Shown here in pieces: positions 1 through 64,000 of a DNA stretch of 64,000 bases. The DNA lies in the NCBI GenBank assembly GCA_964499225.1, contig CAZCJR010000003.1, positions 42,340 through 106,339 of the forward strand, in the 5' to 3' direction. The stretch comes from an uncultured Cellvibrionaceae bacterium. Lineage in GTDB: Bacteria > Pseudomonadota > Gammaproteobacteria > Pseudomonadales > Cellvibrionaceae. How positions within the stretch are numbered: position 1 is the first letter of the stretch; each line of letters starts with the position of its first letter. The notes beneath the pieces were generated by a model. That model saw only the letters and a program-made list of their open reading frames with translations, did not search any database and was not told the origin of the DNA. The translations under genes and the position numbers were made by a program.

Positions 1-218
1 TTGCTTCAGGTACAATACCAATTTATTGGGGTACAAGAAGAATATCAGAATATTTTGATGATAATGGAATAATATATTTAGATGATAATTTTGATATTAG
101 TATGTTGACAGAAGAACTATATAAAAGTAAAATGAAATCAATAAAATATAATTTTGATAAAGTATTGGAATATGAAATACCAGAAGATTATATTTATAAA
201 AATTATATTAATGTATGA
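1..218 (+). CDS. 3' end of GT10 (alpha-1,3-fucosyltransferase-like) glycosyltransferase, truncated by window edge
   Basis: Frame from nt 3 reads ASGTIPIYWG...YINV*; GTIPIYWG is the GT10 C-terminal motif; TGA overlaps the next ATG. Confidence 0.7.
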   Translation, partial: ASGTIPIYWGTRRISEYFDDNGIIYLDDNFDISMLTEELYKSKMKSIKYNFDKVLEYEIPEDYIYKNYINV

Positions 219-970
219 ATTTTAAAGAACAAATGTCAAATAATATAAATGCTGATATAAAGTGGGAATTATTAGAATCATTATTTAATAAAAACTATAA
301 AAAATCCACAAATAATAAAATTCCAAAAATTATTCACCAAATTTGGTTAGGTGGTGAAATTCCAAAAATAAGTATAGAATTATCTAATAGAATGATGGAA
401 ATAAATTCTGATTGGGAATATAAATTATGGAATGAACAAGATATACAAGAAATTGGATTAAAAAATATAGAATTATATAATAATACACAAAATTACGGTT
501 CTAAGAGTGATATAGCTAGATATGAAATATTACAACGGTTTGGTGGCATATATATTGATACTGATTTTGAGTGTGTTAAATCTTTTAACGATCTATGTAA
601 CTTAGATTTTTTTGCTGGTAATGGTCATGTTGATACACCAGAATTATTTAATTCAATAATAGGTTCAGTACCAAATGGTAAAATTATAAATTCATTTGTT
701 GAAGGATTAAATGATGTAAAAAAATTCAATGAATATATAAATAATATTATGAATACTACTGGACCATATTATATAACAAGAACATATTTTGATAATACTA
801 CGATAGATGATAATAGTGTAATATTTCCTACTAAATTTTTCTTTCCTTTTCCAGCCGTATATAGACATACTGTTAGGAATTATTCTGAAATAGCCGAAAG
901 ATATGTTAAAACATTTATAAATGAAAATACATATTGTATTCATTTATGGCAGACTACTTGGCAAAAATAA
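215..970 (+). CDS. GT32 (OCH1-like, DxD) glycosyltransferase
   Basis: IPKIIHQIWLG, SDIARYEIL and GGIYIDTD motifs, plus TTGP. Confidence 0.9.
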   Translation: MNFKEQMSNNINADIKWELLESLFNKNYKKSTNNKIPKIIHQIWLGGEIPKISIELSNRMMEINSDWEYKLWNEQDIQEIGLKNIELYNNTQNYGSKSDIARYEILQRFGGIYIDTDFECVKSFNDLCNLDFFAGNGHVDTPELFNSIIGSVPNGKIINSFVEGLNDVKKFNEYINNIMNTTGPYYITRTYFDNTTIDDNSVIFPTKFFFPFPAVYRHTVRNYSEIAERYVKTFINENTYCIHLWQTTWQK

Positions 971-979
971 TAAAGAACA

Positions 980-1834
980 ATGATAAATACACCAAATCAA
1001 TTTATAGTTAAAACAAACCATACTTATCCACCAAATAATAATCAAATATTTGAGGAATATTTTTATGATTATTTCATTGAAAATAAAATAGAAACTGATA
1101 GAATATATTTACCAATTATGTGGACTAATTTATATTTAAGTAGGGGAAATGGTTCAGGTAATATGAATGACATACAAATATATTTAGATTCTTTAGATAG
1201 AAGAAAAAAATATTTTACATTATTACAATATGATGATGGTATATTACAAGATTTGAAAGATTTAGATATACAAGTTTTTTGTGCAGGTGGTGGTGGTCAA
1301 AAGATAGTTCCAGATAAAAATATAGGTTATCCTATTCCATTGATATGTCAACCTAAACCAAATATTAATAAAAATAGAGATCGAGATATATTATGTTCTT
1401 TTATTGGTGCAATAAAAGGAAGACATCAAGTAAGAGAAAGAATGAGAGATACTTTATCAAAAAGTGGATATTTAATAAAAGAATTGTCAGGTTATAATCA
1501 ATTTTCAGATGTACTTGAACGAAGTACATTTTCGTTATGTCCAAGAGGATATGGTTCAACATCATTTAGAATATGTGAATCTTTACAACATGGTAGTATT
1601 CCGATTTATATTTATGATAAAGATTGGACTCCATGGTATGATGAATTTAATTTTGAAGATATTGGTATAAAAATACATATTAATGATATTATGGACTTAC
1701 CAAAAATAATAAATAATATAACTTCTGAATCATTAAAATTGAAAAAAATAAATGCTGAACGGATATATAATGAATATTTTTCTTATGATGGATGTAGTAA
1801 AAAAATAATTGATAAACTTAATGGAATGGATTGA
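980..1834 (+). CDS. Exostosin-like (GT47) glycosyltransferase
   Basis: STFSLCPRGYGSTSFRICESLQHGSIPIYI. Confidence 0.85.
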   Translation: MINTPNQFIVKTNHTYPPNNNQIFEEYFYDYFIENKIETDRIYLPIMWTNLYLSRGNGSGNMNDIQIYLDSLDRRKKYFTLLQYDDGILQDLKDLDIQVFCAGGGGQKIVPDKNIGYPIPLICQPKPNINKNRDRDILCSFIGAIKGRHQVRERMRDTLSKSGYLIKELSGYNQFSDVLERSTFSLCPRGYGSTSFRICESLQHGSIPIYIYDKDWTPWYDEFNFEDIGIKIHINDIMDLPKIINNITSESLKLKKINAERIYNEYFSYDGCSKKIIDKLNGMD

Positions 1835-2429
1835 TGAGAAAATACTAAAGTATCTAAATTTTGATAATGGTATTTATATTGAATGTGGTGCAAATGATGG
1901 TATAAGACAAAGTAATACATATTTATTAGAAAATAGACAAAATTGGAATGGTATTTTAATAGACGCTTCAAAATCATCATTGGATAAATGTAAATTAAAT
2001 AGAAATGATAATAATTATTTTTTCAATTGTGCATTAGTATCATCAGATTATGATCTTGATTATGTTAGTGGAGATTTTGATGGTAATTTAATGTCTAGTG
2101 TTTTTGGTAAAAGATTAAATAGGAAATCCGATACTTTAGTAGAATCTAGAACATTGACATCTATATTAGATGAAGTAGGTGTTAAAAAAATAGATTTCTT
2201 TTCATTGGATGTTGAAGGATATGAGTTAAATGTTTTAAAAGGTTTAGATTTTAAAAAATATAAACCAACATATATTTTAATAGAAATATATGAAAAAGAT
2301 AAACAAGAAATAAATGAATATATGTTTGATAATGATTATGAATTGATATGTAATTTATCTGGATTTAATTTGGATAATAATCCTCATTGGGATGGTACAC
2401 ATAATGATTATTTATTTAAAATAAAATGA
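1821..2429 (+). CDS. FkbM-family SAM methyltransferase
   Basis: YIECGANDG and IDFFSLDVEGYELNVLKG; ATG at 1821 preferred over TTG at 1809. Confidence 0.9.
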   Translation: MEWIDEKILKYLNFDNGIYIECGANDGIRQSNTYLLENRQNWNGILIDASKSSLDKCKLNRNDNNYFFNCALVSSDYDLDYVSGDFDGNLMSSVFGKRLNRKSDTLVESRTLTSILDEVGVKKIDFFSLDVEGYELNVLKGLDFKKYKPTYILIEIYEKDKQEINEYMFDNDYELICNLSGFNLDNNPHWDGTHNDYLFKIK

Positions 2430-3088
2430 TTGATAAAATGATTGATAAAATTTATTTATTACACCATGAAGAGTATATTAATAGAGGTATTTTAATTAAA
2501 AATAGATTAAAAGAAGAAAATATTGAATTTGAAATAGTAACAAATTTTTCACCAGAAGAAATTAAACAACAATATGATAATTTAATAAATGATTATTGTA
2601 AGGATATTACAATAATACATCCATATGGTGAATATATAAATACACCAATTAAAATATCAATTGGTAGTTATAGTTTAATAAGGAAACATCTGTATTGTTT
2701 ACATGAACAAATAAAAAATAATTATGAAAATATTTTAATTTTAGAAGATGATGTTGATATACCAATAAATTTTAATCTTTATCTAGAAAATAATATGAGA
2801 GATTTTTTAGAATTAAAAAAGACCGAAAATGTTACAATGTTGATGATTGGTAAATCTCATAATTTTATATCTAAAAATTATAATCCTATTAAATTTGCAC
2901 ATTATAGTGTGAATCAAAAAACAAGGTGTACTCACGCATATATAACAAATATTGAAGCCACAAAAAAACTTGTAAGAAATTTTGAACCAATTAATTTACC
3001 AATAGATTTCAAATTAAATGAAATAATGCAAACAGAAAATATAAAAGTAGCTTGGTCTGAACCAGGTTTAATTCAAAAACCAATATAA
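2426..3088 (+). CDS. GT25 family glycosyltransferase
   Basis: ILILEDD and THAYI motifs. Confidence 0.75.
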   Translation: MIDKMIDKIYLLHHEEYINRGILIKNRLKEENIEFEIVTNFSPEEIKQQYDNLINDYCKDITIIHPYGEYINTPIKISIGSYSLIRKHLYCLHEQIKNNYENILILEDDVDIPINFNLYLENNMRDFLELKKTENVTMLMIGKSHNFISKNYNPIKFAHYSVNQKTRCTHAYITNIEATKKLVRNFEPINLPIDFKLNEIMQTENIKVAWSEPGLIQKPI

Positions 3089-3091
3089 AAA

Positions 3092-4018
3092 ATGAAAATT
3101 AAATTTATATCTTATTGTAATACAAATATAAATATTTATAATTTTATAAATGATATATGGAATCTTAATCACGAATATGATGATATACTAACATATGATG
3201 AAGATTTTACTCATTTAGTAATCTTAAACAAAGCTAATTTTAATTTTACTAAGGATAAAACATATGCAATTATATTAGAACCTTGTTGGTCACCTTATAT
3301 TGATATGAATCTTTCTAATAGAGTAAATAAAGTAATACATTATCAACCAGAAAAATTTAATACTGATAATGTTATTTTTTCACCATTATTAGGAACACAT
3401 AGATTATTTGATTGTCAATATCATGGTGAAATAATATTTAAAAAAAATAATACACAAGATATATTGAGTAATTTATATAATAAAAATAAAAAATTATCGA
3501 TTATTATAAATTATCATTATGATGTTCATAAAACCAAACAAGAACATCCAGAAACACGTTATTTAGAACGAGATAATTTAGTTAAAAAATTAATTGATAG
3601 TGATTTAGATTTTGATATGTATGGTCAAGATTGGTCTATTCATGATAGACGATATAAAGGATTTTTATCAAATAAATTACATGGATTAAAAGATTATGAA
3701 TATACTATTTCTTTAGAAAATTCATCCATTAGAGGTAATATAACAGAAAAATTAATTGATCCAATTTTATGTAATACTGTACCAATTTATAATGGACACA
3801 AATCAGTAGAGGAATTTTATCCGAATTGTTGTGAATATTTAGAATATGATGGTAACGAAATAAATAGAATTAAAGATATTATTAATAGTAATAAAACATT
3901 TAAAGATTATGATTTAGAAAATGCAAAAAATAAATATTTGAATATTTATAATCCGATAAAAATAATAAAAAATATAATAGAGAATGAAGATAACTGTATC
4001 AAAACATGTAATATTTAA
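3092..4018 (+). CDS. GT10 fucosyltransferase-like protein
   Basis: YEYTISLENS...ITEKLIDPILCNTVPIYNG. Confidence 0.85.
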   Translation: MKIKFISYCNTNINIYNFINDIWNLNHEYDDILTYDEDFTHLVILNKANFNFTKDKTYAIILEPCWSPYIDMNLSNRVNKVIHYQPEKFNTDNVIFSPLLGTHRLFDCQYHGEIIFKKNNTQDILSNLYNKNKKLSIIINYHYDVHKTKQEHPETRYLERDNLVKKLIDSDLDFDMYGQDWSIHDRRYKGFLSNKLHGLKDYEYTISLENSSIRGNITEKLIDPILCNTVPIYNGHKSVEEFYPNCCEYLEYDGNEINRIKDIINSNKTFKDYDLENAKNKYLNIYNPIKIIKNIIENEDNCIKTCNI

Positions 4019-4856
4019 TGTGTGTGAGCCACCATATTTAGTAAAATCACTTAATTATTTAAAAGAATTAAGTGATGATTATCACTTTATTATTAGTAGA
4101 ATAAATAATAAAGATGAAATAAATATAACTGAATCTTTGATAGAAATAGGTAAAAAAAATATACTAATATTATTATCAGATGAAGCAGGTATAATACCTC
4201 CAAATATAGATAAATATTTTTTAATTTTTAGAACATACGCAAGAAAATCATTGTTATCGGATAAAATTTATCCAATACCTTGTGGATTTTCTTGTAGTTA
4301 CGGTGGTTATTTTGGAAAAAATGATTGGATGTATGATGATATGGAAACACCAAAAACTAATCTTGTCGATAGAGAATATGATATATTTTATTCTGGTCAG
4401 ATATCACCAAACAGAATATCTTTTATAAATAAAATAAATAGTATTAAGAATAATTTTAATAGTAATATAAATTTAACGACTGGTTTCGCATCAGGTTTTC
4501 AATTAAATGATTATTATTCTATGATGCAAAATTCTAAAATCGCATTAGTTCCAAATGGTGCTGTTGTACCGGAATCATTTAGATATTTTGAAGCTGTTGA
4601 ATCAAATTGTATAATAATAACATCATATCCAATAAAAAATGATGAATATAATCATTGGTTTTATGATGGTTCACCAGCAATTTTCTTAAATGATTGGGAA
4701 GAATTGAGTATTGAGTTAATAGAATCTTTATTAAAAAAAGAAAAATTGGAAGAATATAATATAAAAAATAGAGAATATTTTGATAATAACATTTCAACTA
4801 AATCATTATCAAAATATATATTGAATATAATATATAAAAATAATGAAAAAATATGA
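3984..4856 (+). CDS. Exostosin-like (GT47) glycosyltransferase
   Basis: YDIFYSGQ and SKIALVPNG...SFRYFEAVESNCIII. Confidence 0.75.
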   Translation: MKITVSKHVIFNVCEPPYLVKSLNYLKELSDDYHFIISRINNKDEINITESLIEIGKKNILILLSDEAGIIPPNIDKYFLIFRTYARKSLLSDKIYPIPCGFSCSYGGYFGKNDWMYDDMETPKTNLVDREYDIFYSGQISPNRISFINKINSIKNNFNSNINLTTGFASGFQLNDYYSMMQNSKIALVPNGAVVPESFRYFEAVESNCIIITSYPIKNDEYNHWFYDGSPAIFLNDWEELSIELIESLLKKEKLEEYNIKNREYFDNNISTKSLSKYILNIIYKNNEKI

Positions 4857-6337
4857 AATGTTATGTAACAAATGTAGTAACTTCAGATGGTTACGGTTCA
4901 AAATTAGGTAGAATACTAAATTTAATGTATTTTACATTTTATGCTAAAGAAAAATATAATGTTGATATAGAGTTTTTATATTCGCCTTTAGATTATGAAG
5001 GATTTGGTGTAAAACTTTATGGTGATAAAGAAATAGCTTGTTATTATACAAGTAGAGAATCTTATATAGAAAGAGCTAAACAATGGGAAAATAAATTAAA
5101 ATATAATGGATTAAAAATTACTGATGTTGATATAAAAACATTGAAACTTATGTATAATGTAAATTATGATACATTAATAGAACATTTAATATCTAATAAT
5201 TACGATAATAGATTATTTGTTATTAATACGTTATTTGCAACTTTACCTAATTCAAAATATAATAGTGAAATAGAAAATCTCTTTAAATATAAGGATGAAG
5301 TAATTAAAAAATTTGATATGGTTAATCCATTTAAAAATAATAAGATCAACATATCATTACATATGAGAAGAAATAACGTAACTTCAACAAGTTATTTAAA
5401 TGAAAGATGGTTATCAGATGAATATTATTTAGATATAATAAAAATTATAGAATCTAAATTAAAAAAAGAAGATTATGAATTGACTATTTATACACAAACA
5501 AATAATTTTAATGTTGAAAAATTTAAAAAATATAATATTGTATATGATCAAACATCAGAAGATTATGATTGTTTTATGAATTTCGTATTTTCTGATATAT
5601 TAGTACTTGGTATAAGTAGTTTCAGTCTTACTGCGACATATATTTCAAAAAATATAGCAATAAATCCACCAACTAATTTATGGTTAAAACAAAAATCTTG
5701 GATAGAAACAAAGGATTTAGAAAAAACAATAGAATTAATGAGTGATATTCATACAGAAAACTTGATAAATAATTTATATAATAATAGTCATAAATTACAA
5801 ACAAAACAAGAATTCATAAATATTAAAAAATTATTAGTATTAACAAATGATATTGATGGTGATGTTGTTGAAGTTGGAGTATGTCAAGGTGACTCTGCAT
5901 TATTGATAAAAAATTTTATGAATAATGATAAAAAATTATATTTATTTGATACGTTTGATGGTATACAAGATGTTGGTGAATTTGATGGTACTTCACTAAC
6001 AAATAATTCATTTGTCGCATCATATGATACCGTGAAGATGAAATTTAAATATAAAAATGTACGAATTTATAAAGGATATTTTCCTGATTGTGTTCATATA
6101 AAATTTGGAGAAAAAAAATTTTCTTTTATTCATTTAGACGTTGATACTTACCAATCAACTAAAAATTGTTTAAATTATTTTTATGATAGAATGGTCGTGG
6201 GTGGAATAATATTGACACATGATTATACGAATCCGAGTGCAATAGGTGTACAAAAAGCATTTGATGAATTTTTCGAAAATAAAAAAGAAAAAATAATTAA
6301 ATTAGTTGATTCACAATCAATGATAATAAAAATATAA
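4853..6337 (+). CDS. Fusion: GT11/GT23-like glycosyltransferase domain + TylF/MycF-type O-methyltransferase
   Basis: N-half has ISLHMRR and SDILVLGISSFS; C-half has DGDVVEVGVCQGDS, LYLFDTFDG, FIHLDVDTYQST and GGIILTHDY. Confidence 0.75.
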   Translation: MKCYVTNVVTSDGYGSKLGRILNLMYFTFYAKEKYNVDIEFLYSPLDYEGFGVKLYGDKEIACYYTSRESYIERAKQWENKLKYNGLKITDVDIKTLKLMYNVNYDTLIEHLISNNYDNRLFVINTLFATLPNSKYNSEIENLFKYKDEVIKKFDMVNPFKNNKINISLHMRRNNVTSTSYLNERWLSDEYYLDIIKIIESKLKKEDYELTIYTQTNNFNVEKFKKYNIVYDQTSEDYDCFMNFVFSDILVLGISSFSLTATYISKNIAINPPTNLWLKQKSWIETKDLEKTIELMSDIHTENLINNLYNNSHKLQTKQEFINIKKLLVLTNDIDGDVVEVGVCQGDSALLIKNFMNNDKKLYLFDTFDGIQDVGEFDGTSLTNNSFVASYDTVKMKFKYKNVRIYKGYFPDCVHIKFGEKKFSFIHLDVDTYQSTKNCLNYFYDRMVVGGIILTHDYTNPSAIGVQKAFDEFFENKKEKIIKLVDSQSMIIKI

Positions 6338-6344
6338 AAAAAAT

Positions 6345-7304
6345 ATGAAAGATTTAAAAGTTCATTTTGCTAATTGGTATGATCCATTTATACCAAATTC
6401 ATCTAAAAATAATATATTTACATATTTACTTGGCAAGAATTTTAATGTAATTTTGGATAATATTAATCCAGATGTAGTTTTTTATGGTTTGGGTAATTAT
6501 GTACCGAATTTCCCAAGTAATTGTATAAAAATATATGTTACTGGTGAACCAGGTAGTGTTAATACATTACTTCATAATGAAAATATTCCGGATAGACATT
6601 ATTTACATATGAAAGAAGCTAATCATATTATATCATCATATCACTATACAAATAGGCAAAATTATACCTATTTTCCAATAGGTTTAATATGGCTTTATCA
6701 TCATTTATATATTTATAAATTTAATGATTTTCAAAATTCATTTGAAGATTTAATAAAAAGAAAAGAATTTACTGTTGATGATATAAAAAATAAAAAATTT
6801 TGTGTATATATGCACTGGCAAGTCGCAGCCGAAAAAAGAAATATTATACTGAAAAAATTAAGTGAATATAAAAAAGTAGATATTGTTAATTGTCCAATGG
6901 GTCATATTAATAAATTAAATGTATTTAAAGATTATAAATTTTCATTTGCATTTATGAATCATTTTTGGAAATATTCAAAATCTGAAAACGCTAAAATTCC
7001 AGGACTTATAGATGAGAAAATATTCGATTCTTATATTGCTAATACGGTTCCGTTATTTTATGGTAATGCCGAAATAGGAGATTATCTTAATAGTAAATGT
7101 TTTTTGAATTGGCATGATTATGATGATTTAAATATAAAAAGTGAAAATAGTTTTCTTGAAGCCGATGAAAAATTCATAGAAAAAATAATAGAATTAGATA
7201 ACAATGATGAATTATATTTAGAATATTTAAATAATAATTTTATATACAGTGTAGATGATTTATTATTAAATGATTTGTCTGAAAAATTAAAAAATATAAT
7301 ATAA
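6345..7304 (+). CDS. GT10 alpha-1,3-fucosyltransferase-like protein
   Basis: NPDVVFY, TGEP, YKFSFAF and DEKIFDSYIANTVPLFYG. Confidence 0.85.
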   Translation: MKDLKVHFANWYDPFIPNSSKNNIFTYLLGKNFNVILDNINPDVVFYGLGNYVPNFPSNCIKIYVTGEPGSVNTLLHNENIPDRHYLHMKEANHIISSYHYTNRQNYTYFPIGLIWLYHHLYIYKFNDFQNSFEDLIKRKEFTVDDIKNKKFCVYMHWQVAAEKRNIILKKLSEYKKVDIVNCPMGHINKLNVFKDYKFSFAFMNHFWKYSKSENAKIPGLIDEKIFDSYIANTVPLFYGNAEIGDYLNSKCFLNWHDYDDLNIKSENSFLEADEKFIEKIIELDNNDELYLEYLNNNFIYSVDDLLLNDLSEKLKNII

Positions 7305-8023
7305 TGAAAAAATTAATTAAAAAAATTATAGAATTATCATATGATAAAAAGGAAGGTCATATTGCTAGTTCTCTTTCAATATTGGATTTGTTATATGTTT
7401 TTTATGATAATATGTCAGAAAATAATAAACTTATATTGAGTAAAGGTCATGCTTCTTTGGGTTTATATGTTATATTAGATCATTTTGGTTTATTGGACTA
7501 TAATTTAAACGAATTTTGTGATTTTGATGGTCGTATTGGTGGTCATCCTTCAGATAGAATTAAAAATGTAGAAGCTTCAACAGGTTCATTGGGACATGGT
7601 TTACCAATAGGAGTTGGTATATCTTTAGGAAATAAAATAAATAATAATGATAGTAAAACATTTATAATTATTGGTGATGGTGAATCTAATGAAGGAACGA
7701 CTTGGGAATCAGCTATGTTGGCATCTGAACATAAATTAAATAATATTTGTTGTATTATGGATTATAATCATTCTGGTGATAGAGCCTTAAAAATAGATGA
7801 TGTTATGGAAAAATTTAAATCTTTTGGTTGGTGTTGTTTAGAAATAAATGGACACGATCATAATGAAATAATAAAATCTATGAATGTAAAGAGTGATAAA
7901 CCAATATTCATATTAGCTAATACTATCAAAGGTAATGGTGTGAAAATGATGGAAAATAATCCTGAATGGCATCATAAATTTCCAACTATAGAAGAGTATG
8001 AAGAAATAATTAATAATTTATGA
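7304..8023 (+). CDS. Transketolase, N-terminal (ThDP-binding) subunit
   Basis: LILSKGHA, GHP, STGSLGHG, GDGE...N ThDP motif and TIKG. Confidence 0.95.
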   Translation: MKKLIKKIIELSYDKKEGHIASSLSILDLLYVFYDNMSENNKLILSKGHASLGLYVILDHFGLLDYNLNEFCDFDGRIGGHPSDRIKNVEASTGSLGHGLPIGVGISLGNKINNNDSKTFIIIGDGESNEGTTWESAMLASEHKLNNICCIMDYNHSGDRALKIDDVMEKFKSFGWCCLEINGHDHNEIIKSMNVKSDKPIFILANTIKGNGVKMMENNPEWHHKFPTIEEYEEIINNL

Positions 8024-8895
8024 GAAAACAATTAACAAAAACTGTAGAAAATATATTAAGTTTTGATGATAAGACAGTATTATTATTGTGTGATATTGGT
8101 GTATTTGGTTTTAGAAATGCTTTTAAAAATAATATAAATAGAGTCTATAATATTGGTATATTGGAACAATCTACAATAGGTGTAGCTGCAGGTTTAACAA
8201 AAACAGGATTTATACCAATTGTTCATACGATAGCACCATTTTTGGTTGAGAGAGCCTATGAACAATTAAAAATAGATTTTGGTTATCAGAAATTAAACGG
8301 TAATTTCATATCCGTAGGTTCATCATATGATTATGCTGCATTAGGACCAACACATCATTGTCCTGGTGATGTATCAATATTAAAAAATATTCCAAATATG
8401 CAAATTGTAGTGCCTGGAAGTTCTATTGAATTTGATAAATTATTTAATGATAGTTATAATAATGGTTATCCAACCTATTATAGGTTGAGTGAATATGAAA
8501 ATGATGAAAGTGTGAATGTAGAATTTGGTAAATCCAATGTGATAAAAAAAGGAAAAACTGCTACAATATTATGTGTTGGTAATATGTTGAGTGTTGTACT
8601 TGATGCAACAGAAGATTTAGATGTGACCATATTGTATTATACAACTATATCACCATTTGATTCGGAAACATTATCTAATAATTTCAATGAGAATATAATA
8701 TTATGTGAACCATATTATGAAGGATGTTTAAATTATGAAGTTAATAAAGTTTTTTCTGATAAATCACATCGGATATTAAATATTGGTGTACCACACAAAT
8801 TTCTTACAAATTATGGTAAGAAAGAAGAACATGATGTTGATTTGGGACTTGATAAAAATTCTATATATAATAAAATAAAAAAGTTTTTATGTTGA
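8020..8895 (+). CDS. Transketolase, C-terminal (pyrimidine-binding) subunit
   Basis: NIGILEQ, RAYEQ, GPTHH and YYRL. Confidence 0.95.
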   Translation: MRKQLTKTVENILSFDDKTVLLLCDIGVFGFRNAFKNNINRVYNIGILEQSTIGVAAGLTKTGFIPIVHTIAPFLVERAYEQLKIDFGYQKLNGNFISVGSSYDYAALGPTHHCPGDVSILKNIPNMQIVVPGSSIEFDKLFNDSYNNGYPTYYRLSEYENDESVNVEFGKSNVIKKGKTATILCVGNMLSVVLDATEDLDVTILYYTTISPFDSETLSNNFNENIILCEPYYEGCLNYEVNKVFSDKSHRILNIGVPHKFLTNYGKKEEHDVDLGLDKNSIYNKIKKFLC

Positions 8896-9887
8896 ATATA
8901 ATACATAATGATATAAATAATATTGATATAGATTTAAGTAAAATGAAAAATAAATCAGTTTTGATAACTGGTGCATCTGGACTTATCGGTCTGTATATGT
9001 TGGCTGTATTAAAAAGAAAACAAAAAGAATATAATATTTCTATTTATACAATAAATAGAAATAAAATAAATGATATATATTTACCATTATTTGAAGATTG
9101 TTATAGAATAATAGCCGATATAACAGATAATTCAATTTATGAAACATTACCAAAATTTGATTATATTATACATGCAGCAGGTTATGGTCAACCAGGTAAA
9201 TTTATGTTAGATAAAATAAAAACTATAAAATTAAATACTACATCAACAATAAAATTATTAGAAAAGTTAAATATTGATGGTACATTTTTATTTGTTAGTA
9301 CTAGTGAATTATATAGTGGTTTAGAATTGTATAATATAACAGAAAATGAAATAGGTAATACAAATACAAATCATCCAAGATCTTGTTATATTGAAGGTAA
9401 AAGATGTGGTGAATCAATATGTCATTCATATATCGAAAATGGTGTAGATGTAAAAATTGCTAGATTAAGTTTAGCATATGGTCCTGGTACACAAATAGGT
9501 GATGCGAGAGTATTGAATTCATTAATTGAAAAAGGTATAAAAAATACTGAAATAAAATTAATGGATGGTGGACAAGCAATAAGAACATATTGCTATATAA
9601 CAGACACCATTGAAATGTTTTTAAATATTTTATTATTTGGAAAAGAACATACATATAATGTAGGTGGTAAATCTACTACAACAATATTGGATTTAGCTAA
9701 TATGATCGCTTATAAATTAAATAAAAAAGTAATAACACCAACTATTGTAGAAGAATTAGTCGGCAATCCAAAAATAGTTAATATATCAATTGATAAATAT
9801 ATAAATGAATTTGATAAAATAAGTTTTATATCATTGAATGATGGATTGGATAATACCATAAAATGGCAAAAAAAATTATATAAATGA
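8889..9887 (+). CDS. NAD-dependent epimerase/dehydratase (UDP-glucuronate decarboxylase-like extended SDR)
   Basis: ITGASGLIG, STSELY and RSCYIEGKRCGE (YxxxK). Confidence 0.85.
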   Translation: MLNIIHNDINNIDIDLSKMKNKSVLITGASGLIGLYMLAVLKRKQKEYNISIYTINRNKINDIYLPLFEDCYRIIADITDNSIYETLPKFDYIIHAAGYGQPGKFMLDKIKTIKLNTTSTIKLLEKLNIDGTFLFVSTSELYSGLELYNITENEIGNTNTNHPRSCYIEGKRCGESICHSYIENGVDVKIARLSLAYGPGTQIGDARVLNSLIEKGIKNTEIKLMDGGQAIRTYCYITDTIEMFLNILLFGKEHTYNVGGKSTTTILDLANMIAYKLNKKVITPTIVEELVGNPKIVNISIDKYINEFDKISFISLNDGLDNTIKWQKKLYK

Positions 9888-10798
9888 TGAATATAGTAGT
9901 AGATGATATTGAAAAAATATTAGGTTTTGAGTTAGAACAAAATATTAAAGATAGAATAATAAAATTTGATTTAGAATATGAATCTTTATCAAAAGATGAA
10001 AGAGATAGTTATTTATTGAATGTGTTAAATGTTTTATTAAATGACATAACTAAAAGTGGTAAACATAGAATAAATGAGTGGGAAAATGGTTGGAATCAAA
10101 ATTTAGAATTGTTTAAAGAAACAAAAAATATAGAAGATTTAATACCTAAATATCATGGTAAGAAGGATATTGTTAGATGGATGGGTGATGTAATAAAACC
10201 AATTACTGAAAATTTTGATTATAAGATACATATAATTATAGTTGATGCAATAATTCAATATTATTTAGGTGATATGTCAAATATTATTGAATTTGGATGT
10301 GGACCAGCTTATCATTTAATTAGACTTAATGAATATAAAAAAGATATAAAATTGTATGGTTCTGATTGGACTAAAACTTCACAAAACATAATAAATGATG
10401 TCAATGATGTTTTGGGTACAGATATAACACCATTTAATTTTGATTTTTTTAATCCTGATTATAATTTTAATATTCCAAAAAATAGTGGTGTATATACAGT
10501 TGCAGCTTTAGAACAAATAGGAGATAATATAGAGCCTTATATTAATTATTTGTTAGAGAATAAGCCAGAATTATGTGTCCATATGGAACCAATAGATGAA
10601 TTATTGGATGATGAATCATTGATAGATAAATTGTCAATATTATATTTTAGAAAACGAAATTATTTAAATGGATTTTTGCCATATTTAGAAAAATTAGAAA
10701 AAGAAAATAAAATTGAAATTATAAAAAAACAAAGAATTTATAGTGGTTCTTATTTTATCGAAGGACATTCTCTAATTGTTTGGAGACCAAAAAAATAA
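9884..10798 (+). CDS. Putative class I SAM-dependent methyltransferase
   Basis: IIEFGCGPAYH (motif I); glycan-island context. Confidence 0.6.
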   Translation: MMNIVVDDIEKILGFELEQNIKDRIIKFDLEYESLSKDERDSYLLNVLNVLLNDITKSGKHRINEWENGWNQNLELFKETKNIEDLIPKYHGKKDIVRWMGDVIKPITENFDYKIHIIIVDAIIQYYLGDMSNIIEFGCGPAYHLIRLNEYKKDIKLYGSDWTKTSQNIINDVNDVLGTDITPFNFDFFNPDYNFNIPKNSGVYTVAALEQIGDNIEPYINYLLENKPELCVHMEPIDELLDDESLIDKLSILYFRKRNYLNGFLPYLEKLEKENKIEIIKKQRIYSGSYFIEGHSLIVWRPKK

Positions 10799-10806
10799 AA
10801 AATAAA

Positions 10807-11724
10807 ATGAATATATTAATTACTGGTGGAGCCGGATATAAAGGAATATTATTGACTGAAAAGTTATTAATTATGGGATATACTGTGACTATTTTAGATA
10901 ATTTTATGTATGGTTATGAAAGTGTATTGCATTTGATTAAGTATAAAAATTTAAAAATTAAAAAATTAGACATAAGAAATATTACCGAAAATGATATAAA
11001 AAATTATGATGTTATTTATCATTTAGCTGGTATAAGTGGTATGCCTGCATGTGCTACTAATCCACATTCAGCAGAAAGTATTAATGTAGAATCTGTTTCA
11101 AAAATGGTTAAATTTTTATCTAAAGAACAAATTTTAATAAACGCTTCTACAACGTCATCATATGGTAATTGTGTTGGTTTAGTAAATGAAAAAACAGAAT
11201 TTTCACCAGTTAGTATATATGGTAAAACTAAACGAGAAGCGGAAAAGATAATTCAAAATAGAGAAAATAGTATATCATTAAGATTTGCAACTGTTTTTGG
11301 TACTTCTCCAAGAATGAGAAATGATTTAATGGTGAATGATTTTGTATATAAAGCAATACATGATAGAAGTGTTATATTATTCGCTGGTGAAACAAAAAGA
11401 ACATTTATTCACATAGATGATGCTGTTGATTCATATATATTTGCACTTAAAAATTTTTATGATATGAAAGGAGATGTTTATAATGTAGGTGATGAAGAAT
11501 TAAATTTATCAAAAATTGAAATAACAGATAAAATAAAAAATTATGTAGATTTTCAAGTTATTAATTCGGTTTTAACTGATTTGGATAATAGAAATTTTGA
11601 AATTTCTTTTCAGAAAATAAAAAAACATGGTTTTAATGTTACAAGAACATTAGAAGACGGTATAGTTGATTTGGTGAAATTATATAATTTTTACATTCAA
11701 TATACACCATATAAAGTAATATAA
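10807..11724 (+). CDS. NAD-dependent epimerase/dehydratase (extended SDR)
   Basis: MNILITGGAGYKG, ASTTSSYG, YGKTK and LRFATVFG. Confidence 0.9.
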   Translation: MNILITGGAGYKGILLTEKLLIMGYTVTILDNFMYGYESVLHLIKYKNLKIKKLDIRNITENDIKNYDVIYHLAGISGMPACATNPHSAESINVESVSKMVKFLSKEQILINASTTSSYGNCVGLVNEKTEFSPVSIYGKTKREAEKIIQNRENSISLRFATVFGTSPRMRNDLMVNDFVYKAIHDRSVILFAGETKRTFIHIDDAVDSYIFALKNFYDMKGDVYNVGDEELNLSKIEITDKIKNYVDFQVINSVLTDLDNRNFEISFQKIKKHGFNVTRTLEDGIVDLVKLYNFYIQYTPYKVI

Positions 11725-11725
11725 A

Positions 11726-12565
11726 ATGAGAATAATATTTTTTAATCATTATCATAATGGAGATATTCATTATTCGAGAGAATTTATCAAAGATATAATA
11801 AGAAAAACATCGGCTGATGAATATTGTTATTATCATATTAATAAATCAAATTTGTTGAAGGATATTGATGTTGCATATGGTGATCCACAAAATATAGATC
11901 GGCAAAAACAAATAATAGAAGTATCGGATAATATATTCATTAATACATGGATTGGTCAATGTGGTGCTAAATACATAACTAAAGATTGTTCAATTTATAG
12001 TAATTATAATATGTATAAAGATATTTTCAATTTTCTAAATATCGAAATAGAAGAATTAGAATATTATTTACCAAGTATAAATTATGATAAATTGGATACA
12101 ATAAACATAGAAGATTTTTTATCTAAAAATAAAAATAAAAAAATACTAATATGTAATGGTTCTGTATTATCTGGTCAATGTCCAAACTTCAGTTTTGATC
12201 AAATAATTTTTGATTTGTCATTAGATTTTCCTAATATAGATTTTATATTAACTAATAAAATAAATATATCTAATTTTAATATATTTTTTACAGATAATAT
12301 AATAAATATACCATTAAGTGATTTGAATGAAATATCTTATCTATCAACAAAATGCGATATTATTGTTGGTAGGGCATCTGGTCCACACGCATTTACACAC
12401 ATAAAAGAAAATTATAATAATATAAACAAAACATATATTAGTTTTGCTGATAAAATACTTGAAGGAAATTGGTATTCTAGTGATAAATGTAAACAAATAT
12501 GGTCTAATAATTATGATGAATCTTTAATAAAAGAAACAATAAAAAAAGAATTAGAAAAATTATGA
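11726..12565 (+). CDS. Putative GT-B (GT9-like) glycosyltransferase
   Basis: N-terminal GDIH and C-terminal CDIIVGRASGP resemble GT9 motifs; context. Confidence 0.45.
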   Translation: MRIIFFNHYHNGDIHYSREFIKDIIRKTSADEYCYYHINKSNLLKDIDVAYGDPQNIDRQKQIIEVSDNIFINTWIGQCGAKYITKDCSIYSNYNMYKDIFNFLNIEIEELEYYLPSINYDKLDTINIEDFLSKNKNKKILICNGSVLSGQCPNFSFDQIIFDLSLDFPNIDFILTNKINISNFNIFFTDNIINIPLSDLNEISYLSTKCDIIVGRASGPHAFTHIKENYNNINKTYISFADKILEGNWYSSDKCKQIWSNNYDESLIKETIKKELEKL

Positions 12566-12906
12566 TAGGAGAAAAAATAGAAGAACTAATTAAAATTAAA
12601 GTGTGTGAAATACTTAATAAAAATAAAAATATAGAATTGCCAGATGATTTAATAGAAACTGATAATCTTGGAGAGGTTATAGAAAAATTATCAATACTTC
12701 ATTGTAGAATGTGGTATTTGGAGGATGCTATGGCTGATGCTAAAACAGATTCGGAATTAGCGAATTTGAAAAGAAAAGTAGATATTTGTTTTAAACAAAA
12801 ACGACCAAAATATGTTCAAGCTATTAACAGAATGGTTGACAATGCTATTATAAATGAAAAAAGTCTTATTGAAGATTCTGTAAAAAAATATAAAGGTTAT
12901 GAATAA
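12562..12906 (+). CDS. Small helical protein, DUF4254-like
   Basis: ETDNLGEVIEKLSILHCRMWYLED resembles the DUF4254 core. Confidence 0.45.
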   Translation: MIGEKIEELIKIKVCEILNKNKNIELPDDLIETDNLGEVIEKLSILHCRMWYLEDAMADAKTDSELANLKRKVDICFKQKRPKYVQAINRMVDNAIINEKSLIEDSVKKYKGYE

Positions 12907-13687
12907 TTTAGTGATAGGAAATACATCACAATTATCATATTATTTTCCTGAAGATTATATAAAAATATCGTCAAGAAATATAGATTTCGAATATCATAAA
13001 ACACAAAAATATGATAGAATATTTTTGTGTTTTGCTGAACAAAGAACATTTATAGAAGATGATAAAAAATTATTTACTGATATAAATGTTGATTATACAA
13101 TAAAAGTTATAGATGAATTAAAAGATTGTTGTACTAAGATAGTTGTGTATTCAACTTGTGAATTGTGGAATAATTGTGATGGTCAAGTAAAAATCGAACA
13201 ATCATATAATTATAATTATTCACCATATATAGAATCAAAAGAGATGATGTCGGAATATATAATGAGTAATTATTCTTATGATGATGTGATAGTTTTATTT
13301 CCTTTTAATTTTAACTCACCACATAGAAAGCCAGGATTTTTATTTAGTAAAATATTCGATTCTATAATAAATAATAAAAAAATAGAAATAGGAGATACAT
13401 ATTTTTATAGAGATTTAGTACATCCAAAATATGTTGTTGAAAGATCAATATTAGAACAAGAACATGCCTTAGTTGGTTCTGGTAGATTAACATTTGTGAA
13501 TGATTTTATAAGAAAATTGTATTCTGGTATGGATATGAATTATGATGAATATGTAACTGAAAATTTCGATTGTAATCTTAAAGTTAAAAGAAAAACCTTT
13601 TGGGAAGAATCGAATATATGTAAGTATGAAAAAATAATTGATGATACGATAAATGAAATCAAAAAAATCAAAAATAAACTTAGTTAA
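12899..13687 (+). CDS. Atypical short SDR / NDP-sugar reductase-epimerase
   Basis: LVIGNTSQLS (degenerate Rossmann motif), YSTCELW, YIESK and FNFNSP. Confidence 0.6.
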   Translation: MNNLVIGNTSQLSYYFPEDYIKISSRNIDFEYHKTQKYDRIFLCFAEQRTFIEDDKKLFTDINVDYTIKVIDELKDCCTKIVVYSTCELWNNCDGQVKIEQSYNYNYSPYIESKEMMSEYIMSNYSYDDVIVLFPFNFNSPHRKPGFLFSKIFDSIINNKKIEIGDTYFYRDLVHPKYVVERSILEQEHALVGSGRLTFVNDFIRKLYSGMDMNYDEYVTENFDCNLKVKRKTFWEESNICKYEKIIDDTINEIKKIKNKLS

Positions 13688-14822
13688 AGATACTATTAAT
13701 AATGATGATATTGATAGTTTGATAGATTGGTTAAAGACCTATCCAAGACTAACTAAAGGAGAATTGACAATAGAATTCGAAAAAATATGGTCTGAATGGT
13801 TGGGTGTTAAGTATTCAGTTTTTATAAATTCTGGATCATCAGCTAATTTAGCTATGATATATTCCTTACTACAATCAAATAAATTAAAAAATAATAAAAT
13901 AATTGTACCAAGTGTTTCTTGGGTTACTACTGTATCTCCTACTATGCAATTTGGTATGCAACCAATATTATGTGAATGTGATGAAGATACTTTAGGTTTG
14001 GATATTAATCATTTTGAAAAACTTTGTAAAGAACATAATCCATCAGTAGTTATATTAGTTCATGTTTTAGGTTTTCCTAATAAAATGAAGGAAATAATGG
14101 ATATTTGTGATAGATACGGTGTTATTTTATTGGAAGATTCTTGTGAAACCGTAGGTTCATTGTATGATAATAAAAAAACTGGTACATTTGGTTTAATGAG
14201 TTCATTTTCATTTTATTTTGGACATCATTTATCAACGATAGAAGGTGGTATGATATGTACAGATGATAAAGAATTATATAATTTATTATTATCTATTAGA
14301 AGTCATGGCTGGAGTCGAGATTTAGATTTAGAAACTCAAAATAAGTTAAAAGAAGAATATGATATAGATGATTTTAAATCTTTATATACATTTTTTTATC
14401 CTGGATTCAATTTAAGGTCAACTGATTTACAAGCAAAAATAGGTATAGATCAAATGAAAAAAATCGATCAACATAATATAATTAGAAGTAATAATTTTAA
14501 AATATATCATGAGAATATTTTTAATGATTATTGGAAAATAAATCCAGTAGATGGTTTCATATCAAATTTTAATTATCCTATTATACATCCAAAAAAAGAT
14601 GAAATAGTTAAAAAATTAATGGAAAATAATATTGAATGTCGTCCATTAGTTTGTGGTTCAATTGGTAAACAACCATTTTGGAAAAAATTATATGGTGAAA
14701 CTAATTTTGAATTTGCTGATAAAGTAGATGAATTAGGTTTGTATGTACCTAATAATCATCAAATTACAGAAGAAGAATTATTTAGAATAATAGATACTAT
14801 AAATAGTGTCACAAAACAATGA
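13653..14822 (+). CDS. colD: PLP-dependent DegT-family enzyme, GDP-4-keto-6-deoxymannose 3-dehydratase (ColD)-like
   Basis: NSGSSAN and LLEDSCE; [14 protein letters not shown] has His at the usual Schiff-base Lys position; RSHGW; no Fe-S Cys insert of RfbH/E1; adjacent to gmd. Confidence 0.75.
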
Positions 14823-17119
14823 AAAAAATGAAAAAAGCGTTAATAACAGGAATAACAGGACAAGACGGCTCGTACTTGACAGAATTATTATTAAAAAAAG
14901 GATATGAAGTTCACGGTGTTGTGAGAAGAAGTAGTTCCATAAATACAACCAGAATAGATCATATGTATTCTAATTCAAAATTAACATTACATTATGGTGA
15001 TATGTCTGATTCATTGTCATTAGATGGTTTAATTAATTTAATCAAACCGGATGAAATATATAATCTTGCAGCTCAATCTCACGTTCATGTTTCTTTTCAA
15101 ATACCAGAATATACTGGTCAGGTTGATGCTTTGGGAACATTAAAATTGATAGAAGCTGTAAAAAAACATTGTCCTAATTGTAAAATTTATAATGCGACAA
15201 CATCAGAATTATATGGTAAAGTTCAGGAAATACCACAAACCGAAACTACACCATTTTATCCAAGATCGCCATATGGCGTTGCAAAACTATATTCATACTG
15301 GATATCTAAAAATTATAGAGAAAGTTATAATATGTTTATTTCTAATGGTATTTTATTTAATCATGAAACAAGTGCTGATTTTACTCCCATGATTTTTAAA
15401 ATTGATGATGAAATAGATATTAAGCCAATTTCTGAAATAGTTAAATATCATACTAATAAAGGAAAAACATCAATAGATGTAAATAAAAAAGAATATCAAG
15501 GAACAGAAGTTAGTGAAGATTTATATGTTTGGGATAAAAATGATTGGACAAAAGTAAAATTTGCATCTGGATATCCACATGATATAGAAAATGATAATAA
15601 AAATCCTAGATTTTTAATTAGTAAAAATGCTTCATATTTAGCTACATCATCTCATAAATGTATAATGGAAGATGAAAGTGAAAAAACATTTGGTGATATT
15701 GAAATAGGGGATAAAGTGAATTTAATTGAATATCCTATAATTTTAGAAAAAGAAATAGAATTATCAGAAAAAGAGTCAGAATTAATTGGTTTTATTGTAG
15801 GTGATGGTAATTATAATCAAAAAAGAAACAGTCTTAGATTAACAGGAAAAGAGACAAATTTTTTAGAAAAATATTCTAAAATATGGGAAGAACTTGGAGG
15901 TGATGTATATAAATATCAAAGTGTTTCAGGATTTAATGAAAATGAAAAAATATGGCAATATGATTTAAATTCAAATAAAGAATGGAATAAAAAATATTTG
16001 AATGATATATATGATGAATATAATAAAAAAAGAGTACCTAAATTTATATTAAATTCAAATAAAAAAATACAATTGCTTTTTCTTAAAGGTTATAATAATG
16101 CTGATGGTTTAAAATCTAATTCCTGTAAATATGAATTTAAGAATTTTAAAACAAATTCACACACATTATCTGCAGGTCTAATATATCTTTTAAAAAATAC
16201 AACAGGTCAAGACTATAATATTAATATTGAAAGAAAACATAATTTCGGTGAAGAAAGAATATATTATTCAATTAATATTTTAAGTGATTCTAATAAAGGA
16301 CAAAATCATAGAAATAATATAGATAAATATAATTTAGTGTTAAATTTAATAGAAGATGGATATTCACAAAGAAAAATACAAAGAGAAACAGGAATTAGTA
16401 GAACATTCATAAGAAAAATACAAAATGGTTATATACCGAATAATTCACATCATTTGGAAATAAATAAAAACACCATCAAAAAAATAATAGAGATGAAAGA
16501 TTATGATGGTTGGTTTTTTGATTTGGAAACTGAGAGTGGTACTTTTCATGCTGGTGTTGGTCAAGGACATATTCATAATAGTGAAAGAAGAGGTGAAACA
16601 TTTGTAACGAGAAAAATAACAATTGCTATATCTAAAATAGTTAAAGGAACACAAGAAATTTTGGAATTGGGTAATTTAGACTCTAAAAGAGATTGGGGTT
16701 ATGCTCCTGATTATGTTGAGGGTATGTGGAGGATTTTACAATCTGATAAACCAGATGATTTTGTATTAGCGACTAATGAAACACATTCTATTAGAGAATT
16801 TATAGAAGAAAGTGTTGAAGTATATAATGATTGGTTATATTATACCATTCGTGAACATAATTTATGTTTACCGGAATTTGATAATTTCCAATATATAGAT
16901 TTGGAATGGAGAGGTGAAGGAGTTAATGAAGTAGGTTTTTGTAAAAATAGAAATAAAGTAATAATTAAAATAAATCCTAAATATTATAGACCGGCTGAAG
17001 TAGATTTATTGTTAGGTGATCCAACAAAAGCAAAAGATATATTGGGTTGGGAACCAAAAACAAAATTTAAAGAATTAGTTGAAAAAATGATGATTCATGA
17101 TTTAAATTCTAAAAATTAG
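14819..17119 (+). CDS. gmd: GDP-mannose 4,6-dehydratase interrupted by an intein
   Basis: [31 protein letters not shown], and LFNHE|...|[32 protein letters not shown]. Confidence 0.97.
15368..16579 (+). mobile_element. 404-aa intein with LAGLIDADG homing endonuclease and extra HTH, in gmd
   Basis: Inserted between NHE and S of conserved NHES; block B ATSSH, block [10 protein letters not shown], block [11 protein letters not shown], block F WFFDLET, terminal HN/S; first residue is Thr. Confidence 0.93.
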
Positions 17120-17146
17120 TTATTCTCAAAAAGAATAACTAATTTT
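17112..17146. terminator. 15-bp perfect hairpin at the end of gmd
   Basis: aaaattagttattct-caaaa-agaataactaatttt followed by T-rich sequence. Confidence 0.7.
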
Positions 17147-17152
17147 GTTTTT

Positions 17153-17935
17153 ATGAAGAAAGTACATTTAGATAAATTATTACATATTGCTATTGTTGCC
17201 GCCTATGAAGCCGGTGTTGAAATTATTAAAGTAAGAAATAGTGTTGATATCGGTGCTGTTAAAAAGATAGATAAAAGTTATGTAACTGATGCTGATATAA
17301 ATGCAAATAATGTTATAATGTCAGCATTGAAACAAACAGGTATATCAATTATAAGTGAAGAAATTGATAATGATATCAAAAGAAGTAATATTGTTTGGAT
17401 TGTAGATCCATTAGATGGTACATCAGAATTTGTTGCTGGTGGAGAAGAATTCACAGTAAATATAGCCTTGATAGAAAATCGAAAAGTCGTATTAGGTGTA
17501 GTGTATGTTCCAATGACAAAAGAATTATATTTTGCTCATAAATATATTGGTTCATATAAAATAATAGGTGATGATATAGTAAAAGGTATTGATTATTTAA
17601 TAGATAAATCAGTTAAATTACCATATACTAAGACAGAAGTATATACCATCGTTGCCAGTAAATTAAATTTAGATAAGAAAACAAAATTCTTTATTGATAC
17701 TATAAGTGAAGGAAAAGAAGTAGTATATAAAAATAGATCAAGTTCGTTAAAATTTTGTATGATAGCCGAAGGAAATGCCGATATCTATCCAAGATATTCT
17801 TGTATTTTTGAATGGGATACCGCAGCATCTCACGCAATTGTTAAATTTGCTGGAAAAAATATATATACTTTATATGGATATGAATTAACATATAATAAAA
17901 AATATTTAATGAATCCGTATTTCATAGTAAAATAA
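17153..17935 (+). CDS. cysQ: 3'(2'),5'-bisphosphate nucleotidase
   Basis: VTDAD, IISEE, WIVDPLDGT, SSLKFCMIAEG and EWDTAA. Confidence 0.92.
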   Translation: MKKVHLDKLLHIAIVAAYEAGVEIIKVRNSVDIGAVKKIDKSYVTDADINANNVIMSALKQTGISIISEEIDNDIKRSNIVWIVDPLDGTSEFVAGGEEFTVNIALIENRKVVLGVVYVPMTKELYFAHKYIGSYKIIGDDIVKGIDYLIDKSVKLPYTKTEVYTIVASKLNLDKKTKFFIDTISEGKEVVYKNRSSSLKFCMIAEGNADIYPRYSCIFEWDTAASHAIVKFAGKNIYTLYGYELTYNKKYLMNPYFIVK

Positions 17936-17944
17936 ATTAAATAT

Positions 17945-18121
17945 ATGGATCAAGCTAAACATAATTATTTGAAGTCGATAGATATGGATTATCGACTTCT
18001 TGTTAGAAAAATAGAAGAATTAGAATCAAAAGATAAATTAGATTCTGGTGAAGAAGAACATTTAGATGTATTGATTCAGTTAAGAGATGAAAAATTAGAT
18101 AATATAGAATTAGGAAGATGA
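17945..18121 (+). CDS. 58-aa hypothetical protein with C-terminal LRDEKLDNI motif variant (not in ORF track)
   Basis: MDQAKHNYL...LRDEKLDNIELGR*; TGA overlaps the smpB ATG. Confidence 0.6.
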   Translation: MDQAKHNYLKSIDMDYRLLVRKIEELESKDKLDSGEEEHLDVLIQLRDEKLDNIELGR

Positions 18122-18585
18122 AAGATAAAGATAAAAATAAAATTATAAATATTAAAAATAAAAAAGCCTATTTCAAATATGAAATAATGGAGAATTATGT
18201 GTCTGGTGTTCAATTAGTTGGAACAGAGATTAAATCTATAAGAACTGGTGATGTTAGTTTTACAGATGCTTATTGTTATTTTAAAGATAATGAATTGTTT
18301 TTAAAAAGTTTTCATATTTCTGAGTATGAACAAGCTTCATCATATAATTCACATGAACCAAAAAGAGATAGGAAATTACTTCTTACTAAGAAAGAACTTA
18401 AGAAATTAAGTGATAAAGTAAAAGAAGGTGGTTTAACTATTGTTCCATTAAGATTGTTTATCAATGATAGAGGTTTAGCTAAATTTGATATTGGTTTAGC
18501 TAAAGGGAAAAAATTGTATGATAAACGGGAATCAATTAAAGAAAAAGATCTTAAACGATCAGAAGATAGAAAAATAAAATTATAA
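18118..18585 (+). CDS. smpB: SsrA (tmRNA)-binding protein
   Basis: NKKAYFKY, GVQLVGTEIKSIR, RDRKLLL, GLTIVPLRLF and GKKLYDKRESIK. Confidence 0.97.
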   Translation: MKDKDKNKIINIKNKKAYFKYEIMENYVSGVQLVGTEIKSIRTGDVSFTDAYCYFKDNELFLKSFHISEYEQASSYNSHEPKRDRKLLLTKKELKKLSDKVKEGGLTIVPLRLFINDRGLAKFDIGLAKGKKLYDKRESIKEKDLKRSEDRKIKL

Positions 18586-18589
18586 TTAT

Positions 18590-19312
18590 ATGTATAAATT
18601 AATTGATACTTTTTCTGAATTTATTTTAAATGAAACATTGAAGACACACGATGTTGATTTATCTATAAAAAATATTAATACGGAATTATCGTTAATGAGA
18701 TATAATTTTGAAATATCTAAAAAAGATAATATTATAGAATTATTACTCAAAGGATTTAGATATATTCAAAATCCTCATATTTCATTAGAACATATAAATA
18801 GTTTATTTATAGATAGACACGGTTGGTACCCATCAAAAATGATATTGTTTGATTTAGTAGGTTCAAATAATATATTATCATATGATGAAGAATATTTATA
18901 TGATAAAATACAATATTTAGAAACGGTCACAATAATATATGAACCTAAATTTGATCTTCTTATAAAAAATCCTAATAAATGTTATCATTTATCAATTCAA
19001 GAATATGAAAACTCTACACTTGGTAAAGGTTTAATGCCAAAATCTAAATCCAAATTATCTAGACATTTAGATAGAATATATTTGTGTAAAGATGTATCAG
19101 ATTGTTATAATTTGATTGCAAAGATGAAAGCTGATTATATGATTAAGAAAAAGGGAAAATCAAAAATAAACACAAAATGGATAATATATGAAATAAATAT
19201 GATTGGTAAAAAAATTGATTTATATGAAGATCCAAATTATAAAGATAAAGGATTTTATTGTGTTGATAATATTGAAAAAGATAGAATAAAAATATACGAT
19301 AAAGAAATTTAA
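18590..19312 (+). CDS. Putative ADP-ribosyltransferase/KptA-fold protein with CTS-like leader
   Basis: CYHLS...GLMPK...RIYLC pattern; N-terminus MYKLIDTFSEFILNE. Confidence 0.5.
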   Translation: MYKLIDTFSEFILNETLKTHDVDLSIKNINTELSLMRYNFEISKKDNIIELLLKGFRYIQNPHISLEHINSLFIDRHGWYPSKMILFDLVGSNNILSYDEEYLYDKIQYLETVTIIYEPKFDLLIKNPNKCYHLSIQEYENSTLGKGLMPKSKSKLSRHLDRIYLCKDVSDCYNLIAKMKADYMIKKKGKSKINTKWIIYEINMIGKKIDLYEDPNYKDKGFYCVDNIEKDRIKIYDKEI

Positions 19313-19956
19313 GCTAAAATAGTAATAGATACATCATCATCAGACAAAATCGCTTTAATTTCGTCATTATTCATAAATTTCTTAAAATTGTCAGATTCTT
19401 TATCACCTGATAATTGCCAGTCATTTCCAGAATTTGAAGTCACATAAACATATGTTTTACCACCTTTTTTAATTTCGATAGATTTGTTAGTCAATTTATC
19501 ATAAAAATGTTTCATATCAGCATTTACTTTATAACACTTAACGTCATTCCAGTTAGCATCATTTCTTTTTTTACTTTGATATATTATATATTTTGGTTGT
19601 TCCAATTCAGAAGCATCTTTATCATATAAAGAGAAAAATTTAATAAGTATTGTATTATCTATGAATGTTTCTGTTTCTTCGGTTGATTCTAATTCATTCT
19701 TTTTATAATCGTCTTTAGTTAGACTTTCATTGAATTTGTCATTTTCGTATAATTCCTCAATAGAAAAATCTGATTTTATATCATCCGGATTTAAAGTAAA
19801 TGTTTGATAAAGATCAACCTCTTCAGCTTTTATACTATTTAATAAAGCATCTGAATCAGTTACAATAGATTCAAGAATATCTGCATCATTGAATATTTCA
19901 ACCATTTCTATGGCATTTTCAAATATAAATGTATTATAGTTTTTTAAATTTTTCAT
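19309..19956 (-). CDS. Hypothetical protein with CTS-like leader
   Basis: MKNLKNYNTFIFEN. Confidence 0.75.
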   Translation of the reverse strand: MKNLKNYNTFIFENAIEMVEIFNDADILESIVTDSDALLNSIKAEEVDLYQTFTLNPDDIKSDFSIEELYENDKFNESLTKDDYKKNELESTEETETFIDNTILIKFFSLYDKDASELEQPKYIIYQSKKRNDANWNDVKCYKVNADMKHFYDKLTNKSIEIKKGGKTYVYVTSNSGNDWQLSGDKESDNFKKFMNNDEIKAILSDDDVSITILA

Positions 19957-20252
19957 TTATTTATATTGGATATTTTTTTAGACATTTTATTTCTTCTTTT
20001 TAACTCATTTAAGTATATTAATGATTCTTCGTCTATGATATTACCTTTTTTATAGATATCGTCTATTAGATCTATTAAATCTTCGTTATTTGTTATTCTA
20101 TAATAGAACTCATTTAAATATTCTGGTGAATTTTCTTTTATCTTTAATTTTATAGAATTTATCAATGGTGAAATGTCATCTATATTTTTTAAGAACCATT
20201 TAGTATAATCGTCTACTAATCTACTTTCGTTATATGATTTTAAATATTTCAT
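19953..20252 (-). CDS. Hypothetical protein with CTS-like leader
   Basis: MKYLKSYNES. Confidence 0.75.
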   Translation of the reverse strand: MKYLKSYNESRLVDDYTKWFLKNIDDISPLINSIKLKIKENSPEYLNEFYYRITNNEDLIDLIDDIYKKGNIIDEESLIYLNELKRRNKMSKKISNINK

Positions 20253-20253
20253 A

Positions 20254-20547
20254 TTACCAATCTTCGCTACTTATTATTTGATTATTCTGGTCTAGAATAA
20301 ATGTAGTATTACAATCTTCACCACTGCAACCACCACCATGACTAACTAATTTATATCCATTTTCACATAAAATACCAACAGCTTGAGCATAATATCCTTC
20401 TGGTGTAGTTTCAACATAAGATGTTATTTTTTGATCTTGTATATATTTATCAAATGTTTCATCAAATGTTTCATCAAATGTTAGACCTCTACCTAAATCT
20501 TTGTAATCTAAATCATGATGATCTTCAAATTTTTTAATATGTTTCAT
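20254..20547 (-). CDS. Hypothetical protein with CTS-like leader
   Basis: MKHIKKFED; contains a 12-bp tandem repeat (TFDE x3, 20449-20482). Confidence 0.75.
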   Translation of the reverse strand: MKHIKKFEDHHDLDYKDLGRGLTFDETFDETFDKYIQDQKITSYVETTPEGYYAQAVGILCENGYKLVSHGGGCSGEDCNTTFILDQNNQIISSEDW

Positions 20548-20615
20548 AATAATTGGTTCTATTTTACATTATATATATAAAAAAACAAATACAATAAAAA
20601 ATAATATAATGATTT

Positions 20616-21254
20616 ATGAATCCATTTGATTTTTTCGAAGAAATATACTGTATCAATCTCGATCATAGATCGGATAGGTGGGCGTTAGCACAAGAAGAAT
20701 TTGAGAAACTTGGTATTAAAGATAGAGTTAAAAGATTTTCTGCAATAAAACATGAAGATGGTAGAGTTGGTGTTATAAAATCTAATTTAGAAATTGTTAA
20801 AATTGCAAGACAAAAAAATTTAAAAAATGTTTTGGTTTTTGAGGATGATGTGAAATTTATATTTGAAAATGAACCATTATTAAATTTAGAAAAATCTCTA
20901 AAACAGATAGTTGGGTTTAAATGGAAATTATTTTATTTGGGTGCAAATACACATTCTAAATTGATTAAAGTATCAAATAATTTAATTTTATTGAAAAATG
21001 CTTTTGCTGTACATTCAATGGCTTATAATCAGTCTATATATGATAAATTTATATCATATGCTACAAAAGTAGATAAAATAATGAATAGTAAAGATATATT
21101 AGATGTTTGGTTGGCACAAGAAATACAATCTAAAGATATTGTTTTAATGGTTAATCCATTACTGACTACACAACGGGAATCATATTCGGATATAGAACAT
21201 AGAAATGTTAACTATAGTTTCATAGAAGAAAGATTTAAAAATAATATAAAATAA
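20616..21254 (+). CDS. GT25 family glycosyltransferase
   Basis: YCINLDHRSDRW, RFSAI, VLVFEDD and LFYLG. Confidence 0.88.
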   Translation: MNPFDFFEEIYCINLDHRSDRWALAQEEFEKLGIKDRVKRFSAIKHEDGRVGVIKSNLEIVKIARQKNLKNVLVFEDDVKFIFENEPLLNLEKSLKQIVGFKWKLFYLGANTHSKLIKVSNNLILLKNAFAVHSMAYNQSIYDKFISYATKVDKIMNSKDILDVWLAQEIQSKDIVLMVNPLLTTQRESYSDIEHRNVNYSFIEERFKNNIK

Positions 21255-21300
21255 ATGAATATAGTGGATAATCATAGTCTGATATTTTATATATAGTAAT

Positions 21301-22365
21301 ATGGAGAAAGAAGAATTTATAGAAAAGGCTAATGTAGTACATAATTATTTTTATAATTATGATAAAGTTAATTATAAAAATAATAAAACAAAAATTATAA
21401 TTTCTTGTCCAAATCATGGTGATATCGAAGTTAGACCAGATAATCATTTGCGAGGTATTAAATGTAAATATTGTTCCAATAATAATATAAAATATACAAT
21501 AGATGATTTTATTATCAGATCAAATAAAATACACAATAATAAATACAAATATGATAAAGTTGATTATGTTGATACACATACAAAAATAAAAATAATTTGT
21601 GTAGAACATGGTATTTTTGAACAAAAACCATATAAACATTTAAATGGTCAAGGATGTGTAAAATGTTCAAAAAATTGTAAGAAAGATTTCGATTATTATT
21701 TAGTAAAATTTAATAAATTATATGATAATAAATATTCATATGATAATATTTTTATAAATTTAAGAACTAAAATAAACATTTGTTGTAAAGAACACGGTTG
21801 GTTTAAAAAGAAAATATTAGATCATTTATATGGACAAGGTTGTCCTTATTGTAATTATAAAACCAATCAACAAGATTTTATAAATATGTCGAATATAATA
21901 CATAATAATAAATATGATTATTCATTGGTTGAATATAGTAATAATAAAATAAAAATAAAAATTATTTGTCCTAATCATGGTGTTTTTGAAACATCACCAA
22001 GGCAACATTTGATAGGTCAAGAATGTAAATTGTGTTCAAATAAAAACATGAGATTAAAAATGATAAAAAGAATTGAAGAAAATAAAAACAATGGTTATCA
22101 AATTTTTCCAAATTATAATAAAAATGCATGTAAATTGTTTGATGAAATTTCATTGAAAGAAAATATTCATATTCAACATGCAATGAATGGTGGAGAGTAT
22201 TATATTAAAGAATTAGGTTATTGGATTGATGGTTATGATCAAATAAATAATGTAGTTTATGAATTTGATGAAAATTATCATAAATATCAGAAAGAAAAAG
22301 ATTTAATAAGACAACAAGAAATAGAAAATTTTTTAAATACAAAAATAATAAGAATATATGAGTAA
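21301..22365 (+). mobile_element. Free-standing homing endonuclease-like gene: CxxHG/CxxC repeats + C-terminal PD-(D/E)xK (Vsr-like) nuclease
   Basis: Repeated YDYSxVxY...IICxxHGxF...HLxGxGCxxC units; YWIDGYD...VYEFDENYH; inserted between two GT genes. Confidence 0.75.
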
Positions 22366-23149
22366 AATAAATTGGTGTCTATTCTCAAAAGACCGTGCAA
22401 CACAACTTGAATTATTGTTAAGATCAACAAAAGAATATTTTAAAGAATATTATGATACTAAAATAAATGTATTATATACATATTCAAATGATTCTTTTAA
22501 GGAAGGTTATGATAAAGTTAAATTAGAATATCCGGAAATTAATTTCATTAAGGAAAGAAATTTTAAAAAAGATGTAATATCTTTGGTAGATATTAATAAT
22601 AAATATACTATATTCTTTGTTGATGATCAAGTTTTTAAAGAAACGTTTGAAATGTTTGAAATAATAAATTTTGAGAAAAATGAGCATATTTTGTGTGTTA
22701 GTTTAAGATTACATCCAAATATGACTTATTGTTATACTGCAAATGTACAAATGACTCCAATAAAAAATAATGTGTGGTCTTGGAGAGGATTACCAGGAGA
22801 TTATGGATATCCTATGTCTTTGGATTCACATGTGTTCTTGACACAAGATATACTACCATATTTAATAAATGTTGATTATAAAAATCCAAATTCATTAGAA
22901 TCTATAATATCATCATATCCAATAAATAAGACTCTTATGATGTGTTTTGATAAGTCTAAGACATTTAATAATCCTTGTAATAAAGTACAAACAAACAATC
23001 CTAATAAACATGGAAACATAACAGCCGAATATTTAAACCAAGAGTTTTTAAATGGTTCGATAATAGATTTAACTCCTTTTAGAGGATTAAACAATGAATC
23101 TTGTCATAAGGAGATGCCAATAAAAATGATTAAAAAATTAAATATATAG
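22358..23149 (+). CDS. Putative GT-A glycosyltransferase
   Basis: FSKDRATQL, FFVDD and YPMSLD. Confidence 0.6.
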   Translation: MSKINWCLFSKDRATQLELLLRSTKEYFKEYYDTKINVLYTYSNDSFKEGYDKVKLEYPEINFIKERNFKKDVISLVDINNKYTIFFVDDQVFKETFEMFEIINFEKNEHILCVSLRLHPNMTYCYTANVQMTPIKNNVWSWRGLPGDYGYPMSLDSHVFLTQDILPYLINVDYKNPNSLESIISSYPINKTLMMCFDKSKTFNNPCNKVQTNNPNKHGNITAEYLNQEFLNGSIIDLTPFRGLNNESCHKEMPIKMIKKLNI

Positions 23150-23168
23150 ATAAAAAATAATAATACTT

Positions 23169-23516
23169 ATGAGTTGGAATGAATATGATGATAATGAAGA
23201 TGATTTTGATCAAGATGGTGAAGATACTATTGATAATTGGGAAGTAAGATTTAATGGTGAGAAATTAGATGTTTTTGAAACAAAGGAAGACGCTTTGTGG
23301 TGTATTTTCGATGAATTAGAACAAGTTATTGATTTTTATGATAAAGTAGAAGATTTGGGTTATAATGATGAAATAGAGTTGGTAGAGTCGTTATTGGATA
23401 TGTGTTCAACTGATTTTTATGATGAATTTGATAGAATCATAAAATTTTTTAAAATTAAAGATGTTTATAAGATAATAAATTTAGATAATGAAGAACCAGA
23501 ATTCGGGGAATTATAA
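23169..23516 (+). CDS. Highly acidic hypothetical protein
   Basis: 115-aa ORF rich in D/E. Confidence 0.7.
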   Translation: MSWNEYDDNEDDFDQDGEDTIDNWEVRFNGEKLDVFETKEDALWCIFDELEQVIDFYDKVEDLGYNDEIELVESLLDMCSTDFYDEFDRIIKFFKIKDVYKIINLDNEEPEFGEL

Positions 23517-23546
23517 TTAATATATAAGTAAAATAAAAAATACATT

Positions 23547-23798
23547 ATGAAAATATTAAAATTTAATGAATCTGTTGATACTATAATAGATCATGTTTGG
23601 AAAAATGGTAGAAATGTTATAGGAATTGTTGCAGTAAGAACTTCACAAGGTTGGATAGCATATATTGGTGTAGGTGAAGGACGCGATGAAAAACAAGATC
23701 TAAATTTTATTGCTGATTATGGTTCAAAATTGTTAGAAGATGAAGGTCGAGCTTTTTTTCCTAGATTGAAAAGTTTGGAATATGATATAGACGCATAA
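23547..23798 (+). CDS. Hypothetical protein with CTS-like leader
   Basis: MKILKFNES; TAATATATA at 23518-23526. Confidence 0.75.
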   Translation: MKILKFNESVDTIIDHVWKNGRNVIGIVAVRTSQGWIAYIGVGEGRDEKQDLNFIADYGSKLLEDEGRAFFPRLKSLEYDIDA

Positions 23799-23812
23799 AA
23801 ATAATACTATAT

Positions 23813-24151
23813 ATGAAAAAATTAAAAACATTTGAAAATTTTAGTCAAGACACAAAAAACCTTGGAGTAGATATATATGATAAAACAAGAAATTTAATAC
23901 AAGAATATCCTCAACTTTTAGATGAAATAGAACCAGGACAAATAGGTATTTATATAGGTTATGTTACAAGTATGTTCTTTTCATCATCCTTTACAGATTT
24001 TGATGATAATTCAGAAAAAATATATGTTCAATATCATCTTGATAAAGATGAAGAAGATTCTGTTGGGTTTGTAGATGATTTGGTTGAATTAAATGATTTA
24101 GATGAAGATTCAGTAGAAACAATATATGATTATTTAAAAAGTAAAATGTAA
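23813..24151 (+). CDS. Hypothetical protein with CTS-like leader
   Basis: MKKLKTFENF. Confidence 0.75.
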   Translation: MKKLKTFENFSQDTKNLGVDIYDKTRNLIQEYPQLLDEIEPGQIGIYIGYVTSMFFSSSFTDFDDNSEKIYVQYHLDKDEEDSVGFVDDLVELNDLDEDSVETIYDYLKSKM

Positions 24152-24153
24152 TA

Positions 24154-24390
24154 ATGCCTGGAGAAAAATCAATACATACCGCTAAATGGGATAGATGTGT
24201 TAAGATTGTAAAGTCTAAAAGCCCAGAAGCTAATCCATATGCAATTTGTTCATCATCAATAGATGATGGTGGTGTTAAAAAATCACATCAAAAGAAATCA
24301 GGAAAAGGTTATTATTCTAATCGTAAGAAATCAGAACAAAAGAATGAAATGATAATTTCATTTAATGATTTTATTAATAAAATACTGTAA
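24154..24390 (+). CDS. Small basic hypothetical protein
   Basis: 78-aa ORF with two Cys (WDRCVK, YAICSS). Confidence 0.65.
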   Translation: MPGEKSIHTAKWDRCVKIVKSKSPEANPYAICSSSIDDGGVKKSHQKKSGKGYYSNRKKSEQKNEMIISFNDFINKIL

Positions 24391-24511
24391 CTATGAATGA
24401 ATATAACGATAGATGGACAAGAGAAAAATTCGTAGAATATAGAAAACTCAAAAAAAGTGGATATACTGAAAAGATGTTGGTAATAAATATTTTCTTTATA
24501 AAGTTTAAGAA

Positions 24512-25549
24512 TTAATTAGTTCTAAAAATTATTTTCTTTTTTGGTTTTTGTTCAGTTTCATCTTCTTTTTCTGGTTCATTCTCTTTCAATTTACCATAAG
24601 AACGAGGTTTAAATTTCAATTTACCATAAGATCTTGGTTTAAATTTCAATTTACCGTAAGAACGAGCTAAAAAACTTTTCTTTTCTTCTACAACATCTTC
24701 TATTTTTCCTTCTATTTTTTCATTTTTAAGATTAAAAATAAGATCTGAGATGTGATTAAAAGCTAAAAGTAATGCAATAGCCATAGGGTCGAATACGAAT
24801 ATGATTAATAATATTAAATAGTTGACAACTCTATCCATAGGTATATTTGATATTTGACTAATATATTTAAGTGGTCCTAAATCAGTATTGTATTCATTGT
24901 TATTTAATTCTAATATTTTACTATCATATTTACTTAATGAATCGGTTAGTGAAGATATATCAGAATTAAATTTAGTTATTTCATTATTTAATGTTTCGAT
25001 AGTTTTATTAGATTCTTTAATATTTTCTTCTGTATTTTTTGCATTTTTTGTACTTGACCAAGTATTTCTTTTGTATAATGTATCTAATCTTGTTTCTTGT
25101 TGATTTCTTAAATCGGTCAGTTGATTTATTCTTTTATCTCTGAAGTCAACTTGTTTTTTCAAATTATCTATTTGATTTGTGAACATATTTTGTTTATTCT
25201 CTATGATTTTTATTTCATTGTTTATCATACCAAGGTTGGTTGATGTTGATTGATAAGATGCACTTAAAAATCCATATATACCCATAGAAGTAAGTAACAT
25301 TAAAATAACAACACCAAAAGTCATATAAGTTTTTCTAAACCAGTCTATTGTACTCCAATATCTATGTAAATAACTTACAGCTATAATTTTTCCAAATTCT
25401 AATCCACTAAATAATATTATACCGGCTAATGCTGCACCAATAAACAATTTAGATAGACCAAAAATAGAAAAATATGCAGCGGAGCCAGCTAATATAAGAG
25501 CGCTTAAACCAACCAATATTTGATAAATTCTATGTCTTAATATTTCCAT
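24512..25549 (-). CDS. Multi-pass membrane protein with long coiled coil
   Basis: Three N-terminal hydrophobic segments, a heptad region and a C-terminal TM (LIIFVFDPMAIALLLA). Confidence 0.8.
   Translation of the reverse strand: MEILRHRIYQILVGLSALILAGSAAYFSIFGLSKLFIGAALAGIILFSGLEFGKIIAVSYLHRYWSTIDWFRKTYMTFGVVILMLLTSMGIYGFLSASYQSTSTNLGMINNEIKIIENKQNMFTNQIDNLKKQVDFRDKRINQLTDLRNQQETRLDTLYKRNTWSSTKNAKNTEENIKESNKTIETLNNEITKFNSDISSLTDSLSKYDSKILELNNNEYNTDLGPLKYISQISNIPMDRVVNYLILLIIFVFDPMAIALLLAFNHISDLIFNLKNEKIEGKIEDVVEEKKSFLARSYGKLKFKPRSYGKLKFKPRSYGKLKENEPEKEDETEQKPKKKIIFRTN
24584..24666. repeat. 30-bp tandem repeat (~2.8 copies) encoding RSYGKLKFKP
   Basis: tttcaatttaccataag...ggtttaaa units at 30-bp period. 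Confidence 0.9.
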
Positions 25550-25619
25550 AACTATTATATATTAAAATTATGATGTTTAAAAAATATTTAGTATATTTGT
25601 AGAAATAAAAATAAAAAAT

Positions 25620-26240
25620 ATGGAAAATATAGATTATACACAGGATTACTCGGAGATGGTGTTGGTTAGTGGTAAAGATTTTGAAAGACTAAGATTTGGA
25701 AATGGACCTGCCGGATTTGGATATCAAATTTTTGATAGAAAAACTAAAAAAATGATTTATCATACATCAACGAAAGAAAAAGCTGCTGAAGCTGTTAATT
25801 GTTTACGTGAAGGTAGAAAAGTTCCATCGACAGAAGGTGATGTGTTTTCTTCAAAGATTTTAATTTTAAAGGAAAAACATTCAGAACAATATATTCTTGT
25901 TCCGGATCATAAAAAATTATTAGAAATTTCTATAAAAATCATTAAATCACGATTAACACAAAATTATTATTACAAACCAACAAAACCAAATAAACAAGAA
26001 ATAACACAAGAAGATATTGATAAATTTCCTGAAGGTAAATATAAAGAACAAGCAAAGAAAGATTTATTGTCTTATGTGAAAGAATTAAAAGATTATAATA
26101 ATGAAATGTCTGATTATTCTTTAATTGAAAGAGGATGTAATGGAGATGGTAATGCCGCTTGGGCATTTCTAAGTGAAAGAAGTGGATATCAATATGAAGA
26201 AATAGAGTTAATTGAACCAGACATAGATTATCATGGATAA
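25620..26240 (+). CDS. Hypothetical protein
   Basis: 206-aa ORF with an A-rich start context. Confidence 0.7.
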   Translation: MENIDYTQDYSEMVLVSGKDFERLRFGNGPAGFGYQIFDRKTKKMIYHTSTKEKAAEAVNCLREGRKVPSTEGDVFSSKILILKEKHSEQYILVPDHKKLLEISIKIIKSRLTQNYYYKPTKPNKQEITQEDIDKFPEGKYKEQAKKDLLSYVKELKDYNNEMSDYSLIERGCNGDGNAAWAFLSERSGYQYEEIELIEPDIDYHG

Positions 26241-26253
26241 TTAAAAATAAGTT

Positions 26254-26454
26254 ATGATAGGTAGAGAATGTAAACATATAAAAACAGGGCATATTGGTAA
26301 AATTACTAAAGAAATGGATGGTACTAAAGATTTTTCAGAACAATGGGGTATCTATTGGTATAGTGGTGCAGAAGGAAAAGAACATGCGATAAGAATAAGA
26401 ACTATTGGTATGTTGAATCATTGGCAAGATAAATCTATAATTGAAATATTATGA
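26254..26454 (+). CDS. Hypothetical protein
   Basis: 66-aa ORF, ATGA-coupled to the next gene. Confidence 0.6.
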   Translation: MIGRECKHIKTGHIGKITKEMDGTKDFSEQWGIYWYSGAEGKEHAIRIRTIGMLNHWQDKSIIEIL

Positions 26455-26777
26455 TTAAAAATATGAGTAATAGAGAAATGAAAGATTTATTAGTAAAATC
26501 TCATATACATATTAATAAAAAATCTCATAACTTATATAAATATGTTTTTAATATAAGTGATATTTCTATGGCTGGAGATCACATGACTTTATGGATACCA
26601 AGTGTTTATGATTTAGGATTTAGGTATGTTTTTTTTAATGATATATTGTGGAATCTTACAAAAGATTATAATGCTTATCAAACAAAATATAATTTAGTAA
26701 AAAATACTGAAGATGAAATATTAAAATTTATTATTTCAGAATTAAGAATAAAAAAATTGGAAAGAATTATAAAATGA
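26451..26777 (+). CDS. Hypothetical protein with C-terminal RxxKLxRI motif
   Basis: ends ELRIKKLERIIK*. Confidence 0.75.
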   Translation: MIKNMSNREMKDLLVKSHIHINKKSHNLYKYVFNISDISMAGDHMTLWIPSVYDLGFRYVFFNDILWNLTKDYNAYQTKYNLVKNTEDEILKFIISELRIKKLERIIK

Positions 26778-26962
26778 CAAAACTTTATACTGTGGCACAT
26801 ACTATATTTTATACATACCATGATGCTATGGTATATGCAAAATATAGATATAGTAGAGGAATGATGGATTATGAAGTTACAGTTGATAATATATACACCG
26901 AAGAAGAAAAAAAGAGAAAAAACAGAGAGAAAAAATTAAAAAGAATTTTATTTAATGGATAA
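26774..26962 (+). CDS. Hypothetical protein with C-terminal motif
   Basis: ends NREKKLKRILFNG*. Confidence 0.75.
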   Translation: MTKLYTVAHTIFYTYHDAMVYAKYRYSRGMMDYEVTVDNIYTEEEKKRKNREKKLKRILFNG

Positions 26963-26992
26963 TTATCCTTATATTTACATAAATTAAAAAAT

Positions 26993-28228
26993 ATGACTAT
27001 TAAAGAACAATGTGAACTATTTTTAAGATATAAATTTGAATATTATATCTTAAATAAGCCTACTATTAGTGATTCTATTTTTGATAAATTTGAATCAGCA
27101 TTAAGATCTACAGGTGATTCGTTAGCCTTGGAAGTTGTTGATTTAACGGATTTTCCAACTTTTGAAGTTATTAAAAAATTAGGTTTAGATATAGATAAAA
27201 TTGCACCAGAACAGAAAGTAAAAAATGATGAAAAATATCATAAACATTGGACAATGATGTTAAGTATTGCAAAATTGCAAGTTAATGATGAAGAAAATAT
27301 ACCATATACGGAATTAGATAGATTCTTATCTAAAAGAAAAACAGAAAGATACGAGTGTAGTTGTAAATATGATGGTAACTCTATGAGTTTGATGTATGAT
27401 AATGGTGTATTAATTCAAGCATTAACAAGAGGTCATGGTGATGAGGGTAAGGATAGAACAAAAAAAATGAAATTATTAGTTCCGAATAGAATTTCGATTA
27501 CTGGTAAAGTTGAAGTTCGTGGTGAAGTAGTGATATCAAAAAAAGTTTGGAAAGATAAATATTATGATGAAGAAAACTTAAGTAATGAGAGAAATTTTGT
27601 TGGAGGAGCGTTAAATAAAGAAGATTATAACGTTGAAGAAATAAATGATTTAGTTTTTGTTGCGTATTCTTTGGTGTCTGTTGAAGATAAAATAACATAT
27701 ATTGATAATACTATGAATGTGTTAGAAGAATTGGGTTTTAATAAAAAACATAAACCGTTTTTAAGTTATATTAAAGACTCTTCAGAATTTGAAAAAATGT
27801 ATTTTGAGTTTAAAGAATATAGAGAAAATTGTGAGTTTTTACTTGATGGTATTGTTATAAAATATCCTGAGAATGCAAGAACTAAAATGATTTCTAAAAC
27901 TAAATATCCTGCTTGGTCACTTGCTATTAAATTTGAAAGTCAATTTGCAGAAACTTTATTGCAAGAATTTGAGTGGTCTAATAGTAAAACTGGTGAATTT
28001 TGCCCTATTGCCCTATTGGAGCCTGTTGAATTAGGAGGCACAATGAATCGGAGAGCATCTTGTCACAACTTATCTTTTATTATTAAAAATGGTTGTTTTC
28101 CTGGTTGTATTGTTAAAATTCGTAAGGCAGGTGAGATCATAAATCAAGTAGTCGAAATAGTTAAGAAATCGCCAAATCATGATGAATATATGAAACAGTT
28201 TGAAGATTTCATTAAACAGAGTAAGTAA
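26993..28228 (+). CDS. ligA: NAD+-dependent DNA ligase, minimal (Ia + adenylation + OB domains only)
   Basis: PTISDSIFD, CKYDG (KxDG), ALTRG, EVRGEV, DGIVIK, AIKF, RASCHN and KAGEII; ends right after the OB fold. Confidence 0.9.
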   Translation: MTIKEQCELFLRYKFEYYILNKPTISDSIFDKFESALRSTGDSLALEVVDLTDFPTFEVIKKLGLDIDKIAPEQKVKNDEKYHKHWTMMLSIAKLQVNDEENIPYTELDRFLSKRKTERYECSCKYDGNSMSLMYDNGVLIQALTRGHGDEGKDRTKKMKLLVPNRISITGKVEVRGEVVISKKVWKDKYYDEENLSNERNFVGGALNKEDYNVEEINDLVFVAYSLVSVEDKITYIDNTMNVLEELGFNKKHKPFLSYIKDSSEFEKMYFEFKEYRENCEFLLDGIVIKYPENARTKMISKTKYPAWSLAIKFESQFAETLLQEFEWSNSKTGEFCPIALLEPVELGGTMNRRASCHNLSFIIKNGCFPGCIVKIRKAGEIINQVVEIVKKSPNHDEYMKQFEDFIKQSK

Positions 28229-28237
28229 ATTACTCTG
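28217..28237. terminator. Hairpin between convergent ligA and endonuclease genes
   Basis: cagagtaa-gtaaa-ttactctg followed by a T-run. Confidence 0.55.
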
Positions 28238-29453
28238 ATTTTTTTATCATATGAACACATATTTTATCTAACCATTTATTTGTCATTGATTGTTGATAAC
28301 AACCTCCTGCATTTAATTTAAACTCTTTTTTAGTTTTATATTTTTTTGATTCTAATTCACAATTTTCAAAAGTCCAATAACCTGATGGTTTTATTTTTGG
28401 TTTTTTCATGTGTGAACATATCATATCTATTATTTTTCTTTTCTTTGCAACATTGTATATTTTTGTACTATTGTTTTTAAAATCTACTTTTGTTTCATAT
28501 TTTAGTGCATCCATATGACAAAAATCGTCTGTATATTTCTTTGTTTTGCCACCACCTACACCACCGGTTTTCAATATATTCAACATTGTCCAACCACTAT
28601 TTTTATACTCTTGAAAATAATATTCTTCTTTTAATATTGCATCATTAATTAAAATATAATCAGTCAATTTTTTTAATATTGGTTCATAGTTTGTTTTTGA
28701 AAAATGTTTATAAACTGGACCTCTTTCAAAATGTTCTTTATTTCTTTTGTTTATATTATATGTTAGACCAACATATGCATGATTATCTGGAAATTCATAA
28801 ACATAAATACATCTATTGTATAAATTCCCTTTTTCCTCCATATGTGAACAAATTTCTTTAATCCACCCTTTTGATAATGATTTTGAATATGCTGATGAAT
28901 CATTATTATAAAAATCTGTTTTAGTTTTATATTTCAATGCTAATTCTTTACATTTTTCAAAAGAAAAATATCCATTTGGTTTCTGTTTTTCTAACATATG
29001 ACAACAAATATCAGATAACCAATTATTTTTTAAAGTAACTGTGTATGAACCTTTACCATATTTTTGAAAATCTGTTTTATTTTCATATTTTAATGCTTCT
29101 TCTTTACATTTTTCAAATGTCCAATAATTCTTTTTGTTTTGTTTAAGTAACATATATTTACAAACAATATCTACCCAATCATTTTTAACACATATTCTAT
29201 ATAAATTTGGTTCATTTTTTATAAAATCTATTTTATATGTATATGTTTCTGATTTTTTAATACAATAATCAATAGTGTATTCTATTTTTTTATTCATATG
29301 TTGACATATATCATCTATCCATTTTTCTGTTAGAGATTTAGTATATGCTGATTTACATCTTTTTTCAAATTCACTTTTAGAATTACATAATAATGCTTCT
29401 TCATGACATCTTTCTTTTGTCCAATAACCATTTGGTTTCCTTTTATTTTTCAT
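28230..29453 (-). mobile_element. GIY-YIG homing endonuclease-like gene with repeated WTxExCxEEAxKY...W...IC.HM modules
   Basis: RCIYVYEF...YVGLTYN...R...E...LN GIY-YIG core flanked by ~45-aa repeats. Confidence 0.8.
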
Positions 29454-29623
29454 TATATTATTATTTTTTTTAATTTTTCATCATCTGGATTAATTATTTT
29501 AAGATCTTGGTATATTAGCCATTCTATATATTCTGATTTATTTGCAAATGTTTCGTTCAAAATTTCATTCATTTGTTTATTGAGTGATATTGTTATTATA
29601 TCTTTTGTTTTTTTGCGTTTCAT
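29453..29623 (-). CDS. 56-aa ribbon-helix-helix DNA-binding protein (not in ORF track)
   Basis: MKRKKTKDIITISLNKQMNEIL...NKSEYIEWLIYQDL; TAATG-coupled to the endonuclease. Confidence 0.65.
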   Translation of the reverse strand: MKRKKTKDIITISLNKQMNEILNETFANKSEYIEWLIYQDLKIINPDDEKLKKIII

Positions 29624-29744
29624 AATTAGAGTTTCTTTTATAGTATATATTAAATAATTAAAGTCAAAAAGTCATAATTGTGAATTATTTTTGAAATAAA
29701 ACAAAAATATTTTTTCGATATATAATAAACAAAAACTTATTTTT

Positions 29745-29930
29745 ATGTCAAATAAATTAAAACCTGGTAGAGAGAAGAAACCAAAAATATCTATTTCTGT
29801 GGATAGTGTGTTAAATGAAGTATTAACAGAACATTTAGATACAAATAATATAAATAGATCAAAGTATATAGAGAATTTGATTAAAAAAGATTTAGAAAAT
29901 AGAGGATTTAAAATAGATTCTAAATATTAA
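29745..29930 (+). CDS. Ribbon-helix-helix DNA-binding protein
   Basis: KISISVDSVLNEVL...NRSKYIENLIKKDL. Confidence 0.7.
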   Translation: MSNKLKPGREKKPKISISVDSVLNEVLTEHLDTNNINRSKYIENLIKKDLENRGFKIDSKY

Positions 29931-29984
29931 TTAGGTTAATATATAATTATTGTATAAATTTGTATTTAAAATAAAATAAAAAAT

Positions 29985-30545
29985 ATGAAAAAATTAATTA
30001 TGATGATAACACTAATGATGTGTTTTGTAGTAATGTCTTATGGACAAGAAAATAATCAAGATGATATTAATAAACAAGATACTATTATTACTACTGATGG
30101 TAGAGTAATTTTAGGTACACAGATAAAATTAAACAACAAATACATCCGATATAATACTAGTGGTGATAAGCAAATAGTATACAATTATATAGATATCGAT
30201 GGTAATCAGAAAACTATTCTATCTGATAAAATAGAACGAATAAGTTCTATTAAATCATTTGTCAGTCTTGATACAGAAATGAAGTTATCAGATGAAAAAC
30301 CTCTTTCTGATAATGATCTAAATCTTGGTGGTCGATATATAGAAAAGGGTGGAATGACCAAGAATCTGGCATTATTTATAAACTTAGCAGGAATTTCCGC
30401 TGTTGGACTAGGAGTTACCGAAGGTAGTAGTATACTTATCAAATTTGGTGCTGCACTCACACTTATATCAATACCCATCAACATATCAGGTAACAATCAG
30501 ATTTCAAAAGGCGGAAGACTGATTAAAAATTATAAAGTTAAATAA
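29985..30545 (+). CDS. Exported/membrane protein with Sec signal peptide
   Basis: MKKLIMMITLMMCFVVMSYG|Q; C-terminal hydrophobic hairpin. Confidence 0.75.
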   Translation: MKKLIMMITLMMCFVVMSYGQENNQDDINKQDTIITTDGRVILGTQIKLNNKYIRYNTSGDKQIVYNYIDIDGNQKTILSDKIERISSIKSFVSLDTEMKLSDEKPLSDNDLNLGGRYIEKGGMTKNLALFINLAGISAVGLGVTEGSSILIKFGAALTLISIPINISGNNQISKGGRLIKNYKVK

Positions 30546-30566
30546 TAAATAATAACAAAAACAAAC

Positions 30567-31835
30567 ATGAAAAAATTAATTATGATGATGACACTAATGA
30601 TGTGTTTTGTAGGAATGTCTTATGGTCAATGTGTATCAAATGCTGGAACAGATGATACGTTAAATTGTTCAACTTCATCAGTAGTTTTAGATGGTTCTGG
30701 TTCTTCATCTGGAATGAATTATTTGTGGACAACTACAACAGGAAATATAGTTGCAGGGAATACTACTATATTTGCTTTGGTGAATGCTCCTGGTGTATAC
30801 ACATTAACTGTTACAAACACCACTAATGGTTGTGTAAATTCTGATGATGTGTTAGTTTCAATAGATACAATCAAACCAATTGCTAATGCTGGTTTAGATA
30901 TGATAAGAAATTGCTATAATCCAACAATTATTTTGGATGGCACAAGTTCTTCTTTAGGTTCAAATATTACTTATTTGTGGTCAGGTTCTTCTATTACAAA
31001 TGGAAATACTGCTACGACAACTATTAGTGGCACAGGAAATTATATATTAACAGTTACTAATACTACTAATGGCTGTACAAGTACAGATGTATCGGTTGTA
31101 ACATCAAACTTTACACAACCAGGGGCAAATGCAGGAGGTTTAGATACTATATGTTCAGGAAATAGTTTAGTTTTAAATGGAACAACTACCACTGGTGATG
31201 TTTATGTTTGGACAACTTCTACCGGAAACATTGTATCTGGAGGCTCAACTTTAACACCAACAATTAATACAGGAGGAACATACACATTAACTACCACTAA
31301 TACCACAAGTGGTTGTACTAATTCTTCAAATGTATTTATTCATGAAACTTTTGTTTCTGCAATAATTGTAGCCGATCCTATATCAGGTCAAGTTCCATTA
31401 ACCGTTAATTTTATGATTAATGGAATTGCAGATAGTTCGTATTGGAATTTTGCAAATGGTCAAATTTTTGGAGATACCAGTAATTTAAGTATTCCTTCTC
31501 CAGTTATTTATGAAACCCAAGGAACATATGTTGTAAGCTTAACTTCGACTAATGGACAGTGTTCTGCAACAACTCAAATTACTATAAATTGTGTAGATTC
31601 TACTATTAGTATCAACGAATATAAATTCGATAATTATAATATTTATTTAAAAAATAATAAAATAGTTATTAAATTAAATGATAATGAAAAACACGATATT
31701 ATTATTTATAATATTTTTGGACATACTATACTAAATAGTATATTTTTTGATAATGTTGAATATGATTTTAATGTTAAAAATGGTTTATATATTATTATGA
31801 TAGATGAAACCATACCATATAAAATAATAAAATAA
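30567..31835 (+). CDS. Secreted PKD/Ig-like repeat protein with T9SS C-terminal sorting domain
   Basis: Signal peptide; ANAG.D...L.G..S repeats, Y.WTT..GNI and GxYTLTVTN..NGC; CTD IIIYNIFG...GLYIIMI...KIIK. Confidence 0.8.
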   Translation: MKKLIMMMTLMMCFVGMSYGQCVSNAGTDDTLNCSTSSVVLDGSGSSSGMNYLWTTTTGNIVAGNTTIFALVNAPGVYTLTVTNTTNGCVNSDDVLVSIDTIKPIANAGLDMIRNCYNPTIILDGTSSSLGSNITYLWSGSSITNGNTATTTISGTGNYILTVTNTTNGCTSTDVSVVTSNFTQPGANAGGLDTICSGNSLVLNGTTTTGDVYVWTTSTGNIVSGGSTLTPTINTGGTYTLTTTNTTSGCTNSSNVFIHETFVSAIIVADPISGQVPLTVNFMINGIADSSYWNFANGQIFGDTSNLSIPSPVIYETQGTYVVSLTSTNGQCSATTQITINCVDSTISINEYKFDNYNIYLKNNKIVIKLNDNEKHDIIIYNIFGHTILNSIFFDNVEYDFNVKNGLYIIMIDETIPYKIIK

Positions 31836-31845
31836 AATAGAATAA

Positions 31846-31995
31846 ATGGAAAACTTGGGTGTGTCATTTTATTATGAACTTGTTCATGATGATATGTATA
31901 AAAGTGTTTGGATTCAAGATGAATTGTATAATGAAGAAATGATAAGAAGAAAACAAAAAATTAGAGAAAAGAAATTAAAAAATATAATATTATGA
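31846..31995 (+). CDS. 49-aa hypothetical protein with C-terminal motif (not in ORF track)
   Basis: ends IREKKLKNIIL*; TGA overlaps the next ATG. Confidence 0.65.
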   Translation: MENLGVSFYYELVHDDMYKSVWIQDELYNEEMIRRKQKIREKKLKNIIL

Positions 31996-32459
31996 TATTA
32001 ACCTATGTATTTGCGTGTTTATTTGTTGCAGGATTAATTTTATCTGCATATTTATACATTATATTGAAAAAGACAAAAAGTGTTGTAGAAGTCTTAAAAA
32101 ATAGTATAAATGTTTTAAAAAATTCAATAGAAGTAGAATTAATAAAATTAAATCATAGAGAAGGTTTTTATGATGGTAGTTTTAATTTGGTTTCTGCTAA
32201 AGACGAACATCACACATACAATTATAGGCTTTATGTTTATGAAATGGAAAAATATAAAAATGGATATTCAAAATTAAAAATTCTGAAAATTGATATTGTT
32301 CGAGGTTTTGATAATAAACAATACGAATATATCAAAAAACTTGCTACTGAAAATTTCTTAGAGATACAAGAAACAAAGAATATAACATTTTTAGATAGGG
32401 ATATAGATATCACACAACTTAGAAAAGATAAATTAGAAAGAATACTTAAAGAAGAATAA
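31992..32459 (+). CDS. Membrane-anchored hypothetical protein with C-terminal motif
   Basis: N-terminal TM; ends LRKDKLERILKEE*. Confidence 0.75.
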   Translation: MILTYVFACLFVAGLILSAYLYIILKKTKSVVEVLKNSINVLKNSIEVELIKLNHREGFYDGSFNLVSAKDEHHTYNYRLYVYEMEKYKNGYSKLKILKIDIVRGFDNKQYEYIKKLATENFLEIQETKNITFLDRDIDITQLRKDKLERILKEE

Positions 32460-32460
32460 A

Positions 32461-33009
32461 ATGGGATTAGATATAGGTTATGGTGTTATAAAACAGATTG
32501 ATAAAAAAGAAGATATAGATGTTCATTATGAAAATGGTGATTTTGTTATATTGAATAATAGTGGCTTTATATATCAGTTGGGTTCATTGAAACAAAATAG
32601 TGTATATGAATATTGTGGTAATGGAAGTTTTCGAGCTGGATCATATAGTGGTTATAATTCATTTAGAAAAGAATTGTTGGCTTTAGTATCAAGTGAAAAT
32701 ATAGAAGATTATTGGAAAAATAATTCAACATTTATAGAATATAGATATATTGATATGAATAGAGAAAAAAAATTAAATAATATCTTAGAAAATGGTAATT
32801 CGAAAATAAAAATAACACCATTTTTAGAACTTATTTATTTTTCAGATTGTGAAGGATTAATTGGACCAGAAATATGTGAAAAATTATATAAAGATTTCAT
32901 AAAATATAATGATGTTGCAAAAGAAAAATTGAGTGAATGGCATTATGAATTATATTGTGAATTTATGAAATCGACAAGTATTACAGGTTGTGTTCTTCAT
33001 TTTCATTAA
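32461..33009 (+). CDS. Hypothetical protein with internal RxxKLxxIL motif
   Basis: internal NREKKLNNILE; FRAGSYSGYN and FSDCEG. Confidence 0.7.
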   Translation: MGLDIGYGVIKQIDKKEDIDVHYENGDFVILNNSGFIYQLGSLKQNSVYEYCGNGSFRAGSYSGYNSFRKELLALVSSENIEDYWKNNSTFIEYRYIDMNREKKLNNILENGNSKIKITPFLELIYFSDCEGLIGPEICEKLYKDFIKYNDVAKEKLSEWHYELYCEFMKSTSITGCVLHFH

Positions 33010-33067
33010 TAAAAATATTGTATTAGACTACATAAAAACAAATATATAATAAAAAATAATTTTATAT

Positions 33068-33658
33068 ATGAGTGATGAAACAGTAAAAATAAATATTGCG
33101 ATACTTACTTCGGGTGAAGATCACAATACAGAAAATTTAATACAATATTTTGAACCTTTTTTAGACGCTGATATATCTTGTATTATTTCGAATAATGATA
33201 TATCAAATAATTATAGAAGATATAAAATACCAAAATACATAACTGAATGGTATATTGAGATTGATCAAATTCTAACCAAACATAATATACATTATGTTGT
33301 ATTGTGTGGATATTCAGATAAAATACCAGTTAATTTCTGTAATAAGTACAAATGGAAGATGGTAAACATACAATCTTGTTTACCAAAACATATTGGTGTA
33401 AGTTTAAATTCAGATGATATTCATAAATCGGTTATTAGAAGTGGTGATGAAGAAAGTGGTATAACAATACATTTTGTTGAGAGTGAATATAATAATAGTT
33501 CAATAATATTTCAAAAAACTATAAAGGTTGGTAATGATACTTGGGAAGAATTGAAATCCAGAATTAATGATTTAGAACATAAGTTTTATCCAACAGTCGT
33601 AGAAAAATTAATAAAAGGTACGTATTCGTATCTATATAACGAAAATGGAACGAATTAA
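33068..33658 (+). CDS. PurN/formyltransferase-fold protein, catalytically degenerate
   Basis: IAILTSG, VVLCGY, NIQSCLPK (NIHPSLLP in PurN), SGITIHFV and IIFQ. Confidence 0.75.
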   Translation: MSDETVKINIAILTSGEDHNTENLIQYFEPFLDADISCIISNNDISNNYRRYKIPKYITEWYIEIDQILTKHNIHYVVLCGYSDKIPVNFCNKYKWKMVNIQSCLPKHIGVSLNSDDIHKSVIRSGDEESGITIHFVESEYNNSSIIFQKTIKVGNDTWEELKSRINDLEHKFYPTVVEKLIKGTYSYLYNENGTN

Positions 33659-34013
33659 AAATATAAAAGAATTATCCATTCATTTAGAAAAAAATGGATA
33701 TAAAGAAGAAGATATAAATGATTTTGTTGAATTGGTAAAGCCGTTTTATGAATTTTATGATTATATGTCAGAAACATATAAAATGGATTATGATCAAGTA
33801 GAAGAAGATTCATCAAAATATTCAGAATCTATATTCAATGAATATTTAGAAGATATGTCTACTTCTGAATCACCAATGAAATTTATGATGGAGATAAGTG
33901 GTAATATAATGGAAAGATATGCTAAAAAATATGAGTATGTCGATTCTGAAAAAGTTAAAATAGCTTTGAATACATATACTGAAATATTAATTAAATCAAC
34001 ATTAGGTAAATAA
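33645..34013 (+). CDS. Acidic hypothetical protein
   Basis: 122-aa ORF overlapping the upstream stop. Confidence 0.65.
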   Translation: MERIKNIKELSIHLEKNGYKEEDINDFVELVKPFYEFYDYMSETYKMDYDQVEEDSSKYSESIFNEYLEDMSTSESPMKFMMEISGNIMERYAKKYEYVDSEKVKIALNTYTEILIKSTLGK

Positions 34014-34016
34014 ATT

Positions 34017-34313
34017 ATGGAAAAAATAAAGGCAATATTAAACAAGATTAAACCAGTTATTAATAAAACATTATCGATAATTATATTGGTGACATCTATG
34101 ACAATATCTTTTTTAATAGGGACTAAATATGAAAGTATAGTGAATGTTAAAAAGAACATCGTTAAAATCAAAAAGGAACAGGTTAATATAGCTGTTGATG
34201 AGAATAATCATTTGATTATTATTGATAATAAAACAGGTGATTATATCATATATCAAGATTCAATAGGTCAGACAATATTTAAGTTATATGCTAAAAATAT
34301 TTGGGTAAAATGA
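34017..34313 (+). CDS. Single-pass membrane protein
   Basis: TM LSIIILVTSMTISFLIG. Confidence 0.7.
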   Translation: MEKIKAILNKIKPVINKTLSIIILVTSMTISFLIGTKYESIVNVKKNIVKIKKEQVNIAVDENNHLIIIDNKTGDYIIYQDSIGQTIFKLYAKNIWVK

Positions 34314-34840
34314 ATAATGTTGTATCGTATTTCATATTAATATTATCATTTTTGACATTATATTTATGTTTGGTTGATAATAGGGCTAATGTAGTAGGTG
34401 ATTTGGATATGTCAAATGGTTCAGTAAATACAACAAAGTCTATACGTACATATGAGTTGATAGAGAGTTATTCAAATAAATATAAAATACCAAAATATAT
34501 AGCTTATAATATTGCATACAAAGAAACAAGATATAAAGGTCCATTTCATAAAGATTATGATCCGGAACAAACATCAAATATGGGTGCTGTTGGACCAATG
34601 CAAGTTATGATCGAAACCGCTAATGGAATAAATAATGGTAAGGTTAGTCGAGAAGAATTAAGAACCAATTTGTCTATTAATATAGAAACAAGTATGAAAT
34701 TATTGAACAGATTATATAAGAAGTATGGTCGTTGGGATATAGTTTGTGGTTGTTATAATACTGGTAGACCAATGATAAATGAATATGCTGTATTTTGTTC
34801 AACAAATAAAGATTATAAAAATAATTGGGATGTTAATTAA
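34310..34840 (+). CDS. Lytic transglycosylase (SLT domain) with N-terminal TM/SAR
   Basis: IAYKETRY (catalytic E), GAVGPMQVM and YNTG; hydrophobic N-terminus. Confidence 0.85.
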   Translation: MNNVVSYFILILSFLTLYLCLVDNRANVVGDLDMSNGSVNTTKSIRTYELIESYSNKYKIPKYIAYNIAYKETRYKGPFHKDYDPEQTSNMGAVGPMQVMIETANGINNGKVSREELRTNLSINIETSMKLLNRLYKKYGRWDIVCGCYNTGRPMINEYAVFCSTNKDYKNNWDVN

Positions 34841-34856
34841 TAAAAAATAAAAAATT

Positions 34857-35306
34857 ATGAATATAGGTAGTGGTTCAAAATATCCTGCAAACGCATTAAG
34901 TAATTTTTCACCACACACTTTTGTTTTAGATGGTGTTGTGTGTAATAGTTTTGAAGGCTTCATTCAGAGTGTCAAATTTAAATCACCTGAAATGCAGGTT
35001 GCTGTGTGCGCTCTTGTTGGTAAAGCTGCAAAATTTAAAGGTAAAGGTAAAAAATGGTTTAGAACACAAATACTTTACTGGAGAGGTGTTGAAATTGAAA
35101 GAGAATCTGATGAATATCAAGAGTTGTTAGATAGAGCTTATAATGCTATGTATGAACAATCTCAATCATTTAGAAAGGCTTTGGCTGCATCAGTTGGTGC
35201 GACATTGACTCACACTATGGGTAAAAATAAAAAAAGTGAAACTGTTTTAACAACACAAGAATTTTGTTCAAGACTAACGATATTGCGAGATTATGGTAAA
35301 TTATAA
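34857..35306 (+). CDS. T4 gp30.3-like NADAR-family protein
   Basis: ALSNFSPHTFVLDG...EGFIQSVKF, LYWRG and LTHTMG match gp30.3. Confidence 0.85.
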   Translation: MNIGSGSKYPANALSNFSPHTFVLDGVVCNSFEGFIQSVKFKSPEMQVAVCALVGKAAKFKGKGKKWFRTQILYWRGVEIERESDEYQELLDRAYNAMYEQSQSFRKALAASVGATLTHTMGKNKKSETVLTTQEFCSRLTILRDYGKL

Positions 35307-35349
35307 ATAATTGAGGCAACCTTTTTAATAATAAATATGTCTTATTAAT

Positions 35350-35433
35350 ATGGATAAGAAAGATAAAAAATTTTTGATAGGTATGGGAACAATAATATTG
35401 ATAATATTATTGGCTATATTTTTAACAATGTAA
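35350..35433 (+). CDS. 27-aa single-TM micropeptide (not in ORF track)
   Basis: MDKKDKKFLIGMGTIILIILLAIFLTM*. Confidence 0.5.
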   Translation: MDKKDKKFLIGMGTIILIILLAIFLTM

Positions 35434-35438
35434 AAAAT

Positions 35439-35633
35439 ATGCAAGATATTAAAAAGATATTTGATTTAGTTGAATTGAAAAAATTGAAAAACGATGCGGC
35501 AATTAATCAAAAATATGAATTAGCTGCGATTTTAAGAGATCATGAAAGATTTTTGGAATCTGAAAAAGGTTTAGAATTTATTAATAATTGTAAAAGAGAA
35601 ATTAGAGAGAAAAAATTAAAAAGACTTTTTTAA
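35439..35633 (+). CDS. UVR-domain microprotein with C-terminal motif
   Basis: AAINQKYELAAILRD; ends IREKKLKRLF*. Confidence 0.75.
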   Translation: MQDIKKIFDLVELKKLKNDAAINQKYELAAILRDHERFLESEKGLEFINNCKREIREKKLKRLF

Positions 35634-36124
35634 CCATATTTTTTTAATATTTTTTTAATTAATTTTTCATCTTCAATTTTTAGTGTATCGATAATTAATA
35701 TTGTATTATATATTGTATCGTTGATTATTATTTTGTTGTGTTCTGGTTCTTCATATTTTTCAATTTTAGAAGAAACTATAATATCTTCTGAATCGTCATC
35801 TTCTACAGATGCAGGAGTTCTTACAGGAGTTCTTGAAGACTTTGATCTATTTAATGTTTTGATATTTTTGATGTCTGATATGAGTGAATTTATTGTTTTG
35901 TTGTTTTCTAAATTTTTATTTTCTAATATGTCAGCGTCTTCAACCGTTGATTGTATTTGATAACTTAATGAATCAATCATTTCAATCTGATTTTTATTAT
36001 TATTCTTGAAATTATTGAATTCGTATGATTTATATGAATTATATAATTTATCACCTATGAAAATAGATAATACTATAATTATTATTGATATAATTAAAAT
36101 TTTTTCTATTTTTACTATATTCAT
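35630..36124 (-). CDS. Membrane-anchored coiled-coil protein (spanin-like candidate)
   Basis: N-terminal TM followed by a coiled coil. Confidence 0.55.
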   Translation of the reverse strand: MNIVKIEKILIISIIIIVLSIFIGDKLYNSYKSYEFNNFKNNNKNQIEMIDSLSYQIQSTVEDADILENKNLENNKTINSLISDIKNIKTLNRSKSSRTPVRTPASVEDDDSEDIIVSSKIEKYEEPEHNKIIINDTIYNTILIIDTLKIEDEKLIKKILKKYG

Positions 36125-36348
36125 TTTTTACTTAAGTCAGCTATTTTTATACTCAATGTTGTTATATCATCTTGTAATTTTTCAATTTTAATATCTTTTG
36201 TTGTATTTTGTTCCATTAGATATTTAATTTGATCAGCTTGTGTTACTTTATTATCAACATATAAATATATAATGGCTATTAAAGCTAAATATAATATAGC
36301 TTTCGTTGGGTCTTTTGAAAATTGTTTGAATGAAACAGGTAATTCCAT
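36121..36348 (-). CDS. Small TM + coiled-coil protein (holin-like candidate)
   Basis: Probable start 36348 MELPVSFKQFSKDP..ILYLALIAIIYLYVD; TTATATATA 20 nt upstream. Confidence 0.5.
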   Translation of the reverse strand: MELPVSFKQFSKDPTKAILYLALIAIIYLYVDNKVTQADQIKYLMEQNTTKDIKIEKLQDDITTLSIKIADLSKK

Positions 36349-36414
36349 AAAATATTTTATTTTAATTTTATATATAAAAATTGAAATATAGAAAATAATT
36401 ATTATCTTTACAAA

Positions 36415-36552
36415 ATGAAAGTACATAGAAAAGAAAAAATTGATTCTGCTGAGTTCGGTAGATTGAAAGAAATACGATACAATTATCATAAATTTTTATA
36501 TGGTAAATTTAAAAGACGAATTAGAATAAAAAGATTAAAAAATATTAAATAA
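36415..36552 (+). CDS. 45-aa basic hypothetical protein (not in ORF track)
   Basis: ends RIRIKRLKNIK* (motif variant). Confidence 0.5.
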   Translation: MKVHRKEKIDSAEFGRLKEIRYNYHKFLYGKFKRRIRIKRLKNIK

Positions 36553-36602
36553 ACTTTTTTAGACAAATAAAATATAATATATAAATACAAATAAACATTA
36601 AG

Positions 36603-36665
36603 ATGTTATAGATTAATACATACATAAATTACAACAGAAGTCATTGCGGCTTGTACTATACTTGA
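36603..36665 (+). promoter_or_regulatory. Leader ORF with amber codon at position 3 (ML*INTYINYNRSHCGLYYT*)
   Basis: ATG TTA TAG ATT...TGA; overlaps the 5' arm of the hairpin; TAATATATA at 36575-36583. Confidence 0.6.
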
Positions 36666-36695
36666 AAGAGTTGTGCAAGGTGCAATGGCTTTTTT
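36638..36695 (+). terminator. Long GAAA-capped hairpin with U-tract (attenuator-like)
   Basis: aagtcattgc/gcaatggctt, cttgtac/gtgcaag and actt-GAAA-gagt stems with G-U pairs, then 6 T; GC-rich against background. Confidence 0.75.
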
Positions 36696-36735
36696 GCGTT
36701 ATATAAAAAATTAAAAACAAATAAATAAAAATAAG

Positions 36736-37092
36736 ATGAAAATAGAAGTAGAATTAGAAGAAAGATATAAATTAACATTTGAAAATAGTAGTATGTGTAT
36801 GGGACAGTATTATGCAGAAGATGACTGGAGTATTATTGTTTATGGTAGAAGTATTATAGATGATGTATTAGAAATGAAATATCATTATAGATATAGTGAT
36901 TTACAGTATAATGGTGGTGATATAGAAAAAGTAGATGTGATATTATATGATGGTAATATTATTGAAATTCCAAATACGGAAAAAGAATATAAAGAATACA
37001 CAATGTATCAAATATATGAAATGACTTTTAAATCAACAGAAGAATTGAAACAATTATTGAGAGAAGAAAAATTAAATAGAATATTATCATGA
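36736..37092 (+). CDS. Hypothetical protein with C-terminal motif
   Basis: ends LREEKLNRILS*. Confidence 0.75.
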   Translation: MKIEVELEERYKLTFENSSMCMGQYYAEDDWSIIVYGRSIIDDVLEMKYHYRYSDLQYNGGDIEKVDVILYDGNIIEIPNTEKEYKEYTMYQIYEMTFKSTEELKQLLREEKLNRILS

Positions 37093-37304
37093 GTTGGAAA
37101 TGTAGTGTATGTTTTTATAGAGAATCCGGTATGTGTTATAATGATAAATTTGCTATAATAGAAGAAATACCATTGAATAGAAAAGGAGAAAAACTGGAAA
37201 CGGCTATAATAAAATGTGAAAATTATAGCAATAATATTAAAAATAAGAGATTATTAAAATTAAGAGAAGAAAAATTAAATAGAATATTAAAAAAAATAAA
37301 TTAA
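37089..37304 (+). CDS. Cys-rich hypothetical protein with C-terminal motif
   Basis: CSVC...C...C; ends LREEKLNRILKKIN*. Confidence 0.75.
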   Translation: MSWKCSVCFYRESGMCYNDKFAIIEEIPLNRKGEKLETAIIKCENYSNNIKNKRLLKLREEKLNRILKKIN

Positions 37305-37310
37305 GAAAAC

Positions 37311-37685
37311 ATGAATTAGATTAAAAAATTAAGAGTGGTTACACATCGTAACTTAGACTTTGGTCAACAAGCCGTTCAATTAGGACATGCTGGTATTACA
37401 TTTCAACATGAACATCCGGAAATTTCAAAAGATTGGTACACAAATTCCAATTATTTGATATTTTTATCAGTTGAAAATGAAATAGAATTATCAAAATTGA
37501 TTCAGAAATGTAAAGATAAAAATTTAGAACATACAGTATTTATCGAACCGGATTTAAACGATTCAATTACGGCAGTTGCTATTGGACCATCTAATGTCGC
37601 TAGAAAAATTACAGGTCATTTACCAAAAGCGTTTAAAGAGATAAAAATAAATCAAAATTATGAAATCGAAAATAACATTAAGTAA
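37311..37685 (+). CDS. Pth2-like peptidyl-tRNA hydrolase with in-frame TAG at codon 3
   Basis: ATG AAT TAG ATT AAA AAA TTA AGA GTG GTT ACA CAT CGT; GQQAVQLGHA, LIFLSV and FIEPDL...TAVAIGP. Confidence 0.8.
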
Positions 37686-38001
37686 TTTGGAAGACAAATC
37701 AAATAAAAAATTGATGAGTATGATAAATAAGAATAATATCAGAATCAGTAGATTAGAAGATATTATTAAATTTTCAAATGATTTTGATATTGAATTGTGT
37801 GAAGTTCAAAGAAATATGATTAATGATAAAATAAAATTTTATACTGAACAGGTTTATAAAATAACATATTTTATGATATGGAAAAATTATAAAGTTAAAG
37901 ATGAAAATTTTATTTGTTTTTGGGATATTAAAAAAGAAGAAGTTGAAAGATTAAGACAAAAATATAGTAGAGTAAATAAATTTAAAAGAATATTAAAATG
38001 A
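37660..38001 (+). CDS. Hypothetical protein with C-terminal motif
   Basis: ends SRVNKFKRILK*. Confidence 0.7.
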   Translation: MKSKITLSNLEDKSNKKLMSMINKNNIRISRLEDIIKFSNDFDIELCEVQRNMINDKIKFYTEQVYKITYFMIWKNYKVKDENFICFWDIKKEEVERLRQKYSRVNKFKRILK

Positions 38002-38199
38002 AAGAATTAGCAAAAGATATATGTGATAGTATTTCACACAACCTTTATAAACATGAAGATTATTATGATTACACTCAAGGAATGAGACGTTTTAATGATG
38101 ATGAAGAAAAAGAAATTCAAGAACTATATTTTAGAAAAATATGAAAATAGAAAAAGAGAAAATAAATTAAAAAGAATATTAAAGGAGGAAAAATTATGA
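37998..38199 (+). pseudogene. Frameshifted small gene; motif-bearing C-terminus lies in another frame
   Basis: Frame 0 stops at 38144; removing one A near 38113 gives ...DEEKEFKNYILEKYENRKRENKLKRILKEEKL*. Confidence 0.55.
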
Positions 38200-38480
38200 G
38201 TGTAGTAAAACAAAACGAAGTATATGTGACATATGGTAGATTTACAGATAATTCTACTTGTCAAGAGTGTAAAAAACCGGATAAATATTTAGTATTATCT
38301 GGTGGTGGTCAATTATCAAATTTGGAAGGAAATTGTTGTGATGATCATTTGAATTATTTTATAGAAGAAGGTAAAAAAACTTTATTGAAATATAAAAGAA
38401 CAGATATTAAAGTAAAATATCACAAAATAATACTTAGAGAAAATAAATTAAAAAGAATATTAAAGGAGGAAAAATTATGA
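38155..38480 (+). repeat. Perfect 45-bp direct repeat (38155-38199, 38436-38480) flanking one gene
   Basis: agagaaaataaattaaaaagaatattaaaggaggaaaaattatga occurs twice. Confidence 0.95.
38196..38480 (+). CDS. Hypothetical Cys-containing protein with C-terminal motif
   Basis: CQEC...CCDDH; ends LRENKLKRILKEEKL*; AAGGAGG 7 nt upstream. Confidence 0.8.
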   Translation: MSVVKQNEVYVTYGRFTDNSTCQECKKPDKYLVLSGGGQLSNLEGNCCDDHLNYFIEEGKKTLLKYKRTDIKVKYHKIILRENKLKRILKEEKL

Positions 38481-38884
38481 AATTAACAGAAAAAAATTTA
38501 AAAGATTATTTAAAAACAAAAGAAGAAATGGATTATTTGATACATGAACGAATAACGGAGATAACAAAAAAATTAATTGAATATGGTGCATATAGTTTTA
38601 TGAAAAATTGGAGTGTAGATAATATAGAATATGATGAAGACAATGTTTTAGTTACAATATATGAATCATGGGCTTATGGTGGCTACGATTCTTCAAATAT
38701 ATCTTTACCACAAAGTTATTTATATGATGATAATTATGAAGAAAAAATTAAATTAGATTGTGAAAATAGAAAAAAGTTAAAAGAAGAAAATGATATATTG
38801 AATAAAGCGAAGAAAGAAAAAGAAAAAGAAGAAAAGGAAAAAGCTGAATTCATCAGATTAAACCAAAAATTTGGTAAAAAATAA
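38477..38884 (+). CDS. Hypothetical protein
   Basis: 135-aa ORF; AAGGAGG 7 nt upstream. Confidence 0.75.
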   Translation: MKLTEKNLKDYLKTKEEMDYLIHERITEITKKLIEYGAYSFMKNWSVDNIEYDEDNVLVTIYESWAYGGYDSSNISLPQSYLYDDNYEEKIKLDCENRKKLKEENDILNKAKKEKEKEEKEKAEFIRLNQKFGKK

Positions 38885-38901
38885 TTAAAAAGGAGGGTAA
38901 T

Positions 38902-38931
38902 ATGATGTAGATTATTAGAGCACCAACGTAA
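38902..38931 (+). promoter_or_regulatory. SD-led minigene with amber at codon 3 (MM*IIRAPT*)
   Basis: AAGGAGG 38890-38896, then ATG ATG TAG ATT ATT AGA GCA CCA ACG TAA. Confidence 0.55.
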
Positions 38932-38990
38932 TGTTGTTTGATAACACAAAGAATTAAAAAAATTAAAAATAAAAAATAAATAAAAAAATT

Positions 38991-39419
38991 ATGAAAAGAA
39001 TAGAATCAAACAACAGCGTAGAAATATTTAACACAGTTAAAGAAGTGATTAATCACGTAGAAACAATTTTAAAAGACGAAAGATATGAATTATCTGGTAG
39101 TTTAACACAATTCAAAACAATGGATATGATGAAGGTTGTATCAGAATTGGGTGTAAGAGATAAAAAAAGATTAAAAAGAAGATTGAATAAAATTATAAGT
39201 AAAAACACATTAAAGTCAATCAATTCTTTATTAAGATTTTTATCTAAAAAATCTAATATTGATATTGTTAGAATTGATGAACCAAAACATGAAGAAATTC
39301 AAAAATTAAGAAAAGATTGGAAAGTATTACAAGCACAATCAGATGCCGCACTTTTAAAATATAAAAATTTAAAAGGTGATTATTATAAAATAATAATAGA
39401 ACAAAAACAAGCAGCATAA
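38991..39419 (+). CDS. Basic hypothetical protein
   Basis: 142-aa ORF. Confidence 0.7.
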   Translation: MKRIESNNSVEIFNTVKEVINHVETILKDERYELSGSLTQFKTMDMMKVVSELGVRDKKRLKRRLNKIISKNTLKSINSLLRFLSKKSNIDIVRIDEPKHEEIQKLRKDWKVLQAQSDAALLKYKNLKGDYYKIIIEQKQAA

Positions 39420-39423
39420 AAAA

Positions 39424-39474
39424 TTATAGTGTCTGGGACGGATAAACATACTTTATCCGTCCCAGACACTATAA
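39424..39474. repeat. Perfect 23-bp inverted repeat (5-nt loop)
   Basis: ttatagtgtctgggacggataaa-catac-tttatccgtcccagacactataa. Confidence 0.95.
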
Positions 39475-39492
39475 ATAAAATAAATATTTGAT

Positions 39493-39816
39493 ATGAAAAA
39501 TAATATAATAAGAAATAAATATGGTTATGATTGTAATTTGAATAAGAAATACGGTGTTGAGTGGGGTTTATACGGTTATGAGAATGGTATAAAGACAAAA
39601 AATAAAATACATTGGTGTAATTGGAAAAGATATAATACATTATTATCATCGATTCAAGCTTATATGGATTTTACTAAAGATGGCTCTATGTATAGAGTAG
39701 TTGAAATAATCTATGATGAAAGTGAATTTCCAGGATTTTATTCTAAACCATTTGACCTTAAAATTTTAGAACGAGAAAATAAATTAAAAAGAATAAATGA
39801 AAAAAAACCTGAATAA
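39493..39816 (+). CDS. Hypothetical protein with C-terminal motif
   Basis: ends ERENKLKRINEKKPE*. Confidence 0.7.
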   Translation: MKNNIIRNKYGYDCNLNKKYGVEWGLYGYENGIKTKNKIHWCNWKRYNTLLSSIQAYMDFTKDGSMYRVVEIIYDESEFPGFYSKPFDLKILERENKLKRINEKKPE

Positions 39817-39828
39817 AATTCAGGTTTT
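39804..39828. terminator. Bidirectional terminator between convergent units
   Basis: aaaacctgaat-aaa-attcaggtttt. Confidence 0.7.
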
Positions 39829-39837
39829 AATTGTTTA

Positions 39838-40290
39838 TTATAATAAGTCAGCTAACAAAATATCTACATCTCTCAATTTATCATCAAGAATTTTAAATAC
39901 AATTTTACCTCTTTTATTGTGTATAAAAGATTTACCTTCCTCTGTATTTGATATATTTGTATATTCATAAATATTATTTCTAATACTATTTAATATATCT
40001 TCAAATGGAGAATCAACAGCTTCCATTTCTTCGCATACATATTCTATATTGTTTTCTTTCAACATAAGAATATATCTATCATCAACAACTTTAACAATAG
40101 CATCTTTATATGTTTGTTTAATATTTGATATTGTAGAATCAGCTACTTGGCTAACTTTACCCAAATCAATAGAACCGCCTTTTGGACCTTCTTTTAATTT
40201 TGATATTTGACTTTTAACGTCTAATGTCATAGATGGGCTATCACCACTACTTTCGTTGAATTGTTGCCAATTTTTTATCATTTTTATCAT
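39838..40290 (-). CDS. Hypothetical protein with CTS-like leader
   Basis: MIKNWQQFNES. Confidence 0.75.
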   Translation of the reverse strand: MIKMIKNWQQFNESSGDSPSMTLDVKSQISKLKEGPKGGSIDLGKVSQVADSTISNIKQTYKDAIVKVVDDRYILMLKENNIEYVCEEMEAVDSPFEDILNSIRNNIYEYTNISNTEEGKSFIHNKRGKIVFKILDDKLRDVDILLADLL

Positions 40291-40291
40291 A

Positions 40292-40534
40292 TTATTTTTT
40301 TAAAAATATTTCAATACCATTAACATCTATTCTTATGCCTTCGATATTATCTATATTCGTATGTGCTGCATTAGCAATGAAAGGTTTTAATCTAGACCAT
40401 GAACAATAATTTGTTATGTGTGTTCCTTTATTTGCAAGTTCTTTATCAGAAATATCATCATCAAAAGATTTAACGATTTTTCCATTATCATCTTTAAACA
40501 TACCCCAAGATTCGAATTTTTTTAAGTGTTTCAT
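40292..40534 (-). CDS. Hypothetical protein with CTS-like leader
   Basis: MKHLKKFES. Confidence 0.75.
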   Translation of the reverse strand: MKHLKKFESWGMFKDDNGKIVKSFDDDISDKELANKGTHITNYCSWSRLKPFIANAAHTNIDNIEGIRIDVNGIEIFLKK

Positions 40535-40546
40535 ATTTGAATTTTT

Positions 40547-40792
40547 TTATTTATGACAAGATATATAATATACTTCATCAATATAAAAATTTTCACCACA
40601 ATTTTCACAATCCTGATCATGAATTTCCTCACTGAATAAATTTGCTGGATTTTCATCTTGTTCAGTTCCACAATAAGGACAATACATTTCATTTGGTTCG
40701 CAAACAATTTCTTCTGTATTCTCATCCACATTTTTCTTTTTTGGTGTCCAATTACTTTCTTCGTTAAGTTCGTTAAATCTTTTTAGTTTCAT
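40547..40792 (-). CDS. Zn-ribbon protein with CTS-like leader
   Basis: MKLKRFNELNEE; CPYC...CENC. Confidence 0.75.
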   Translation of the reverse strand: MKLKRFNELNEESNWTPKKKNVDENTEEIVCEPNEMYCPYCGTEQDENPANLFSEEIHDQDCENCGENFYIDEVYYISCHK

Positions 40793-40810
40793 TTTATCCG
40801 TATTTTATTT

Positions 40811-41263
40811 TTATCCTATTACACTACCTGATGAATAACCTGTTATATTCTTTGGAAAATCTTGTTCTGATTCAACATAATAACCATTTGGACTTGCAAC
40901 AACAACATAATCATCACCTAAATCTAATCCTAATCCATTTTCTACACCTTGGTTATGATCATATTTCATTTGATCAACCATATCTTCACCCGTTTCTTTC
41001 CATTCTCTTTTAGATTCTGCCATAGCATCTTCTCTTGACATTGGTCCTCTTCCTCCACTTTTTCTATTTTCCCATCTTTCAGATTTTTTATAATGAACCT
41101 TAATCATTCTATTAGATACCCAAACATCCACAATATCTGAACCAACTAGTTCATCTACATATTGTTCAACCCATTTTTGAATTCGGTTATTTCGTTCTTC
41201 ATCTGTTTCACGAATTGGTGTTTTCTCATAATATACATCTTCAAAACTTTTTAAGTATTTCAT
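40811..41263 (-). CDS. Hypothetical protein with CTS-like leader
   Basis: MKYLKSFED. Confidence 0.75.
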   Translation of the reverse strand: MKYLKSFEDVYYEKTPIRETDEERNNRIQKWVEQYVDELVGSDIVDVWVSNRMIKVHYKKSERWENRKSGGRGPMSREDAMAESKREWKETGEDMVDQMKYDHNQGVENGLGLDLGDDYVVVASPNGYYVESEQDFPKNITGYSSGSVIG

Positions 41264-41266
41264 TGT

Positions 41267-41533
41267 TTATTTTTCTTTTTTACCACAAATATCTTCTTCG
41301 ATAGCTTCTAAAGATTTTGTACATCCTTTTCCTTTAACCCAATATTTTTTGATATTGTCAAAGAATTCTGATTTTTTTTCATCTGAAAGTTTAGATGGAG
41401 ATGAAACATCATAGCATTTAAGCATATGTTTAAAGTATTCTCTATATTCAGTTTGTAATTTAGATAAAGCTTCATTTATTGCATCCGTGTTTTCTGTAAC
41501 GTTTTCGTTGAATTGTTTCCAATTTTTAATCAT
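41267..41533 (-). CDS. Hypothetical protein with CTS-like leader
   Basis: MIKNWKQFNEN; TAATATATA at 41563-41571 (minus strand). Confidence 0.75.
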   Translation of the reverse strand: MIKNWKQFNENVTENTDAINEALSKLQTEYREYFKHMLKCYDVSSPSKLSDEKKSEFFDNIKKYWVKGKGCTKSLEAIEEDICGKKEK

Positions 41534-41590
41534 AATTTTTAATTATTTTTTGTTATTGTTGTTATATATTAAATTAAATATTCATTTTTT

Positions 41591-41656
41591 TTAATTCATT
41601 TTTTTTTGTGCATTGATATTTCCTTTATATGTTTCAAAACTTTTTAAATGTTTCAT
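41591..41656 (-). CDS. 21-aa micro-ORF consisting mostly of the CTS-like leader
   Basis: MKHLKSFETYKGNINAQKKMN*; ATGA-coupled to the NUDIX gene. Confidence 0.45.
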   Translation of the reverse strand: MKHLKSFETYKGNINAQKKMN

Positions 41657-42240
41657 AAGTTATAATCTTTTTTTAATTTAGTGATAAGATATTGACTAAC
41701 CATGTCATTAACTTTAATTTCATCTATGTCAGCAATACTTATTTTTAATGTTTTTGATAATTTTTCTTTAGTTGAACCATCACCTGGTGCAGTAACTAAT
41801 TTATATTCATTATAATTAAGTTCAATTATACAAGTATAAAATTGTGATGATGTACCTTTTGAGTGAAAGTAAGGACCTTCAATATCGAAATTATAAAATT
41901 CGTTTAGAACTATACCAGCTTCTTCATATAATTCTCTTCTTAAACAGGCTTGTGGTGATTCACCATCTTCAATAGTTCCTGAAACAACAGTTAAGAAACG
42001 ACCAGATAATTTATTTATATTGTTTTTATATTTATATTGCCAAGGTGTAACTGGCTCAGATCTCATTAAAATATAACCTTCATCTTTAAAATATATTAGA
42101 CAAGTAACACAATCTTTATCGACTACAAATTCATATTCATTCTCTTTGATAACTTTTATATAGCCATCATAAACAACAGAATCAATATCTTTTTGAACTT
42201 GTGTAGCTTGTGCTTTCTTAACTTTTGTAAATTTTTCCAT
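41653..42240 (-). CDS. NUDIX hydrolase
   Basis: Nudix box GTIEDGESPQACLRRELYEEAG. Confidence 0.9.
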   Translation of the reverse strand: MEKFTKVKKAQATQVQKDIDSVVYDGYIKVIKENEYEFVVDKDCVTCLIYFKDEGYILMRSEPVTPWQYKYKNNINKLSGRFLTVVSGTIEDGESPQACLRRELYEEAGIVLNEFYNFDIEGPYFHSKGTSSQFYTCIIELNYNEYKLVTAPGDGSTKEKLSKTLKISIADIDEIKVNDMVSQYLITKLKKDYNL

Positions 42241-42297
42241 TATAATATTCTATTTCTTTTAATTCTATATATTATATATTTTCTAAACATATATAAT

Positions 42298-42573
42298 TTA
42301 TTTAATTACATATTTTGGTACTAAAATAGTAGTAACAGGATATTCTTTATAACCTTTTTCTTCATCCCAAATAAGAAAATATGATTCATAATCATGTTCC
42401 AATTCAGTGAAACCATTGCATTTTATAGGATATGTATTTTTACTTGCATTAGGATAAAACACATCACTCAAATATCTTGATATTTTGTTTATATTCTGTT
42501 CATATTTAGACTGACCGTTAATGAATTTATCTTTAGTATCAATAAATCCTTCTAATTTTTTTAAATGTTTCAT
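42298..42573 (-). CDS. Hypothetical protein with CTS-like leader
   Basis: MKHLKKLEGF. Confidence 0.7.
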   Translation of the reverse strand: MKHLKKLEGFIDTKDKFINGQSKYEQNINKISRYLSDVFYPNASKNTYPIKCNGFTELEHDYESYFLIWDEEKGYKEYPVTTILVPKYVIK

Positions 42574-42771
42574 TTATTTTAATTTTCTTTTTATATCTGT
42601 TAATTCATCTATTTGTTTTACCAGATCTTTATTTGAAATATTCAATTCGATAAAATCTGTTATTTCTGATAAAGCATTATTTTTATCTAATTTTTTACCA
42701 ATTATATCAGAAGCTTTATCTAAATCGGAATTAGTCATTTCAAATGTTTCAAATGTTTTTATATTTTTCAT
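42574..42771 (-). CDS. Hypothetical protein with CTS-like leader
   Basis: MKNIKTFETFE. Confidence 0.7.
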   Translation of the reverse strand: MKNIKTFETFEMTNSDLDKASDIIGKKLDKNNALSEITDFIELNISNKDLVKQIDELTDIKRKLK

Positions 42772-42778
42772 TTGTTTT

Positions 42779-43084
42779 TTATTTTTTATATGGTACTAAT
42801 TCATAGTCATATAAACTTGAATGTATATCTTCACCAGTTTCATCATCTACAAAATCATATAATCCTTGACCTTTAATAAAATCATCATATCCAGGATGTT
42901 GATTTGTATTTGTAGCTACGTGAGTAATTCTTAATGGTCTGTTTCTAAAATCATCATAATTTTCATTATCATTATTAGGTTCAACCATTACTACATCTCC
43001 TTCTGTATAATCAGGATATGCTATATCTTCATCAGTATCTTCATCAGATTCGTAAAAATATTCATATGTTTTTAAATGTTTCAT
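42779..43084 (-). CDS. Acidic hypothetical protein with CTS-like leader
   Basis: Probable start 43084 MKHLKTYEYFYES; TAATATATA at 43108-43116. Confidence 0.7.
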   Translation of the reverse strand: MKHLKTYEYFYESDEDTDEDIAYPDYTEGDVVMVEPNNDNENYDDFRNRPLRITHVATNTNQHPGYDDFIKGQGLYDFVDDETGEDIHSSLYDYELVPYKK

Positions 43085-43133
43085 ATTTTTTTTTATTAGT
43101 TTTTTATTATATATTAAAAATGATAATTGATTT

Positions 43134-43790
43134 TTAAAGTTTATCGCCTTTTTTAGTATTACATTCACTGCACATTGTATCTAAATTATTAATACTATCT
43201 GAACCACCTTTACTTTTAGGTTTTATGTGGTCAATCGTCATTAATTTAAAATCTTTTGTATATAAATCAATATGAATTGCACCAAACGAATCCTTTGTTT
43301 TTATTAGATATTTACCAATTCTTGGACAAGAAACACATTTAAGTCCTTTGTAGTGAAATACTCGCAATCTTCTATGTTTTTTATATGTGGTGTCTAATAA
43401 TTCGATAGGTAATATTTCAATAGGTATATATTTGTGTCCGATTCTAATTGGAACTAATATAGTATCACCATTGTATGTTAATGGTATTGACATTATATAT
43501 TTATTTTGTTTGTGTTTGTAATGTTGTTTAACATCTTTTTTGTATTTATCTAAAATATTAGAATATTTAATTTTAAAAAAAGTCATAGATTTTCTCATGA
43601 TAGTATGTTTGTCTTTTATCTTATAATAATCAGACACTATTTTATAAATGTTAGAATCTTCTTTGTCTTTTTTCAATGAAACGATTTCATTGTATATGAA
43701 TGATGAGTCATCATTACCAATAATATCTTGTATATTATTCATATCATTATTAAAGTCTTCGAAAAATGCGTAAGTTATAAGATATTTCAT
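43134..43790 (-). CDS. HNH endonuclease with CTS-like leader
   Basis: CVSC...TIDHIKPKSKGG...NL..MCSECN..K; MKYLITYAFFED. Confidence 0.85.
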   Translation of the reverse strand: MKYLITYAFFEDFNNDMNNIQDIIGNDDSSFIYNEIVSLKKDKEDSNIYKIVSDYYKIKDKHTIMRKSMTFFKIKYSNILDKYKKDVKQHYKHKQNKYIMSIPLTYNGDTILVPIRIGHKYIPIEILPIELLDTTYKKHRRLRVFHYKGLKCVSCPRIGKYLIKTKDSFGAIHIDLYTKDFKLMTIDHIKPKSKGGSDSINNLDTMCSECNTKKGDKL

Positions 43791-43841
43791 TTAACTATAT
43801 ATAAAAAAATAAAAAAACAAAACAAGAATAGATTTATATAA

Positions 43842-44696
43842 ATGATTATGACTTATATAAACACACCATTCAATTATACTGGTTCGAAATTTAAATTACT
43901 TGAACAAATTATACCAAAATTAGACTACAATAAAGACTATTTTGTTGATTTGTTTTGTGGTGGTGGCTCAGTATATACGAATGTTGTAGACAAATATAAG
44001 AAGGTATTAGTCAACGATATAATAACAGAATTGATAGGAATACATAAGGGATTAGTATTATCAGATGATATTATAGAACAAACAAAATTATTATGTCCTG
44101 ATAAAGAAGATTCACAAGCCTACGATAAATTAAGAAATAGTTTCAATGAAGATAAATCACCTGAAAAACTATGGGCACTTATGCTAAGTTGTACAAACAA
44201 TATGCTTAGATTTAATCAAAAAGGTGGTTTTAATCAAACTTTTGGTAAAAGAAGTTGGAATGATAGTACAACGAAGAAAGTGGACACATTTACAGAACAT
44301 ATAAGACAATATAAAGACAAATTGATATTCACATCTAAATCATTTAAAGAAATCAATTTAAACAAACCTTCGATGGTTTATATAGATCCTCCTTATGGTT
44401 ACGTGAAAGAAAAAAATGGTAATATTGGTACTAAACAAATAAGCGAAGCTGGATATAATAATTATTACTATCAACAAGACGATATAGATTTATATAATTA
44501 TTGTCACAAGTTAAATGATAATAGTTCATCATTTATGATTTCTGGTGTTTTGAAACATGATGATAAAATATGTTGGATATTGGATAAATTAATTTCAGAT
44601 GGTTTTAACTATAAAGTTTTGAATTTTGATTATAATAAAGTCAGTAGAAAAGGTGATAAAGAAACAACAGAAATAATTATAATGAATTATGAATAA
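43842..44696 (+). CDS. dam: Dam-like DNA adenine methyltransferase
   Basis: TPFNYTGSK, DLFCGGGSV and YIDPPY. Confidence 0.9.
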   Translation: MIMTYINTPFNYTGSKFKLLEQIIPKLDYNKDYFVDLFCGGGSVYTNVVDKYKKVLVNDIITELIGIHKGLVLSDDIIEQTKLLCPDKEDSQAYDKLRNSFNEDKSPEKLWALMLSCTNNMLRFNQKGGFNQTFGKRSWNDSTTKKVDTFTEHIRQYKDKLIFTSKSFKEINLNKPSMVYIDPPYGYVKEKNGNIGTKQISEAGYNNYYYQQDDIDLYNYCHKLNDNSSSFMISGVLKHDDKICWILDKLISDGFNYKVLNFDYNKVSRKGDKETTEIIIMNYE

Positions 44697-44883
44697 AAAT
44701 GTATATGTAAATAATAATATATTTCTTCATTGTCCAAAATGTAAAACAGCTTTTTATCCTCTAAAGGGATTTTTTGAGGATAGACAAAATTGTATTTGGT
44801 GTGGGTCAAAATATCTTGTTTTTGATAGTAGAGAAGATTATAAAAATTATTTAAGAAATTTAAAATTAAAAAGATTAACTTGA
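44689..44883 (+). CDS. Zn-ribbon microprotein with C-terminal motif
   Basis: CPKC...CIWC; ends LRNLKLKRLT*. Confidence 0.7.
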   Translation: MNKNVYVNNNIFLHCPKCKTAFYPLKGFFEDRQNCIWCGSKYLVFDSREDYKNYLRNLKLKRLT

Positions 44884-45419
44884 TAAGAGAAAATTATGTG
44901 TTACATTCTGGTGGTGCAAAAGGTGCAGATTCTCAATTTGAAATTATTGGTAGAGAATTTGGGTTGATTCATTTTAATCATTATTGGTATCAAAAGAAAA
45001 ATCCATTTTCTAAAATAGAAGATGAGATTTCAAAAGAAGATTATCAAGAAGGTGTAAAAATGGTTTATGAATCAAATAAAATACTTAAAAGACAGAATAT
45101 CGATAAGTATATGCACTTATTAGCAAGAAATTGGTCTCAATGTAAATATTCTGATGCAATCTATGCCATTTCAACTTTTAAATCTAATAAAGAGGTTAAC
45201 GGTGGAACTGGTTGGTGTGTTCAATTCGGAATATTAACAAATAAAGAAGTATATGTTTTTGATCAGGAAAAAGAACAATGGTATTATTGGAATGGTAAAT
45301 TTGAAGTTTGTGTGACTCCAAAATTAACTGAAAACTTTGCTGGTATAGGAACAAGAGAGATTAATGAAGCCGGTAAAAAAGCTATAAGAAATGTCTATGA
45401 AAAAACATTTAAGAAATGA
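44880..45419 (+). CDS. SLOG-superfamily-like protein
   Basis: HSGGAKGADS, ARN, GGTGW and FAGIGTR. Confidence 0.6.
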   Translation: MIRENYVLHSGGAKGADSQFEIIGREFGLIHFNHYWYQKKNPFSKIEDEISKEDYQEGVKMVYESNKILKRQNIDKYMHLLARNWSQCKYSDAIYAISTFKSNKEVNGGTGWCVQFGILTNKEVYVFDQEKEQWYYWNGKFEVCVTPKLTENFAGIGTREINEAGKKAIRNVYEKTFKK

Positions 45420-45700
45420 TAAGAGTTGAAACAATAGAAGATGATTTAATAATAAATAAATATTATTATGATCATGGATTCAAATGGATTTCTGTCGAAA
45501 CTTTTGAAAAATATAAAGAAAAAAGATTAAATAGAAAAGTATTCCTTGTATATTATATTTGGGATTTAGAAAGTATGAAAAAACAAAGAAATAAATTCAA
45601 TGATTCAACGATTAGAAAAAATGATATGTATGTAATGAGTTCATCAGAATATATTCAACAAATAAGACAAAAAAAATTAGAAAGAATATTAAATATTTAA
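45416..45700 (+). CDS. Hypothetical protein with C-terminal motif
   Basis: ends IRQKKLERILNI*. Confidence 0.7.
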   Translation: MIRVETIEDDLIINKYYYDHGFKWISVETFEKYKEKRLNRKVFLVYYIWDLESMKKQRNKFNDSTIRKNDMYVMSSSEYIQQIRQKKLERILNI

Positions 45701-45939
45701 AGTTCACCTTCTCTAACAGGAACCGGAATATTATTTGTTGAATCAAATTCATGTTTGTTATCTTGTTCAGGATCAGTTATTAATGGTTTTCTACCAACTG
45801 GTTTAGAATTAGGATTAGAATTTAATAATAATTTATCAACGTTTTGATCAACAAATTTATTTATATCTTTGATTATAAATTCATTGTGAACTTTTTTTGT
45901 TTCGTTGCAAAATTCTATAAATATTTTAATTTTCTTCAT
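45697..45939 (-). CDS. Hypothetical protein with CTS-like leader
   Basis: MKKIKIFIEFCNE. Confidence 0.65.
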   Translation of the reverse strand: MKKIKIFIEFCNETKKVHNEFIIKDINKFVDQNVDKLLLNSNPNSKPVGRKPLITDPEQDNKHEFDSTNNIPVPVREGEL

Positions 45940-46556
45940 TTAAGTTTATGTGCGATATCTCGTCTTTTGGTTTTATCGAAATGTTGGGAATTATCAACAA
46001 TCCAAGCATTATCATATAAAGGGAATAGTGTATCAAAAGTTTTTTTAACTCTATTGTGATAATCGATAACAACTTCATCAGAAAGTTTTCGTTCTCTTCT
46101 TTTATTTCTTTCTAAAGCTGTGTCTATATCACAATTAACAAAAACCATGGTTGTTACATAACCTTTTTCTTTTGCAATATTAATAAGTTCTCTAATTAAA
46201 TCTACGTGAGTGCCTACGGTATCAAATATAATATTTGATAAATGTTTATCGGTATTCATTAGAGTAGACCTTAATAATTTTATTGTTCTATTTCTTGGGT
46301 CTGTTGATGAGTGTGTATGTTTTAATATTTTTTCATTATCTTCTGGAACATTTAGATTAAGACCTACTTTTTTAGCTACTGTTTCTCTTTCACTATCAAC
46401 ATTAAATGTTTTTGCATCTCTAATATTGAATAAATTTCTTGAAACCGTCGATTTACCCGAGCCTGGTCCACCAAGAAGAATTATAAAATTTCCTTCATTT
46501 TGGTTTTCAAAATTAACGACTTTACCCTCATTTATAAAATTAAAATATGATTTCAT
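45936..46556 (-). CDS. P-loop kinase (AAA_33/PNK-like) with CTS-like leader
   Basis: GGPGSGKST, IIFDT and ALERNKRR lid; MKSYFNFINE. Confidence 0.85.
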   Translation of the reverse strand: MKSYFNFINEGKVVNFENQNEGNFIILLGGPGSGKSTVSRNLFNIRDAKTFNVDSERETVAKKVGLNLNVPEDNEKILKHTHSSTDPRNRTIKLLRSTLMNTDKHLSNIIFDTVGTHVDLIRELINIAKEKGYVTTMVFVNCDIDTALERNKRRERKLSDEVVIDYHNRVKKTFDTLFPLYDNAWIVDNSQHFDKTKRRDIAHKLK

Positions 46557-46648
46557 ACACTATATATTTTTTTATTAAAGTAAAATTTCGTATTTTTGTA
46601 TATTAATAAACAAAATATAAAATAAAAGATAAATAAAATAAAAAATTT

Positions 46649-47077
46649 ATGAATTTGATAATATTTGATTGTGATGACACCTTTTGGGAATTACCATATG
46701 ATGAAAATGATAAGTATATGAAATTACCAGAGAGTTTGAAATATAATTTTAAATACAGACAAGAAATAGTTGATATTTATAATGAAAGGAGAAAAGATCC
46801 AAATAATAAATTTGTGATATTAACAAATAGAACAGAAAAAGTACAAAAAATTGTTCTTGAAAAATTAAAAAAAGAACAAGATGTTGAATTTGATTATTAT
46901 TTATTTAGAAATAAGGATAGAAATAAATCACATAGGTTAAAAGAACTATTATTATCTTTGAAAGGTGTTAAGTTGGTAGAATTTTATGATGATAAACAAC
47001 GACATGTTGATAGTGTGAGTAAATTGAGGTGGTATTGGAGATTTTTAATGATAACATTTAAAACATATAAAGTATGA
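46649..47077 (+). CDS. HAD-superfamily phosphatase (PNKP/RNA-repair type)
   Basis: IIFDCDDT, LTNR, K and FYDD. Confidence 0.8.
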   Translation: MNLIIFDCDDTFWELPYDENDKYMKLPESLKYNFKYRQEIVDIYNERRKDPNNKFVILTNRTEKVQKIVLEKLKKEQDVEFDYYLFRNKDRNKSHRLKELLLSLKGVKLVEFYDDKQRHVDSVSKLRWYWRFLMITFKTYKV

Positions 47078-47364
47078 AAATTTTTAAAGTAAGAATTGAT
47101 AACGATCCGGGAGGATGGAAATCAGGTGAAGATCACAGTGAATTAGTTTTAGCTGAAACTGAAGAAGAAGCGATCAATAAAGTAAAAAATGGTTGGGGTA
47201 ACACATATAATTATAAAAATAATTATCGAGAATATGGTATTGGTGAAAAATTTAACGCACCACATATCAGTAAATTTGCAGATATATCTGCATCGGAAAT
47301 AAAATTCGATGGTGTTGAGATAACAACAGTAAGAGAAGAAAAACTTAAAAGATTATTGAAATGA
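47074..47364 (+). CDS. Hypothetical protein with C-terminal motif
   Basis: ends VREEKLKRLLK*. Confidence 0.7.
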   Translation: MKIFKVRIDNDPGGWKSGEDHSELVLAETEEEAINKVKNGWGNTYNYKNNYREYGIGEKFNAPHISKFADISASEIKFDGVEITTVREEKLKRLLK

Positions 47365-48098
47365 AAACTAAAGTAAGATTATCTGGTACTACGAATTCTA
47401 AATTGGCTGTTGTGAAAGCACTAAAAATATATAGTGGTTTAGGTTTGAAAGATGCCAAAGATGCTTGTGATAATTTTCTTTATGATTTAAAAAAATATTT
47501 TGAATTTGAAATGGAACAATCTTTGGTATCAACAGCTAAAATAGAGTTTGAATCATTCGGTATAAAATTTAATATACAGAATTCAAGAGAACAAAAAATG
47601 AAAAGAATATTATATGCAGATCAAACTATGTGTATAAAAGATTTAATGAATGATGTTTCTCATTGGGAAACATTGGGAGTTATATCAGAAGAAGATAAAG
47701 AAAAACTTACGTATAATCAGTGTAGAGAAAAAGCTGTTGAAATAATATATGATAGATATGCGGAATATATTAAGGGTGATAAATTTTCTCAATTATATAA
47801 AGATGTTAGAAAAATAAATAATAAAGAACAAAAATCTATCGAATTAAAAATTTTAAAATTTAATAAAGAATTTGGTGAATTTGTTAATGAGTTTATGAAG
47901 TTTAATGAATATGAATATAAATCTTTGTATAATAAATCTGAACTCAGAACAGAAATGGTTGATGTTTTACAAGTTTTGATGTCAATATATAATCAAATAG
48001 AAGATGAAAGTGGTATCACTATGAGTGAGATTTTACAAGATATGGTTGATAAGAATAAAAAATGGTTAAATGAGATTAACAACGATGTAATAAATTAA
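47361..48098 (+). CDS. Ribosomal L7/L12 CTD-like domain + internal motif + MazG-like domain
   Basis: KLAVVKALKIYSGLGLKDAKD; SREQKMKRIL; KEFGEFVNE...TEMVDVL. Confidence 0.6.
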   Translation: MKTKVRLSGTTNSKLAVVKALKIYSGLGLKDAKDACDNFLYDLKKYFEFEMEQSLVSTAKIEFESFGIKFNIQNSREQKMKRILYADQTMCIKDLMNDVSHWETLGVISEEDKEKLTYNQCREKAVEIIYDRYAEYIKGDKFSQLYKDVRKINNKEQKSIELKILKFNKEFGEFVNEFMKFNEYEYKSLYNKSELRTEMVDVLQVLMSIYNQIEDESGITMSEILQDMVDKNKKWLNEINNDVIN

Positions 48099-48102
48099 AA
48101 AT

Positions 48103-48567
48103 ATGAAAACAATAGAAGAATATATGGCTATGCCATTAGATAAACGAATGTTGATATTGAATGATATTGATGATGTTGAATTACGAGCAAAAATTAAATG
48201 TTTGAGTGTTGAAGAAACAAAGAAAGAGAAGAAAGAAAAATATGATGAATATTGGAGAAATTATAATAAAAAATTTATTAATAATTATGACATACCAACT
48301 ATTCCTGTGCCTATTGAGCAATTGCATATTGATAAGTTGATAGAACTAGGAGCTATTACTAAGAAAGATTTAATTATTGGTAAATATTATTATGGTAAAT
48401 GTAGAAATGCTGATGTGTGTATGTGGGATGGTAAAGTATTTCAACATATGAGATATAAATTTGGTTATTATAATGATAATGTTAATCATTTTGAGGATGA
48501 TAATGGTTATGATCTTTTTGTGCCATTAAGAATTACTGAGCCAAAAGAAAATGAAATTATAAAATAA
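48103..48567 (+). CDS. Hypothetical protein
   Basis: 154-aa ORF; YYGKCRNA..WDG motif. Confidence 0.7.
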   Translation: MKTIEEYMAMPLDKRMLILNDIDDVELRAKIKCLSVEETKKEKKEKYDEYWRNYNKKFINNYDIPTIPVPIEQLHIDKLIELGAITKKDLIIGKYYYGKCRNADVCMWDGKVFQHMRYKFGYYNDNVNHFEDDNGYDLFVPLRITEPKENEIIK

Positions 48568-48616
48568 AACATTAACAAATAATAGTAATATAAATTTCAC
48601 AAATCAAATATAAAAT

Positions 48617-50641
48617 ATGAATATAAAAAAAGATGTTAGTAGTAAAATACTCGAAAAAGATATATTATTTAATGTAGTTAAGAAACAATTAAAAGAAGAA
48701 TATATTGGTTTAGATGATGTTATAGATGAAATATGTAATTTAGTAGAACCTTGGTATTTATTTCCTAATGCTCAATTAAGACCAACTATTATAAATCTTT
48801 GGGGATTAACTGGTGTAGGTAAAACGAGTCTTATTATAAGAATGTTTTCGTTATTGGGAATTAATAATTTATTAAAGTTTGATACTGGTGAGTGGGTTGA
48901 TAAAGATGATTTTCAATTAACTGAAAAAATATCTGGTCAATTGAATAAGCTTAAAAAAGATAATATGATACCTATATTTGTATTTGATGAATTTCAACTT
49001 GGTAGAACAAAAAATGAAATAGGTGTAGAAATAGATAGAACAAGTTTAAGAGTCGTTTGGGATTTATTAGATTCTGGTAAATTTAATATAATTGAAGAAA
49101 AATGGGAAACATCAAGTATAATGAAACTATATAAGAAATTACAATATCTCTTATATGATAAAAATGTTATTGTTAAATGTGGTCGAGTGACTAATAAAAA
49201 AGAAGATTGGGATTTAATATTTGTGGAAGAAGATAGTGATGAAATGGTATCAAATGATATTACAGAAATAATAAATAAATATTATTCTGAAGATGCTTTT
49301 ATACCGTCAGCTTATTTATATACTTTAAGAACTATGAATGATGATATTTTTTATTCTGAGGTTGAAGTGGCTAAATATTTATTGACTTTAAGTGGAGATG
49401 AAATATTGACCTTTATCGAAAAAAGTATAGTGAAATCTACTGTTCCAATAGAACATGATTTTTCAGATTCTATTATATTTATTATTGGTAATTTAGACAA
49501 AGCATATTACAATAGTGATGAAATGGATCCAGATGTTGATGCTGATTCATTATATGAACACACAAAAAAGATAACACTATCCGATATTAAAAAAACTTTG
49601 ACACATCTATATAGACCTGAACAAATTTCACGGTTGGGTAATAATCATGTTATTTATAAATCTTTCAATAAAAAAATGTATCAAGATATAATTAAAATGG
49701 AATTGAATAAAATTGTGGATAGAGTATCTATGAAATTTGATTTTAATATAAATTTTGATAGTTCTATAAATGATTTAATTTATACTGAGTCTGTTTTTCC
49801 AACACAAGGTGTAAGACCAATATTTTCTACAATTACATCATTAATAGAATCATATATTGGTAGAATCGTTGTAAATTCTTTAAAAAATAAATTGGATATT
49901 ATATCATTGAATTGGAGTTATTTAAATGAAGAATATATAATAAAGTTAAATACTACAACAGTTGATAAAATTTTAAAATATAAAGTTGTGTTGAAGATTG
50001 ATAATGTTAGAAAGTCTAAAACAGATGATATGCAAGCACTTGTAGGAATACATGAAGCTGGTCACGTTATAACATCTATTTATGCTTTAAATCTTTTACC
50101 AAGAAGTGTGTTGAGTAGAACCGCTAATGGTAATGGTGGTGTAACTTTTATTGATTTACCTGATTATGAAACAAAAGAATTATTAATCAATAGTATTATT
50201 ATGTTGATTGGTGGTTACACGGCAGAAAAAATGATATTTGGTGATAATAATTTAACAAGTGGATCATATTCTGATTTGGAACATACAACTAAAACAGCTT
50301 TAAAAATAGTTAAAGAATATGGTATGAATGGTATTCCATTGCAATTTTCTACACCAGATTTTAGAATAAGTGATAGTTCTATATGTCTTAATAATGATGA
50401 TTTAGATCTAAGTGCAATAGAATTGGTAAAAAAATGTCAAACGAAAACAGAACAAATATTGAATGATAATATGGTATTGTTGCTTCGAATGGGAGAATAT
50501 CTTACGAATAATTCAAAAATGAATTCAGATGAAATAAAAAAAATGGTTGAAAAATACGGTAGTAAAAAGCCAATATATAAAACCAAAGATAATTATTTCG
50601 ATTATAAAAAAGTATTAATGGATAAAATAAAAAAAATATGA
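48617..50641 (+). CDS. Soluble AAA+ ATPase fused to peptidase M41 (FtsH-type) domain
   Basis: GLTGVGKT (Walker A), FVFDEFQ (Walker B), ISRLG, QGVRP; HEAGH, GGYTAEKMIFG and SGSYSDL; no TM segments. Confidence 0.85.
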   Translation: MNIKKDVSSKILEKDILFNVVKKQLKEEYIGLDDVIDEICNLVEPWYLFPNAQLRPTIINLWGLTGVGKTSLIIRMFSLLGINNLLKFDTGEWVDKDDFQLTEKISGQLNKLKKDNMIPIFVFDEFQLGRTKNEIGVEIDRTSLRVVWDLLDSGKFNIIEEKWETSSIMKLYKKLQYLLYDKNVIVKCGRVTNKKEDWDLIFVEEDSDEMVSNDITEIINKYYSEDAFIPSAYLYTLRTMNDDIFYSEVEVAKYLLTLSGDEILTFIEKSIVKSTVPIEHDFSDSIIFIIGNLDKAYYNSDEMDPDVDADSLYEHTKKITLSDIKKTLTHLYRPEQISRLGNNHVIYKSFNKKMYQDIIKMELNKIVDRVSMKFDFNINFDSSINDLIYTESVFPTQGVRPIFSTITSLIESYIGRIVVNSLKNKLDIISLNWSYLNEEYIIKLNTTTVDKILKYKVVLKIDNVRKSKTDDMQALVGIHEAGHVITSIYALNLLPRSVLSRTANGNGGVTFIDLPDYETKELLINSIIMLIGGYTAEKMIFGDNNLTSGSYSDLEHTTKTALKIVKEYGMNGIPLQFSTPDFRISDSSICLNNDDLDLSAIELVKKCQTKTEQILNDNMVLLLRMGEYLTNNSKMNSDEIKKMVEKYGSKKPIYKTKDNYFDYKKVLMDKIKKI

Positions 50642-50748
50642 TTATAATAATAGGATTAGTAGTTATTAATGTCATAATGGCATTAGCCTTGGTGTTTGTA
50701 TATTATAAAAATAAAAATAAAAATGACTGATAACGAATGTCTGATATA
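50638..50748 (+). CDS. 36-aa single-TM micropeptide (not in ORF track)
   Basis: MIIIIGLVVINVIMALALVFVYYKNK...; ATGA-coupled to the protease gene. Confidence 0.5.
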
Positions 50749-51132
50749 AGATTTTATGAAATTAATGGTGAGATATTAACAAAAATTATAAATCCAACTG
50801 GTGGATTAAAAGATTGGTTAATTTCTAATGGTTTGAATCCAAATAAATATAGTGTTTTGGATAGCCCAGTTGGTGTTTTGAGGTATTGTATCAATAATAA
50901 AGATTCTATGATTAAAGGTAGTATTTGGTCAAAAAATATTAAACCTGATTCATATGATATATCTGATATAGATATAGAAGAATTGGAATGTTGTTCATCT
51001 ATTATTTTTATTTTTAAAAATCCATTTGATTCTGATTCAGAATTGAGAATTACACCAATTGTTGATAGTGATTCTGTCGTTAGGTTTTCAAGATATAAAA
51101 AATTAAGAAGAGTATTATGTCAATTAAACTAA
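50737..51132 (+). CDS. Hypothetical protein with C-terminal motif
   Basis: ends SRYKKLRRVLCQLN*. Confidence 0.7.
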   Translation: MSDIRFYEINGEILTKIINPTGGLKDWLISNGLNPNKYSVLDSPVGVLRYCINNKDSMIKGSIWSKNIKPDSYDISDIDIEELECCSSIIFIFKNPFDSDSELRITPIVDSDSVVRFSRYKKLRRVLCQLN

Positions 51133-51803
51133 CAAAAATATTATCATATGATATGATAACAAAAATATTATCATATGATATGATGAATCCAGGATTTTCG
51201 AATGCTTCTTTTAATGAGTTGTTATCAAGTGATGCTATAAAATACTTTTCTGATAAATTTTCAAATAATTATAAAGGTAAAGGTGTTATTAAAAAATTTC
51301 CAGTTGGTTTAAATTCACATTTTATGAATTTATTATTTAATATTGTTGATTATGAAAGATGTAAAAAGAATGATGGTCATTTATTAGATATCTTAATAGT
51401 TGATAATAGTAATGTTATGTCTAAACAAACAGAAGATTGTTTTTTCGATCATTATGTAAATAAGTTGGTTAATCGTAAAAAATCACAATTATTTTTAGAT
51501 AATTGTGAAATAGAATTCACAACATCTCAAAAATTAAAAAATCAGAGACATTATTTATTATCAAATTTATTATCAAGTGATCCGGTTGACCTTGTTATAT
51601 TCATTGATTGTGTTGAAAAAAATTTAAAAAATGAATTAACATATAGAAAAAAAATAAATGGTGAACCATTAGTAAAAACTATATATTGTAACGATGTTGA
51701 TGTAGATAGTGATTTTTATTTTGAAGATTTAAATAAGTGGTCAAATGAATCATATAAAAAACTTTTAAGAATAGATAAATTAAAAAGAATTTTAAATGAT
51801 TGA
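51117..51803 (+). CDS. Hypothetical protein with C-terminal motif
   Basis: ends LRIDKLKRILND*. Confidence 0.7.
   Translation: MSIKLTKILSYDMITKILSYDMMNPGFSNASFNELLSSDAIKYFSDKFSNNYKGKGVIKKFPVGLNSHFMNLLFNIVDYERCKKNDGHLLDILIVDNSNVMSKQTEDCFFDHYVNKLVNRKKSQLFLDNCEIEFTTSQKLKNQRHYLLSNLLSSDPVDLVIFIDCVEKNLKNELTYRKKINGEPLVKTIYCNDVDVDSDFYFEDLNKWSNESYKKLLRIDKLKRILND
51130..51183 (+). repeat. Perfect 27-bp tandem duplication
   Basis: taacaaaaatattatcatatgatatga x2. Confidence 0.95.
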
Positions 51804-51996
51804 GTATTTTAAAAATATTAAAGGAGTGAAAATATATACAGATGAATATATGGAAGAAGATAAAATTATTAGAGGAATAAAAGGGAATACTATTTATTTT
51901 GTCGCTAATCCAAAAACAGGAAATTATTGGTATGCTGAATATAAAAAATATTTAAGAGTAAAAAAATTAGAAAGAATTTTAAATGGAATTGATTGA
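51796..51996 (+). CDS. Hypothetical protein with C-terminal motif
   Basis: ends LRVKKLERILNGID*. Confidence 0.7.
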   Translation: MIEYFKNIKGVKIYTDEYMEEDKIIRGIKGNTIYFVANPKTGNYWYAEYKKYLRVKKLERILNGID

Positions 51997-52276
51997 AACA
52001 AATATAAAAACTGATGAAACAGTTGATCACGTTACTGGAGAAAAATACACTGAAGTAATTAGAAGTTGGAAAGTAAAAATTGATAATGTAATATATGTAA
52101 GATGTTTAAATAAAAAAGGTGTTGAATGGTATGATGAGACTCCACAAATGAATTATTTATTCGGGTTAAATACAACTTCTTCATCGTCAACATACTTAGA
52201 ATCTAAATATTCTAATAATCAATTAGAATCATTTTTCAAAACAATGTTTAGAAAGAAAAAATTAGAAAGGTTATGA
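51983..52276 (+). CDS. Hypothetical protein with C-terminal motif
   Basis: ends FRKKKLERL*. Confidence 0.7.
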   Translation: MELIETNIKTDETVDHVTGEKYTEVIRSWKVKIDNVIYVRCLNKKGVEWYDETPQMNYLFGLNTTSSSSTYLESKYSNNQLESFFKTMFRKKKLERL

Positions 52277-53163
52277 AAACATTAACAAAGAAAGAATTTA
52301 TACCATATCTTAAAAAGATATCTGATATATTAGATAAAGAAGAAATTATACACGAATTACCATTTTGTCATATCGATAAAATGGATTTTAATCAAATGTT
52401 TATAATTATTCCTGATCATGTTCAGTCATATGATATTAGTCGATTATTTACGTGTTCTACAATAAAAGAACAAGAAGGTATAATTTATACAATTATTGAT
52501 GATATAAGCGTGAATTTCATAAAAACAAGTGGTGTTGAATGGTTCTATACTTTATTTTATTATTCCTGGAATATATTAAATGTTTTTGTTGATATATTAT
52601 TGTCTGAAAGTTTCAATTTAAGATACACTCGAAAAGGTTTAAAATATAAATATGAAGATAAAAATATAGACATAACCAATAATATGAAAGATATTTTTGA
52701 ATTCTTAGAATTAAAATTTCATATGGTGAATAATGGATTTCCAACAGATTATACAATTTTTGAATTTATACAATCGTCACCATATTATGATTCTACTTAT
52801 TTTACAATGGATAATTTTGAAAAACATGATATAAATTTCGAATATAATAAACATTATTATGAAAAATTTATAGAATATAGATTAGAGAATAAACCTGATA
52901 AAAAATCAATTGATGAACAGATAATTTATATTGATGCTTATTTTATGAAATCTAATTTTTTAGAAAAATTGAGTAGTATTCAAATGAAGAAAGAATTTCC
53001 TGATATAAAATTTAAAAAAATTATTATCGAACCTAAAGTTAAAACAATAGAAGAATTAAAATTAGAGAAGGAAGAAGAAATTAAATTAAATCGAAAAAAA
53101 ATAAGTCTTAAAAAGATGGTTGAAAATAAAGATGATGAAGATTTTGATTTTAATATAGAATAA
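52273..53163 (+). CDS. Hypothetical protein, possibly a degenerate Pol-beta-type nucleotidyltransferase
   Basis: DFNQMFII at the position where GDxD is expected; ...IFEFLEL...IFEFIQSSPYY. Confidence 0.4.
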   Translation: MKTLTKKEFIPYLKKISDILDKEEIIHELPFCHIDKMDFNQMFIIIPDHVQSYDISRLFTCSTIKEQEGIIYTIIDDISVNFIKTSGVEWFYTLFYYSWNILNVFVDILLSESFNLRYTRKGLKYKYEDKNIDITNNMKDIFEFLELKFHMVNNGFPTDYTIFEFIQSSPYYDSTYFTMDNFEKHDINFEYNKHYYEKFIEYRLENKPDKKSIDEQIIYIDAYFMKSNFLEKLSSIQMKKEFPDIKFKKIIIEPKVKTIEELKLEKEEEIKLNRKKISLKKMVENKDDEDFDFNIE

Positions 53164-53176
53164 AAAAATAAAAAAA

Positions 53177-53299
53177 ATGGAAGCATATATTGATATCGAA
53201 TGGATAATGAAAAATATTTTAAAATATAGTGATAGTGATATAAGAGAACATAAGAGAAAAATAAGAGAAGATAAATTAAAAAGAATATTAGGCTTATGA
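53177..53299 (+). CDS. 40-aa protein with C-terminal motif (not in ORF track)
   Basis: ends IREDKLKRILGL*; ATGA overlap with the next gene. Confidence 0.65.
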   Translation: MEAYIDIEWIMKNILKYSDSDIREHKRKIREDKLKRILGL

Positions 53300-53568
53300 C
53301 AATTTATGACCAAAAATTAGAAGAATTTAAAAATGAATTAAAACAATATTTGAGAAGTGTTACTGATGTAAATTTGTATTATAGAATTATTAAAATTAAC
53401 ATTAAATTACAACAGGATGTAGATAGAATGAATTTATATGATTTTCTTGTTAAGGATGAAGGTGGTTGGTTAAGAATATATTTTCATTTTAGAAAAGGTG
53501 GACAACCAGTATGGTTAGATGATATACTCACACAAAGAAGAAATAAATTGGAAAGGATATTAAAATGA
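53296..53568 (+). CDS. Hypothetical protein with C-terminal motif
   Basis: ends QRRNKLERILK*. Confidence 0.7.
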   Translation: MTIYDQKLEEFKNELKQYLRSVTDVNLYYRIIKINIKLQQDVDRMNLYDFLVKDEGGWLRIYFHFRKGGQPVWLDDILTQRRNKLERILK

Positions 53569-54308
53569 AATATATTGGTAGTAAAAGTAAATTAATAAAT
53601 AAGATTAAACCGATTATAGAATCATATATAACAGATGATACAGTTGCATATTTGGAGCCTATGGTTGGTGGAGCTAATTCTATCGTTGAAATTGATTGTA
53701 AAAAACGAATAGGTATAGATATTAATCCTTTAGTGATTTCTTTATTAAAAAAAGCAAAAACTGATTTAGAGTGGTTTGAGACTTTGCCGGAACTACCAAC
53801 AAAAGAACATTATATTGATGTAGTTAAATATCCAGAAAAATATTCATTAGAATATAGAGCCGCAATTTTATGTTTTGGTTCATATAATAATAGATCAAAT
53901 GGTGGATATTATGGTGCTTGTGCTACATCAAAAACAGGTAAATTTAGAAATTATTTTGATGAGGCAAAAAGAAATTTGATAAAACAATCAACAAAATTAA
54001 AAAATATAGAATTTCATTGTTCTGATTATAAAAAATTACCTATCGAAAACATTAAAAATTTTGTTATTTATTGTGATCCACCATATAGAAAATCATATTA
54101 CAAAGACAAAGTATATAGTAAAGATGGTTTTGATTATGAAGTATATTATAAGTGGTGTATTGATATGTCCAAAGATAATGTTGTATTGATGTCAGAATAT
54201 AATATGCCTGAAGAATTTGAATGTATTTGGGAAATAGAAACAAAAACATCAATGGATAAACAAAATAATCAACAAAAAAGAATTGAAAAAATATTTAAAG
54301 TAAAATGA
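53565..54308 (+). CDS. Second Dam-like DNA adenine methyltransferase
   Basis: MKYIGSK, EPMVGGANS and YCDPPY. Confidence 0.88.
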   Translation: MKYIGSKSKLINKIKPIIESYITDDTVAYLEPMVGGANSIVEIDCKKRIGIDINPLVISLLKKAKTDLEWFETLPELPTKEHYIDVVKYPEKYSLEYRAAILCFGSYNNRSNGGYYGACATSKTGKFRNYFDEAKRNLIKQSTKLKNIEFHCSDYKKLPIENIKNFVIYCDPPYRKSYYKDKVYSKDGFDYEVYYKWCIDMSKDNVVLMSEYNMPEEFECIWEIETKTSMDKQNNQQKRIEKIFKVK

Positions 54309-54580
54309 AAGATAGTATTTTATTTTTATTAAATAAATATAAAAATGATGAAGTTGGGTTTAAAGAAGCTTATATGTCGTTAGATATGCCTTTTAAAAAA
54401 TCTGAAAGAGAACTATTAGAAAATATAGAGGATGAATTATTAGCACAATTCTCAGAAGATATTGCATACGGAATAGATAAACATATTTTATCTGAACTTA
54501 TTTGGATGTGTAAAGATGATTATCTTAGAAAGGGATTAAGAAAATATAAATTAAATAGAATTTTAGATGGAAAGAAATAA
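54305..54580 (+). CDS. Hypothetical protein with C-terminal motif
   Basis: ends LRKYKLNRILDGKK*. Confidence 0.7.
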   Translation: MKDSILFLLNKYKNDEVGFKEAYMSLDMPFKKSERELLENIEDELLAQFSEDIAYGIDKHILSELIWMCKDDYLRKGLRKYKLNRILDGKK

Positions 54581-54589
54581 AATGAGAAA

Positions 54590-55340
54590 CTATTTTTTCA
54601 TATGAGAACATATTTCTTCTAACCAACCTTGTGATTTTGATCTTTTAAATGACCCTGGTGAATTTTTTTCAAAATGAGTTTTTACTATATTTTAATGATT
54701 CATTTTTACAATTTTCATAATTCCATTTTATATAAACACCACCTAAATTACCAGTTTTTGATTTATTTAAAATGTTCCAACCATTATTTTTATATTCATT
54801 GAGTATTTCTCCTTCTTTGTTAGATGCTAATTCTACATCGATATACTCTGTTATTTTTCTCAAATATGGTTGTAAATTAGTTTCTAATATATGTTTATAT
54901 ACCGAACTTCTTTTATCTCTTAAATGCCTATTATTTCTATCATTAATGTTAAATGTTAAACCAACATACACATAATTATCACTAAATTCATATGAATATA
55001 TACATCTTTTATATTTATGTCCAATTGTTATCATATGAACACAAATATCATCTAAAAAATTGTTAATATATGCAGAGTTATATGCAGATGTAGATTTTTT
55101 TTGAAATTCAGATTTTGTTTTGTATTTTAATGATTCTTCTTGACATTTCTCTTTTGTCCAATAATTAGATTTCTTTTTTATTTCTATCATATGTTTACAT
55201 ATATCATCTAACCAATTGTTTATATATGATTTATAATATGAACCTTTGGAATTTTTTTGAAATTCAAACCTGGTATTATATTTTAATGATTCTTCTTGAC
55301 ATTTCTCTTTGGTCCAATAATTTCTATTTTTTCTTATCAT
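54590..55340 (-). mobile_element. GIY-YIG homing endonuclease-like gene, paralog of 28230-29453, frameshifted in its last repeat
   Basis: YWTKEKCQEESLKY repeats; CIYSYEF..YVYVGLT; stop at 54669, but EKNSPGSF..GWLEEICSHMKK* continues in another frame to 54590. Confidence 0.75.
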
Positions 55341-55417
55341 TTCTATTTTTTCTTATTTTATAATCTTTTTTTTGTTTATAGTATATATTAAAAACAAACA
55401 TCTACATTTTTGGGAAT

Positions 55418-55453
55418 AAAAAAAGACGATAAATTTAAATTTATCGTCTTTTT
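55418..55453. terminator. Perfect palindromic terminator downstream of csp
   Basis: aaaaaagacgataaattt/aaatttatcgtctttttt with flanking A/T runs. Confidence 0.75.
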
Positions 55454-55473
55454 TTGTAATTGAAATATAGATA

Positions 55474-55659
55474 TTATATTAGTTTTACACTAACGGCATT
55501 TAAACCTTTTTTACCTTCTTTTAATTCAAAAGAAACTTCATCATTTTCTCTTATTTCGTCAATAAGACCTGTTGCGTGTACGAAGTACTCTTGTTCATTT
55601 TCATCTTTAATAAAGCCAAAACCTTTAGATTCATTAAAAAATTTCACTGTTCCATTCAT
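55474..55659 (-). CDS. csp: Cold-shock protein
   Basis: GTVKFFNESKGFGFI (RNP1) and FVH (RNP2); short Bacteroidota-type form. Confidence 0.95.
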   Translation of the reverse strand: MNGTVKFFNESKGFGFIKDENEQEYFVHATGLIDEIRENDEVSFELKEGKKGLNAVSVKLI

Positions 55660-55799
55660 TTGTTAATTGTATTTTTTTTTAAGTTGTCAAGCCATTTTTT
55701 ATATTTTGCAGCGGCTTCATAATCTTCATTTTTTACTGCGTTTTCCAATAAATCTTCATAAGTTTGAATTATGATATCTTTTATTTTTTTATCTTTCAT
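55656..55799 (-). CDS. 47-aa UVR-domain microprotein (not in ORF track)
   Basis: LLENAVKNEDYEAAAKYK; ATGA-coupled to csp; TAATATATA 6 nt upstream. Confidence 0.7.
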   Translation of the reverse strand: MKDKKIKDIIIQTYEDLLENAVKNEDYEAAAKYKKWLDNLKKNTINK

Positions 55800-55811
55800 A
55801 TTAAGTATATA

Positions 55812-57080
55812 TTAAATGTCCCAAAAAGAATCTGAATTTTCTTCTTCAATTTCTTCAACAATTTTATTAGACACTATCTCTAACGTGTTATCATCTTCTT
55901 CCAAATCATCTTCCATTGATTTTTTCATATCTTCATCTAAATTCCAAAATGAATCTGGATCAAAATCTTCTGAAGGTTTTTCCATTCTGAATTGTTCCGG
56001 AATATCTTCTTTAATTACATCTTTGAAAAAATCTTCATTCTCTAATTTAGATTCCAAATTTTCAATCGTATGATCAATAACTCTATTATTTATAAGATTG
56101 AAATGATTTTTCATATTATCGAATGTGATAGTAGGCATATATTTAGGATCTAAAATCATCATAGTTCGATTGAAGATTAAATTATCTCTTATTATGTCTT
56201 TAGCTGTCGTGTCTTTAATCTTTTTGTAATAAATGATGACATCTACTAGATTATTAATAAATGTGTCTGAATCTATGTTAATTGGATTTGGATGTATCTC
56301 TTTATATAATTTATAGACTGTTAAAGAACCATCTTTACCTATTCCTCTACCATCATCATTCATTTTACAATCTTTTACTTTAACACAAGTAGGTATATTA
56401 TCACCTTTATCACCTTGTAATAACTTACAAAAAGCAAATTCTTCGGCTATAATAGATTTTGTTTTAGTTCTATTCATTAAATTTTCAACATAAATGATAA
56501 AATCTGAACTATTATCTAATTCGAAGATATTTTCATTTCGTGTATTTGAAATATGATTGATTGCTAATTGATAATTTTCTGGTAAATAAAGTCTTTCATC
56601 ACTGAATTTATAATTCCATTGTATATTTATGAATTTTTTATTTAGATCGAATTTAAGAACTTGGTTAATATCAACATCCGAAGCTATAATAACATTAGAA
56701 TAACCTTGTTCATTTGTTTCTTTTACTATATGTGCAATAAAATCATCTCCTTCTAAACCAGGTAATTCTAAATATTTTACTTGTTTTAAATTTTTTATTA
56801 TATCTTTTACTTCTTCATATGTTTCATAAACGAAATCCCAATCAATTGTTTCATCTTTTTCTCTTTTACCTTTATAATCTTTATATAATGTTTTGCGCCA
56901 GTTTCCACCTCTGGAATCTGAAACAAAGTATAAGTTATCGAAAGGAAAAGATTTTGATAGTTTTTTGAAGTCGTTTAGTAGTAGTTCTTTTAAATCTTGT
57001 TTTATTCTTCTTAGTTTTTTGAGTATAAAAACTTGGCGATAAAGTAGGTAATTTCCATCAATTATTATATTTACTAGCAT
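55812..57080 (-). CDS. rnh: T4 RNase H-like 5'-3' exonuclease
   Basis: IIDGN, VSD...WRK..YK.YKG.R, EGDD, SDVD and GDKGDNIP. Confidence 0.88.
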   Translation of the reverse strand: MLVNIIIDGNYLLYRQVFILKKLRRIKQDLKELLLNDFKKLSKSFPFDNLYFVSDSRGGNWRKTLYKDYKGKREKDETIDWDFVYETYEEVKDIIKNLKQVKYLELPGLEGDDFIAHIVKETNEQGYSNVIIASDVDINQVLKFDLNKKFINIQWNYKFSDERLYLPENYQLAINHISNTRNENIFELDNSSDFIIYVENLMNRTKTKSIIAEEFAFCKLLQGDKGDNIPTCVKVKDCKMNDDGRGIGKDGSLTVYKLYKEIHPNPINIDSDTFINNLVDVIIYYKKIKDTTAKDIIRDNLIFNRTMMILDPKYMPTITFDNMKNHFNLINNRVIDHTIENLESKLENEDFFKDVIKEDIPEQFRMEKPSEDFDPDSFWNLDEDMKKSMEDDLEEDDNTLEIVSNKIVEEIEEENSDSFWDI

Positions 57081-57129
57081 TCAAGTCAATTCTTTTTTAC
57101 ATATAGTACTTATTTACTATTATGTTTTT

Positions 57130-57420
57130 TTATCCTATTAAAAATGTTTTTGTAATAGGAAATGGTACAGTTAAACCAGGCATCACTTCTCTATCAACTG
57201 TGAATACTATAGTTAAAGATTCAAGAGTTTCAACTTTTTTTGGTTCTTCGTTAGACTCATTCAGTATAGTTTCGGTTACATAATTTAATTTAACAGCTGG
57301 TTCTTCACCTAATTTATTTTTAAGTTCTGTTTTTATTTGAGTTGGGTCAATATTTTCCATATCAATACTTGAAATATATTCATTGATTTGTTTTTCTTTA
57401 AACATTTGTAATTCATCCAT
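57130..57420 (-). CDS. Hypothetical protein
   Basis: 96-aa ORF in the minus-strand unit. Confidence 0.7.
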   Translation of the reverse strand: MDELQMFKEKQINEYISSIDMENIDPTQIKTELKNKLGEEPAVKLNYVTETILNESNEEPKKVETLESLTIVFTVDREVMPGLTVPFPITKTFLIG

Positions 57421-57425
57421 TATTT

Positions 57426-57971
57426 TTATTGTTTCTTTTTTGGTCTTATGAACATTATCATTTTTTTACCTTCTAATATAGGTGTAACGTTATCTGGTGT
57501 TCCGACATCACTTAATTCATTTGCAAGACGAAGAAGTATTATTTCTCCTTTTTCTTTGAATTTTATTTCTCTACCTTTAAAAAATACACACGCTTTAACT
57601 ATATCATTTCTTTTTAAGAATGTGTCGGCATGTTTTAATTTGAAATTGAAATCATGATCATCTATATTTGGTCCGAATTTTATTTCTTTAATTTCTTGTG
57701 CATTTTCTTTTTGTTTTTTATCTTGATCTTTTTGTTTCTTTTTTAATTCATATAAAAATTTATTATAATCTATTAATTTGCATATTGGTGGAACTACATT
57801 ACTATTTATTTCTACTAAATCTACACCTAAATTTTCAGCCATATTCAATGCATCTCTTAATGATAATACAGAACCACTGTTTTCTATGTCGCCAATCAAT
57901 CTTATTTCATTAGATCTAATAAATTGATTTATTTTGTGAGTAATTTCTTTTTTTAATATTTTTTTTGCCAT
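57426..57971 (-). CDS. infC: Translation initiation factor IF-3
   Basis: IN..IR..EIRL, DLVEI, PPICKLIDYNKF, KEIKF..NIDDHDF..K and FKGRE. Confidence 0.95.
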   Translation of the reverse strand: MAKKILKKEITHKINQFIRSNEIRLIGDIENSGSVLSLRDALNMAENLGVDLVEINSNVVPPICKLIDYNKFLYELKKKQKDQDKKQKENAQEIKEIKFGPNIDDHDFNFKLKHADTFLKRNDIVKACVFFKGREIKFKEKGEIILLRLANELSDVGTPDNVTPILEGKKMIMFIRPKKKQ

Positions 57972-58252
57972 TAATTTTTTATTTTTTCCTTTGTTTTTTC
58001 AATCAATGTATCTACATTTTCATCTTCAAATGTTTCCCATTTACTATCAATTAAAATTTTTACTTTTGGTGATATTTTAATTTTTTCTGTTGATATGACA
58101 TTTGGTAATTCGAAGAAGAATGTTTTTTGATTTAATTCTTTTTGAGTATTTTTTTCCCAGAAAAAAATAACCCATTCACATGTTGTAGTTTCCATATCAT
58201 ATCTATGTTCAGGAAAAGATTCAGTTATTTTTTTTATGATAGAACGCATCAT
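57971..58252 (-). CDS. Hypothetical protein
   Basis: 93-aa ORF; TAATATATA at 58274-58282. Confidence 0.65.
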   Translation of the reverse strand: MMRSIIKKITESFPEHRYDMETTTCEWVIFFWEKNTQKELNQKTFFFELPNVISTEKIKISPKVKILIDSKWETFEDENVDTLIEKTKEKIKN

Positions 58253-58272
58253 TATTTTATTATTATTTTTAT

Positions 58273-59286
58273 TTATATATTATTTACCAAATCCTTTAAT
58301 TTTGTAATAAATGTTACTAAGTGCATTTCCGGATCAATTGTTGTTGTGTATTCTGAATTAAACTCTTTAGTTAAATCTAAAATTTTCATACCATTTTTCA
58401 TTATAATATTTTCATAATTTTCGATTAAATATTTAAAAAATGGTCTTGATAGATTATTCAATAAATCTTCTGTTTTATCTTTTGGGTAATTATCAGCGAC
58501 AAAGAAAAAATTCTCATTTACTTTATTTTCACCATTCAATATAAATGTGAAAACATCCAAATTTATAGTGTCTTTATTTTTTAAATATGTTTCAAAGTCA
58601 CCAGAAATATATATTTCTTGTAGTAATTGAACGGTTGATCTAAAATTAGGAAATGTTCTATTGATTAACGATTCTAATACTTTATCATCTATTATAAATT
58701 TCATAGATTTACAAATAGATCTTAAATAATTTATTTGATATTTTTTAAGGTAAGATATTTCTTCTTGTGATTGAGGATCAAAATCAACGATATTAAATCT
58801 TGATAATAAAGCTTTATCTTCTTCACTTCTACTAATTTTTTGTATATTATTTACAGTAGCTACAAATCTGACATTCGAATTGTCTTCTATGAACGCTCTT
58901 AAAGCCCCTCTCATGTCAGGTGTAGATTTATCAAATTCTTCTAGCCAAACTAACTTAATACCATTAACATCACCTCTTTTACGACCTTTCTTTTTAAATG
59001 ATATAGAATAATTTTTACAATGATCTTCAATAACTTCTGATATATCTATACTTCTACCATCTTTTGATGAACAATTTATTCTTAATGTATCAAATGATTC
59101 TGATATAATATTGATGTATGATGTTTTACCTAAACCACCACTACCAGTAAGAATAAGATTTAATTCTAATTCTTTTTCAAGTAATTTTCTAAGTCTTGGT
59201 AATAGAATAATTGGAATTTTACCTTTTTCGGGTATTATAGTATTTGGTCTGAACTTCTCCCAGAACAATTGTTGCTTTAAATTCAT
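58273..59286 (-). CDS. Clamp-loader AAA+ subunit (T4 gp44/RFC-small-like)
   Basis: WEKFRP, GSGGLGKTS, LEEFD, LSRF and FPNFRS. Confidence 0.88.
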   Translation of the reverse strand: MNLKQQLFWEKFRPNTIIPEKGKIPIILLPRLRKLLEKELELNLILTGSGGLGKTSYINIISESFDTLRINCSSKDGRSIDISEVIEDHCKNYSISFKKKGRKRGDVNGIKLVWLEEFDKSTPDMRGALRAFIEDNSNVRFVATVNNIQKISRSEEDKALLSRFNIVDFDPQSQEEISYLKKYQINYLRSICKSMKFIIDDKVLESLINRTFPNFRSTVQLLQEIYISGDFETYLKNKDTINLDVFTFILNGENKVNENFFFVADNYPKDKTEDLLNNLSRPFFKYLIENYENIIMKNGMKILDLTKEFNSEYTTTIDPEMHLVTFITKLKDLVNNI

Positions 59287-59362
59287 AGATATATTTTTAA
59301 TGTTTCTTTTTATATAAAAAAGTTGTGGGAAGGTTTAAATAAATAGTAAAATACAAGTTAAA

Positions 59363-59530
59363 TTATAAATCTTCTATTGGTATTCGTATATTTTTACCAT
59401 TTTTAAATTGTGTAGGTGTTAATCCAGTTTCATTTTTAAACTGATGTGATAAATGAGAAACACTACTATAGTGCATTATATTGTACAATTTGATATTGTA
59501 TATTTTTTTTTGATTACATTTTTTATATCA
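59363..59530 (-). pseudogene. Remnant of a Bacteroidota-type AraC HTH gene
   Basis: IMHYSSVSHLSHQFKNETGLTPTQFK..RIPIEDL*; upstream KYTIS lies in another frame. Confidence 0.65.
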
Positions 59531-59538
59531 TATTTATT

Positions 59539-60216
59539 TCATATATTGATAAATTCTTTATTTAATAAAACATTTTTTGTTCCTATAAGTTCGGTTGTAG
59601 CTCTTAAAAAATCAGCTACGAAATCTTTATTTTCTGATAAGAATTTACTATATTTATCAGATTTTGAATCTATGATCGTTCCATAAGAACCATTATCTGT
59701 GAAGTTTAATTCCCAAGAACCAGAAAATTTCAATTTAACACTATTACCATTTTCGAAATATTTGGTAGCATTTGAAAGATTTACAAAATCCATATAATCT
59801 GTTGGTATATTATTTAATGATTTTAAAATGATTGTATCTTCTTGTATTTGTTCAAAATCTTCAGTTGAAAAAATATCTTGAGGTAAAGGTATGACATCAG
59901 AATAAATTTTAGAATTTTCTAATTTTATTTCTTCATTTAATGATTTTTGATCATATTGATTACCAAATCTATATTTTAATGTTTCAGATAAATATGTTTC
60001 AGTTTCAGTTTTTGATTTTTCAATTAATGAATTTAATTTTTCAACTAATTCATCTGAACCAGATATTGTAAGTTTTTTTGTGATAGCTTCATCAACATCA
60101 CCATCATAAGTTACTTGTACATTTTCTTTTATAAGAAAATCAACAAGTTTGTTTATTTTAGGTTTTTGTTCTGTTAAAACCTTATTTTTTTCATCTACAT
60201 TACTAAATTTTTTCAT
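59539..60216 (-). CDS. Hypothetical protein (weak CTS-like leader)
   Basis: MKKFSNVDE. Confidence 0.7.
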   Translation of the reverse strand: MKKFSNVDEKNKVLTEQKPKINKLVDFLIKENVQVTYDGDVDEAITKKLTISGSDELVEKLNSLIEKSKTETETYLSETLKYRFGNQYDQKSLNEEIKLENSKIYSDVIPLPQDIFSTEDFEQIQEDTIILKSLNNIPTDYMDFVNLSNATKYFENGNSVKLKFSGSWELNFTDNGSYGTIIDSKSDKYSKFLSENKDFVADFLRATTELIGTKNVLLNKEFINI

Positions 60217-60563
60217 CTGTATTGTTTTATTTTTTTTGTTTCTTTTAAACTTTTTTCTTTTTTCTTAAGTTCTTTCATTAATTCATTGGCTCTATTTACG
60301 TAATCTGTACTCATTTCTACGTGTCTTTGAGACACCCAATCTTTATTATTAACGTTTTTGTATTTATTGAAGAAATTATGAATAAGTTTTTCACAAGCAT
60401 CTATTTGTGCTTGTGTTTCACAAGTTTTTACTGATCCAGCAACTTTTTTATAATCTTCTATAATTTGTTTTTCAGCTTTTTTATCTTTAACGTTTAATTT
60501 AGTAGCTGTTGGCACAACATCAACAGATTCAAGAAAAGATTTCCAATTTTTAATAGTTTTCAT
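60213..60563 (-). CDS. Hypothetical protein with CTS-like leader
   Basis: MKTIKNWKSFLES. Confidence 0.75.
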   Translation of the reverse strand: MKTIKNWKSFLESVDVVPTATKLNVKDKKAEKQIIEDYKKVAGSVKTCETQAQIDACEKLIHNFFNKYKNVNNKDWVSQRHVEMSTDYVNRANELMKELKKKEKSLKETKKIKQYR

Positions 60564-61090
60564 AATTTATTTATTTTTTTTTGTTTAAATATTAAAATTC
60601 AATTTTAAAATATTTATTTTTTTTGTTTTTATTTATTAATCTATGCTTTTATTCAAACCACGACTTTCCTCCTGCTACTTTTTTATATTTTTTACCTTTA
60701 TTATGCAATTCTCTTTCATTTTCATTAGTATAATCTCCAAATACTATAAAATCTGTATCCCAATTATCACTTTTACTTTTCAATTTATCATATTCTAAAC
60801 CTTCATCATTAAGATAATTTTCAAATTGATCAACATCTTTTTCATATTGAAATGAATACATGGTTCGATTAATATTTTCGGTATTCATATGTCTAATACT
60901 TGTTGATGGAAATTTTATACCAGGTGTTCTTGTAGTAACTATTCCTGCTTTTTGAATTAATGTATTTTTTGAATTGATATATTCTAATTCAGCATCACCA
61001 TCAAAATTATTATATTTTGATGTACCATCCATAGGATCTATTTCAACAGATTCAAGAAAAGATTTCCAATTTTTAATAGTTTTCATAATT
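60520..61090 (-). repeat. Perfect 48-bp direct repeat (60520-60567, 61043-61090) encoding the shared leader
   Basis: tcaacagattcaagaaaagatttccaatttttaatagttttcataatt occurs twice. Confidence 0.95.
60649..61086 (-). CDS. Hypothetical protein with CTS-like leader
   Basis: MKTIKNWKSFLES. Confidence 0.75.
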   Translation of the reverse strand: MKTIKNWKSFLESVEIDPMDGTSKYNNFDGDAELEYINSKNTLIQKAGIVTTRTPGIKFPSTSIRHMNTENINRTMYSFQYEKDVDQFENYLNDEGLEYDKLKSKSDNWDTDFIVFGDYTNENERELHNKGKKYKKVAGGKSWFE

Positions 61091-61736
61091 AATTTTTTGT
61101 TTCATTAACTAAATCTGTAAGACTTTTTGATTCATTTGCATCCTCACCAAATACATCTTTAAATTTATTATTATATACTTCTTCTGAATCTTCATCAGCT
61201 TCTTTTCTCCAATCATTTGGATTTTCAACTCTTTCAATAGGTATTCCCATACCAAATTCTATTATATCACCAATTGACATATTTCTAACTTGTTCAAATT
61301 CTTCAGGAGTTAATATTGGACCATTTTTATCATCTGAATTAATTTCATAAAATTCTTGAAATGTTATAGGTGATTCATTCCACACAGATAACCAAATGTT
61401 TTCTTTATCTTCTAATTCATTTAAATTTTCTTGATTAGTTTCTAAAACCAATGAATATAGATCATTTTTAGTTTCAATTTTTTCTTGAATAATGTTTGGA
61501 TTACCTTTATATGATTCTAAAATCTTTATTTTAGATTTAATTATTTGGTTTTCAACAAGTTTAGAAAGTTCTTTAACCAAATCATCTTGTCCAATAAGAG
61601 ATACTTTATCAGAATCTTCTCCATCCATCTTAGGACTTAATGACTCTTGTATCATGTTATATATTTCATTATACAATTTCATATCACCTGCGTAATGATT
61701 CGTATTTTCGTTAATATTTTCAGTAAATTTTTTCAT
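61089..61736 (-). CDS. Hypothetical protein with CTS-like leader
   Basis: MKKFTENINEN; TAATATATA at 61759-61767. Confidence 0.75.
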   Translation of the reverse strand: MKKFTENINENTNHYAGDMKLYNEIYNMIQESLSPKMDGEDSDKVSLIGQDDLVKELSKLVENQIIKSKIKILESYKGNPNIIQEKIETKNDLYSLVLETNQENLNELEDKENIWLSVWNESPITFQEFYEINSDDKNGPILTPEEFEQVRNMSIGDIIEFGMGIPIERVENPNDWRKEADEDSEEVYNNKFKDVFGEDANESKSLTDLVNETKN

Positions 61737-61764
61737 TCCTGTATCTTTATTTTTTTATTATATA

Positions 61765-62550
61765 TTAAATATTAATTTCATTTTTTAATATTCTTTGTAA
61801 TTTCAATTTTCTATAAAACATTTTACCATTTCCAAATATAGTATTGAGTTTCAATAATTTAACATCACCTAACATACAATTAAGTGTGATTACACCTCTT
61901 TTCATATAGTTTGGAATCTTTTCATATAGATCATCTGGTCCAAAAATATTACTAAAATCTTCTTTTATATATTCATTGTATCTTATATCAATAGTATTTA
62001 GATCTATATATGAATAATTACTCATATAAATATGTTCCAATTTTTCAATATAGAAAAACTTTATACATTTATATTCACCAATACAACCATTACGTATATG
62101 AATATCTTCAATAAGATGTTTCATGAATGGAATACAATTATCACCAAAATATAAATATTTTATTGATTCTAATTGATAATTATTCGCATCATCCATATTA
62201 TCTCGTTTATGTTCAATAACATAATCAAGATATTCTTTTATTTCTATACTTGATGAAAGAGATAATTGATTTGTTAGATAGATATTATTAATTTTGAATG
62301 GTTCTATTTTTGTTATAGCTGAATAAATTAAAGATTCTATTGATTCGTCAATTGTCATATCTATAACATCATCTTCTGTCACACCTGTATTTTCTAAATC
62401 ATATTCATATTTTACTCGAATCATATTCTTAGTGAATGGGATATTTAAAAATCCTTCAAAATTTTCTATATCATCTTTTATTTTATTTGTTAATTTATTG
62501 TTAATATATTCAGCCTTTTCTGAATAATATTCTTTTGTTGTTTCTATCAT
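61765..62550 (-). CDS. Hypothetical protein with C-terminal motif
   Basis: ends YRKLKLQRILKNEINI*. Confidence 0.7.
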   Translation of the reverse strand: MIETTKEYYSEKAEYINNKLTNKIKDDIENFEGFLNIPFTKNMIRVKYEYDLENTGVTEDDVIDMTIDESIESLIYSAITKIEPFKINNIYLTNQLSLSSSIEIKEYLDYVIEHKRDNMDDANNYQLESIKYLYFGDNCIPFMKHLIEDIHIRNGCIGEYKCIKFFYIEKLEHIYMSNYSYIDLNTIDIRYNEYIKEDFSNIFGPDDLYEKIPNYMKRGVITLNCMLGDVKLLKLNTIFGNGKMFYRKLKLQRILKNEINI

Positions 62551-62624
62551 AATTATTTGAATTTATTTTTTTAATTGATATTATTTGTATATATTTGTAA
62601 TTATAATGTTTAAAATATAAAAAT

Positions 62625-63278
62625 ATGAACATAACTCTATCAGAAGCATTAAAACTCAATATTGATAATAAATTTCAAGTTGAAACATTATTAAAAACTA
62701 AAGAAGAAGTTGATAAAATAAATAAATTTTATCCTTGTGAATGTTTTTGTGAAGTACATAAAAATTCAAATGATGGATATTATTTAGATCATACAGATAT
62801 ATTTTTAATAAATGATGTGTGTAAGATTAGAATAAATTATAGTAGTTATACTAAGAAATATTCAATCTATTATAATTCAAATTTTAATAATATATTGGAT
62901 CATAATAAAATAAGTGAAGTTAGAAAAAAATTTAAAGAACCACAAAAAATTGGTGTGTTAACTACTAAGAAGATTGAAAATTGGATTAAACATGAACAAA
63001 ATGTATATTTGGCTCTTGCTAAAGAAGATGAAAGATTAACGAATAATGTTGAAAATTTCTTAAAAACATTAATCGGTGAAGATGTTAAATGGTATAATAA
63101 CAATAAATCTGGTGAAATAGTTAGAAATGGTGTTAGATATAGTTTTAGTATTGATAAAGGTTACGTTAGTCAAAAAGTTGAATTACATTATGGTGTTGAA
63201 AATACATTAGAATCATTCAGATTATTATCTGATAATAAAATAAATAGAGTAAGTAAATTAGAAAGAATCACAAAATGA
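62625..63278 (+). CDS. Hypothetical protein with C-terminal motif
   Basis: ends NRVSKLERITK*. Confidence 0.7.
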   Translation: MNITLSEALKLNIDNKFQVETLLKTKEEVDKINKFYPCECFCEVHKNSNDGYYLDHTDIFLINDVCKIRINYSSYTKKYSIYYNSNFNNILDHNKISEVRKKFKEPQKIGVLTTKKIENWIKHEQNVYLALAKEDERLTNNVENFLKTLIGEDVKWYNNNKSGEIVRNGVRYSFSIDKGYVSQKVELHYGVENTLESFRLLSDNKINRVSKLERITK

Positions 63279-63562
63279 AAACTAAAATAGGGCATTATTA
63301 CATTTTTTTCTCAGAAGTAGAATTTTGGAAAAAAGTAAACTATTGGAAATCTAAAGGTCGAACTTGGATTCAAGAAAGTCATGAGAATTATAATCCAAAA
63401 GTAAAACAAGAAGATATGCCTTGTGTGTTAAATGTTGATGATTATTATATGATTCAGGGTAAGGTTCATTCTAATGAAAAATTATATTTTTCTGATCCAA
63501 CTTTTGTAAAATTGTATAATAAAACATTAAGAGAATTAAAAATTAAAAGAATATTAAAATAA
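63275..63562 (+). CDS. Hypothetical protein with C-terminal motif
   Basis: ends LRELKIKRILK*. Confidence 0.7.
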   Translation: MKTKIGHYYIFFSEVEFWKKVNYWKSKGRTWIQESHENYNPKVKQEDMPCVLNVDDYYMIQGKVHSNEKLYFSDPTFVKLYNKTLRELKIKRILK

Positions 63563-63565
63563 AGA

Positions 63566-64000
63566 ATGAAAACATTTATAACATCCGATACACATTTTGG
63601 TCATTCAAAAATGATAACTTGGGATAGTATGCCAAAAAGATATATATTCAACTCACAAAAAGGAATACCAACATTTATTACAGAAAATGGTAATGTTATA
63701 TCAAATCCAGCCTTTGATAAAAAAATATTAAATGAAGATTTAATAAAAATGGATGAAATATTAATATCAAATTGGAATTCTGTTGTTGGTAAAGATGACC
63801 TTGTTTATCATCTTGGTGATTTTGCATTTGCATCTCACCAGAGAATAAGAGAAATTGTTGGTAGATTAAATGGTAAAATTTATTTGATAGAAGGTAATCA
63901 TGAAAAACAAAAAGTGCTGAGAAAAGTATCGGACTTATTTGTTTCAATAGATAAGTATCAAGAAATAAAACATACATATGATGGAGAAACATATTTAATT
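63566..64000 (+). CDS. Calcineurin-like metallophosphoesterase (runs off window)
   Basis: SDTHFGH, WN..V...D.VYHLGDF and GNHE. Confidence 0.9.
   Translation, partial: MKTFITSDTHFGHSKMITWDSMPKRYIFNSQKGIPTFITENGNVISNPAFDKKILNEDLIKMDEILISNWNSVVGKDDLVYHLGDFAFASHQRIREIVGRLNGKIYLIEGNHEKQKVLRKVSDLFVSIDKYQEIKHTYDGETYLI

Follow-up and report, generated by a model that had tools for sequence, protein, structure and literature searches.

An intein in the gmd gene of a huge phage

The window (the whole 64,000-nucleotide stretch of contig CAZCJR010000003.1 analyzed here) carries on its forward strand a gmd gene whose two coding portions flank a long insert:

14819..17119, + strand: precursor of GDP-mannose 4,6-dehydratase (Gmd), an ORF of 766 aa and a stop codon (ORF list; TIGR01472 gmd match, 9e-150; PDB GMD alignments flanking the insert)
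14819..15367, + strand: N-extein, residues 1-183, with the C-terminal end NGILFNHE (DNA reading; PDB GMD alignment)
15368..16579, + strand: intein, 404 aa, Thr1 (ACA) to Asn404 (AAT) (empty-site comparison, junction tabulation, AF2 model, Foldseek)
16580..17119, + strand: C-extein, Ser+1 to the stop codon (DNA reading; PDB GMD alignment)

In PDB alignments, residues 6-184 of the precursor match residues 5-191 of human GMD and residues 586-761 match residues 189-342, with the 404-residue insert lying between these two blocks. At the DNA level the junctions read AAT CAT GAA / ACA AGT GCT GAT TTT ACT CCC ... CAT ATT CAT AAT / AGT GAA AGA AGA GGT. The first-pass annotation had proposed that removal of a 404-residue segment running from T-S-A-D-F-T-P to H-N restores the conserved LFNHE-SERRG, and this is what intein-free Gmds display. 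The joined exteins are identical to the corresponding site in the closest intein-free Gmds (P0268 with 86% identity, P0270 with 83%, and others), and NHESERRG occurs in 89 of the 118 nearest intein-free relatives with a readable junction motif (the best 120 having been taken). The LFNHE at the end of the N-extein is invariant or nearly so among 137 homologues, and the T...N excision alone recreates the intein-free sequence NHESERRG. Because intein-free Gmds read exactly as the joined flanks, residue 1 is Thr184 (ACA) and the +1 residue is Ser, with the intein spanning T184-N587 of the precursor. Intein-free alleles, at most 86% identical, coexist with occupied ones, which speaks for mobility. 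At the level of sequence, these observations confirm that the insert in gmd is a genuine intein with exactly the boundaries first described for it.

The carrier of this intein is a huge AT-rich phage that has been mis-binned into a bacterial MAG. A Terminase_6N gene occurs on the same 24%-GC contig as gmd. Homologues include the Gmd of Pithovirus LCPAC304 and viral-metagenome Gmds; a giant-virus host was considered and rejected on the basis of the Terminase_6N gene together with the absence of an NCLDV capsid match from the contig, the latter being a weak argument since the control search was also silent. A tblastn search of the intein against 50,697 GenBank phage records returned no match.

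Splicing blocks and class of the intein

The conserved splicing elements map as follows:

15368..15406, + strand: block A, 13 residues, with Thr1 as the putative N-terminal nucleophile and a nearly invariant Pro7 (homologues: T/C/S-[LVIM]-x-x-x-[MT]-P)
15644..15655, + strand: block B core, T93-S-S-H96 (B:7 Thr, B:10 His; conservation among homologues)
16511..16549, + strand: block F, W-F-F-D385-L-E-T-E-S-G-T-F-H394 (F:4 Asp, F:13 His)
16559..16582, + strand: block G, G-Q-G-H-I-H403-N404, plus Ser+1 (AGT, 16580-16582)

The earlier impression that the T-x-x-H of block B and the Asp of block F resemble those of class 1 inteins stands, with Thr93 kept in 136, His96 in 137 and Asp385 in 135 of 137 homologues. 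The F:13 histidine, His394, is present in the window's intein and in 78 of 101 Thr1 relatives, and all 101 have a terminal His-Asn followed by Ser+1. More generally, Ser occupies the +1 position at 158 of 163 C-junctions in protein homologues, in 75 of 75 genome copies and in every homologue that shares the Gmd-intein junction. Since B:12 is Cys98 rather than Trp, F:4 is Asp385 rather than Cys and G:5 is Ile402 rather than Thr, the W/C/T signature of class 3 is absent; the lack of a block-F Cys and a block-G Thr had been correctly observed at the outset. The intein also departs from class 2 (KlbA-type), having Thr at residue 1 (C/S/T in relatives) and Ser at +1.

The AF2 model of the intein (pLDDT 88.6, pTM 0.86) retrieves the TliVMA, PhoVMA, PI-TkoII and PI-SceI inteins as its top PDB matches in Foldseek, as well as the mini-inteins VidaL, NpuDnaB and gp41-1. 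A family profile run against PDB recovers PI-PkoII at 1.8e-9 and also the Mja TFIIB Ser1 intein. The Gmd intein is thus predicted to adopt the HINT fold and, judged by the signature of T-x-x-H, F:4 Asp, His-Asn and Ser+1 in combination with this fold, is class-1-like. The broad definition of an intein admits Ser1, Thr1 and Cys1, whereas the list of naturally observed residues comprises Cys and Ser only.

Threonine as the first residue across the family

Intein reviews from 2010 to 2023 give Cys or Ser for position 1 and treat Thr1 as chemically possible but never observed. Tori et al. (2010) report splicing by the Tli pol-2 intein, a Ser1 polymerase intein, when its residue 1 is mutated to Thr (S1T). 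The open-access literature searched yielded no description of an intein in Gmd or of a Thr1 intein in nature. The tabulation of residue 1 in homologous Gmd inteins, which the first-pass annotation had put forward as a check, showed Thr to be the commonest residue: of 166 protein homologues 115 have T, 31 C and 14 S, and 75 intact genome copies divide into 32 with T, 31 with S and 12 with C. Among the inteins with the same junction (about 240 homologues) no residue beyond these three occurs at this position. The Thr1 codons in the genome copies are ACA (13), ACG (11), ACC (6) and ACT (2); the use of all four means that the amino acid has been conserved through synonymous turnover. Reading frames are intact in all copies, and NG86 omega is about 0.2-0.3 in the exteins, HINT, HEN and HTH regions alike (14 usable pairs), figures that are rough because dS is saturated in most pairs. 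The loci of the Thr1 copies span 30-64% GC, and one lies on an 811-kb Omnitrophota contig. Together, the more than 130 Thr1 homologues, the restriction to C, S and T, the four codons and the intact frames strongly suggest that Thr1 functions as a nucleophile and has been maintained as one.

In a tree computed with residue 1 masked, the Thr1 inteins group into a single clade (SH-aLRT 93-97), whose 106 rows comprise 101 with T, 3 with S and 2 with C. This clade is nested in Cys1/Ser1 Gmd-intein lineages and contains sporadic switches to Ser or Cys. On this tree Thr1 is derived: it is fixed in a single large clade with Cys1/Ser1 Gmd inteins as its ancestors, and these in turn are related to the Ser1 inteins of family-B DNA polymerases.

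Further positions vary in step with the chemistry of residue 1, among them:

15572..15580, + strand: Tyr69-Pro70-His71, an NX-like motif co-varying with the hydroxyl nucleophile at position 1 (homologue counts)

Tyr69 is present in 101 of 101 Thr1, 7 of 9 Ser1 and 0 of 27 Cys1 inteins; His71 is present in 99 of 101 Thr1 inteins, where the residue before it is Pro in 83 and Lys in 14. Phe383 (F:2) and a strict penultimate His403 likewise co-vary with the hydroxyl nucleophile. The NX motif described for cysteine-less (Ser1) inteins consists of a His following Arg or Lys upstream of block B, with the His within hydrogen-bonding reach of the residue-1 hydroxyl (Pasch et al., 2023). The fit of the Gmd-intein Tyr-x-His to this published motif is inexact, in that Pro rather than Arg or Lys mostly precedes the His. 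In position, His71 sits 25 residues ahead of H96, and an HMM alignment puts the R-H of the Mja TFIIB intein three residues away.

The endonuclease and its accessory domain

Two further modules lie between the splicing blocks B and F:

15755..16297, + strand: putative LAGLIDADG homing-endonuclease domain, about residues 130-310 (Pfam LAGLIDADG_3; conserved acidic residues; Foldseek)
15782-15808, + strand: LAGLIDADG motif 1, LIGFIVGDG, with Asp146
16076-16108, + strand: LAGLIDADG motif 2, 11 residues including LKGYNNADG, with Asp246
16307..16423, + strand: three-helix HTH accessory domain, about residues 314-352 (predicted helices; Pfam; ACD position)

Both acidic residues of the LAGLIDADG motifs and their flanking glycines are conserved among homologues, Pfam LAGLIDADG_3 matches 27 of 29 family members, and Foldseek pairs this part of the model with I-DmoI, I-SceI, PI-SceI and WhiA. 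The endonuclease can accordingly be assigned, from its motifs, to the two-motif monomeric LAGLIDADG type.

The string originally picked out as HTH-like corresponds to intein residues 332-351, which places it downstream of the LAGLIDADG domain and ahead of block F, and AF2 predicts helices for this module at model positions 320-335, 340-347 and 351-358. Several homologues yield weak but repeated Pfam matches to HTH_7, HTH_3, HTH_19 and HTH_28 (best 3.3e-5). When the HTH sequence was compared with PDB only sub-threshold matches emerged (Xre-type regulators, the Tn552 invertase HTH), and the call rests on the Pfam matches across homologues and the three predicted helices. HTH-like accessory domains (ACDs) occupy the same position in the TliVMA and PI-TkoII inteins, and that of TliVMA has been shown to modulate DNA-site recognition (Beyer and Iwai, 2022; PMC8966425). 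The HTH of the Gmd intein is real and, by this analogy, of the known ACD type, with DNA binding as its predicted activity. The module is present in 100 of 101 Thr1 inteins. Because 8 of 36 Cys1/Ser1 Gmd inteins have it too, it is no peculiarity of Thr1 inteins: a strict linkage is ruled out by homologous HTHs in a Cys1/Ser1 subclade (P0133, P0135-P0137) and in the Ser1 intein P0122. The annotation of an extra HTH between the LAGLIDADG domain and block F is therefore borne out in position, helices and Pfam matches; its supposed oddity is not, as the domain is of known ACD type and is shared with Cys1/Ser1 relatives.

A model for splicing and homing, and its alternatives

Taken together, we read the insert as a mobile class-1 intein with HINT, LAGLIDADG and HTH components in the site NHE-S(E/P)RRG, in which Thr1 is derived and splicing would follow the route set out here (a probability of roughly 80%). 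After translation, the Thr1 hydroxyl would attack the Glu-1 carbonyl in an N-O acyl shift, with the likely assistance of Thr93 and His96 of block B and Asp385 at F:4, and probably also of the clade-specific Tyr69-x-His71. Ser+1 would then take over the N-extein to give a branched ester, and cyclisation of Asn404, aided by His403 and His394, would free the intein. A final O-N shift would produce the native LFNHE-SERRG peptide and thereby an active Gmd for the 6-deoxyhexose glycan island of the phage. The LAGLIDADG domain and the HTH module, for their part, would cut intein-free gmd alleles, into which the element would be copied by homing, and such homing would explain how it came to occur in phages, giant viruses, bacteria and archaea alike.

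The choice of nucleophile could be questioned from two directions. Were Ser185 (residue 2) the nucleophile, the spliced Gmd would read NHET-SERRG with one residue extra; a Ser directly after the Thr does exist in the window's copy, alone among 101 Thr1 inteins, and HMMER aligns HET of the query with HES of human GMD. However, 98 of 101 Thr1 homologues have Leu, Val, Ile or Met as residue 2, and it consequently cannot be the nucleophile of the family; the Cys1 or Ser1 of relatives aligns with the Thr rather than with residue 2, and intein-free relatives read NHESERRG with no added residue, all of which makes so shifted a junction exceedingly improbable. A different objection grants the boundaries and supposes that Ser+1 attacks the Glu-1 bond directly, leaving Thr1 as a non-nucleophilic residue kept for structure. 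Class 2 (KlbA) inteins do dispense with an N-terminal nucleophile while using the same B:7, B:10 and F:4 residues. Nevertheless, the described route uses Cys+1 while Gmd inteins always have Ser+1, position 1 is never Ala, Gly or Pro in about 240 homologues but only Thr, Ser or Cys, and the co-variation of Tyr69 and His71 argues that the position-1 side chain is chemically engaged. We hence consider such a class-2-like route quite unlikely.

It could also be that Thr1 marks a dead or poorly splicing intein, with the precursor unprocessed or merely cleaved and gmd either non-functional or dependent on slow, low-yield and condition-dependent splicing acting as a 'gate'. As a nucleophile Thr is inferior to Cys, and it had not been seen at position 1 in curated inteins; conditional splicing is documented for other inteins. 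This is hard to reconcile with more than 130 intact copies under purifying selection on the exteins and every part of the intein (by the rough omega estimates), or with the retention of the complete catalytic set. Moreover, gmd follows immediately on the ORF at 13653-14822 within a 17-kb stretch of glycan-synthesis ORFs that is intact and lies on a single strand; a dead intein in the conserved active-site loop would make the glycan-synthesis genes decay. We give this possibility little weight, and nothing suggests the gating of the first step of the glycan pathway that the first-pass annotation had envisaged; splicing is a precondition for active Gmd here, as for any intein host. With over a hundred intact relatives keeping Thr1, the Thr1 intein is very probably a working natural variant.

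On the preferred reading of a mobile, splicing Thr1 intein, we further consider it likely that these inteins constitute the first recognised natural Thr1 clade, in which the nucleophile changed first from Cys to Ser and then to Thr, with occasional reversals. The active site would have been re-tuned along with it (Tyr69-x-His71, Phe at F:2, an obligatory His at the penultimate position), and Thr1 would be a selected nucleophile, fully competent in the N-O acyl shift. If true, this answers the long-standing question of why inteins 'never' have Thr at position 1. Protein engineering would gain a new scaffold free of cysteine, and with it a homing endonuclease directed at a metabolic gene in phages, giant viruses, bacteria and archaea. 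The Thr1 clade, large and under selection, has Cys1/Ser1 sisters at one insertion site and amounts to a natural experiment on how the HINT active site adapts to each nucleophile, with Tyr69, His71, Phe383 and His403 as the residues singled out by comparison, and the family may be a source of new cysteine-less inteins, which are wanted for splicing in oxidising environments. Gmd, a metabolic enzyme with no role in replication, emerges as a major, undescribed intein niche spanning huge phages, giant viruses, CPR bacteria, Omnitrophota and DPANN archaea. Sugar-nucleotide enzymes as intein hosts have a precedent in the 10 inteins that Novikova et al. list in archaeal UDP-glucose/GDP-mannose dehydrogenase.

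Comparison with known inteins

Among characterized systems, PI-TkoII (= PI-PkoII, Tko Pol-2; PDB 2cw7) gives the strongest match to the family profile of all PDB sequences and is one of the top four structural matches. Inteins of its type, 'cysteine-less' class-1 inteins with Ser1 and Ser+1 (or Thr+1), have the architecture of HINT, LAGLIDADG and accessory domain in common with the Gmd intein, and, together with other family-B polymerase Ser1 inteins, they use an oxyester chemistry with a hydroxyl at both 1 and +1 that the Gmd intein, by analogy, would share. These non-Gmd relatives, the PolB inteins at YGD-S and similar sites, are all Ser1 with a block A of the form S-[VI]-x-x-Y-[TS]-P; the Thr1 of the Gmd intein, in contrast, is natural rather than a product of mutagenesis, and its host is a sugar-nucleotide dehydratase. 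The TliVMA intein (PDB 7qss/7qsu), the top Foldseek match (E 6e-18), resembles the Gmd intein in its HTH-like ACD but is Cys1, lies in an ATPase P-loop and has a sequence identity of about 14%. Class 3 (WCT) and class 2 (KlbA) inteins likewise have a non-canonical residue 1; the Gmd intein differs from them in lacking Trp at B:12, Cys at F:4 and Thr at G:5 (Ile/Val instead), in having Ser at +1, and in that residue 1 is itself a potential nucleophile. The Cys1/Ser1 Gmd inteins of Eremiobacterota, Chloroflexota and DPANN archaea share the NHE-SPRRG site, the blocks and the LAGLIDADG motifs, and the Thr1 clade branches from the stem that they form. They are mostly about 345 aa long and without the HTH, and those with Cys1 are without Tyr69, usually without His71, and often missing the penultimate His.

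The gmd gene and its intein

The 766-aa ORF is recognized as GDP-mannose 4,6-dehydratase (Gmd) by the NCBIfam equivalog TIGR01472 (9e-150) and by Pfam GDP_Man_Dehyd. Both matches are fragmented around a central region that matches only LAGLIDADG_3 and, weakly, HTH families. In alignments to solved structures, ORF residues 6-184 correspond to human GMD 5-191 and residues 586-761 to 189-342, and this split places about 404 inserted residues in the motif LFNHES-PRRG (human GMD spelling). The DNA at the junctions reads ...CAT GAA / ACA AGT GCT ... CAT AAT / AGT GAA AGA AGA GGT.

14819-17119, + strand: gmd precursor ORF, 766 aa (TIGR01472 equivalog match)
15368-16579, + strand: intein, Thr184 to Asn587 (codon reading of both junctions)

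We searched for empty sites with the joined flanks as query, restricting relatives to lengths too short for the insert. The closest intein-free Gmds (P0268, P0270 and P0272) show 86%, 83% and 82% identity over 98-99% of the joined exteins. NHESERRG occurs in 89 of the 118 intein-free relatives with a readable junction motif (from the best 120), and only T...N excision reproduces it; the limits 15368-16579 with Thr as residue 1, as read in the first-pass annotation, are thus exact. Were the junction one residue later, so that the intein began at Ser185, the joined product would keep an additional Thr, and no relative has one. Another 17 of these 118 junctions, including that of the intein-free Gmd P0275, read NHEGERRG, with Gly in place of the +1 Ser. 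With the prospective +1 nucleophile gone, such alleles could not support splicing, and they might resist productive invasion by the intein. The C-extein also has an insertion of ~22 residues relative to human GMD (window 16820-16910, residues about 668-690; PDB alignment).

The intein is complete and of class-1 type. Across 137 aligned full-length homologues in Gmd, invariant or nearly so are Pro7, Trp55-Asp56, block B Thr93 and His96, the LAGLIDADG residues G141, D146, G147 and G241, Y242, D246, G247, block F Asp385 (F:4) and Thr388, block G Gly396, Gly398 and Asn404, and Ser+1; the window's intein additionally carries F:13 His394 and the penultimate His403. The class-3 signature was looked for in this intein and is absent (B:12 is Cys, F:4 Asp and G:5 Ile), bearing out the first-pass assignment of blocks B and F as class-1-like. 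The intein was modelled with AlphaFold2 from an alignment of 29 sequences, keeping six flanking residues at either end, and the model is confident (mean pLDDT 88.6, pTM 0.86). In the PDB it is closest to inteins that contain an endonuclease, namely TliVMA (7qsu/7qss, E 6e-18), PhoVMA, PI-TkoII (2cw7) and PI-SceI, followed by free LAGLIDADG enzymes and mini-inteins. The family sequence profile finds PI-PkoII (1.8e-9), TliVMA and the Ser1 Mja TFIIB intein.

Genomic context

The window (C3:42340-106339) comes from a 5.0-Mb MAG, of which ~4.6 Mb has ~48% GC; C3 and seven other contigs (C5 and C10 included), 401 kb in total, have ~25% GC. The MAG is chimeric: this GC composition and a terminase gene on C3 indicate a huge tailed phage binned with the bacterium, and the low-GC contigs are probably one such genome.

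C3:7935-8432, outside the window on the same contig: Terminase_6N gene
Window 18118-18585, + strand: full-length SmpB (tmRNA partner protein; Pfam SmpB 4.5e-55), just downstream of the glycan island
Window 26993-28228, + strand: short NAD-dependent DNA ligase, 411 aa, adenylation and OB domains only
Window 48617-50641, + strand: soluble FtsH-M41-like protease with a ClpB-D2-like segment

Accessory genes like the short ligase and the protease are typical of huge phages; the 64-kb window yielded no tmRNA or tRNA. Glycan-synthesis genes continue on one strand for 17 kb and end with gmd, and an active Gmd is presumably wanted there. Nothing indicates regulated splicing, and the first-pass suggestion that the intein gates the glycan pathway is unsupported.

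Threonine at position 1

A length-restricted search for insert-bearing proteins gave 563 matches, and an exhaustive HMMER scan, for which only the intein served as query, gave 362 from 1.84 billion cluster representatives. Among 166 proteins whose N-junction was placed by extein alignment, position 1 is Thr in 115, Cys in 31 and Ser in 14, and a few have a shifted junction. No residue other than these three was found among inteins with the same junction, as would be expected of a nucleophile rather than a structural residue. Species-representative genomes hold 75 intact copies: 32 Thr1 (Saprospiraceae and other Bacteroidota bins, Omnitrophota, Saccharibacteria and other CPR, Planctomycetota, Woese-/Nanoarchaeota), 31 Ser1 (chiefly Eremiobacterota, on multi-Mb contigs) and 12 Cys1 (DPANN archaea, Chloroflexota, Gemmatimonadota). 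The Thr1 loci span 30-64% GC, and each of the four Thr codons occurs at residue 1 (ACA 13, ACG 11, ACC 6, ACT 2), which indicates that Thr has been held at this position through long synonymous turnover.

In a maximum-likelihood tree with residue 1 masked, the Thr1 inteins fall in one 106-row clade (101 T, 3 S, 2 C; SH-aLRT 93-97), nested among Cys1/Ser1 lineages with a Ser1 intein as immediate outgroup. Omega is ~0.2-0.3 alike for exteins, HINT, endonuclease and HTH, by a rough Nei-Gojobori estimate on few unsaturated pairs. Thr1 is a family trait under selection. The counts, codons and tree lend strong comparative support to the natural Thr1 splicer proposed in the first pass; splicing itself we infer from sequence, and put at roughly 0.8 the probability that Thr1 initiates the standard four-step oxyester pathway.

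Accessory modules

The extra HTH noted in the first pass is real, comprising three predicted helices at intein residues 314-352 of the AlphaFold2 model. The window's intein matches HTH_7 at 6e-4, and HTH_7, HTH_3, HTH_19 and HTH_28 are matched repeatedly over 29 homologues (best E-value 3.3e-5). It is, though, ordinary for endonuclease-bearing inteins: Beyer & Iwai (2022) describe 'accessory domains' that follow the endonuclease and precede the C-terminal HINT segment, which in TliVMA and PI-TkoII look like HTH motifs for DNA binding and in TliVMA alter which DNA sites get cut. By this precedent the HTH is a known kind of part, which most likely helps the endonuclease recognise its gmd target. 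The HTH occurs in 100 of 101 Thr1 inteins and is absent from the ~345-aa Gmd inteins; since the Ser1 intein of P0122 and a Cys1/Ser1 subclade (P0133, P0135-P0137) also have it, it is separable from Thr1.

One Thr1 subclade of ~445-aa inteins (P0069, P0040, P0048, relatives, and P0062, which is named Pithovirus LCPAC304 Gmd) has ~45 extra residues inserted after the N-terminal part of HINT, ahead of the first LAGLIDADG helix. This insertion resembles a C2H2-type zinc finger, e.g. ECKYCNHIFSNKNKLNIHIGKC, with Pfam zf-C2H2 matched by one member, and may represent a second accessory module for DNA binding that was acquired independently. Separately, six Gmd homologues of 1000-1137 aa (P0028, P0029, P0042, P0049, P0076, P0099) have an additional Intein_splicing (PF14890) match and are long enough to hold a second intein or a fusion.

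Relation to known inteins

The exhaustive scan also recovered distant relatives outside Gmd, several of them inserted at the YGD/ motif in family-B DNA polymerases. All begin with Ser and share the block A S-[VI]-x-x-Y-[TS]-P, which places the Gmd inteins, like PI-TkoII, in the oxyester branch of class 1. The Gmd-like SDRs P0165, P0174, P0183, P0187 and P0198, with the motif NH-TGPRRG, apparently have a related intein shifted upstream by one residue (NH/S-V-S-R...H-N/T-G-P-R-R-G, i.e. Ser1 and Thr+1); the paralogous enzyme would then hold an insertion site next to this one. Tori et al. (2010) report that the Tli pol-2 intein, a Ser1 polymerase intein, still splices as an S1T mutant, and state that Thr1 had not been observed in nature. 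A 2014 JBC review names no step-1 nucleophiles besides Cys1 and Ser1, and a 2023 review has position 1 as 'either a cysteine or serine'; our full-text search of the open-access literature turned up neither a Gmd intein nor a natural Thr1 intein.

Four active-site states travel with a hydroxyl nucleophile at position 1.

Active-site residues by residue-1 class in Gmd inteins
Tyr69: Thr1 101/101, Ser1 7/9, Cys1 0/27
His71: Thr1 99/101, Ser1 4/9, Cys1 5/27
Phe383 (F:2): Thr1 101/101, Ser1 5/9, Cys1 2/27 (Val in 21)
His403 (penultimate): Thr1 101/101, Ser1 8/9, Cys1 13/27

Pasch et al. 2023 described an 'NX' histidine, restricted to Ser1 inteins, as a proposed hydroxyl activator. The pattern in the Gmd inteins recalls it, and His71, as judged from primary structure, may correspond to it, though the local motifs differ: Tyr-Pro/Lys-His in the Gmd inteins, Arg/Lys-His in theirs.

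Follow-up and report, generated by a model that had tools for sequence, protein, structure and literature searches.

An address-like C-terminal peptide tag on unrelated small phage proteins is under selection as a peptide and overlaps the start region of the next gene

Unrelated small proteins encoded in the window (the whole 64,000-nucleotide stretch of DNA analyzed here) share a nine-residue C-terminal tag, R-x-x-K-L-x-R-I-L (extended form, [YLI]-[LIM]-R-x-x-K-L-x-R-I-L), which is present on roughly one in two of the window's small accessory proteins. Both the motif and its C-terminal position are real, the peptide itself is under selection, and the DNA that encodes it also serves to initiate translation of the following gene. 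We see an even chance that this lineage-specific helix serves in docking or recognition and binds unrelated accessory proteins to one putative common partner.

The window is part of a large, AT-rich groundwater phage that has T4-like replication genes (a gp44-type clamp loader) and encodes its own IF3. Tagged genes sit among replication and nucleotide-metabolism genes, outside the structural module. A C-terminal match was defined as the pattern R..K[LIFMV].[RK][ILVMF] no more than 17 residues from the C terminus. Such matches were found in 23 of the 111 called genes, versus means of 0.08 (maximum, 2) upon within-protein shuffling and 0.18 (maximum, 3) upon shuffling of the last 25 residues; reversed proteins gave none. 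An earlier note on this DNA had proposed comparing C termini with a shuffled null, and by that comparison the excess is evident. The DNA pattern AGAN6AAATTARAWAGAATWTTA matched the window 10 times versus 0 in 100 dinucleotide-preserving shuffles, and a 27-nt position weight matrix (score >14) yielded 24 plus-strand matches and 1 minus-strand match, all in frame with an ORF and none intergenic. Consistently with the near-exclusive plus-strand location that had been claimed, 22 of 45 plus-strand genes between 26 and 64 kb were tagged versus 1 of 30 minus-strand genes (Fisher p = 2e-5). The earlier count of 26 tagged ORFs holds in part. Upon translation, 22 ORFs (21 plus, 1 minus) carry a clear tag, R-x-x-K-[LIFM]-x-R-[ILV]-[ILF..], 0 to 6 residues ahead of the stop, whereas the remaining entries are a variant (ORF start 31846), an out-of-frame copy (37998), a degenerate copy (17945), and a doubtful candidate (36415). 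Both internal copies reported (ORF starts 32461 and 47361) were located. The individual copies, followed by the protease that had been put forward as a receptor, are listed below; a plus sign introduces the tail residues up to the stop.

18083..18109, plus strand: doubtful, degenerate RDEKLDNIE, ORF 17945-18121; fits only the loose R..KL..I core of distant relatives
26745..26771, plus strand: RIKKLERII, ORF 26451-26777; stop overlaps the next ATG (AAATGA)
26924..26950, plus strand: REKKLKRIL (+FNG), ORF 26774-26962
31963..31989, plus strand: variant REKKLKNII (then L and stop), ORF 31846-31995; N in place of R7
32421..32447, plus strand: RKDKLERIL (+KEE), ORF 31992-32459; body with an N-terminal transmembrane-like segment
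32761..32787, plus strand: internal tag-like REKKLNNIL, inside ORF 32461-33009
35604..35630, plus strand: REKKLKRLF (then stop), ORF 35439-35633; last in a plus-strand block, then a convergent gene
ORF start 36415: doubtful candidate; overlaps a longer minus-strand ORF
37060..37086, plus strand: REEKLNRIL (+S), ORF 36736-37092
37263..37289, plus strand: REEKLNRIL (+KKIN), ORF 37089-37304
37969..37995, plus strand: RVNKFKRIL (+K), ORF 37660-38001
38155..38199 (tag 38155-38181), plus strand: out-of-frame (+1) tag copy, RENKLKRILKEEKL then stop, behind truncated ORF 37998-38144; upstream arm of a 45-nt repeat
38436..38480, plus strand: RENKLKRILKEEKL then stop, ORF 38196-38480; downstream arm of the 45-nt repeat; holds AAGGAGG, the Shine-Dalgarno (SD) sequence of the next gene
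39772..39798, plus strand: RENKLKRIN (+EKKPE), ORF 39493-39816; end of a plus-strand block, then a terminator-like hairpin
44854..44880, plus strand: RNLKLKRLT (then stop), ORF 44689-44883
45665..45691, plus strand: RQKKLERIL (+NI), ORF 45416-45700; then a convergent gene
47332..47358, plus strand: REEKLKRLL (+K), ORF 47074-47364; modeled as a separate helix, residues 86-95; kept in 14 orthologues
47586..47612, plus strand: internal REQKMKRIL, ORF 47361-48098, between L7/L12-CTD-like and MazG domains
51091..51117, plus strand: RYKKLRRVL (+CQLN), ORF 50737-51132
51768..51794, plus strand: RIDKLKRIL (+ND), ORF 51117-51803; next ATG within AAT GAT
51955..51981, plus strand: RVKKLERIL (+NGID), ORF 51796-51996; next gene starts at 51983 within AAT GGA
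52250..52273, plus strand: RKKKLERL (then stop), ORF 51983-52276
53264..53290, plus strand: REDKLKRIL (+GL), 40-aa ORF 53177-53299
53536..53562, plus strand: RRNKLERIL (+K), ORF 53296-53568; R7 codon AGG
54539..54565, plus strand: RKYKLNRIL (+DGKK), ORF 54305-54580; then a convergent gene
61786..61812, minus strand: RKLKLQRIL (+KNEINI), ORF 61765-62550; sole minus-strand tag; homologue in the tag-less relative L192 untagged
63246..63272, plus strand: RVSKLERIT (+K), ORF 62625-63278
63530..63556, plus strand: RELKIKRIL (+K), ORF 63275-63562
48617..50641, plus strand: soluble AAA+/M41 (HEAGH) protease, no transmembrane segment; candidate receptor only

The bodies that carry the tag are indeed unrelated, as BLAST revealed no similar pair among those of the window, and none of the tagged ORFs has the MKxLKxFE-type N-terminal leader, again as claimed; small proteins with this CTS-like leader form a separate class in the genome, and the two classes are mutually exclusive. 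ORF 47361-48098 looks as if a tagged gene had been fused to the gene downstream of it. An AlphaFold2 model of the 47074 product places the tag in a separate C-terminal helix (residues 86 to 95), joined by a linker (residues 77 to 85) to a body with pLDDT >90, and helical-wheel reasoning on the logo sets R1, K4, L5, R7, I8, and L9 on one face and x2, x3, and x6 on the opposite one. The suggestion of a helix with distinct faces agrees with the model and with this reasoning. The tag may stand up to 8 residues from the C terminus (tails of 0 to 8 residues).

Codon usage indicates that selection acts on the peptide rather than on the DNA, as had been proposed. Out-of-window instances were gathered with the DNA pattern and the peptide regex, so that conservation at the regex positions is inflated, an ascertainment for which the leave-one-out and codon analyses correct only in part. 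Leave-one-out counts at Arg1 were AGA 210, AGG 22, and at least 19 CGN, versus 7 for Lys AAA; those at Leu5 were TTA 150, CTT 39, CTA 21, and TTG 14, versus 17 Ile and 8 Phe. Leu was thus kept at position 5 although ATN codons are commoner in tagged genomes. In one genome with 40 tags (L039), Leu9 is written as TTA, TTG, CTT, CTG, CTC, or CTA and Ile8 as ATA, ATT, or ATC, while KLERILK is invariant; this scrambling of synonymous sites within a single genome shows that the DNA is not homogenized. Similarly, matching R, L, and I residues of the tag differ in codon in 43% of cases across 111 homologous pairs whose bodies are 42% identical. Five window tags close plus-strand blocks where a co-directional downstream gene is absent, so the tag is independent of a following gene.

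A second function of the same DNA had escaped the earlier note. In 215 of the 387 tags (56%), the next gene's ATG follows the Leu9 codon at a distance of 1 or 2 nt, and in ∼74% it lies within -4 to +5 nt of the end of codon 9. Arg7 is encoded by AGG, which creates the SD-like GAAAGGA, in 41% of tags with that ATG and 18% of those without it, versus 8% in gene bodies. Position 10 is either K (AAA-TGA) or N followed by G, E, D, or V (AAT-Gnn), as the embedded ATG requires. Some of the tag's conservation, that at codons 6 to 8 and at position 10, can be attributed to the following gene's SD sequence and start codon. Gene 38196-38480 is also flanked by a 45-nt perfect direct repeat (38155..38199 and 38436..38480).

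The tag is clade-wide, lineage-specific, and carried by hundreds of proteins in genome-specific dialects, a distribution beyond what the letters of the window alone could have told the earlier note. One metagenome scan uncovered >65 contigs with several tags each (e.g., 40 tagged genes in 10.6 kb) and 387 nonredundant tagged ORFs with a median length of 87 aa. Their bodies are very diverse, falling into 285 BLAST clusters of which 237 are singletons, and include arrays of paralogues. One tagged protein has a Tad3 (anti-Thoeris) domain, which fits an accessory or counter-defense repertoire. Tag dialects differ genome by genome, which could partly reflect differences in SD strength and not receptor coevolution. 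In distant orthologues the helix is kept while the motif degenerates; the motif may have originated as an ordinary structural helix. Close relatives lack the tag. In L192, a syntenic relative with a lower GC content (21.8%) and an AAA-M41 protease of 48% identity, none of 24 small genes is tagged, the homologue of the tagged window protein 61765-62550 is untagged, and the genes are as tightly packed as those of tagged genomes. AT bias is therefore no explanation for the motif. Searches of Pfam, PHROGs, the PDB, and the literature with the tag returned no match and no description, in keeping with the earlier remark that no function was known for it.

Selection on the peptide, unrelated bodies, a separate helix with one conserved face, and the lack of a known family make a common address or docking label the best reading. 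The address label of the earlier note is upheld to that extent, whereas little speaks for a specific tie to the AAA-M41 protease at 48617. The note's leading idea was a degron. On this view, which we regard as unlikely, the tag would have early accessory proteins destroyed at a set time by the phage AAA-M41 (48617-50641) or by host ClpXP or FtsH. Its gene lies within the tagged block and is 59 to 65% identical in the tag-bearing relatives L129, L033, L087, and L191, in the last of which tagged genes also flank a ClpP-family gene. C-terminal signals for ClpX are likewise basic and hydrophobic, such as the MuA-type C-motif 2 (RRKKAI) and the SspB XB tail (LRVVK-COOH). However, the protease family, with 715 homologues, extends well beyond the tag, no tags were found in 22 kb of each of the contigs carrying AAA-M41 at 48%, 41%, and 38% identity, and the 48%-identical copy in tag-less L192 means that the link is not specific. 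The tag also stands up to 8 residues from the C terminus, is internal in two fusion proteins, and occurs on a sponge-type Tad3 homologue for which rapid turnover has no obvious benefit. The least probable alternative in our view is a packaging or injection signal that loads counter-defense proteins into the capsid for co-entry with DNA into the next host, like the T4 CTS or encapsulin cargo. The diverse internal proteins of T4 (IPI/II/III, Alt, etc.), several of them anti-defense, have only this targeting sequence in common (PMC3012670). The Tad3 member and the very diverse bodies with paralogue arrays, as in an arms race, are compatible with such a signal, but the genome already has the mutually exclusive MKxLKxFE class resembling the T4 CTS, tagged genes lie outside the structural module among replication and nucleotide-metabolism genes, and an L/I-x-E protease site in register is absent.

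The overlap with the next gene invites two further explanations, both improbable. The peptide could be a functionless by-product, the upstream ORF simply reading through a conserved initiation region (SD-like GAAAGGA, AU-rich spacer, and ATG overlapping the stop) or a PeSL-type recombination junction. The placement of the next ATG, the residues at position 10, the 5-fold excess of AGG at Arg7 over gene bodies in dependence on that ATG, and the 45-nt repeat around one gene all accord with this. Nevertheless, Leu5 and Leu9 persist across CTN/TTR switches, and ATN and TTY codons are avoided although they are commoner. CGN codons maintain Arg1, which lies 27 nt ahead of the ATG, and synonymous sites are scrambled within a genome. 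The tag also persists at five block ends without a downstream gene, has no intergenic or out-of-frame copies save in one frameshifted gene, and is missing from the AT-richer, equally tightly packed L192. An effect of the nascent chain, whereby the basic peptide in the exit tunnel slows release or recycling and the same ribosome reinitiates at the overlapping start, is no more probable. It would account for the retention of both the peptide and the ATG spacing; the tag is always within ∼10 to 17 residues of the stop, and so inside the tunnel when the ribosome terminates, stop/start overlaps are the rule, and the phage encodes IF3. Against it stand the five tags without a downstream gene, tails of 2 to 8 residues that put the stop 8 to 25 nt past the ATG, and the internal copies in fusion proteins; moreover, we know of no likeness between the tag and known arrest peptides.

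Several known systems resemble parts of this arrangement. The T4 CTS is an N-terminal peptide of ∼10 residues (MKTYQEFIAE-like) that is cut off by the prohead protease. Here too, diverse, fast-evolving small proteins of a phage with a T4-like gp44-type clamp loader have nothing in common but a short conserved peptide. The tag, however, is C-terminal and basic, has no protease site in register, and coexists with a separate class bearing the CTS-like leader. ClpX recognition or tethering peptides (SspB XB and MuA-type) dock many proteins on one AAA+ machine and, like other C-terminal degrons, are short basic/hydrophobic motifs near the C terminus, as is the tag; RILK-COOH resembles the SspB tail, which we take as a lead only. 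The conserved core of the tag differs in being longer (9 to 11 residues) and helical, in tolerating tails of 0 to 8 residues and internal positions in fusion proteins, and in that the phage AAA-M41 is not specifically codistributed with it. In T4-type phages, PeSL cassettes are shuffled as modules at promoter-early stem-loop junctions (PMC2839356, PMC4122927). These are also short repeats at the borders of small accessory genes in hyperplastic regions, with expression signals for the next gene and homology by which cassettes can be gained and lost, as with the 45-nt repeat here. Unlike PeSLs, which are intergenic promoter/terminator DNA, the element described here lies in coding sequence, where the peptide is conserved and synonymous sites are scrambled, and the signal it brings is a ribosome-binding region, not a promoter or stem-loop. 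Encapsulin cargo-loading peptides, poxvirus PRANC/F-box tails, oomycete RxLR, and Plasmodium PEXEL each direct a diverse repertoire to a single receptor or pathway by one short motif; with their unrelated sequences, organisms, and machineries, they offer an analogy of logic only, and we claim no membership.

Returning to the docking label, we infer that one partner binds it and that recombination has spread it. In this reading the tag is a short C-terminal helix, linker-separated from the folded body; in this clade of large, AT-rich, uncultured phages, up to half of the small accessory proteins bear it. Its conserved face (R1, K4, L5, R7, I8, and L9) most likely docks unrelated proteins on one putative partner. 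That partner could be an AAA+ unfoldase or protease, either the phage AAA-M41 or a host machine of the ClpX type; a different hub or a receptor for packaging or localization is a further candidate. The 27 to 35 nt of tag DNA also contain the next gene's ribosome-binding region, with the SD-like RAAAGRA in codons 6 to 8 and the ATG 1 to 2 nt past codon 9. Repeated at every gene junction, this DNA may provide homology for cassette exchange, and unrelated ORFs would share the tag because of it.

When every proposed ORF was translated, 22 were found to end, 0 to 6 residues from the stop, with a clear R-x-x-K-[LIFM]-x-R-[ILV]-[ILF] motif (the tag; positions R1 to L9, with position 10 the residue after L9), as in the 15- to 20-residue example KKYLRVKKLERILN. 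The C-terminal label claimed in the earlier note is thus real. Its list of 26 starts comprises these 22, a variant at 31846 and the ORF at 37998, whose copy lies out of frame (+1), but the end of 17945 is degenerate and that of 36415 doubtful; both internal copies are present. The tag lies within the last 17 residues in 23 of the 111 called genes, against 0.08 in within-protein shuffles, 0.18 in shuffles of the last 25 residues and 0 in reversed proteins. A position weight matrix (score > 14) recovered 24 plus-strand copies and 1 minus-strand copy, all in frame within ORFs, and a degenerate 27-nt DNA pattern of the tag gave 10 matches in the window versus 0 in dinucleotide shuffles. The near-exclusive plus-strand placement was borne out as well, since between 26 and 64 kb the tag occurs in 22 of 45 plus-strand genes versus 1 of 30 minus-strand genes (p = 2e-5). 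The tagged proteins (median, 95 aa) have unrelated bodies, no pair in the window being alike. Three loci show irregular copies:

37998-38199, frame break: the ORF starting at 37998 stops at 38144 and its tag goes on in the +1 frame; changing one nucleotide at or close to an A or T run (38105-38140) restores the frame, and the break may reflect misassembly, a pseudogene or programmed frameshifting
47361-48098 (+), ribosomal L7/L12 C-terminal-domain-like module, internal tag, then a MazG/dUTPase-like pyrophosphohydrolase domain; the order suggests that a tagged gene became fused to its downstream neighbour
53565-54308 (+), second D12 adenine methyltransferase, with the degenerate tag-like end KRIEKIFKVK before the stop; its 84% identical orthologue on the related contig L055 ends similarly (KRIEKLYKVK)

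Protein and dinucleotide shuffles rule out chance and AT or codon bias as the source of the tag. AT bias is also ruled out by L192, a tag-less relative that serves as a natural negative control, with lower GC content and the same gene packing. The frame-locked copies and the synonymous scrambling of their codons exclude a pure DNA repeat. Reading TGA as sense would turn the tags into internal linkers; in-frame TAA or TAG within a few codons rules this out, and large enzymes that are intact under code 11 speak further against an alternative genetic code. Neither do the tagged proteins of the window and its relatives represent a single expanded paralogous family, as their bodies fall into at least 285 BLAST clusters (237 singletons among the matches listed), including Tad3, LRR, VWA/DUF7788 and L12-like domains. 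Small expanded paralogue families occur within tag arrays.

Scanning metagenome contigs from JGI and ENA with a pattern of the tag identified at least 120 matching stretches, many with several copies, in which the peptide regex found at least 409 C-terminal tags among at least 488 in-ORF matches. Two or more tags occur at 65 loci or more, and dense arrays comprise 40 tagged genes in 10.6 kb (contig L039), 27 in 7.2 kb (L136) and 16 in 4.6 kb (L124). The nonredundant set holds at least 387 tagged ORFs (median, 87 aa). Their logo reads [Y/L/F] at -4, [Y/L/I] at -1, [L/I/M] at 0, then R1, [E/K/Q]2, [K/E/D]3, K4, L5, [K/E/N]6, R7, I8, L9 and [K/N]10, after which comes either the stop or a short tail. 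The tag sits 0 to 8 residues from the C terminus: 38% of copies end in RIL-K-COOH, 4% stop at L9, and the others have tails of 2 to 8 residues, apart from two internal copies. Many of the contigs are akin to the window phage, having common replication genes or the AAA-M41 protease at 50 to 72% identity. On a more distant phage-like contig, L188, ∼15 genes carry a less strict dialect of the tag, R-x-x-K-L-x-x-[I/L], and their tails are longer. Representative bacterial and archaeal genomes (GTDB scan) yielded isolated chance matches, apart from two 'Ca. Muiribacterium' MAG contigs with arrays, which are probably misbinned; the tags of one are identical to those of a landfill metagenome contig. 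Samples of 41 kb from the huge phages LR756501, LR756502 and Lak-A2 contained no tags. In profile searches, the window's own proteins alone passed E = 0.001 against 1.84 billion representatives, and none of 52 candidates from a 5.8-billion-protein index scored; a first IMG/VR pattern scan gave 2 single matches. The tag is a feature common to a phage clade.

Neither Pfam, PHROGs and PDB sequences nor the searchable literature yielded an earlier description of the motif, in agreement with the earlier note, which knew of no function for it. None of 10 tagged window proteins matched Pfam or PHROGs, a PDB profile search with the tag returned one chance-level match (E = 0.77), and searching the literature for the motif sequence, or for C-terminal motifs common to several phage proteins, retrieved no account of it. 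Among 58 longer tagged proteins of other contigs, Pfam recognized no family covering the tag and few domains: one Tad3 Thoeris inhibitor (78 bits, on contig L128), one LRR, one DUF7788/VWA and one weak S77. The repertoire therefore resembles accessory and counter-defence genes. Other genes lie beside tagged ones on two relatives:

L191, 15361-16125, ClpP-family protease
L188, 10641-15265, type III glutamine synthetase, aminotransferase and a TnpB/Cas12f-like gene

Selection on the tag acts on the peptide, as had been claimed from synonymous variation in the window. In our codon test, each position was scored in instances set by the other positions and outside the search pattern. Arg1 was encoded by AGA (210), AGG (22), CGA (12) and CGT (7), versus 7 Lys AAA codons, and Leu5 by TTA (150), CTT (39), CTA (21) and TTG (14), versus 17 Ile and 8 Phe codons; ATT and ATA are the most frequent NTN codons in these genomes, yet Leu5 stays Leu. 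Codon usage in tags and gene bodies is roughly alike, except for an excess of AGG at Arg7 and of G-ending Leu codons at Leu9. The 40 tags of one genome, L039, have a nearly invariant KLERILK, with six codons for Leu9, three for Ile8 and three for Leu5, a mixture that rules out DNA homogenization. Across 111 homologous pairs with bodies 42% identical, differing codons specify 43% of the identical R, L and I residues of the tag, a figure free of the inflation that the collection regex imposes on amino acid identity in the same pairs. In the orthologue family of the 47074 product (14 members), R87 and K90 never vary and L91 hardly does; the most distant members keep a helix while the sequence drifts to RKAKLDRI[EDQ]K with longer tails.

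A second layer of constraint comes from the next gene, whose ATG begins at the second or third nucleotide past the Leu9 codon (+1 or +2) in 215 of 387 tags (56%, among the matches listed). The embedded ATG sets the identity of position 10, which is K where stop and start overlap (AAA-TGA) and N, followed by G, E, D or V, where the ATG is embedded (AAT-Gnn), at any tail length. Arg7 is AGG in 35% of tags versus 8% of gene-body cases, reaching 41% with the ATG at +1/+2 and 18% otherwise; codon 6 together with this AGG creates an SD-like GAAAGGA ∼7 nt before the ATG. Conservation at codons 6 to 8 and position 10 is thus partly exerted at the RNA level. That the tag is a mere reading of the next gene's initiation region nevertheless fails as a full account, even though the overlap is real: it leaves unexplained the conservation of Arg1, Lys4, Leu5 and Leu9 and the synonymous switches, five window tags stand at plus-strand block ends where the next gene is convergent (35613, 39781, 45674, 54548 and 63539), and L192 carries no tag despite its lower GC content and tight packing.

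The peptide under selection probably forms a helix. A confident AlphaFold2 model of the 47074 product, built with its orthologue alignment (pLDDT 88), comprises a beta-rich body with no counterpart in a PDB fold search, an irregular linker (77-85) and a separate terminal helix (86-95), predicted with somewhat lower confidence, that corresponds to the tag. On a helical wheel, R1, K4, L5, R7, I8 and L9 share with the hydrophobic position 0 a face of ∼200 degrees, opposite the variable positions 2, 3 and 6. The amphipathic helix of the earlier note stands insofar as the conserved residues occupy one face, but R1 and K4 lie inside the hydrophobic arc, unlike in a membrane-surface helix. Reasoning on the logo, we judge membrane targeting of the MinD/FtsA type unlikely, given these mid-arc residues and a sequence that is too specific; the single conserved face instead suggests a helix docking into a partner.

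An address label for a putative partner is the best available reading of the tag. The earlier note had considered a degron for the AAA-M41 protease (48617-50641, plus strand), a soluble enzyme with a HEAGH motif that lacks an N-terminal transmembrane segment. Such targeting is possible, and the protease is indeed present in all sampled tag-bearing relatives covering the region. However, the family is large (715 homologues, on contigs up to 614 kb) and does not specifically co-distribute with the tag: AAA-M41 contigs at 48%, 41% and 38% identity hold 0 tags in 32 to 39 genes each, and one at 63% identity holds six. The first of these tag-less contigs is L192, syntenic with the window for IF3, exonuclease and clamp loader; there, the tag is missing from the end of the protein homologous to the tagged 61765 product. 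Within the protease-bearing group, the tag was thus acquired later, between the nodes at 63% and 48% AAA-M41 identity. This is compatible with AAA-M41 as a candidate receptor but lends it no specific support. Packaging into the capsid is argued against by a second label in the window. Thirteen or more small proteins, most of them encoded by minus-strand genes, start with either MK-x-[LI]-K-x-[FYW]-[EN] or MIKNWK-x-F (e.g., MKYLKSFE, MKHLKKFE and MKTIKNWKSF):

19956, 20252, 20547, 40290, 40534, 40792, 41263, 41533, 43084, 45939, 60563 and 61086 (-), starts of proteins with the N-terminal leader
23813 (+), start of a protein with the same leader

This MKxLKxFE-type leader resembles the T4 capsid targeting sequence (CTS) and also occurs in the tag-less L192 (MKHIKLFEDF and MKLKRFNKFN). 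As the earlier note had remarked, no tagged protein carries it; the two classes are mutually exclusive, and the existence of a separate CTS-like class speaks against packaging as the role of the C-terminal tag. The T4 CTS is nonetheless the closest precedent for a shared label, with the differences that it is N-terminal, reversed window proteins giving no N-terminal equivalent of the tag, and that it adjoins a prohead-protease site (L/I-x-E). Leu5 and Glu6 of the tag are adjacent and do not fit the L-x-E spacing, and 50% of copies have Lys at position 6.

The window that carries these labels (23.9% GC) includes a 17-kb sugar-modification cluster (TylF-type methyltransferase, DegT aminotransferase and a GDP-mannose dehydratase with a LAGLIDADG insert), replication and translation genes (NAD-dependent ligase, 5'-3' exonuclease, gp44-type clamp loader and IF3) and other enzymes (two D12 methyltransferases, a NUDIX protein, an HNH protein and the soluble AAA+/M41 protease). 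Judged by the clamp loader, its closest relatives among deposited phages are the 'huge phages' LR756501/3 and LR756502 (735 kb and 642 kb) and Lak phages, at 27 to 36% identity, indicating that the window is part of a large uncultured phage. A protein identical to its AAA-M41 is encoded on the groundwater metagenome contig ERZ909576, and searches that included RNA runs found the window sequence in groundwater DNA runs alone. Homologues of window proteins (P0003/L189, P0027 and P0124) are filed under MAGs of Ca. Dojkabacteria, Ignavibacteria and Nanoarchaeota, conflicting names that probably arose from phage contigs binned with cellular genomes. Further features are as follows:

14819-17119 (+), GDP-mannose 4,6-dehydratase (447 bits), its matched stretches separated by a ∼400-aa insert with LAGLIDADG and HTH signatures, probably an intein or homing-endonuclease insertion
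28230-29453 (-) and 54669-55340 (-), two GIY-YIG-like proteins (CIYVYEF...YVGLT), flanked by 2 to 6 tandem ∼52-aa modules NYWTKEKC-EE-LKY-TK-EF...W-D-IC-HM that correspond to DNA repeat families D1, D2 and D4
29985-30545 and 30567-31835 (+), neighbours with nearly the same signal-peptide-like N terminus, MKKLIMM[IM]TLMMCFV; the latter product has three PKD domains encoded by 240-nt DNA repeats (D18)
39425-39473, gap before ORF 39493, perfect ∼20-bp inverted repeat, GC-rich for this genome, TATAGTGTCTGGGACGGATAAA...TTTATCCGTCCCAGACACTATA
39808-39830, terminator-like hairpin CCTGAAT-AAA-ATTCAGG plus T run, overlapping the stop of ORF 39493, where plus- and minus-strand blocks converge
57426-57971 (-), phage-encoded IF3 (IF3_N and IF3_C, E = 1e-23 to 1e-28), adjoining the 5'-3' exonuclease and clamp loader also in the relatives L044, L078 and L192
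20548-20615, 25550-25619, 29624-29744, 29931-29984, 43085-43133, 43791-43841, 46557-46648, 55341-55473 and 61737-61764, examples of a promoter-like motif, TTAATATATAAT (variants such as TATATATA), that recurs in intergenic regions, often in both orientations in divergent gaps, 15 to 40 nt 5' of many gene starts on either strand, alike for tagged and untagged blocks

For the junction aspect of the tag, the closest precedent is the PeSL of T4-type phages, an intergenic DNA element (PMC2839356, PMC4122927). Like PeSL, the tag marks accessory-cassette boundaries with downstream expression signals, namely the ATG at +1/+2 and the AGG bias, and one junction is repeated: a perfect 45-nt repeat (38155-38199 and 38436-38480) flanks a single gene, its upstream arm coming after the frameshifted ORF. 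Unlike PeSL, which is nucleotide-conserved, intergenic and frame-independent, the tag copies all lie in frame in ORFs, with synonymous positions that differ freely between copies of one genome. Recombination may be a further role of the repeated junction. It is conceivable, though we consider it rather unlikely, that some 30 nt combine three roles, as an address helix for a dedicated receptor of the clade, the ribosome binding and start context of the downstream gene, and a portable recombination joint. An ORF captured between two such junctions would gain expression and addressing at once, and a large host-takeover and counter-defence effector repertoire could then be built up and turned over in a plug-and-play manner.

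Small accessory genes of large phages are mostly ORFans that offer no handle for study. Here, one nine-residue label is common to hundreds of them, including about half of the small plus-strand genes of the window, so that the tag peptide used as bait provides a single experimental handle on a repertoire with at least one member of an anti-defence family. If a receptor exists, finding it would show how a phage clade sorts, times or delivers its effectors, and the tag could serve to predict effector sets straight from metagenomes. A protein signal that overlaps the initiation region of the next gene is also a clear case of natural dual coding, and the dual-coding junction suggests a mechanism by which phages recruit new genes.

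What the first reader, a model, noticed from the sequence alone, without database searches (positions are those of the whole stretch)
37311..37685. Peptidyl-tRNA hydrolase gene that starts ATG-AAT-TAG-ATT
Seen: the ORF caller starts at GTG 37335, but an in-frame ATG at 37311 (7 nt after the upstream stop, A-rich context) reads M-N-*-I-K-K-L-R-V-V-T-H-R, completing the N-terminal strand typical of Pth2. The same ATG-NNN-TAG-ATT occurs at 36603 and 38902. My rough estimate at ~78% AT is about 2 chance copies in the whole window but only ~0.04 in this 2.3-kb strand segment. Long genes here are not broken by TAG, so this is local and not global recoding. Known: ATG-codon-stop minigenes (lambda bar) cause peptidyl-tRNA drop-off that Pth must recycle. 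Inference: a double-locked circuit in which both transcription and translation of Pth require UAG readthrough, so the rescue enzyme is made only when termination fails.
Basis: partly seen in the sequence, partly recalled or inferred. Interest (0 to 1): 0.9.

Follow-up and report, generated by a model that had tools for sequence, protein, structure and literature searches.

The report
Amber-gated phage Pth2-like gene
A phage gene for a peptidyl-tRNA-hydrolase-like enzyme starts with ATG, one codon and a TAG stop; the same layout is kept in about 80 distinct relatives, usually beside a phage tRNA that reads TAG, so the enzyme is probably made only when that suppressor tRNA is working.

Summary
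ATG AAT TAG ATT sits at 37311, in frame with a Pth2-fold ORF (Pfam PF01981; AlphaFold2 pLDDT 92.7; best PDB matches are archaeal Pth2 and human Bit1). It is not an error, because independent metagenome contigs carry it.

The layout is a family trait. Of 84 distinct homologues (huge phages, Al-Shayeb-type 460-735 kb phages, cultured cluster C mycobacteriophages), 82 have TAG and 2 have TAA at this spot. An in-frame ATG lies 1-9 codons upstream. A purine always follows the stop. In 80 of 84 there is no ATG/GTG/TTG before strand beta1.

A co-oriented tRNA with anticodon CUA is the commonest neighbour. It often ends about 60 nt before the leader ATG. It stays next to the gene even in distant relatives that have ordinary starts.

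Best reading: a programmed amber codon read by a phage suppressor tRNA gates translation of a Pth2-like enzyme. No suppressor tRNA was found in the 73 kb I could read of this genome, but TAG is avoided as a terminator (2 of 104 genes).

The 36603 copy, followed by a terminator hairpin, is conserved in one syntenic phage and may be an amber-dependent attenuator. The 38902 copy has no support. I found no prior description.

The parts
37311..37319 (+). Leader ATG AAT TAG: proposed true start codon (37311-37313), one sense codon, then the programmed amber codon (37317-37319)
   Evidence: for the sequence. Homologues have an in-frame ATG plus 0-8 further sense codons plus TAG. In the 30 nt before the stop, ATGs fall 85 in frame, 0 in frame +1 and 1 in frame +2.
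37320..37685 (+). Body of the Pth2-like protein (121 codons after the TAG) and its TAA stop (37683-37685)
   Evidence: Pfam PF01981. AlphaFold2 pLDDT 92.7, with strand beta1 at residues 4-9 after the TAG (L R V V T H). Foldseek matches Pth2 structures.
37335..37337 (+). GTG used by the ORF caller; a possible minor alternative start that would remove L4 and R5 of strand beta1
   Evidence: This codon is not GTG in the closest relatives: ATA in L119, GTA in L120 and L121. 80 of 84 homologues have no ATG/GTG/TTG before the Leu of beta1.
36553..36590 (+). Conserved promoter-like block ACTTTTTTAGACAAATAAAATATAATATATAAATAC at the head of the + strand operon that contains the Pth2-like gene
   Evidence: Nearly identical in L043. 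A similar TATATAAAT box lies 20-30 nt before the Pth2 leader ATG in many other loci. Function is inferred.
36603..36611 (+). Second amber mini-ORF ATG TTA TAG. If the TAG is read through, the frame continues 17 codons to TGA 36663-36665.
   Evidence: L043 has ATG ACA TAG ATT at the aligned position, with 42 open codons after the TAG.
36632..36697 (+). Strong hairpin (core 36640-36689) followed by U-run 36690-36695: an intrinsic terminator and candidate amber-dependent attenuator
   Evidence: RNAfold gives -31.5 kcal/mol, z -4.4. The homologous hairpin in L043 gives -43 kcal/mol, z -5.3. The attenuator role is inferred.
37269..37289 (+). Copy of the dispersed motif GAAAAATTAAATAGAATATTA (encodes ..EKLNRIL) just upstream of the Pth2 leader. 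Its relation to the leader is unknown.
   Evidence: 20 copies against 1.7 expected, 19 of them on the + strand. Contigs from other metagenomes break or pile up here.

Best explanation
The gene at 37311-37685 encodes a Pth2-fold (peptidyl-tRNA-hydrolase-like) protein. Its translation starts at ATG 37311 and must pass a programmed, evolutionarily conserved amber codon at codon 3. In this family the amber codon is read by a phage-encoded suppressor tRNA with anticodon CUA, which is normally encoded right beside the gene. If release factor 1 wins at the UAG, only a di- to deca-peptide is made. If the suppressor tRNA wins, the full enzyme is made. Synthesis of the enzyme is therefore tied to the amount of active suppressor tRNA.

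What is shown:
- the conserved ATG-(0-8 further sense codons)-TAG-purine leader;
- the Pth2 fold;
- the gene-tRNA(CUA) linkage;
- avoidance of TAG as a terminator.

What is inferred:
- that the UAG is actually translated;
- which residue goes in (probably Gln or Glu);
- that the enzyme clears peptidyl-tRNA produced when a suppressor competes with termination, or recycles the suppressor tRNA itself.

A second, weaker inference concerns 36603-36697. This is an amber mini-ORF in front of a terminator at the head of the operon. It may make transcription depend on the same suppression, in the manner of a pyrBI-type attenuator.
For: 1. Conservation. All 10, then 16 plus 1, then 80 related loci were examined. 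After removing near-duplicates, 82 of 84 distinct sequences have TAG and 2 have TAA at the leader position. Other ORFs in the same loci are preceded by TAA 340, TAG 123, TGA 112.

2. An in-frame ATG lies 1-9 codons before the stop in 82 of 83 loci. ATGs in the preceding 30 nt fall 85, 0 and 1 in frames 0, +1 and +2.

3. There is no ATG/GTG/TTG between the stop and the Leu of beta1 in 80 of 84. The AlphaFold2 model places L4-H9 in beta1.

4. The base after the stop is A in 61 and G in 20, never C or T. A +4 purine, especially A, favours amber suppression (PMC6266110).

5. tRNA(CUA) is by far the commonest neighbouring tRNA, with 70 hits in 107 loci, all co-oriented. It is present in 22 of 29 loci with adequate flanks. 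It clusters 58-76 nt upstream of the post-stop codon or 0.2-0.9 kb downstream.

6. Cultured cluster C mycobacteriophages show the same arrangement. Alice gp150 has ATG TAG GTG with an annotated 'tRNA-suppressor (cta)' 250 nt downstream. ScoobyDoobyDoo gp79 has GTG TAG GTG with tRNA(cta) 180 nt downstream.

7. Distant members with ordinary starts still sit beside a suppressor tRNA. In L122 it lies 7 nt downstream and in L123 1.15 kb downstream, and in both it is the only tRNA in 12 kb. LR745208 has tRNA(UUA) 45 nt downstream.

8. Extra in-body TAGs in L003, L066 and LR756501 align with Glu columns, one of them invariant E34. TAG therefore appears to be translated in these genes.

9. In the window TAG ends only 2 of 104 genes (TAA 69, TGA 33), binomial P 2.8e-5 against the TGA:TAG background. 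The family's own terminators are TAA 65, TGA 17, TAG 2.

10. The TAG is present in independent runs.
Against: - No tRNA of any kind was found in the window or in 9 kb upstream of it: ARAGORN, Rfam, and nhmmer/blastn with 53 suppressor tRNAs. For this genome the decoding agent is therefore assumed, not seen.
- There is no protein or ribosome-profiling evidence anywhere.
- In the two mycobacteriophage lineages a GTG with a well-spaced GAAGG/GGGG follows the TAG directly, so an ordinary start is possible there.
- In 57 of 81 sequences the codon after the stop is ATT, ATA, ATC or GTG, which are weak or alternative initiators.
- Two lineages have TAA with no suppressor tRNA in view (L007/L101, L097). 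One has no stop at all (L063).
- The canonical Pth2 catalytic Lys (GKGK motif) is replaced by G-(Y/Q)-Q. The family instead has its own invariant FQHEHPE and EPD motifs, so the enzymatic activity is not established.
- The attenuator idea rests on two genomes.
Confidence: 0.7

Rival explanations
1. Ordinary initiation downstream of the TAG. The ATG..TAG is a separate 2-10 codon upstream mini-ORF, and ribosomes re-initiate or start at the next codon (ATT 37320) or at GTG 37335. The TAG is a real stop and is never translated.
For: The ORF caller picks GTG 37335. In mycobacteriophages GTG directly follows TAG with a Shine-Dalgarno-like GAAGG/GGGG 7-9 nt upstream, and annotators start the gene there. 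In 57 of 81 homologues the post-stop codon is ATT, ATA, ATC or GTG.
Against: - 24 of 81 have GTA, GTT, AAC, AAT, AGC, ACA or ACT after the stop, and 80 of 84 have no canonical start before beta1.
- GTG 37335 is not conserved even in the closest relatives, and starting there would clip beta1.
- Coupling does not need TAG, yet TAG is used in 98% against 21% of control ORFs in genomes where TAA dominates.
- It does not explain the strict frame relation of ATG, stop and body (85:0:1) or the linkage to tRNA(CUA).
Confidence: 0.13
2. There is no dedicated suppressor, and the UAG is read through by near-cognate host tRNAs only when release factor 1 is limiting. The enzyme then reports failing termination.
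For: No suppressor tRNA was found in 73 kb of this genome. L043, the closest syntenic relative, also shows none in 11 kb. A +4 purine also weakens termination.
Against: Most relatives carry a tRNA(CUA) within about 1 kb, often 60 nt upstream. Only about 73 kb of a genome likely to exceed 100 kb was searched. TAG is strongly avoided as a terminator in the window, which fits a resident suppressor.
Confidence: 0.1
3. There is nothing gene-specific. The phage uses genetic code 15 (TAG = Gln) genome-wide, at least in late genes, and this TAG is one of many.
For: Source pipelines translated several homologues with TAG = Q. Lak phages and other recoded phages carry family members. TAG is almost unused as a stop here. 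The window holds no obvious structural or lysis genes, which is where recoding concentrates (preprint 10.1101/2021.08.26.457843).
Against: The window is 94% coding under the standard code, and no other gene needs TAG readthrough. TAG 17117 ends a gene in front of a hairpin. No recoded neighbours were found in 314 kb of related loci. Standard-code cultured mycobacteriophages have the same leader. The position of the TAG is conserved, which global recoding does not predict.
Confidence: 0.12
4. Pseudogene or assembly or sequencing error.
For: A stop at codon 3 is the usual signature of such artefacts.
Against: The stop is seen in independent runs, it is conserved in 84 distinct homologues while the body stays intact under purifying selection, and the predicted fold is high-confidence.
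Confidence: 0.01

Closest known systems
prfB (release factor 2) autoregulatory in-frame UGA
   Same: A gene of the termination and rescue branch of translation carries an early in-frame stop codon. Passage through it depends on how well that stop is being read, so expression reports the state of termination.
   Different: RF2 uses a +1 frameshift at codon 26 and senses its own product. Here the body is in the same frame (readthrough, not frameshift), the stop is at codon 2-10, and the likely input is a co-encoded suppressor tRNA.
Stop-codon-recoded phages (code 15 or 4; Lak, crAss-like and others; Borges et al., preprint 10.1101/2021.08.26.457843; Peters et al., PMC9523058)
   Same: A phage-encoded suppressor tRNA is proposed to read in-frame TAG, with in-frame stops holding back translation of certain genes until the suppressor is made. 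These are low-GC genomes with TAG depleted as a stop.
   Different: In those phages many TAGs are scattered through late and lysis genes. Here there is one TAG at a conserved position in one gene, physically coupled to the tRNA, in otherwise standard-code regions and in standard-code cultured phages. That paper does not mention a hydrolase (0 hits).
PTH2-like genes in tRNA arrays of cluster C mycobacteriophages and jumbo phages (Morgado and Vicente 2018, PMC5966550; Iyer et al. 2021, PMC7824862)
   Same: It is the same protein family in the same genomic setting among phage tRNA genes, with tmRNA nearby. A ribosome-rescue role is proposed.
   Different: Neither paper notes the leader amber codon or the specific pairing with the suppressor tRNA.
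Orphan amber suppressor tRNAs of standard-code jumbo phages (for example XacN1, PMC5852040)
   Same: A phage with standard code carries tRNA(CUA) genes and a peptidyl-tRNA hydrolase.
   Different: The authors read through all 18 TAG stops in silico and found no target gene. XacN1's hydrolase was not retrieved as a member of this subfamily.
Lambda bar minigenes and the pth(ts) phenotype
   Same: An ATG-one codon-stop mini-ORF is functionally linked to peptidyl-tRNA hydrolase. Very short peptidyl-tRNAs are prone to drop-off.
   Different: bar minigenes are free-standing and toxic to Pth-deficient hosts. Here the mini-ORF is in frame with, and fused to, the hydrolase gene. This is recalled from my own knowledge and was not tested.
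pyrBI-type translation-coupled attenuation
   Same: For the 36603-36697 element only: a leader ORF whose translation into a terminator hairpin would prevent termination.
   Different: Here the input would be amber suppression rather than the pace of RNA polymerase. It is supported by only two genomes and has not been tested.

Membership tests
PTH2 (PF01981) peptidyl-tRNA hydrolase superfamily | Significant match to the family profile | tested here: met
   PF01981 gives E 5.7e-10 and 39.9 bits against a cut-off of 23. The profile search finds 4055 related clusters.
PTH2 (PF01981) peptidyl-tRNA hydrolase superfamily | Pth2 alpha/beta fold | tested here: met
   AlphaFold2 pLDDT 92.7. The top 14 Foldseek matches are all Pth2 or Bit1 structures, with probability 1.0 and TM 0.55-0.76.
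PTH2 (PF01981) peptidyl-tRNA hydrolase superfamily | Canonical catalytic residues (Lys of the GKGK loop; Asp/Thr of DAGxT) | tested here: inconclusive
   In the alignment to 2zv3 the GKGK loop is replaced by G-Q-Q, and DAGHT corresponds to EPD..LN.D with a gap. The family has its own invariant Q20, H23, FQHEHPE and EPD.
PTH2 (PF01981) peptidyl-tRNA hydrolase superfamily | Hydrolysis of peptidyl-tRNA | not testable with these tools
   This needs an enzyme assay.
Programmed stop-codon readthrough (gene-specific recoding) | The in-frame stop is conserved at the same position among diverged homologues | tested here: met
   82 TAG plus 2 TAA of 84 distinct sequences; 1 further homologue has no stop.
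Programmed stop-codon readthrough (gene-specific recoding) | Start codon upstream and conserved protein downstream are in one frame, with no alternative start in between | tested here: met
   ATG frame counts are 85:0:1. 80 of 84 have no ATG/GTG/TTG before beta1. The window itself has GTG 37335 inside beta1.
Programmed stop-codon readthrough (gene-specific recoding) | A decoding agent (suppressor tRNA) is present | tested here: inconclusive
   It is present next to the gene in most relatives. It was not found in the window or 9 kb upstream.
Programmed stop-codon readthrough (gene-specific recoding) | Full-length product with an amino acid at the stop position | not testable with these tools
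   This needs proteomics or a reporter assay.
Genome-wide TAG reassignment (code 15) | Many conserved genes interrupted by in-frame TAG | tested here: not met
   Only the Pth2-like gene in 64 kb shows this. The rest of the genome was not available.
Genome-wide TAG reassignment (code 15) | TAG is not used as a terminator | tested here: inconclusive
   2 of 104 genes end in TAG, a strong depletion with P 2.8e-5, but one of them is followed by a terminator hairpin.
Lambda bar-type minigene | Free-standing ATG-codon-stop unit whose expression is toxic when Pth is limiting | tested here: not met
   The unit is fused in frame to the hydrolase ORF. Toxicity cannot be tested here.
Translation-coupled transcription attenuator (for 36603-36697) | Leader ORF overlapping an intrinsic terminator, conserved among relatives | tested here: inconclusive
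   The hairpin plus U-run scores z -4.4. The readthrough frame enters the hairpin in the window and in L043. The element was found in only these two genomes.

The most novel reading that the evidence does not exclude
The suppressor tRNA and the Pth2-like gene form a self-contained two-gene module that has spread across very different phages, from 23% GC groundwater huge phages to 65% GC mycobacteriophages. The enzyme acts specifically on the consequences of suppression, or on the suppressor tRNA itself by recycling or limiting it. The enzyme's own amber codon closes a feedback loop that sets the level of stop-codon suppression in the infected cell. In the window's lineage the same signal also controls transcription through an amber-dependent attenuator. 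On this reading the module is the natural target that has been missing for 'orphan' phage suppressor tRNAs, and a plausible first step towards full stop-codon recoding.
Probability: 0.35. Interest if true: 0.9.

Novelty: new variant of a known kind. Interest (0 to 1): 0.85.

Why it matters
Many large standard-code phages carry amber suppressor tRNAs, and nobody has found what those tRNAs read. The XacN1 study looked explicitly and found nothing. This family supplies a concrete, conserved and testable target: a single amber codon at the very start of the gene that most often sits next to the tRNA.

It links three things that have so far been treated separately: phage suppressor tRNAs, phage Pth2 and tmRNA 'rescue' genes, and the evolution of stop-codon recoding.

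It can be tested directly in cultured, genetically tractable cluster C mycobacteriophages.

It also has a practical consequence. Gene callers truncate this gene, start it after the TAG, or silently switch to code 15. Annotations of this family are therefore inconsistent.

Tried and rejected
- **Global recoding in the window.** I compared ORF maps under the standard code and with TAG read as sense. Only one join looked interesting, 14819-17119 plus 17153-17935. It is a real TAG stop followed by a hairpin and a separate inositol-monophosphatase-like gene.
- **Other genes lacking an ATG start.** All TTG-called starts have a normal ATG nearby.
- **Suppressor tRNA in this genome.** ARAGORN, Rfam at both gathering and E-value thresholds, a T-loop pattern search, and nhmmer/blastn with 53 suppressor tRNAs all came back negative for the window plus 9 kb upstream. 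Walking further along the contig failed, because only short contigs or the 61.9 kb assembly were retrievable.
- **Translational hop (take-off and landing codons).** Lys-Lys pairs fit some leaders but not those ending in Thr, Asn or Phe. Rejected.
- **UAG as an initiation codon read by an initiator-like tRNA(CUA).** Rejected, because an in-frame ATG is almost always present upstream.
- **Pyrrolysine.** The 'tRNA-Pyl' label from ARAGORN reflects the anticodon only. These tRNAs are ordinary cloverleaves with a CU-CUA-AA loop and mostly A73.
- **Amino-acid identity of the suppressor.** It could not be inferred from tRNA identity elements. Only the three in-body TAGs in Glu columns give a hint.
- **The 38902 site.** There is no ORF behind it, no terminator, and no conservation in L043, and intergenic TAG mini-ORFs are not enriched (7 of 35 against a 12.7% background).
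- **DNA similarity of the region to known phages.** None found.
- **Lak phage homologue.** ATGAATTAG is present but in the +1 frame, next to long A-runs. Left unresolved.

Full report
**1. The observation**

The window is about 23% GC and densely coded (94% under the standard code). It looks like a phage: it has a gp44-type clamp loader, an NAD-dependent ligase, a 5'-3' exonuclease, a transglycosylase and a large glycan-synthesis cluster. It comes from a groundwater metagenome.

At 37311 the sequence reads ATG AAT TAG ATT AAA AAA TTA AGA GTG GTT ACA CAT CGT. This is in frame with the ORF that the mechanical caller starts at GTG 37335.

The ORF is a Pth2-type protein:
- Pfam PF01981 above its curated cut-off.
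- An AlphaFold2 model with pLDDT 92.7.
- The best structural matches are all archaeal Pth2 or human Bit1.

In the model, strand beta1 is L-R-V-V-T-H, residues 4-9 after the TAG. A GTG start would therefore remove its first two residues.

The TAG is not an error. An exact contig, and a diverged contig from another study, both carry the same leader.

The other two ATGNNNTAGATT copies exist at 36603 and 38902.

**2. The leader stop is a family trait**

Related loci came from several sources:
- IMG/VR viral contigs.
- One GTDB contig labelled Pacearchaeota, 425 kb, probably a mis-binned phage.
- JGI and ENA metagenomes.
- GenBank phages.
- Contigs that encode database proteins.

After removing near-duplicates there are 84 distinct sequences, at 33-74% amino-acid identity to the window protein.
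- 82 have TAG and 2 have TAA immediately upstream of the two to ten residues that precede the conserved K-L-x-V-(I/V)-T-R-x-D-L strand. One further homologue (L063) has no stop.
- An ATG lies in frame 1-9 codons before the stop. Of 86 ATGs in the 30 nt before it, 85 are in frame.
- In 80 of 84 there is no ATG, GTG or TTG between the stop and the Leu of beta1.
- Other ORFs in the same loci are preceded by TAA 340, TAG 123 and TGA 112 times. The preference for TAG is therefore specific to this gene.
- The genes end with TAA 65, TGA 17 and TAG 2.
- The base after the leader stop is A in 61 and G in 20, never a pyrimidine. This is the context known to favour amber suppression (PMC6266110).
- Leader peptides vary: MK*, MN*, MT*, M*, MKDT*, MKET*, MKKPFYY* and others. 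What is conserved is the layout, not a sequence motif.

**3. Linkage to a suppressor tRNA**

ARAGORN finds a tRNA with anticodon CUA in most loci that have enough flank: 22 of 29, with 70 hits overall, all on the same strand as the gene. It is by far the commonest neighbouring tRNA.

Its 3' end often lies 58-76 nt before the post-stop codon, which is about 50-65 nt before the leader ATG. Otherwise it lies 0.2-0.9 kb downstream. A tRNA-Cys and a second tRNA(CUA) frequently follow.

The closest relative (L119, 74% identity, leader MKTN*) has an atypical tRNA with the loop UU-CUA-AA ending 33 nt before the ATG. ARAGORN missed this one.

The arrangement extends to cultured phages:
- In mycobacteriophage Alice the annotated peptidyl-tRNA hydrolase gp150 is preceded by ATG TAG. 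The annotators start it at the following GTG. It is followed 250 nt later by an annotated 'tRNA-suppressor (cta)'.
- ScoobyDoobyDoo gp79 has GTG TAG GTG and a tRNA(cta) 180 nt downstream.
- Five of the six 460-735 kb huge-phage genomes in GenBank that I examined have the leader.

More distant members with ordinary starts still sit beside a suppressor tRNA:
- L122: 7 nt downstream.
- L123: 1.15 kb downstream. In both L122 and L123 it is the only tRNA in 12 kb.
- LR745208: a tRNA(UUA) 45 nt downstream.

The gene-tRNA pairing is therefore older and wider than the amber gate. tmRNA genes lie a few kb away in three loci.

**4. The window's own genome**

I found no tRNA in the window or in 9 kb upstream of it. 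The rest of the contig could not be retrieved.

Indirect evidence for resident suppression is that TAG ends only 2 of 104 genes, against 33 for TGA. The TGA:TAG trinucleotide background is 1.74:1, which gives P 2.8e-5.

No other gene in the window needs TAG readthrough. I saw no recoded neighbours in 314 kb of related loci either.

**5. Mechanism**

The best-supported reading is as follows. Translation starts at ATG 37311. At the UAG, release factor 1 and a phage suppressor tRNA(CUA) compete. Only suppression yields the enzyme.

Placing the amber codon at codon 2-10, in a leader that is not structurally constrained, makes failure cheap and tolerates any inserted residue.

Three in-body TAGs in other members (L003, L066, LR756501) align with Glu columns, one of them invariant. 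This suggests Gln or Glu is inserted.

What the enzyme then does is inferred. It may clear peptidyl-tRNAs produced when a suppressor perturbs termination. It may recycle or limit the suppressor tRNA itself. The neighbouring tmRNA genes fit a rescue theme.

One caveat applies. The canonical Pth2 Lys loop is not conserved, and the family has its own invariant FQHEHPE and EPD motifs. The exact activity is therefore open.

**6. The other two copies**

*36603.* The stretch 36553-36705 is clearly homologous to L043:4162-4345. L043 is syntenic with window 33.6-39.4 kb. Both loci have:
- a nearly identical promoter-like block;
- ATG-NNN-TAG-ATT, with a different second codon in each;
- a strong hairpin with a U-run (z -4.4 and -5.3);
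- a post-TAG frame that stays open into the hairpin. In the window it runs 17 codons to TGA 36663 in the apical loop. In L043 it runs 42 codons, past the U-run.

This fits an attenuator in which amber suppression lets a ribosome melt the terminator at the head of the operon that contains the Pth2-like gene. The first ~60 nt of the block also resemble the promoter plus leader found directly in front of Pth2 in at least 17 other loci. The element may therefore have arisen by duplication of the leader. With only two genomes I rate the attenuator at about one in three.

*38902.* This site (AGGAGGG-N8-ATG ATG TAG) has nothing behind it and no counterpart in L043. Intergenic TAG mini-ORFs are not enriched.

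**7. Comparison with what is known**

PTH2-like genes in phage tRNA arrays and jumbo phages have been reported (PMC5966550; PMC7824862). Phage suppressor tRNAs and stop-codon recoding have been analysed (10.1101/2021.08.26.457843; PMC9523058). The XacN1 study states that no target of that phage's amber suppressor tRNAs could be found (PMC5852040).

None of the papers retrieved in eight full-text searches describes an amber codon at the start of the hydrolase gene or its pairing with the suppressor tRNA. The library is incomplete, so this is absence of evidence only.

In logic, the nearest known system is the RF2 in-frame UGA.

**8. Verdict**

- The cause is better assigned to a co-encoded suppressor tRNA than to failing termination.
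- The transcriptional half is possible but thinly supported.
- The third site is unsupported.

I give confidence 0.7 for the main explanation. I class it as a new variant of a known kind and score interest at 0.85.

Noticed in passing
window, 20 sites, e.g. 37066-37086, 37269-37289, 37975-37995, 38161-38181, 38442-38462, 53270-53290: The dispersed motif GAAAARWTAAANAGAATATTA occurs 20 times against 1.7 expected, 19 of them on the + strand. It usually forms the last codons of small ORFs (..EKLKRIL..), 0-45 nt before the next ATG, and is often followed by AAGGAGG. The same C-terminal EKKLKRI(L/I) appears in the syntenic phage L043. Contigs from several metagenomes break or pile up at these sites. 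It could be a gene-cassette junction, a regulatory box or a peptide motif.
   Followed up: partly
window 14819-17119: The GDP-mannose 4,6-dehydratase is interrupted by an intein-like insert with LAGLIDADG and HTH hits (residues about 320-530). It ends in one of only two TAG stops in the window and is followed by a hairpin that includes the TAG. The next gene (17153-17935, inositol-monophosphatase family) is in the same frame with no stop in between.
   Followed up: partly
window 1-18000 and L116 7800-9000: A large glycan-biosynthesis cluster sits in a phage. It includes several glycosyltransferases (GT10, GT25, GT47-like), TylF-type methyltransferases, a split transketolase, a DegT aminotransferase and epimerases/dehydratases.
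   Followed up: no
window, whole: TAG is almost unused as a terminator (2 of 104 genes, against TGA 33 and TAA 69), although TAG trinucleotides are only 1.7 times rarer than TGA.
   Followed up: yes
window 38887-38931: A strong Shine-Dalgarno sequence AGGAGGG is followed by ATG ATG TAG ATT ATT AGA GCA CCA ACG TAA in an intergenic spacer. It is a two-codon amber mini-ORF with nothing behind it, possibly a decayed gene start.
   Followed up: partly
window 39426-39472: A perfect 20-bp GC-rich inverted repeat with T-runs on both strands lies between convergent or adjacent genes. It looks like a bidirectional terminator.
   Followed up: no
L119 1446-1933: A GOLLD RNA (Rfam RF02032, 156.8 bits) with an embedded tRNA-Lys(CUU) lies directly upstream of the atypical tRNA(CUA) and the amber-leader Pth2-like gene, in the closest relative of the window's gene.
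   Followed up: partly
L008 1981-3000 (same in L009, L023, L024): A second N-terminal Pth2 fragment with its own amber leader (MKH*ITKESKLYVVDRKDLGQQYEAVQ) is fused in frame to a homing-endonuclease-like ORF (three ICPIHGEFEQ repeats plus CIEYDGRQHF), just upstream of the intact gene. It looks like an endonuclease insertion that duplicated the gene's 5' end. In L043 a 125-codon upstream ORF also ends in the leader ..EEMT-TAG, in frame with Pth2.
   Followed up: partly
L076 44-426, L090 2213-2588, L099 948-1304: Phage-encoded tmRNA genes lie 3-6 kb from the tRNA(CUA)/Pth2-like module.
   Followed up: no
L112 (Prevotella phage Lak-A2, MK250019) about 5237-6285: The Lak homologue has no in-frame canonical start. 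ATGAATTAG lies in the +1 frame next to long A-runs, and a tRNA(UUA) lies about 700 nt upstream. This could be a frameshift, an assembly error in a homopolymer, or a different mechanism.
   Followed up: no
L007/L021/L101 and L097: Two lineages have TAA instead of TAG in the leader (MKET-TAA-ATT, otherwise identical to MKET-TAG-ATT in L008 and L027). No tRNA is seen within 6 kb. L059 and LR745208 have a tRNA(UUA) near the gene.
   Followed up: partly
P0002, P0006, P0007 and many of P0024-P0072: Public protein sets hold members of this family translated with TAG = Q (code 15) from short contigs, while others are truncated at internal GTG, TTG or ATG codons. The family's N-termini in databases are therefore inconsistent.
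   Followed up: yes
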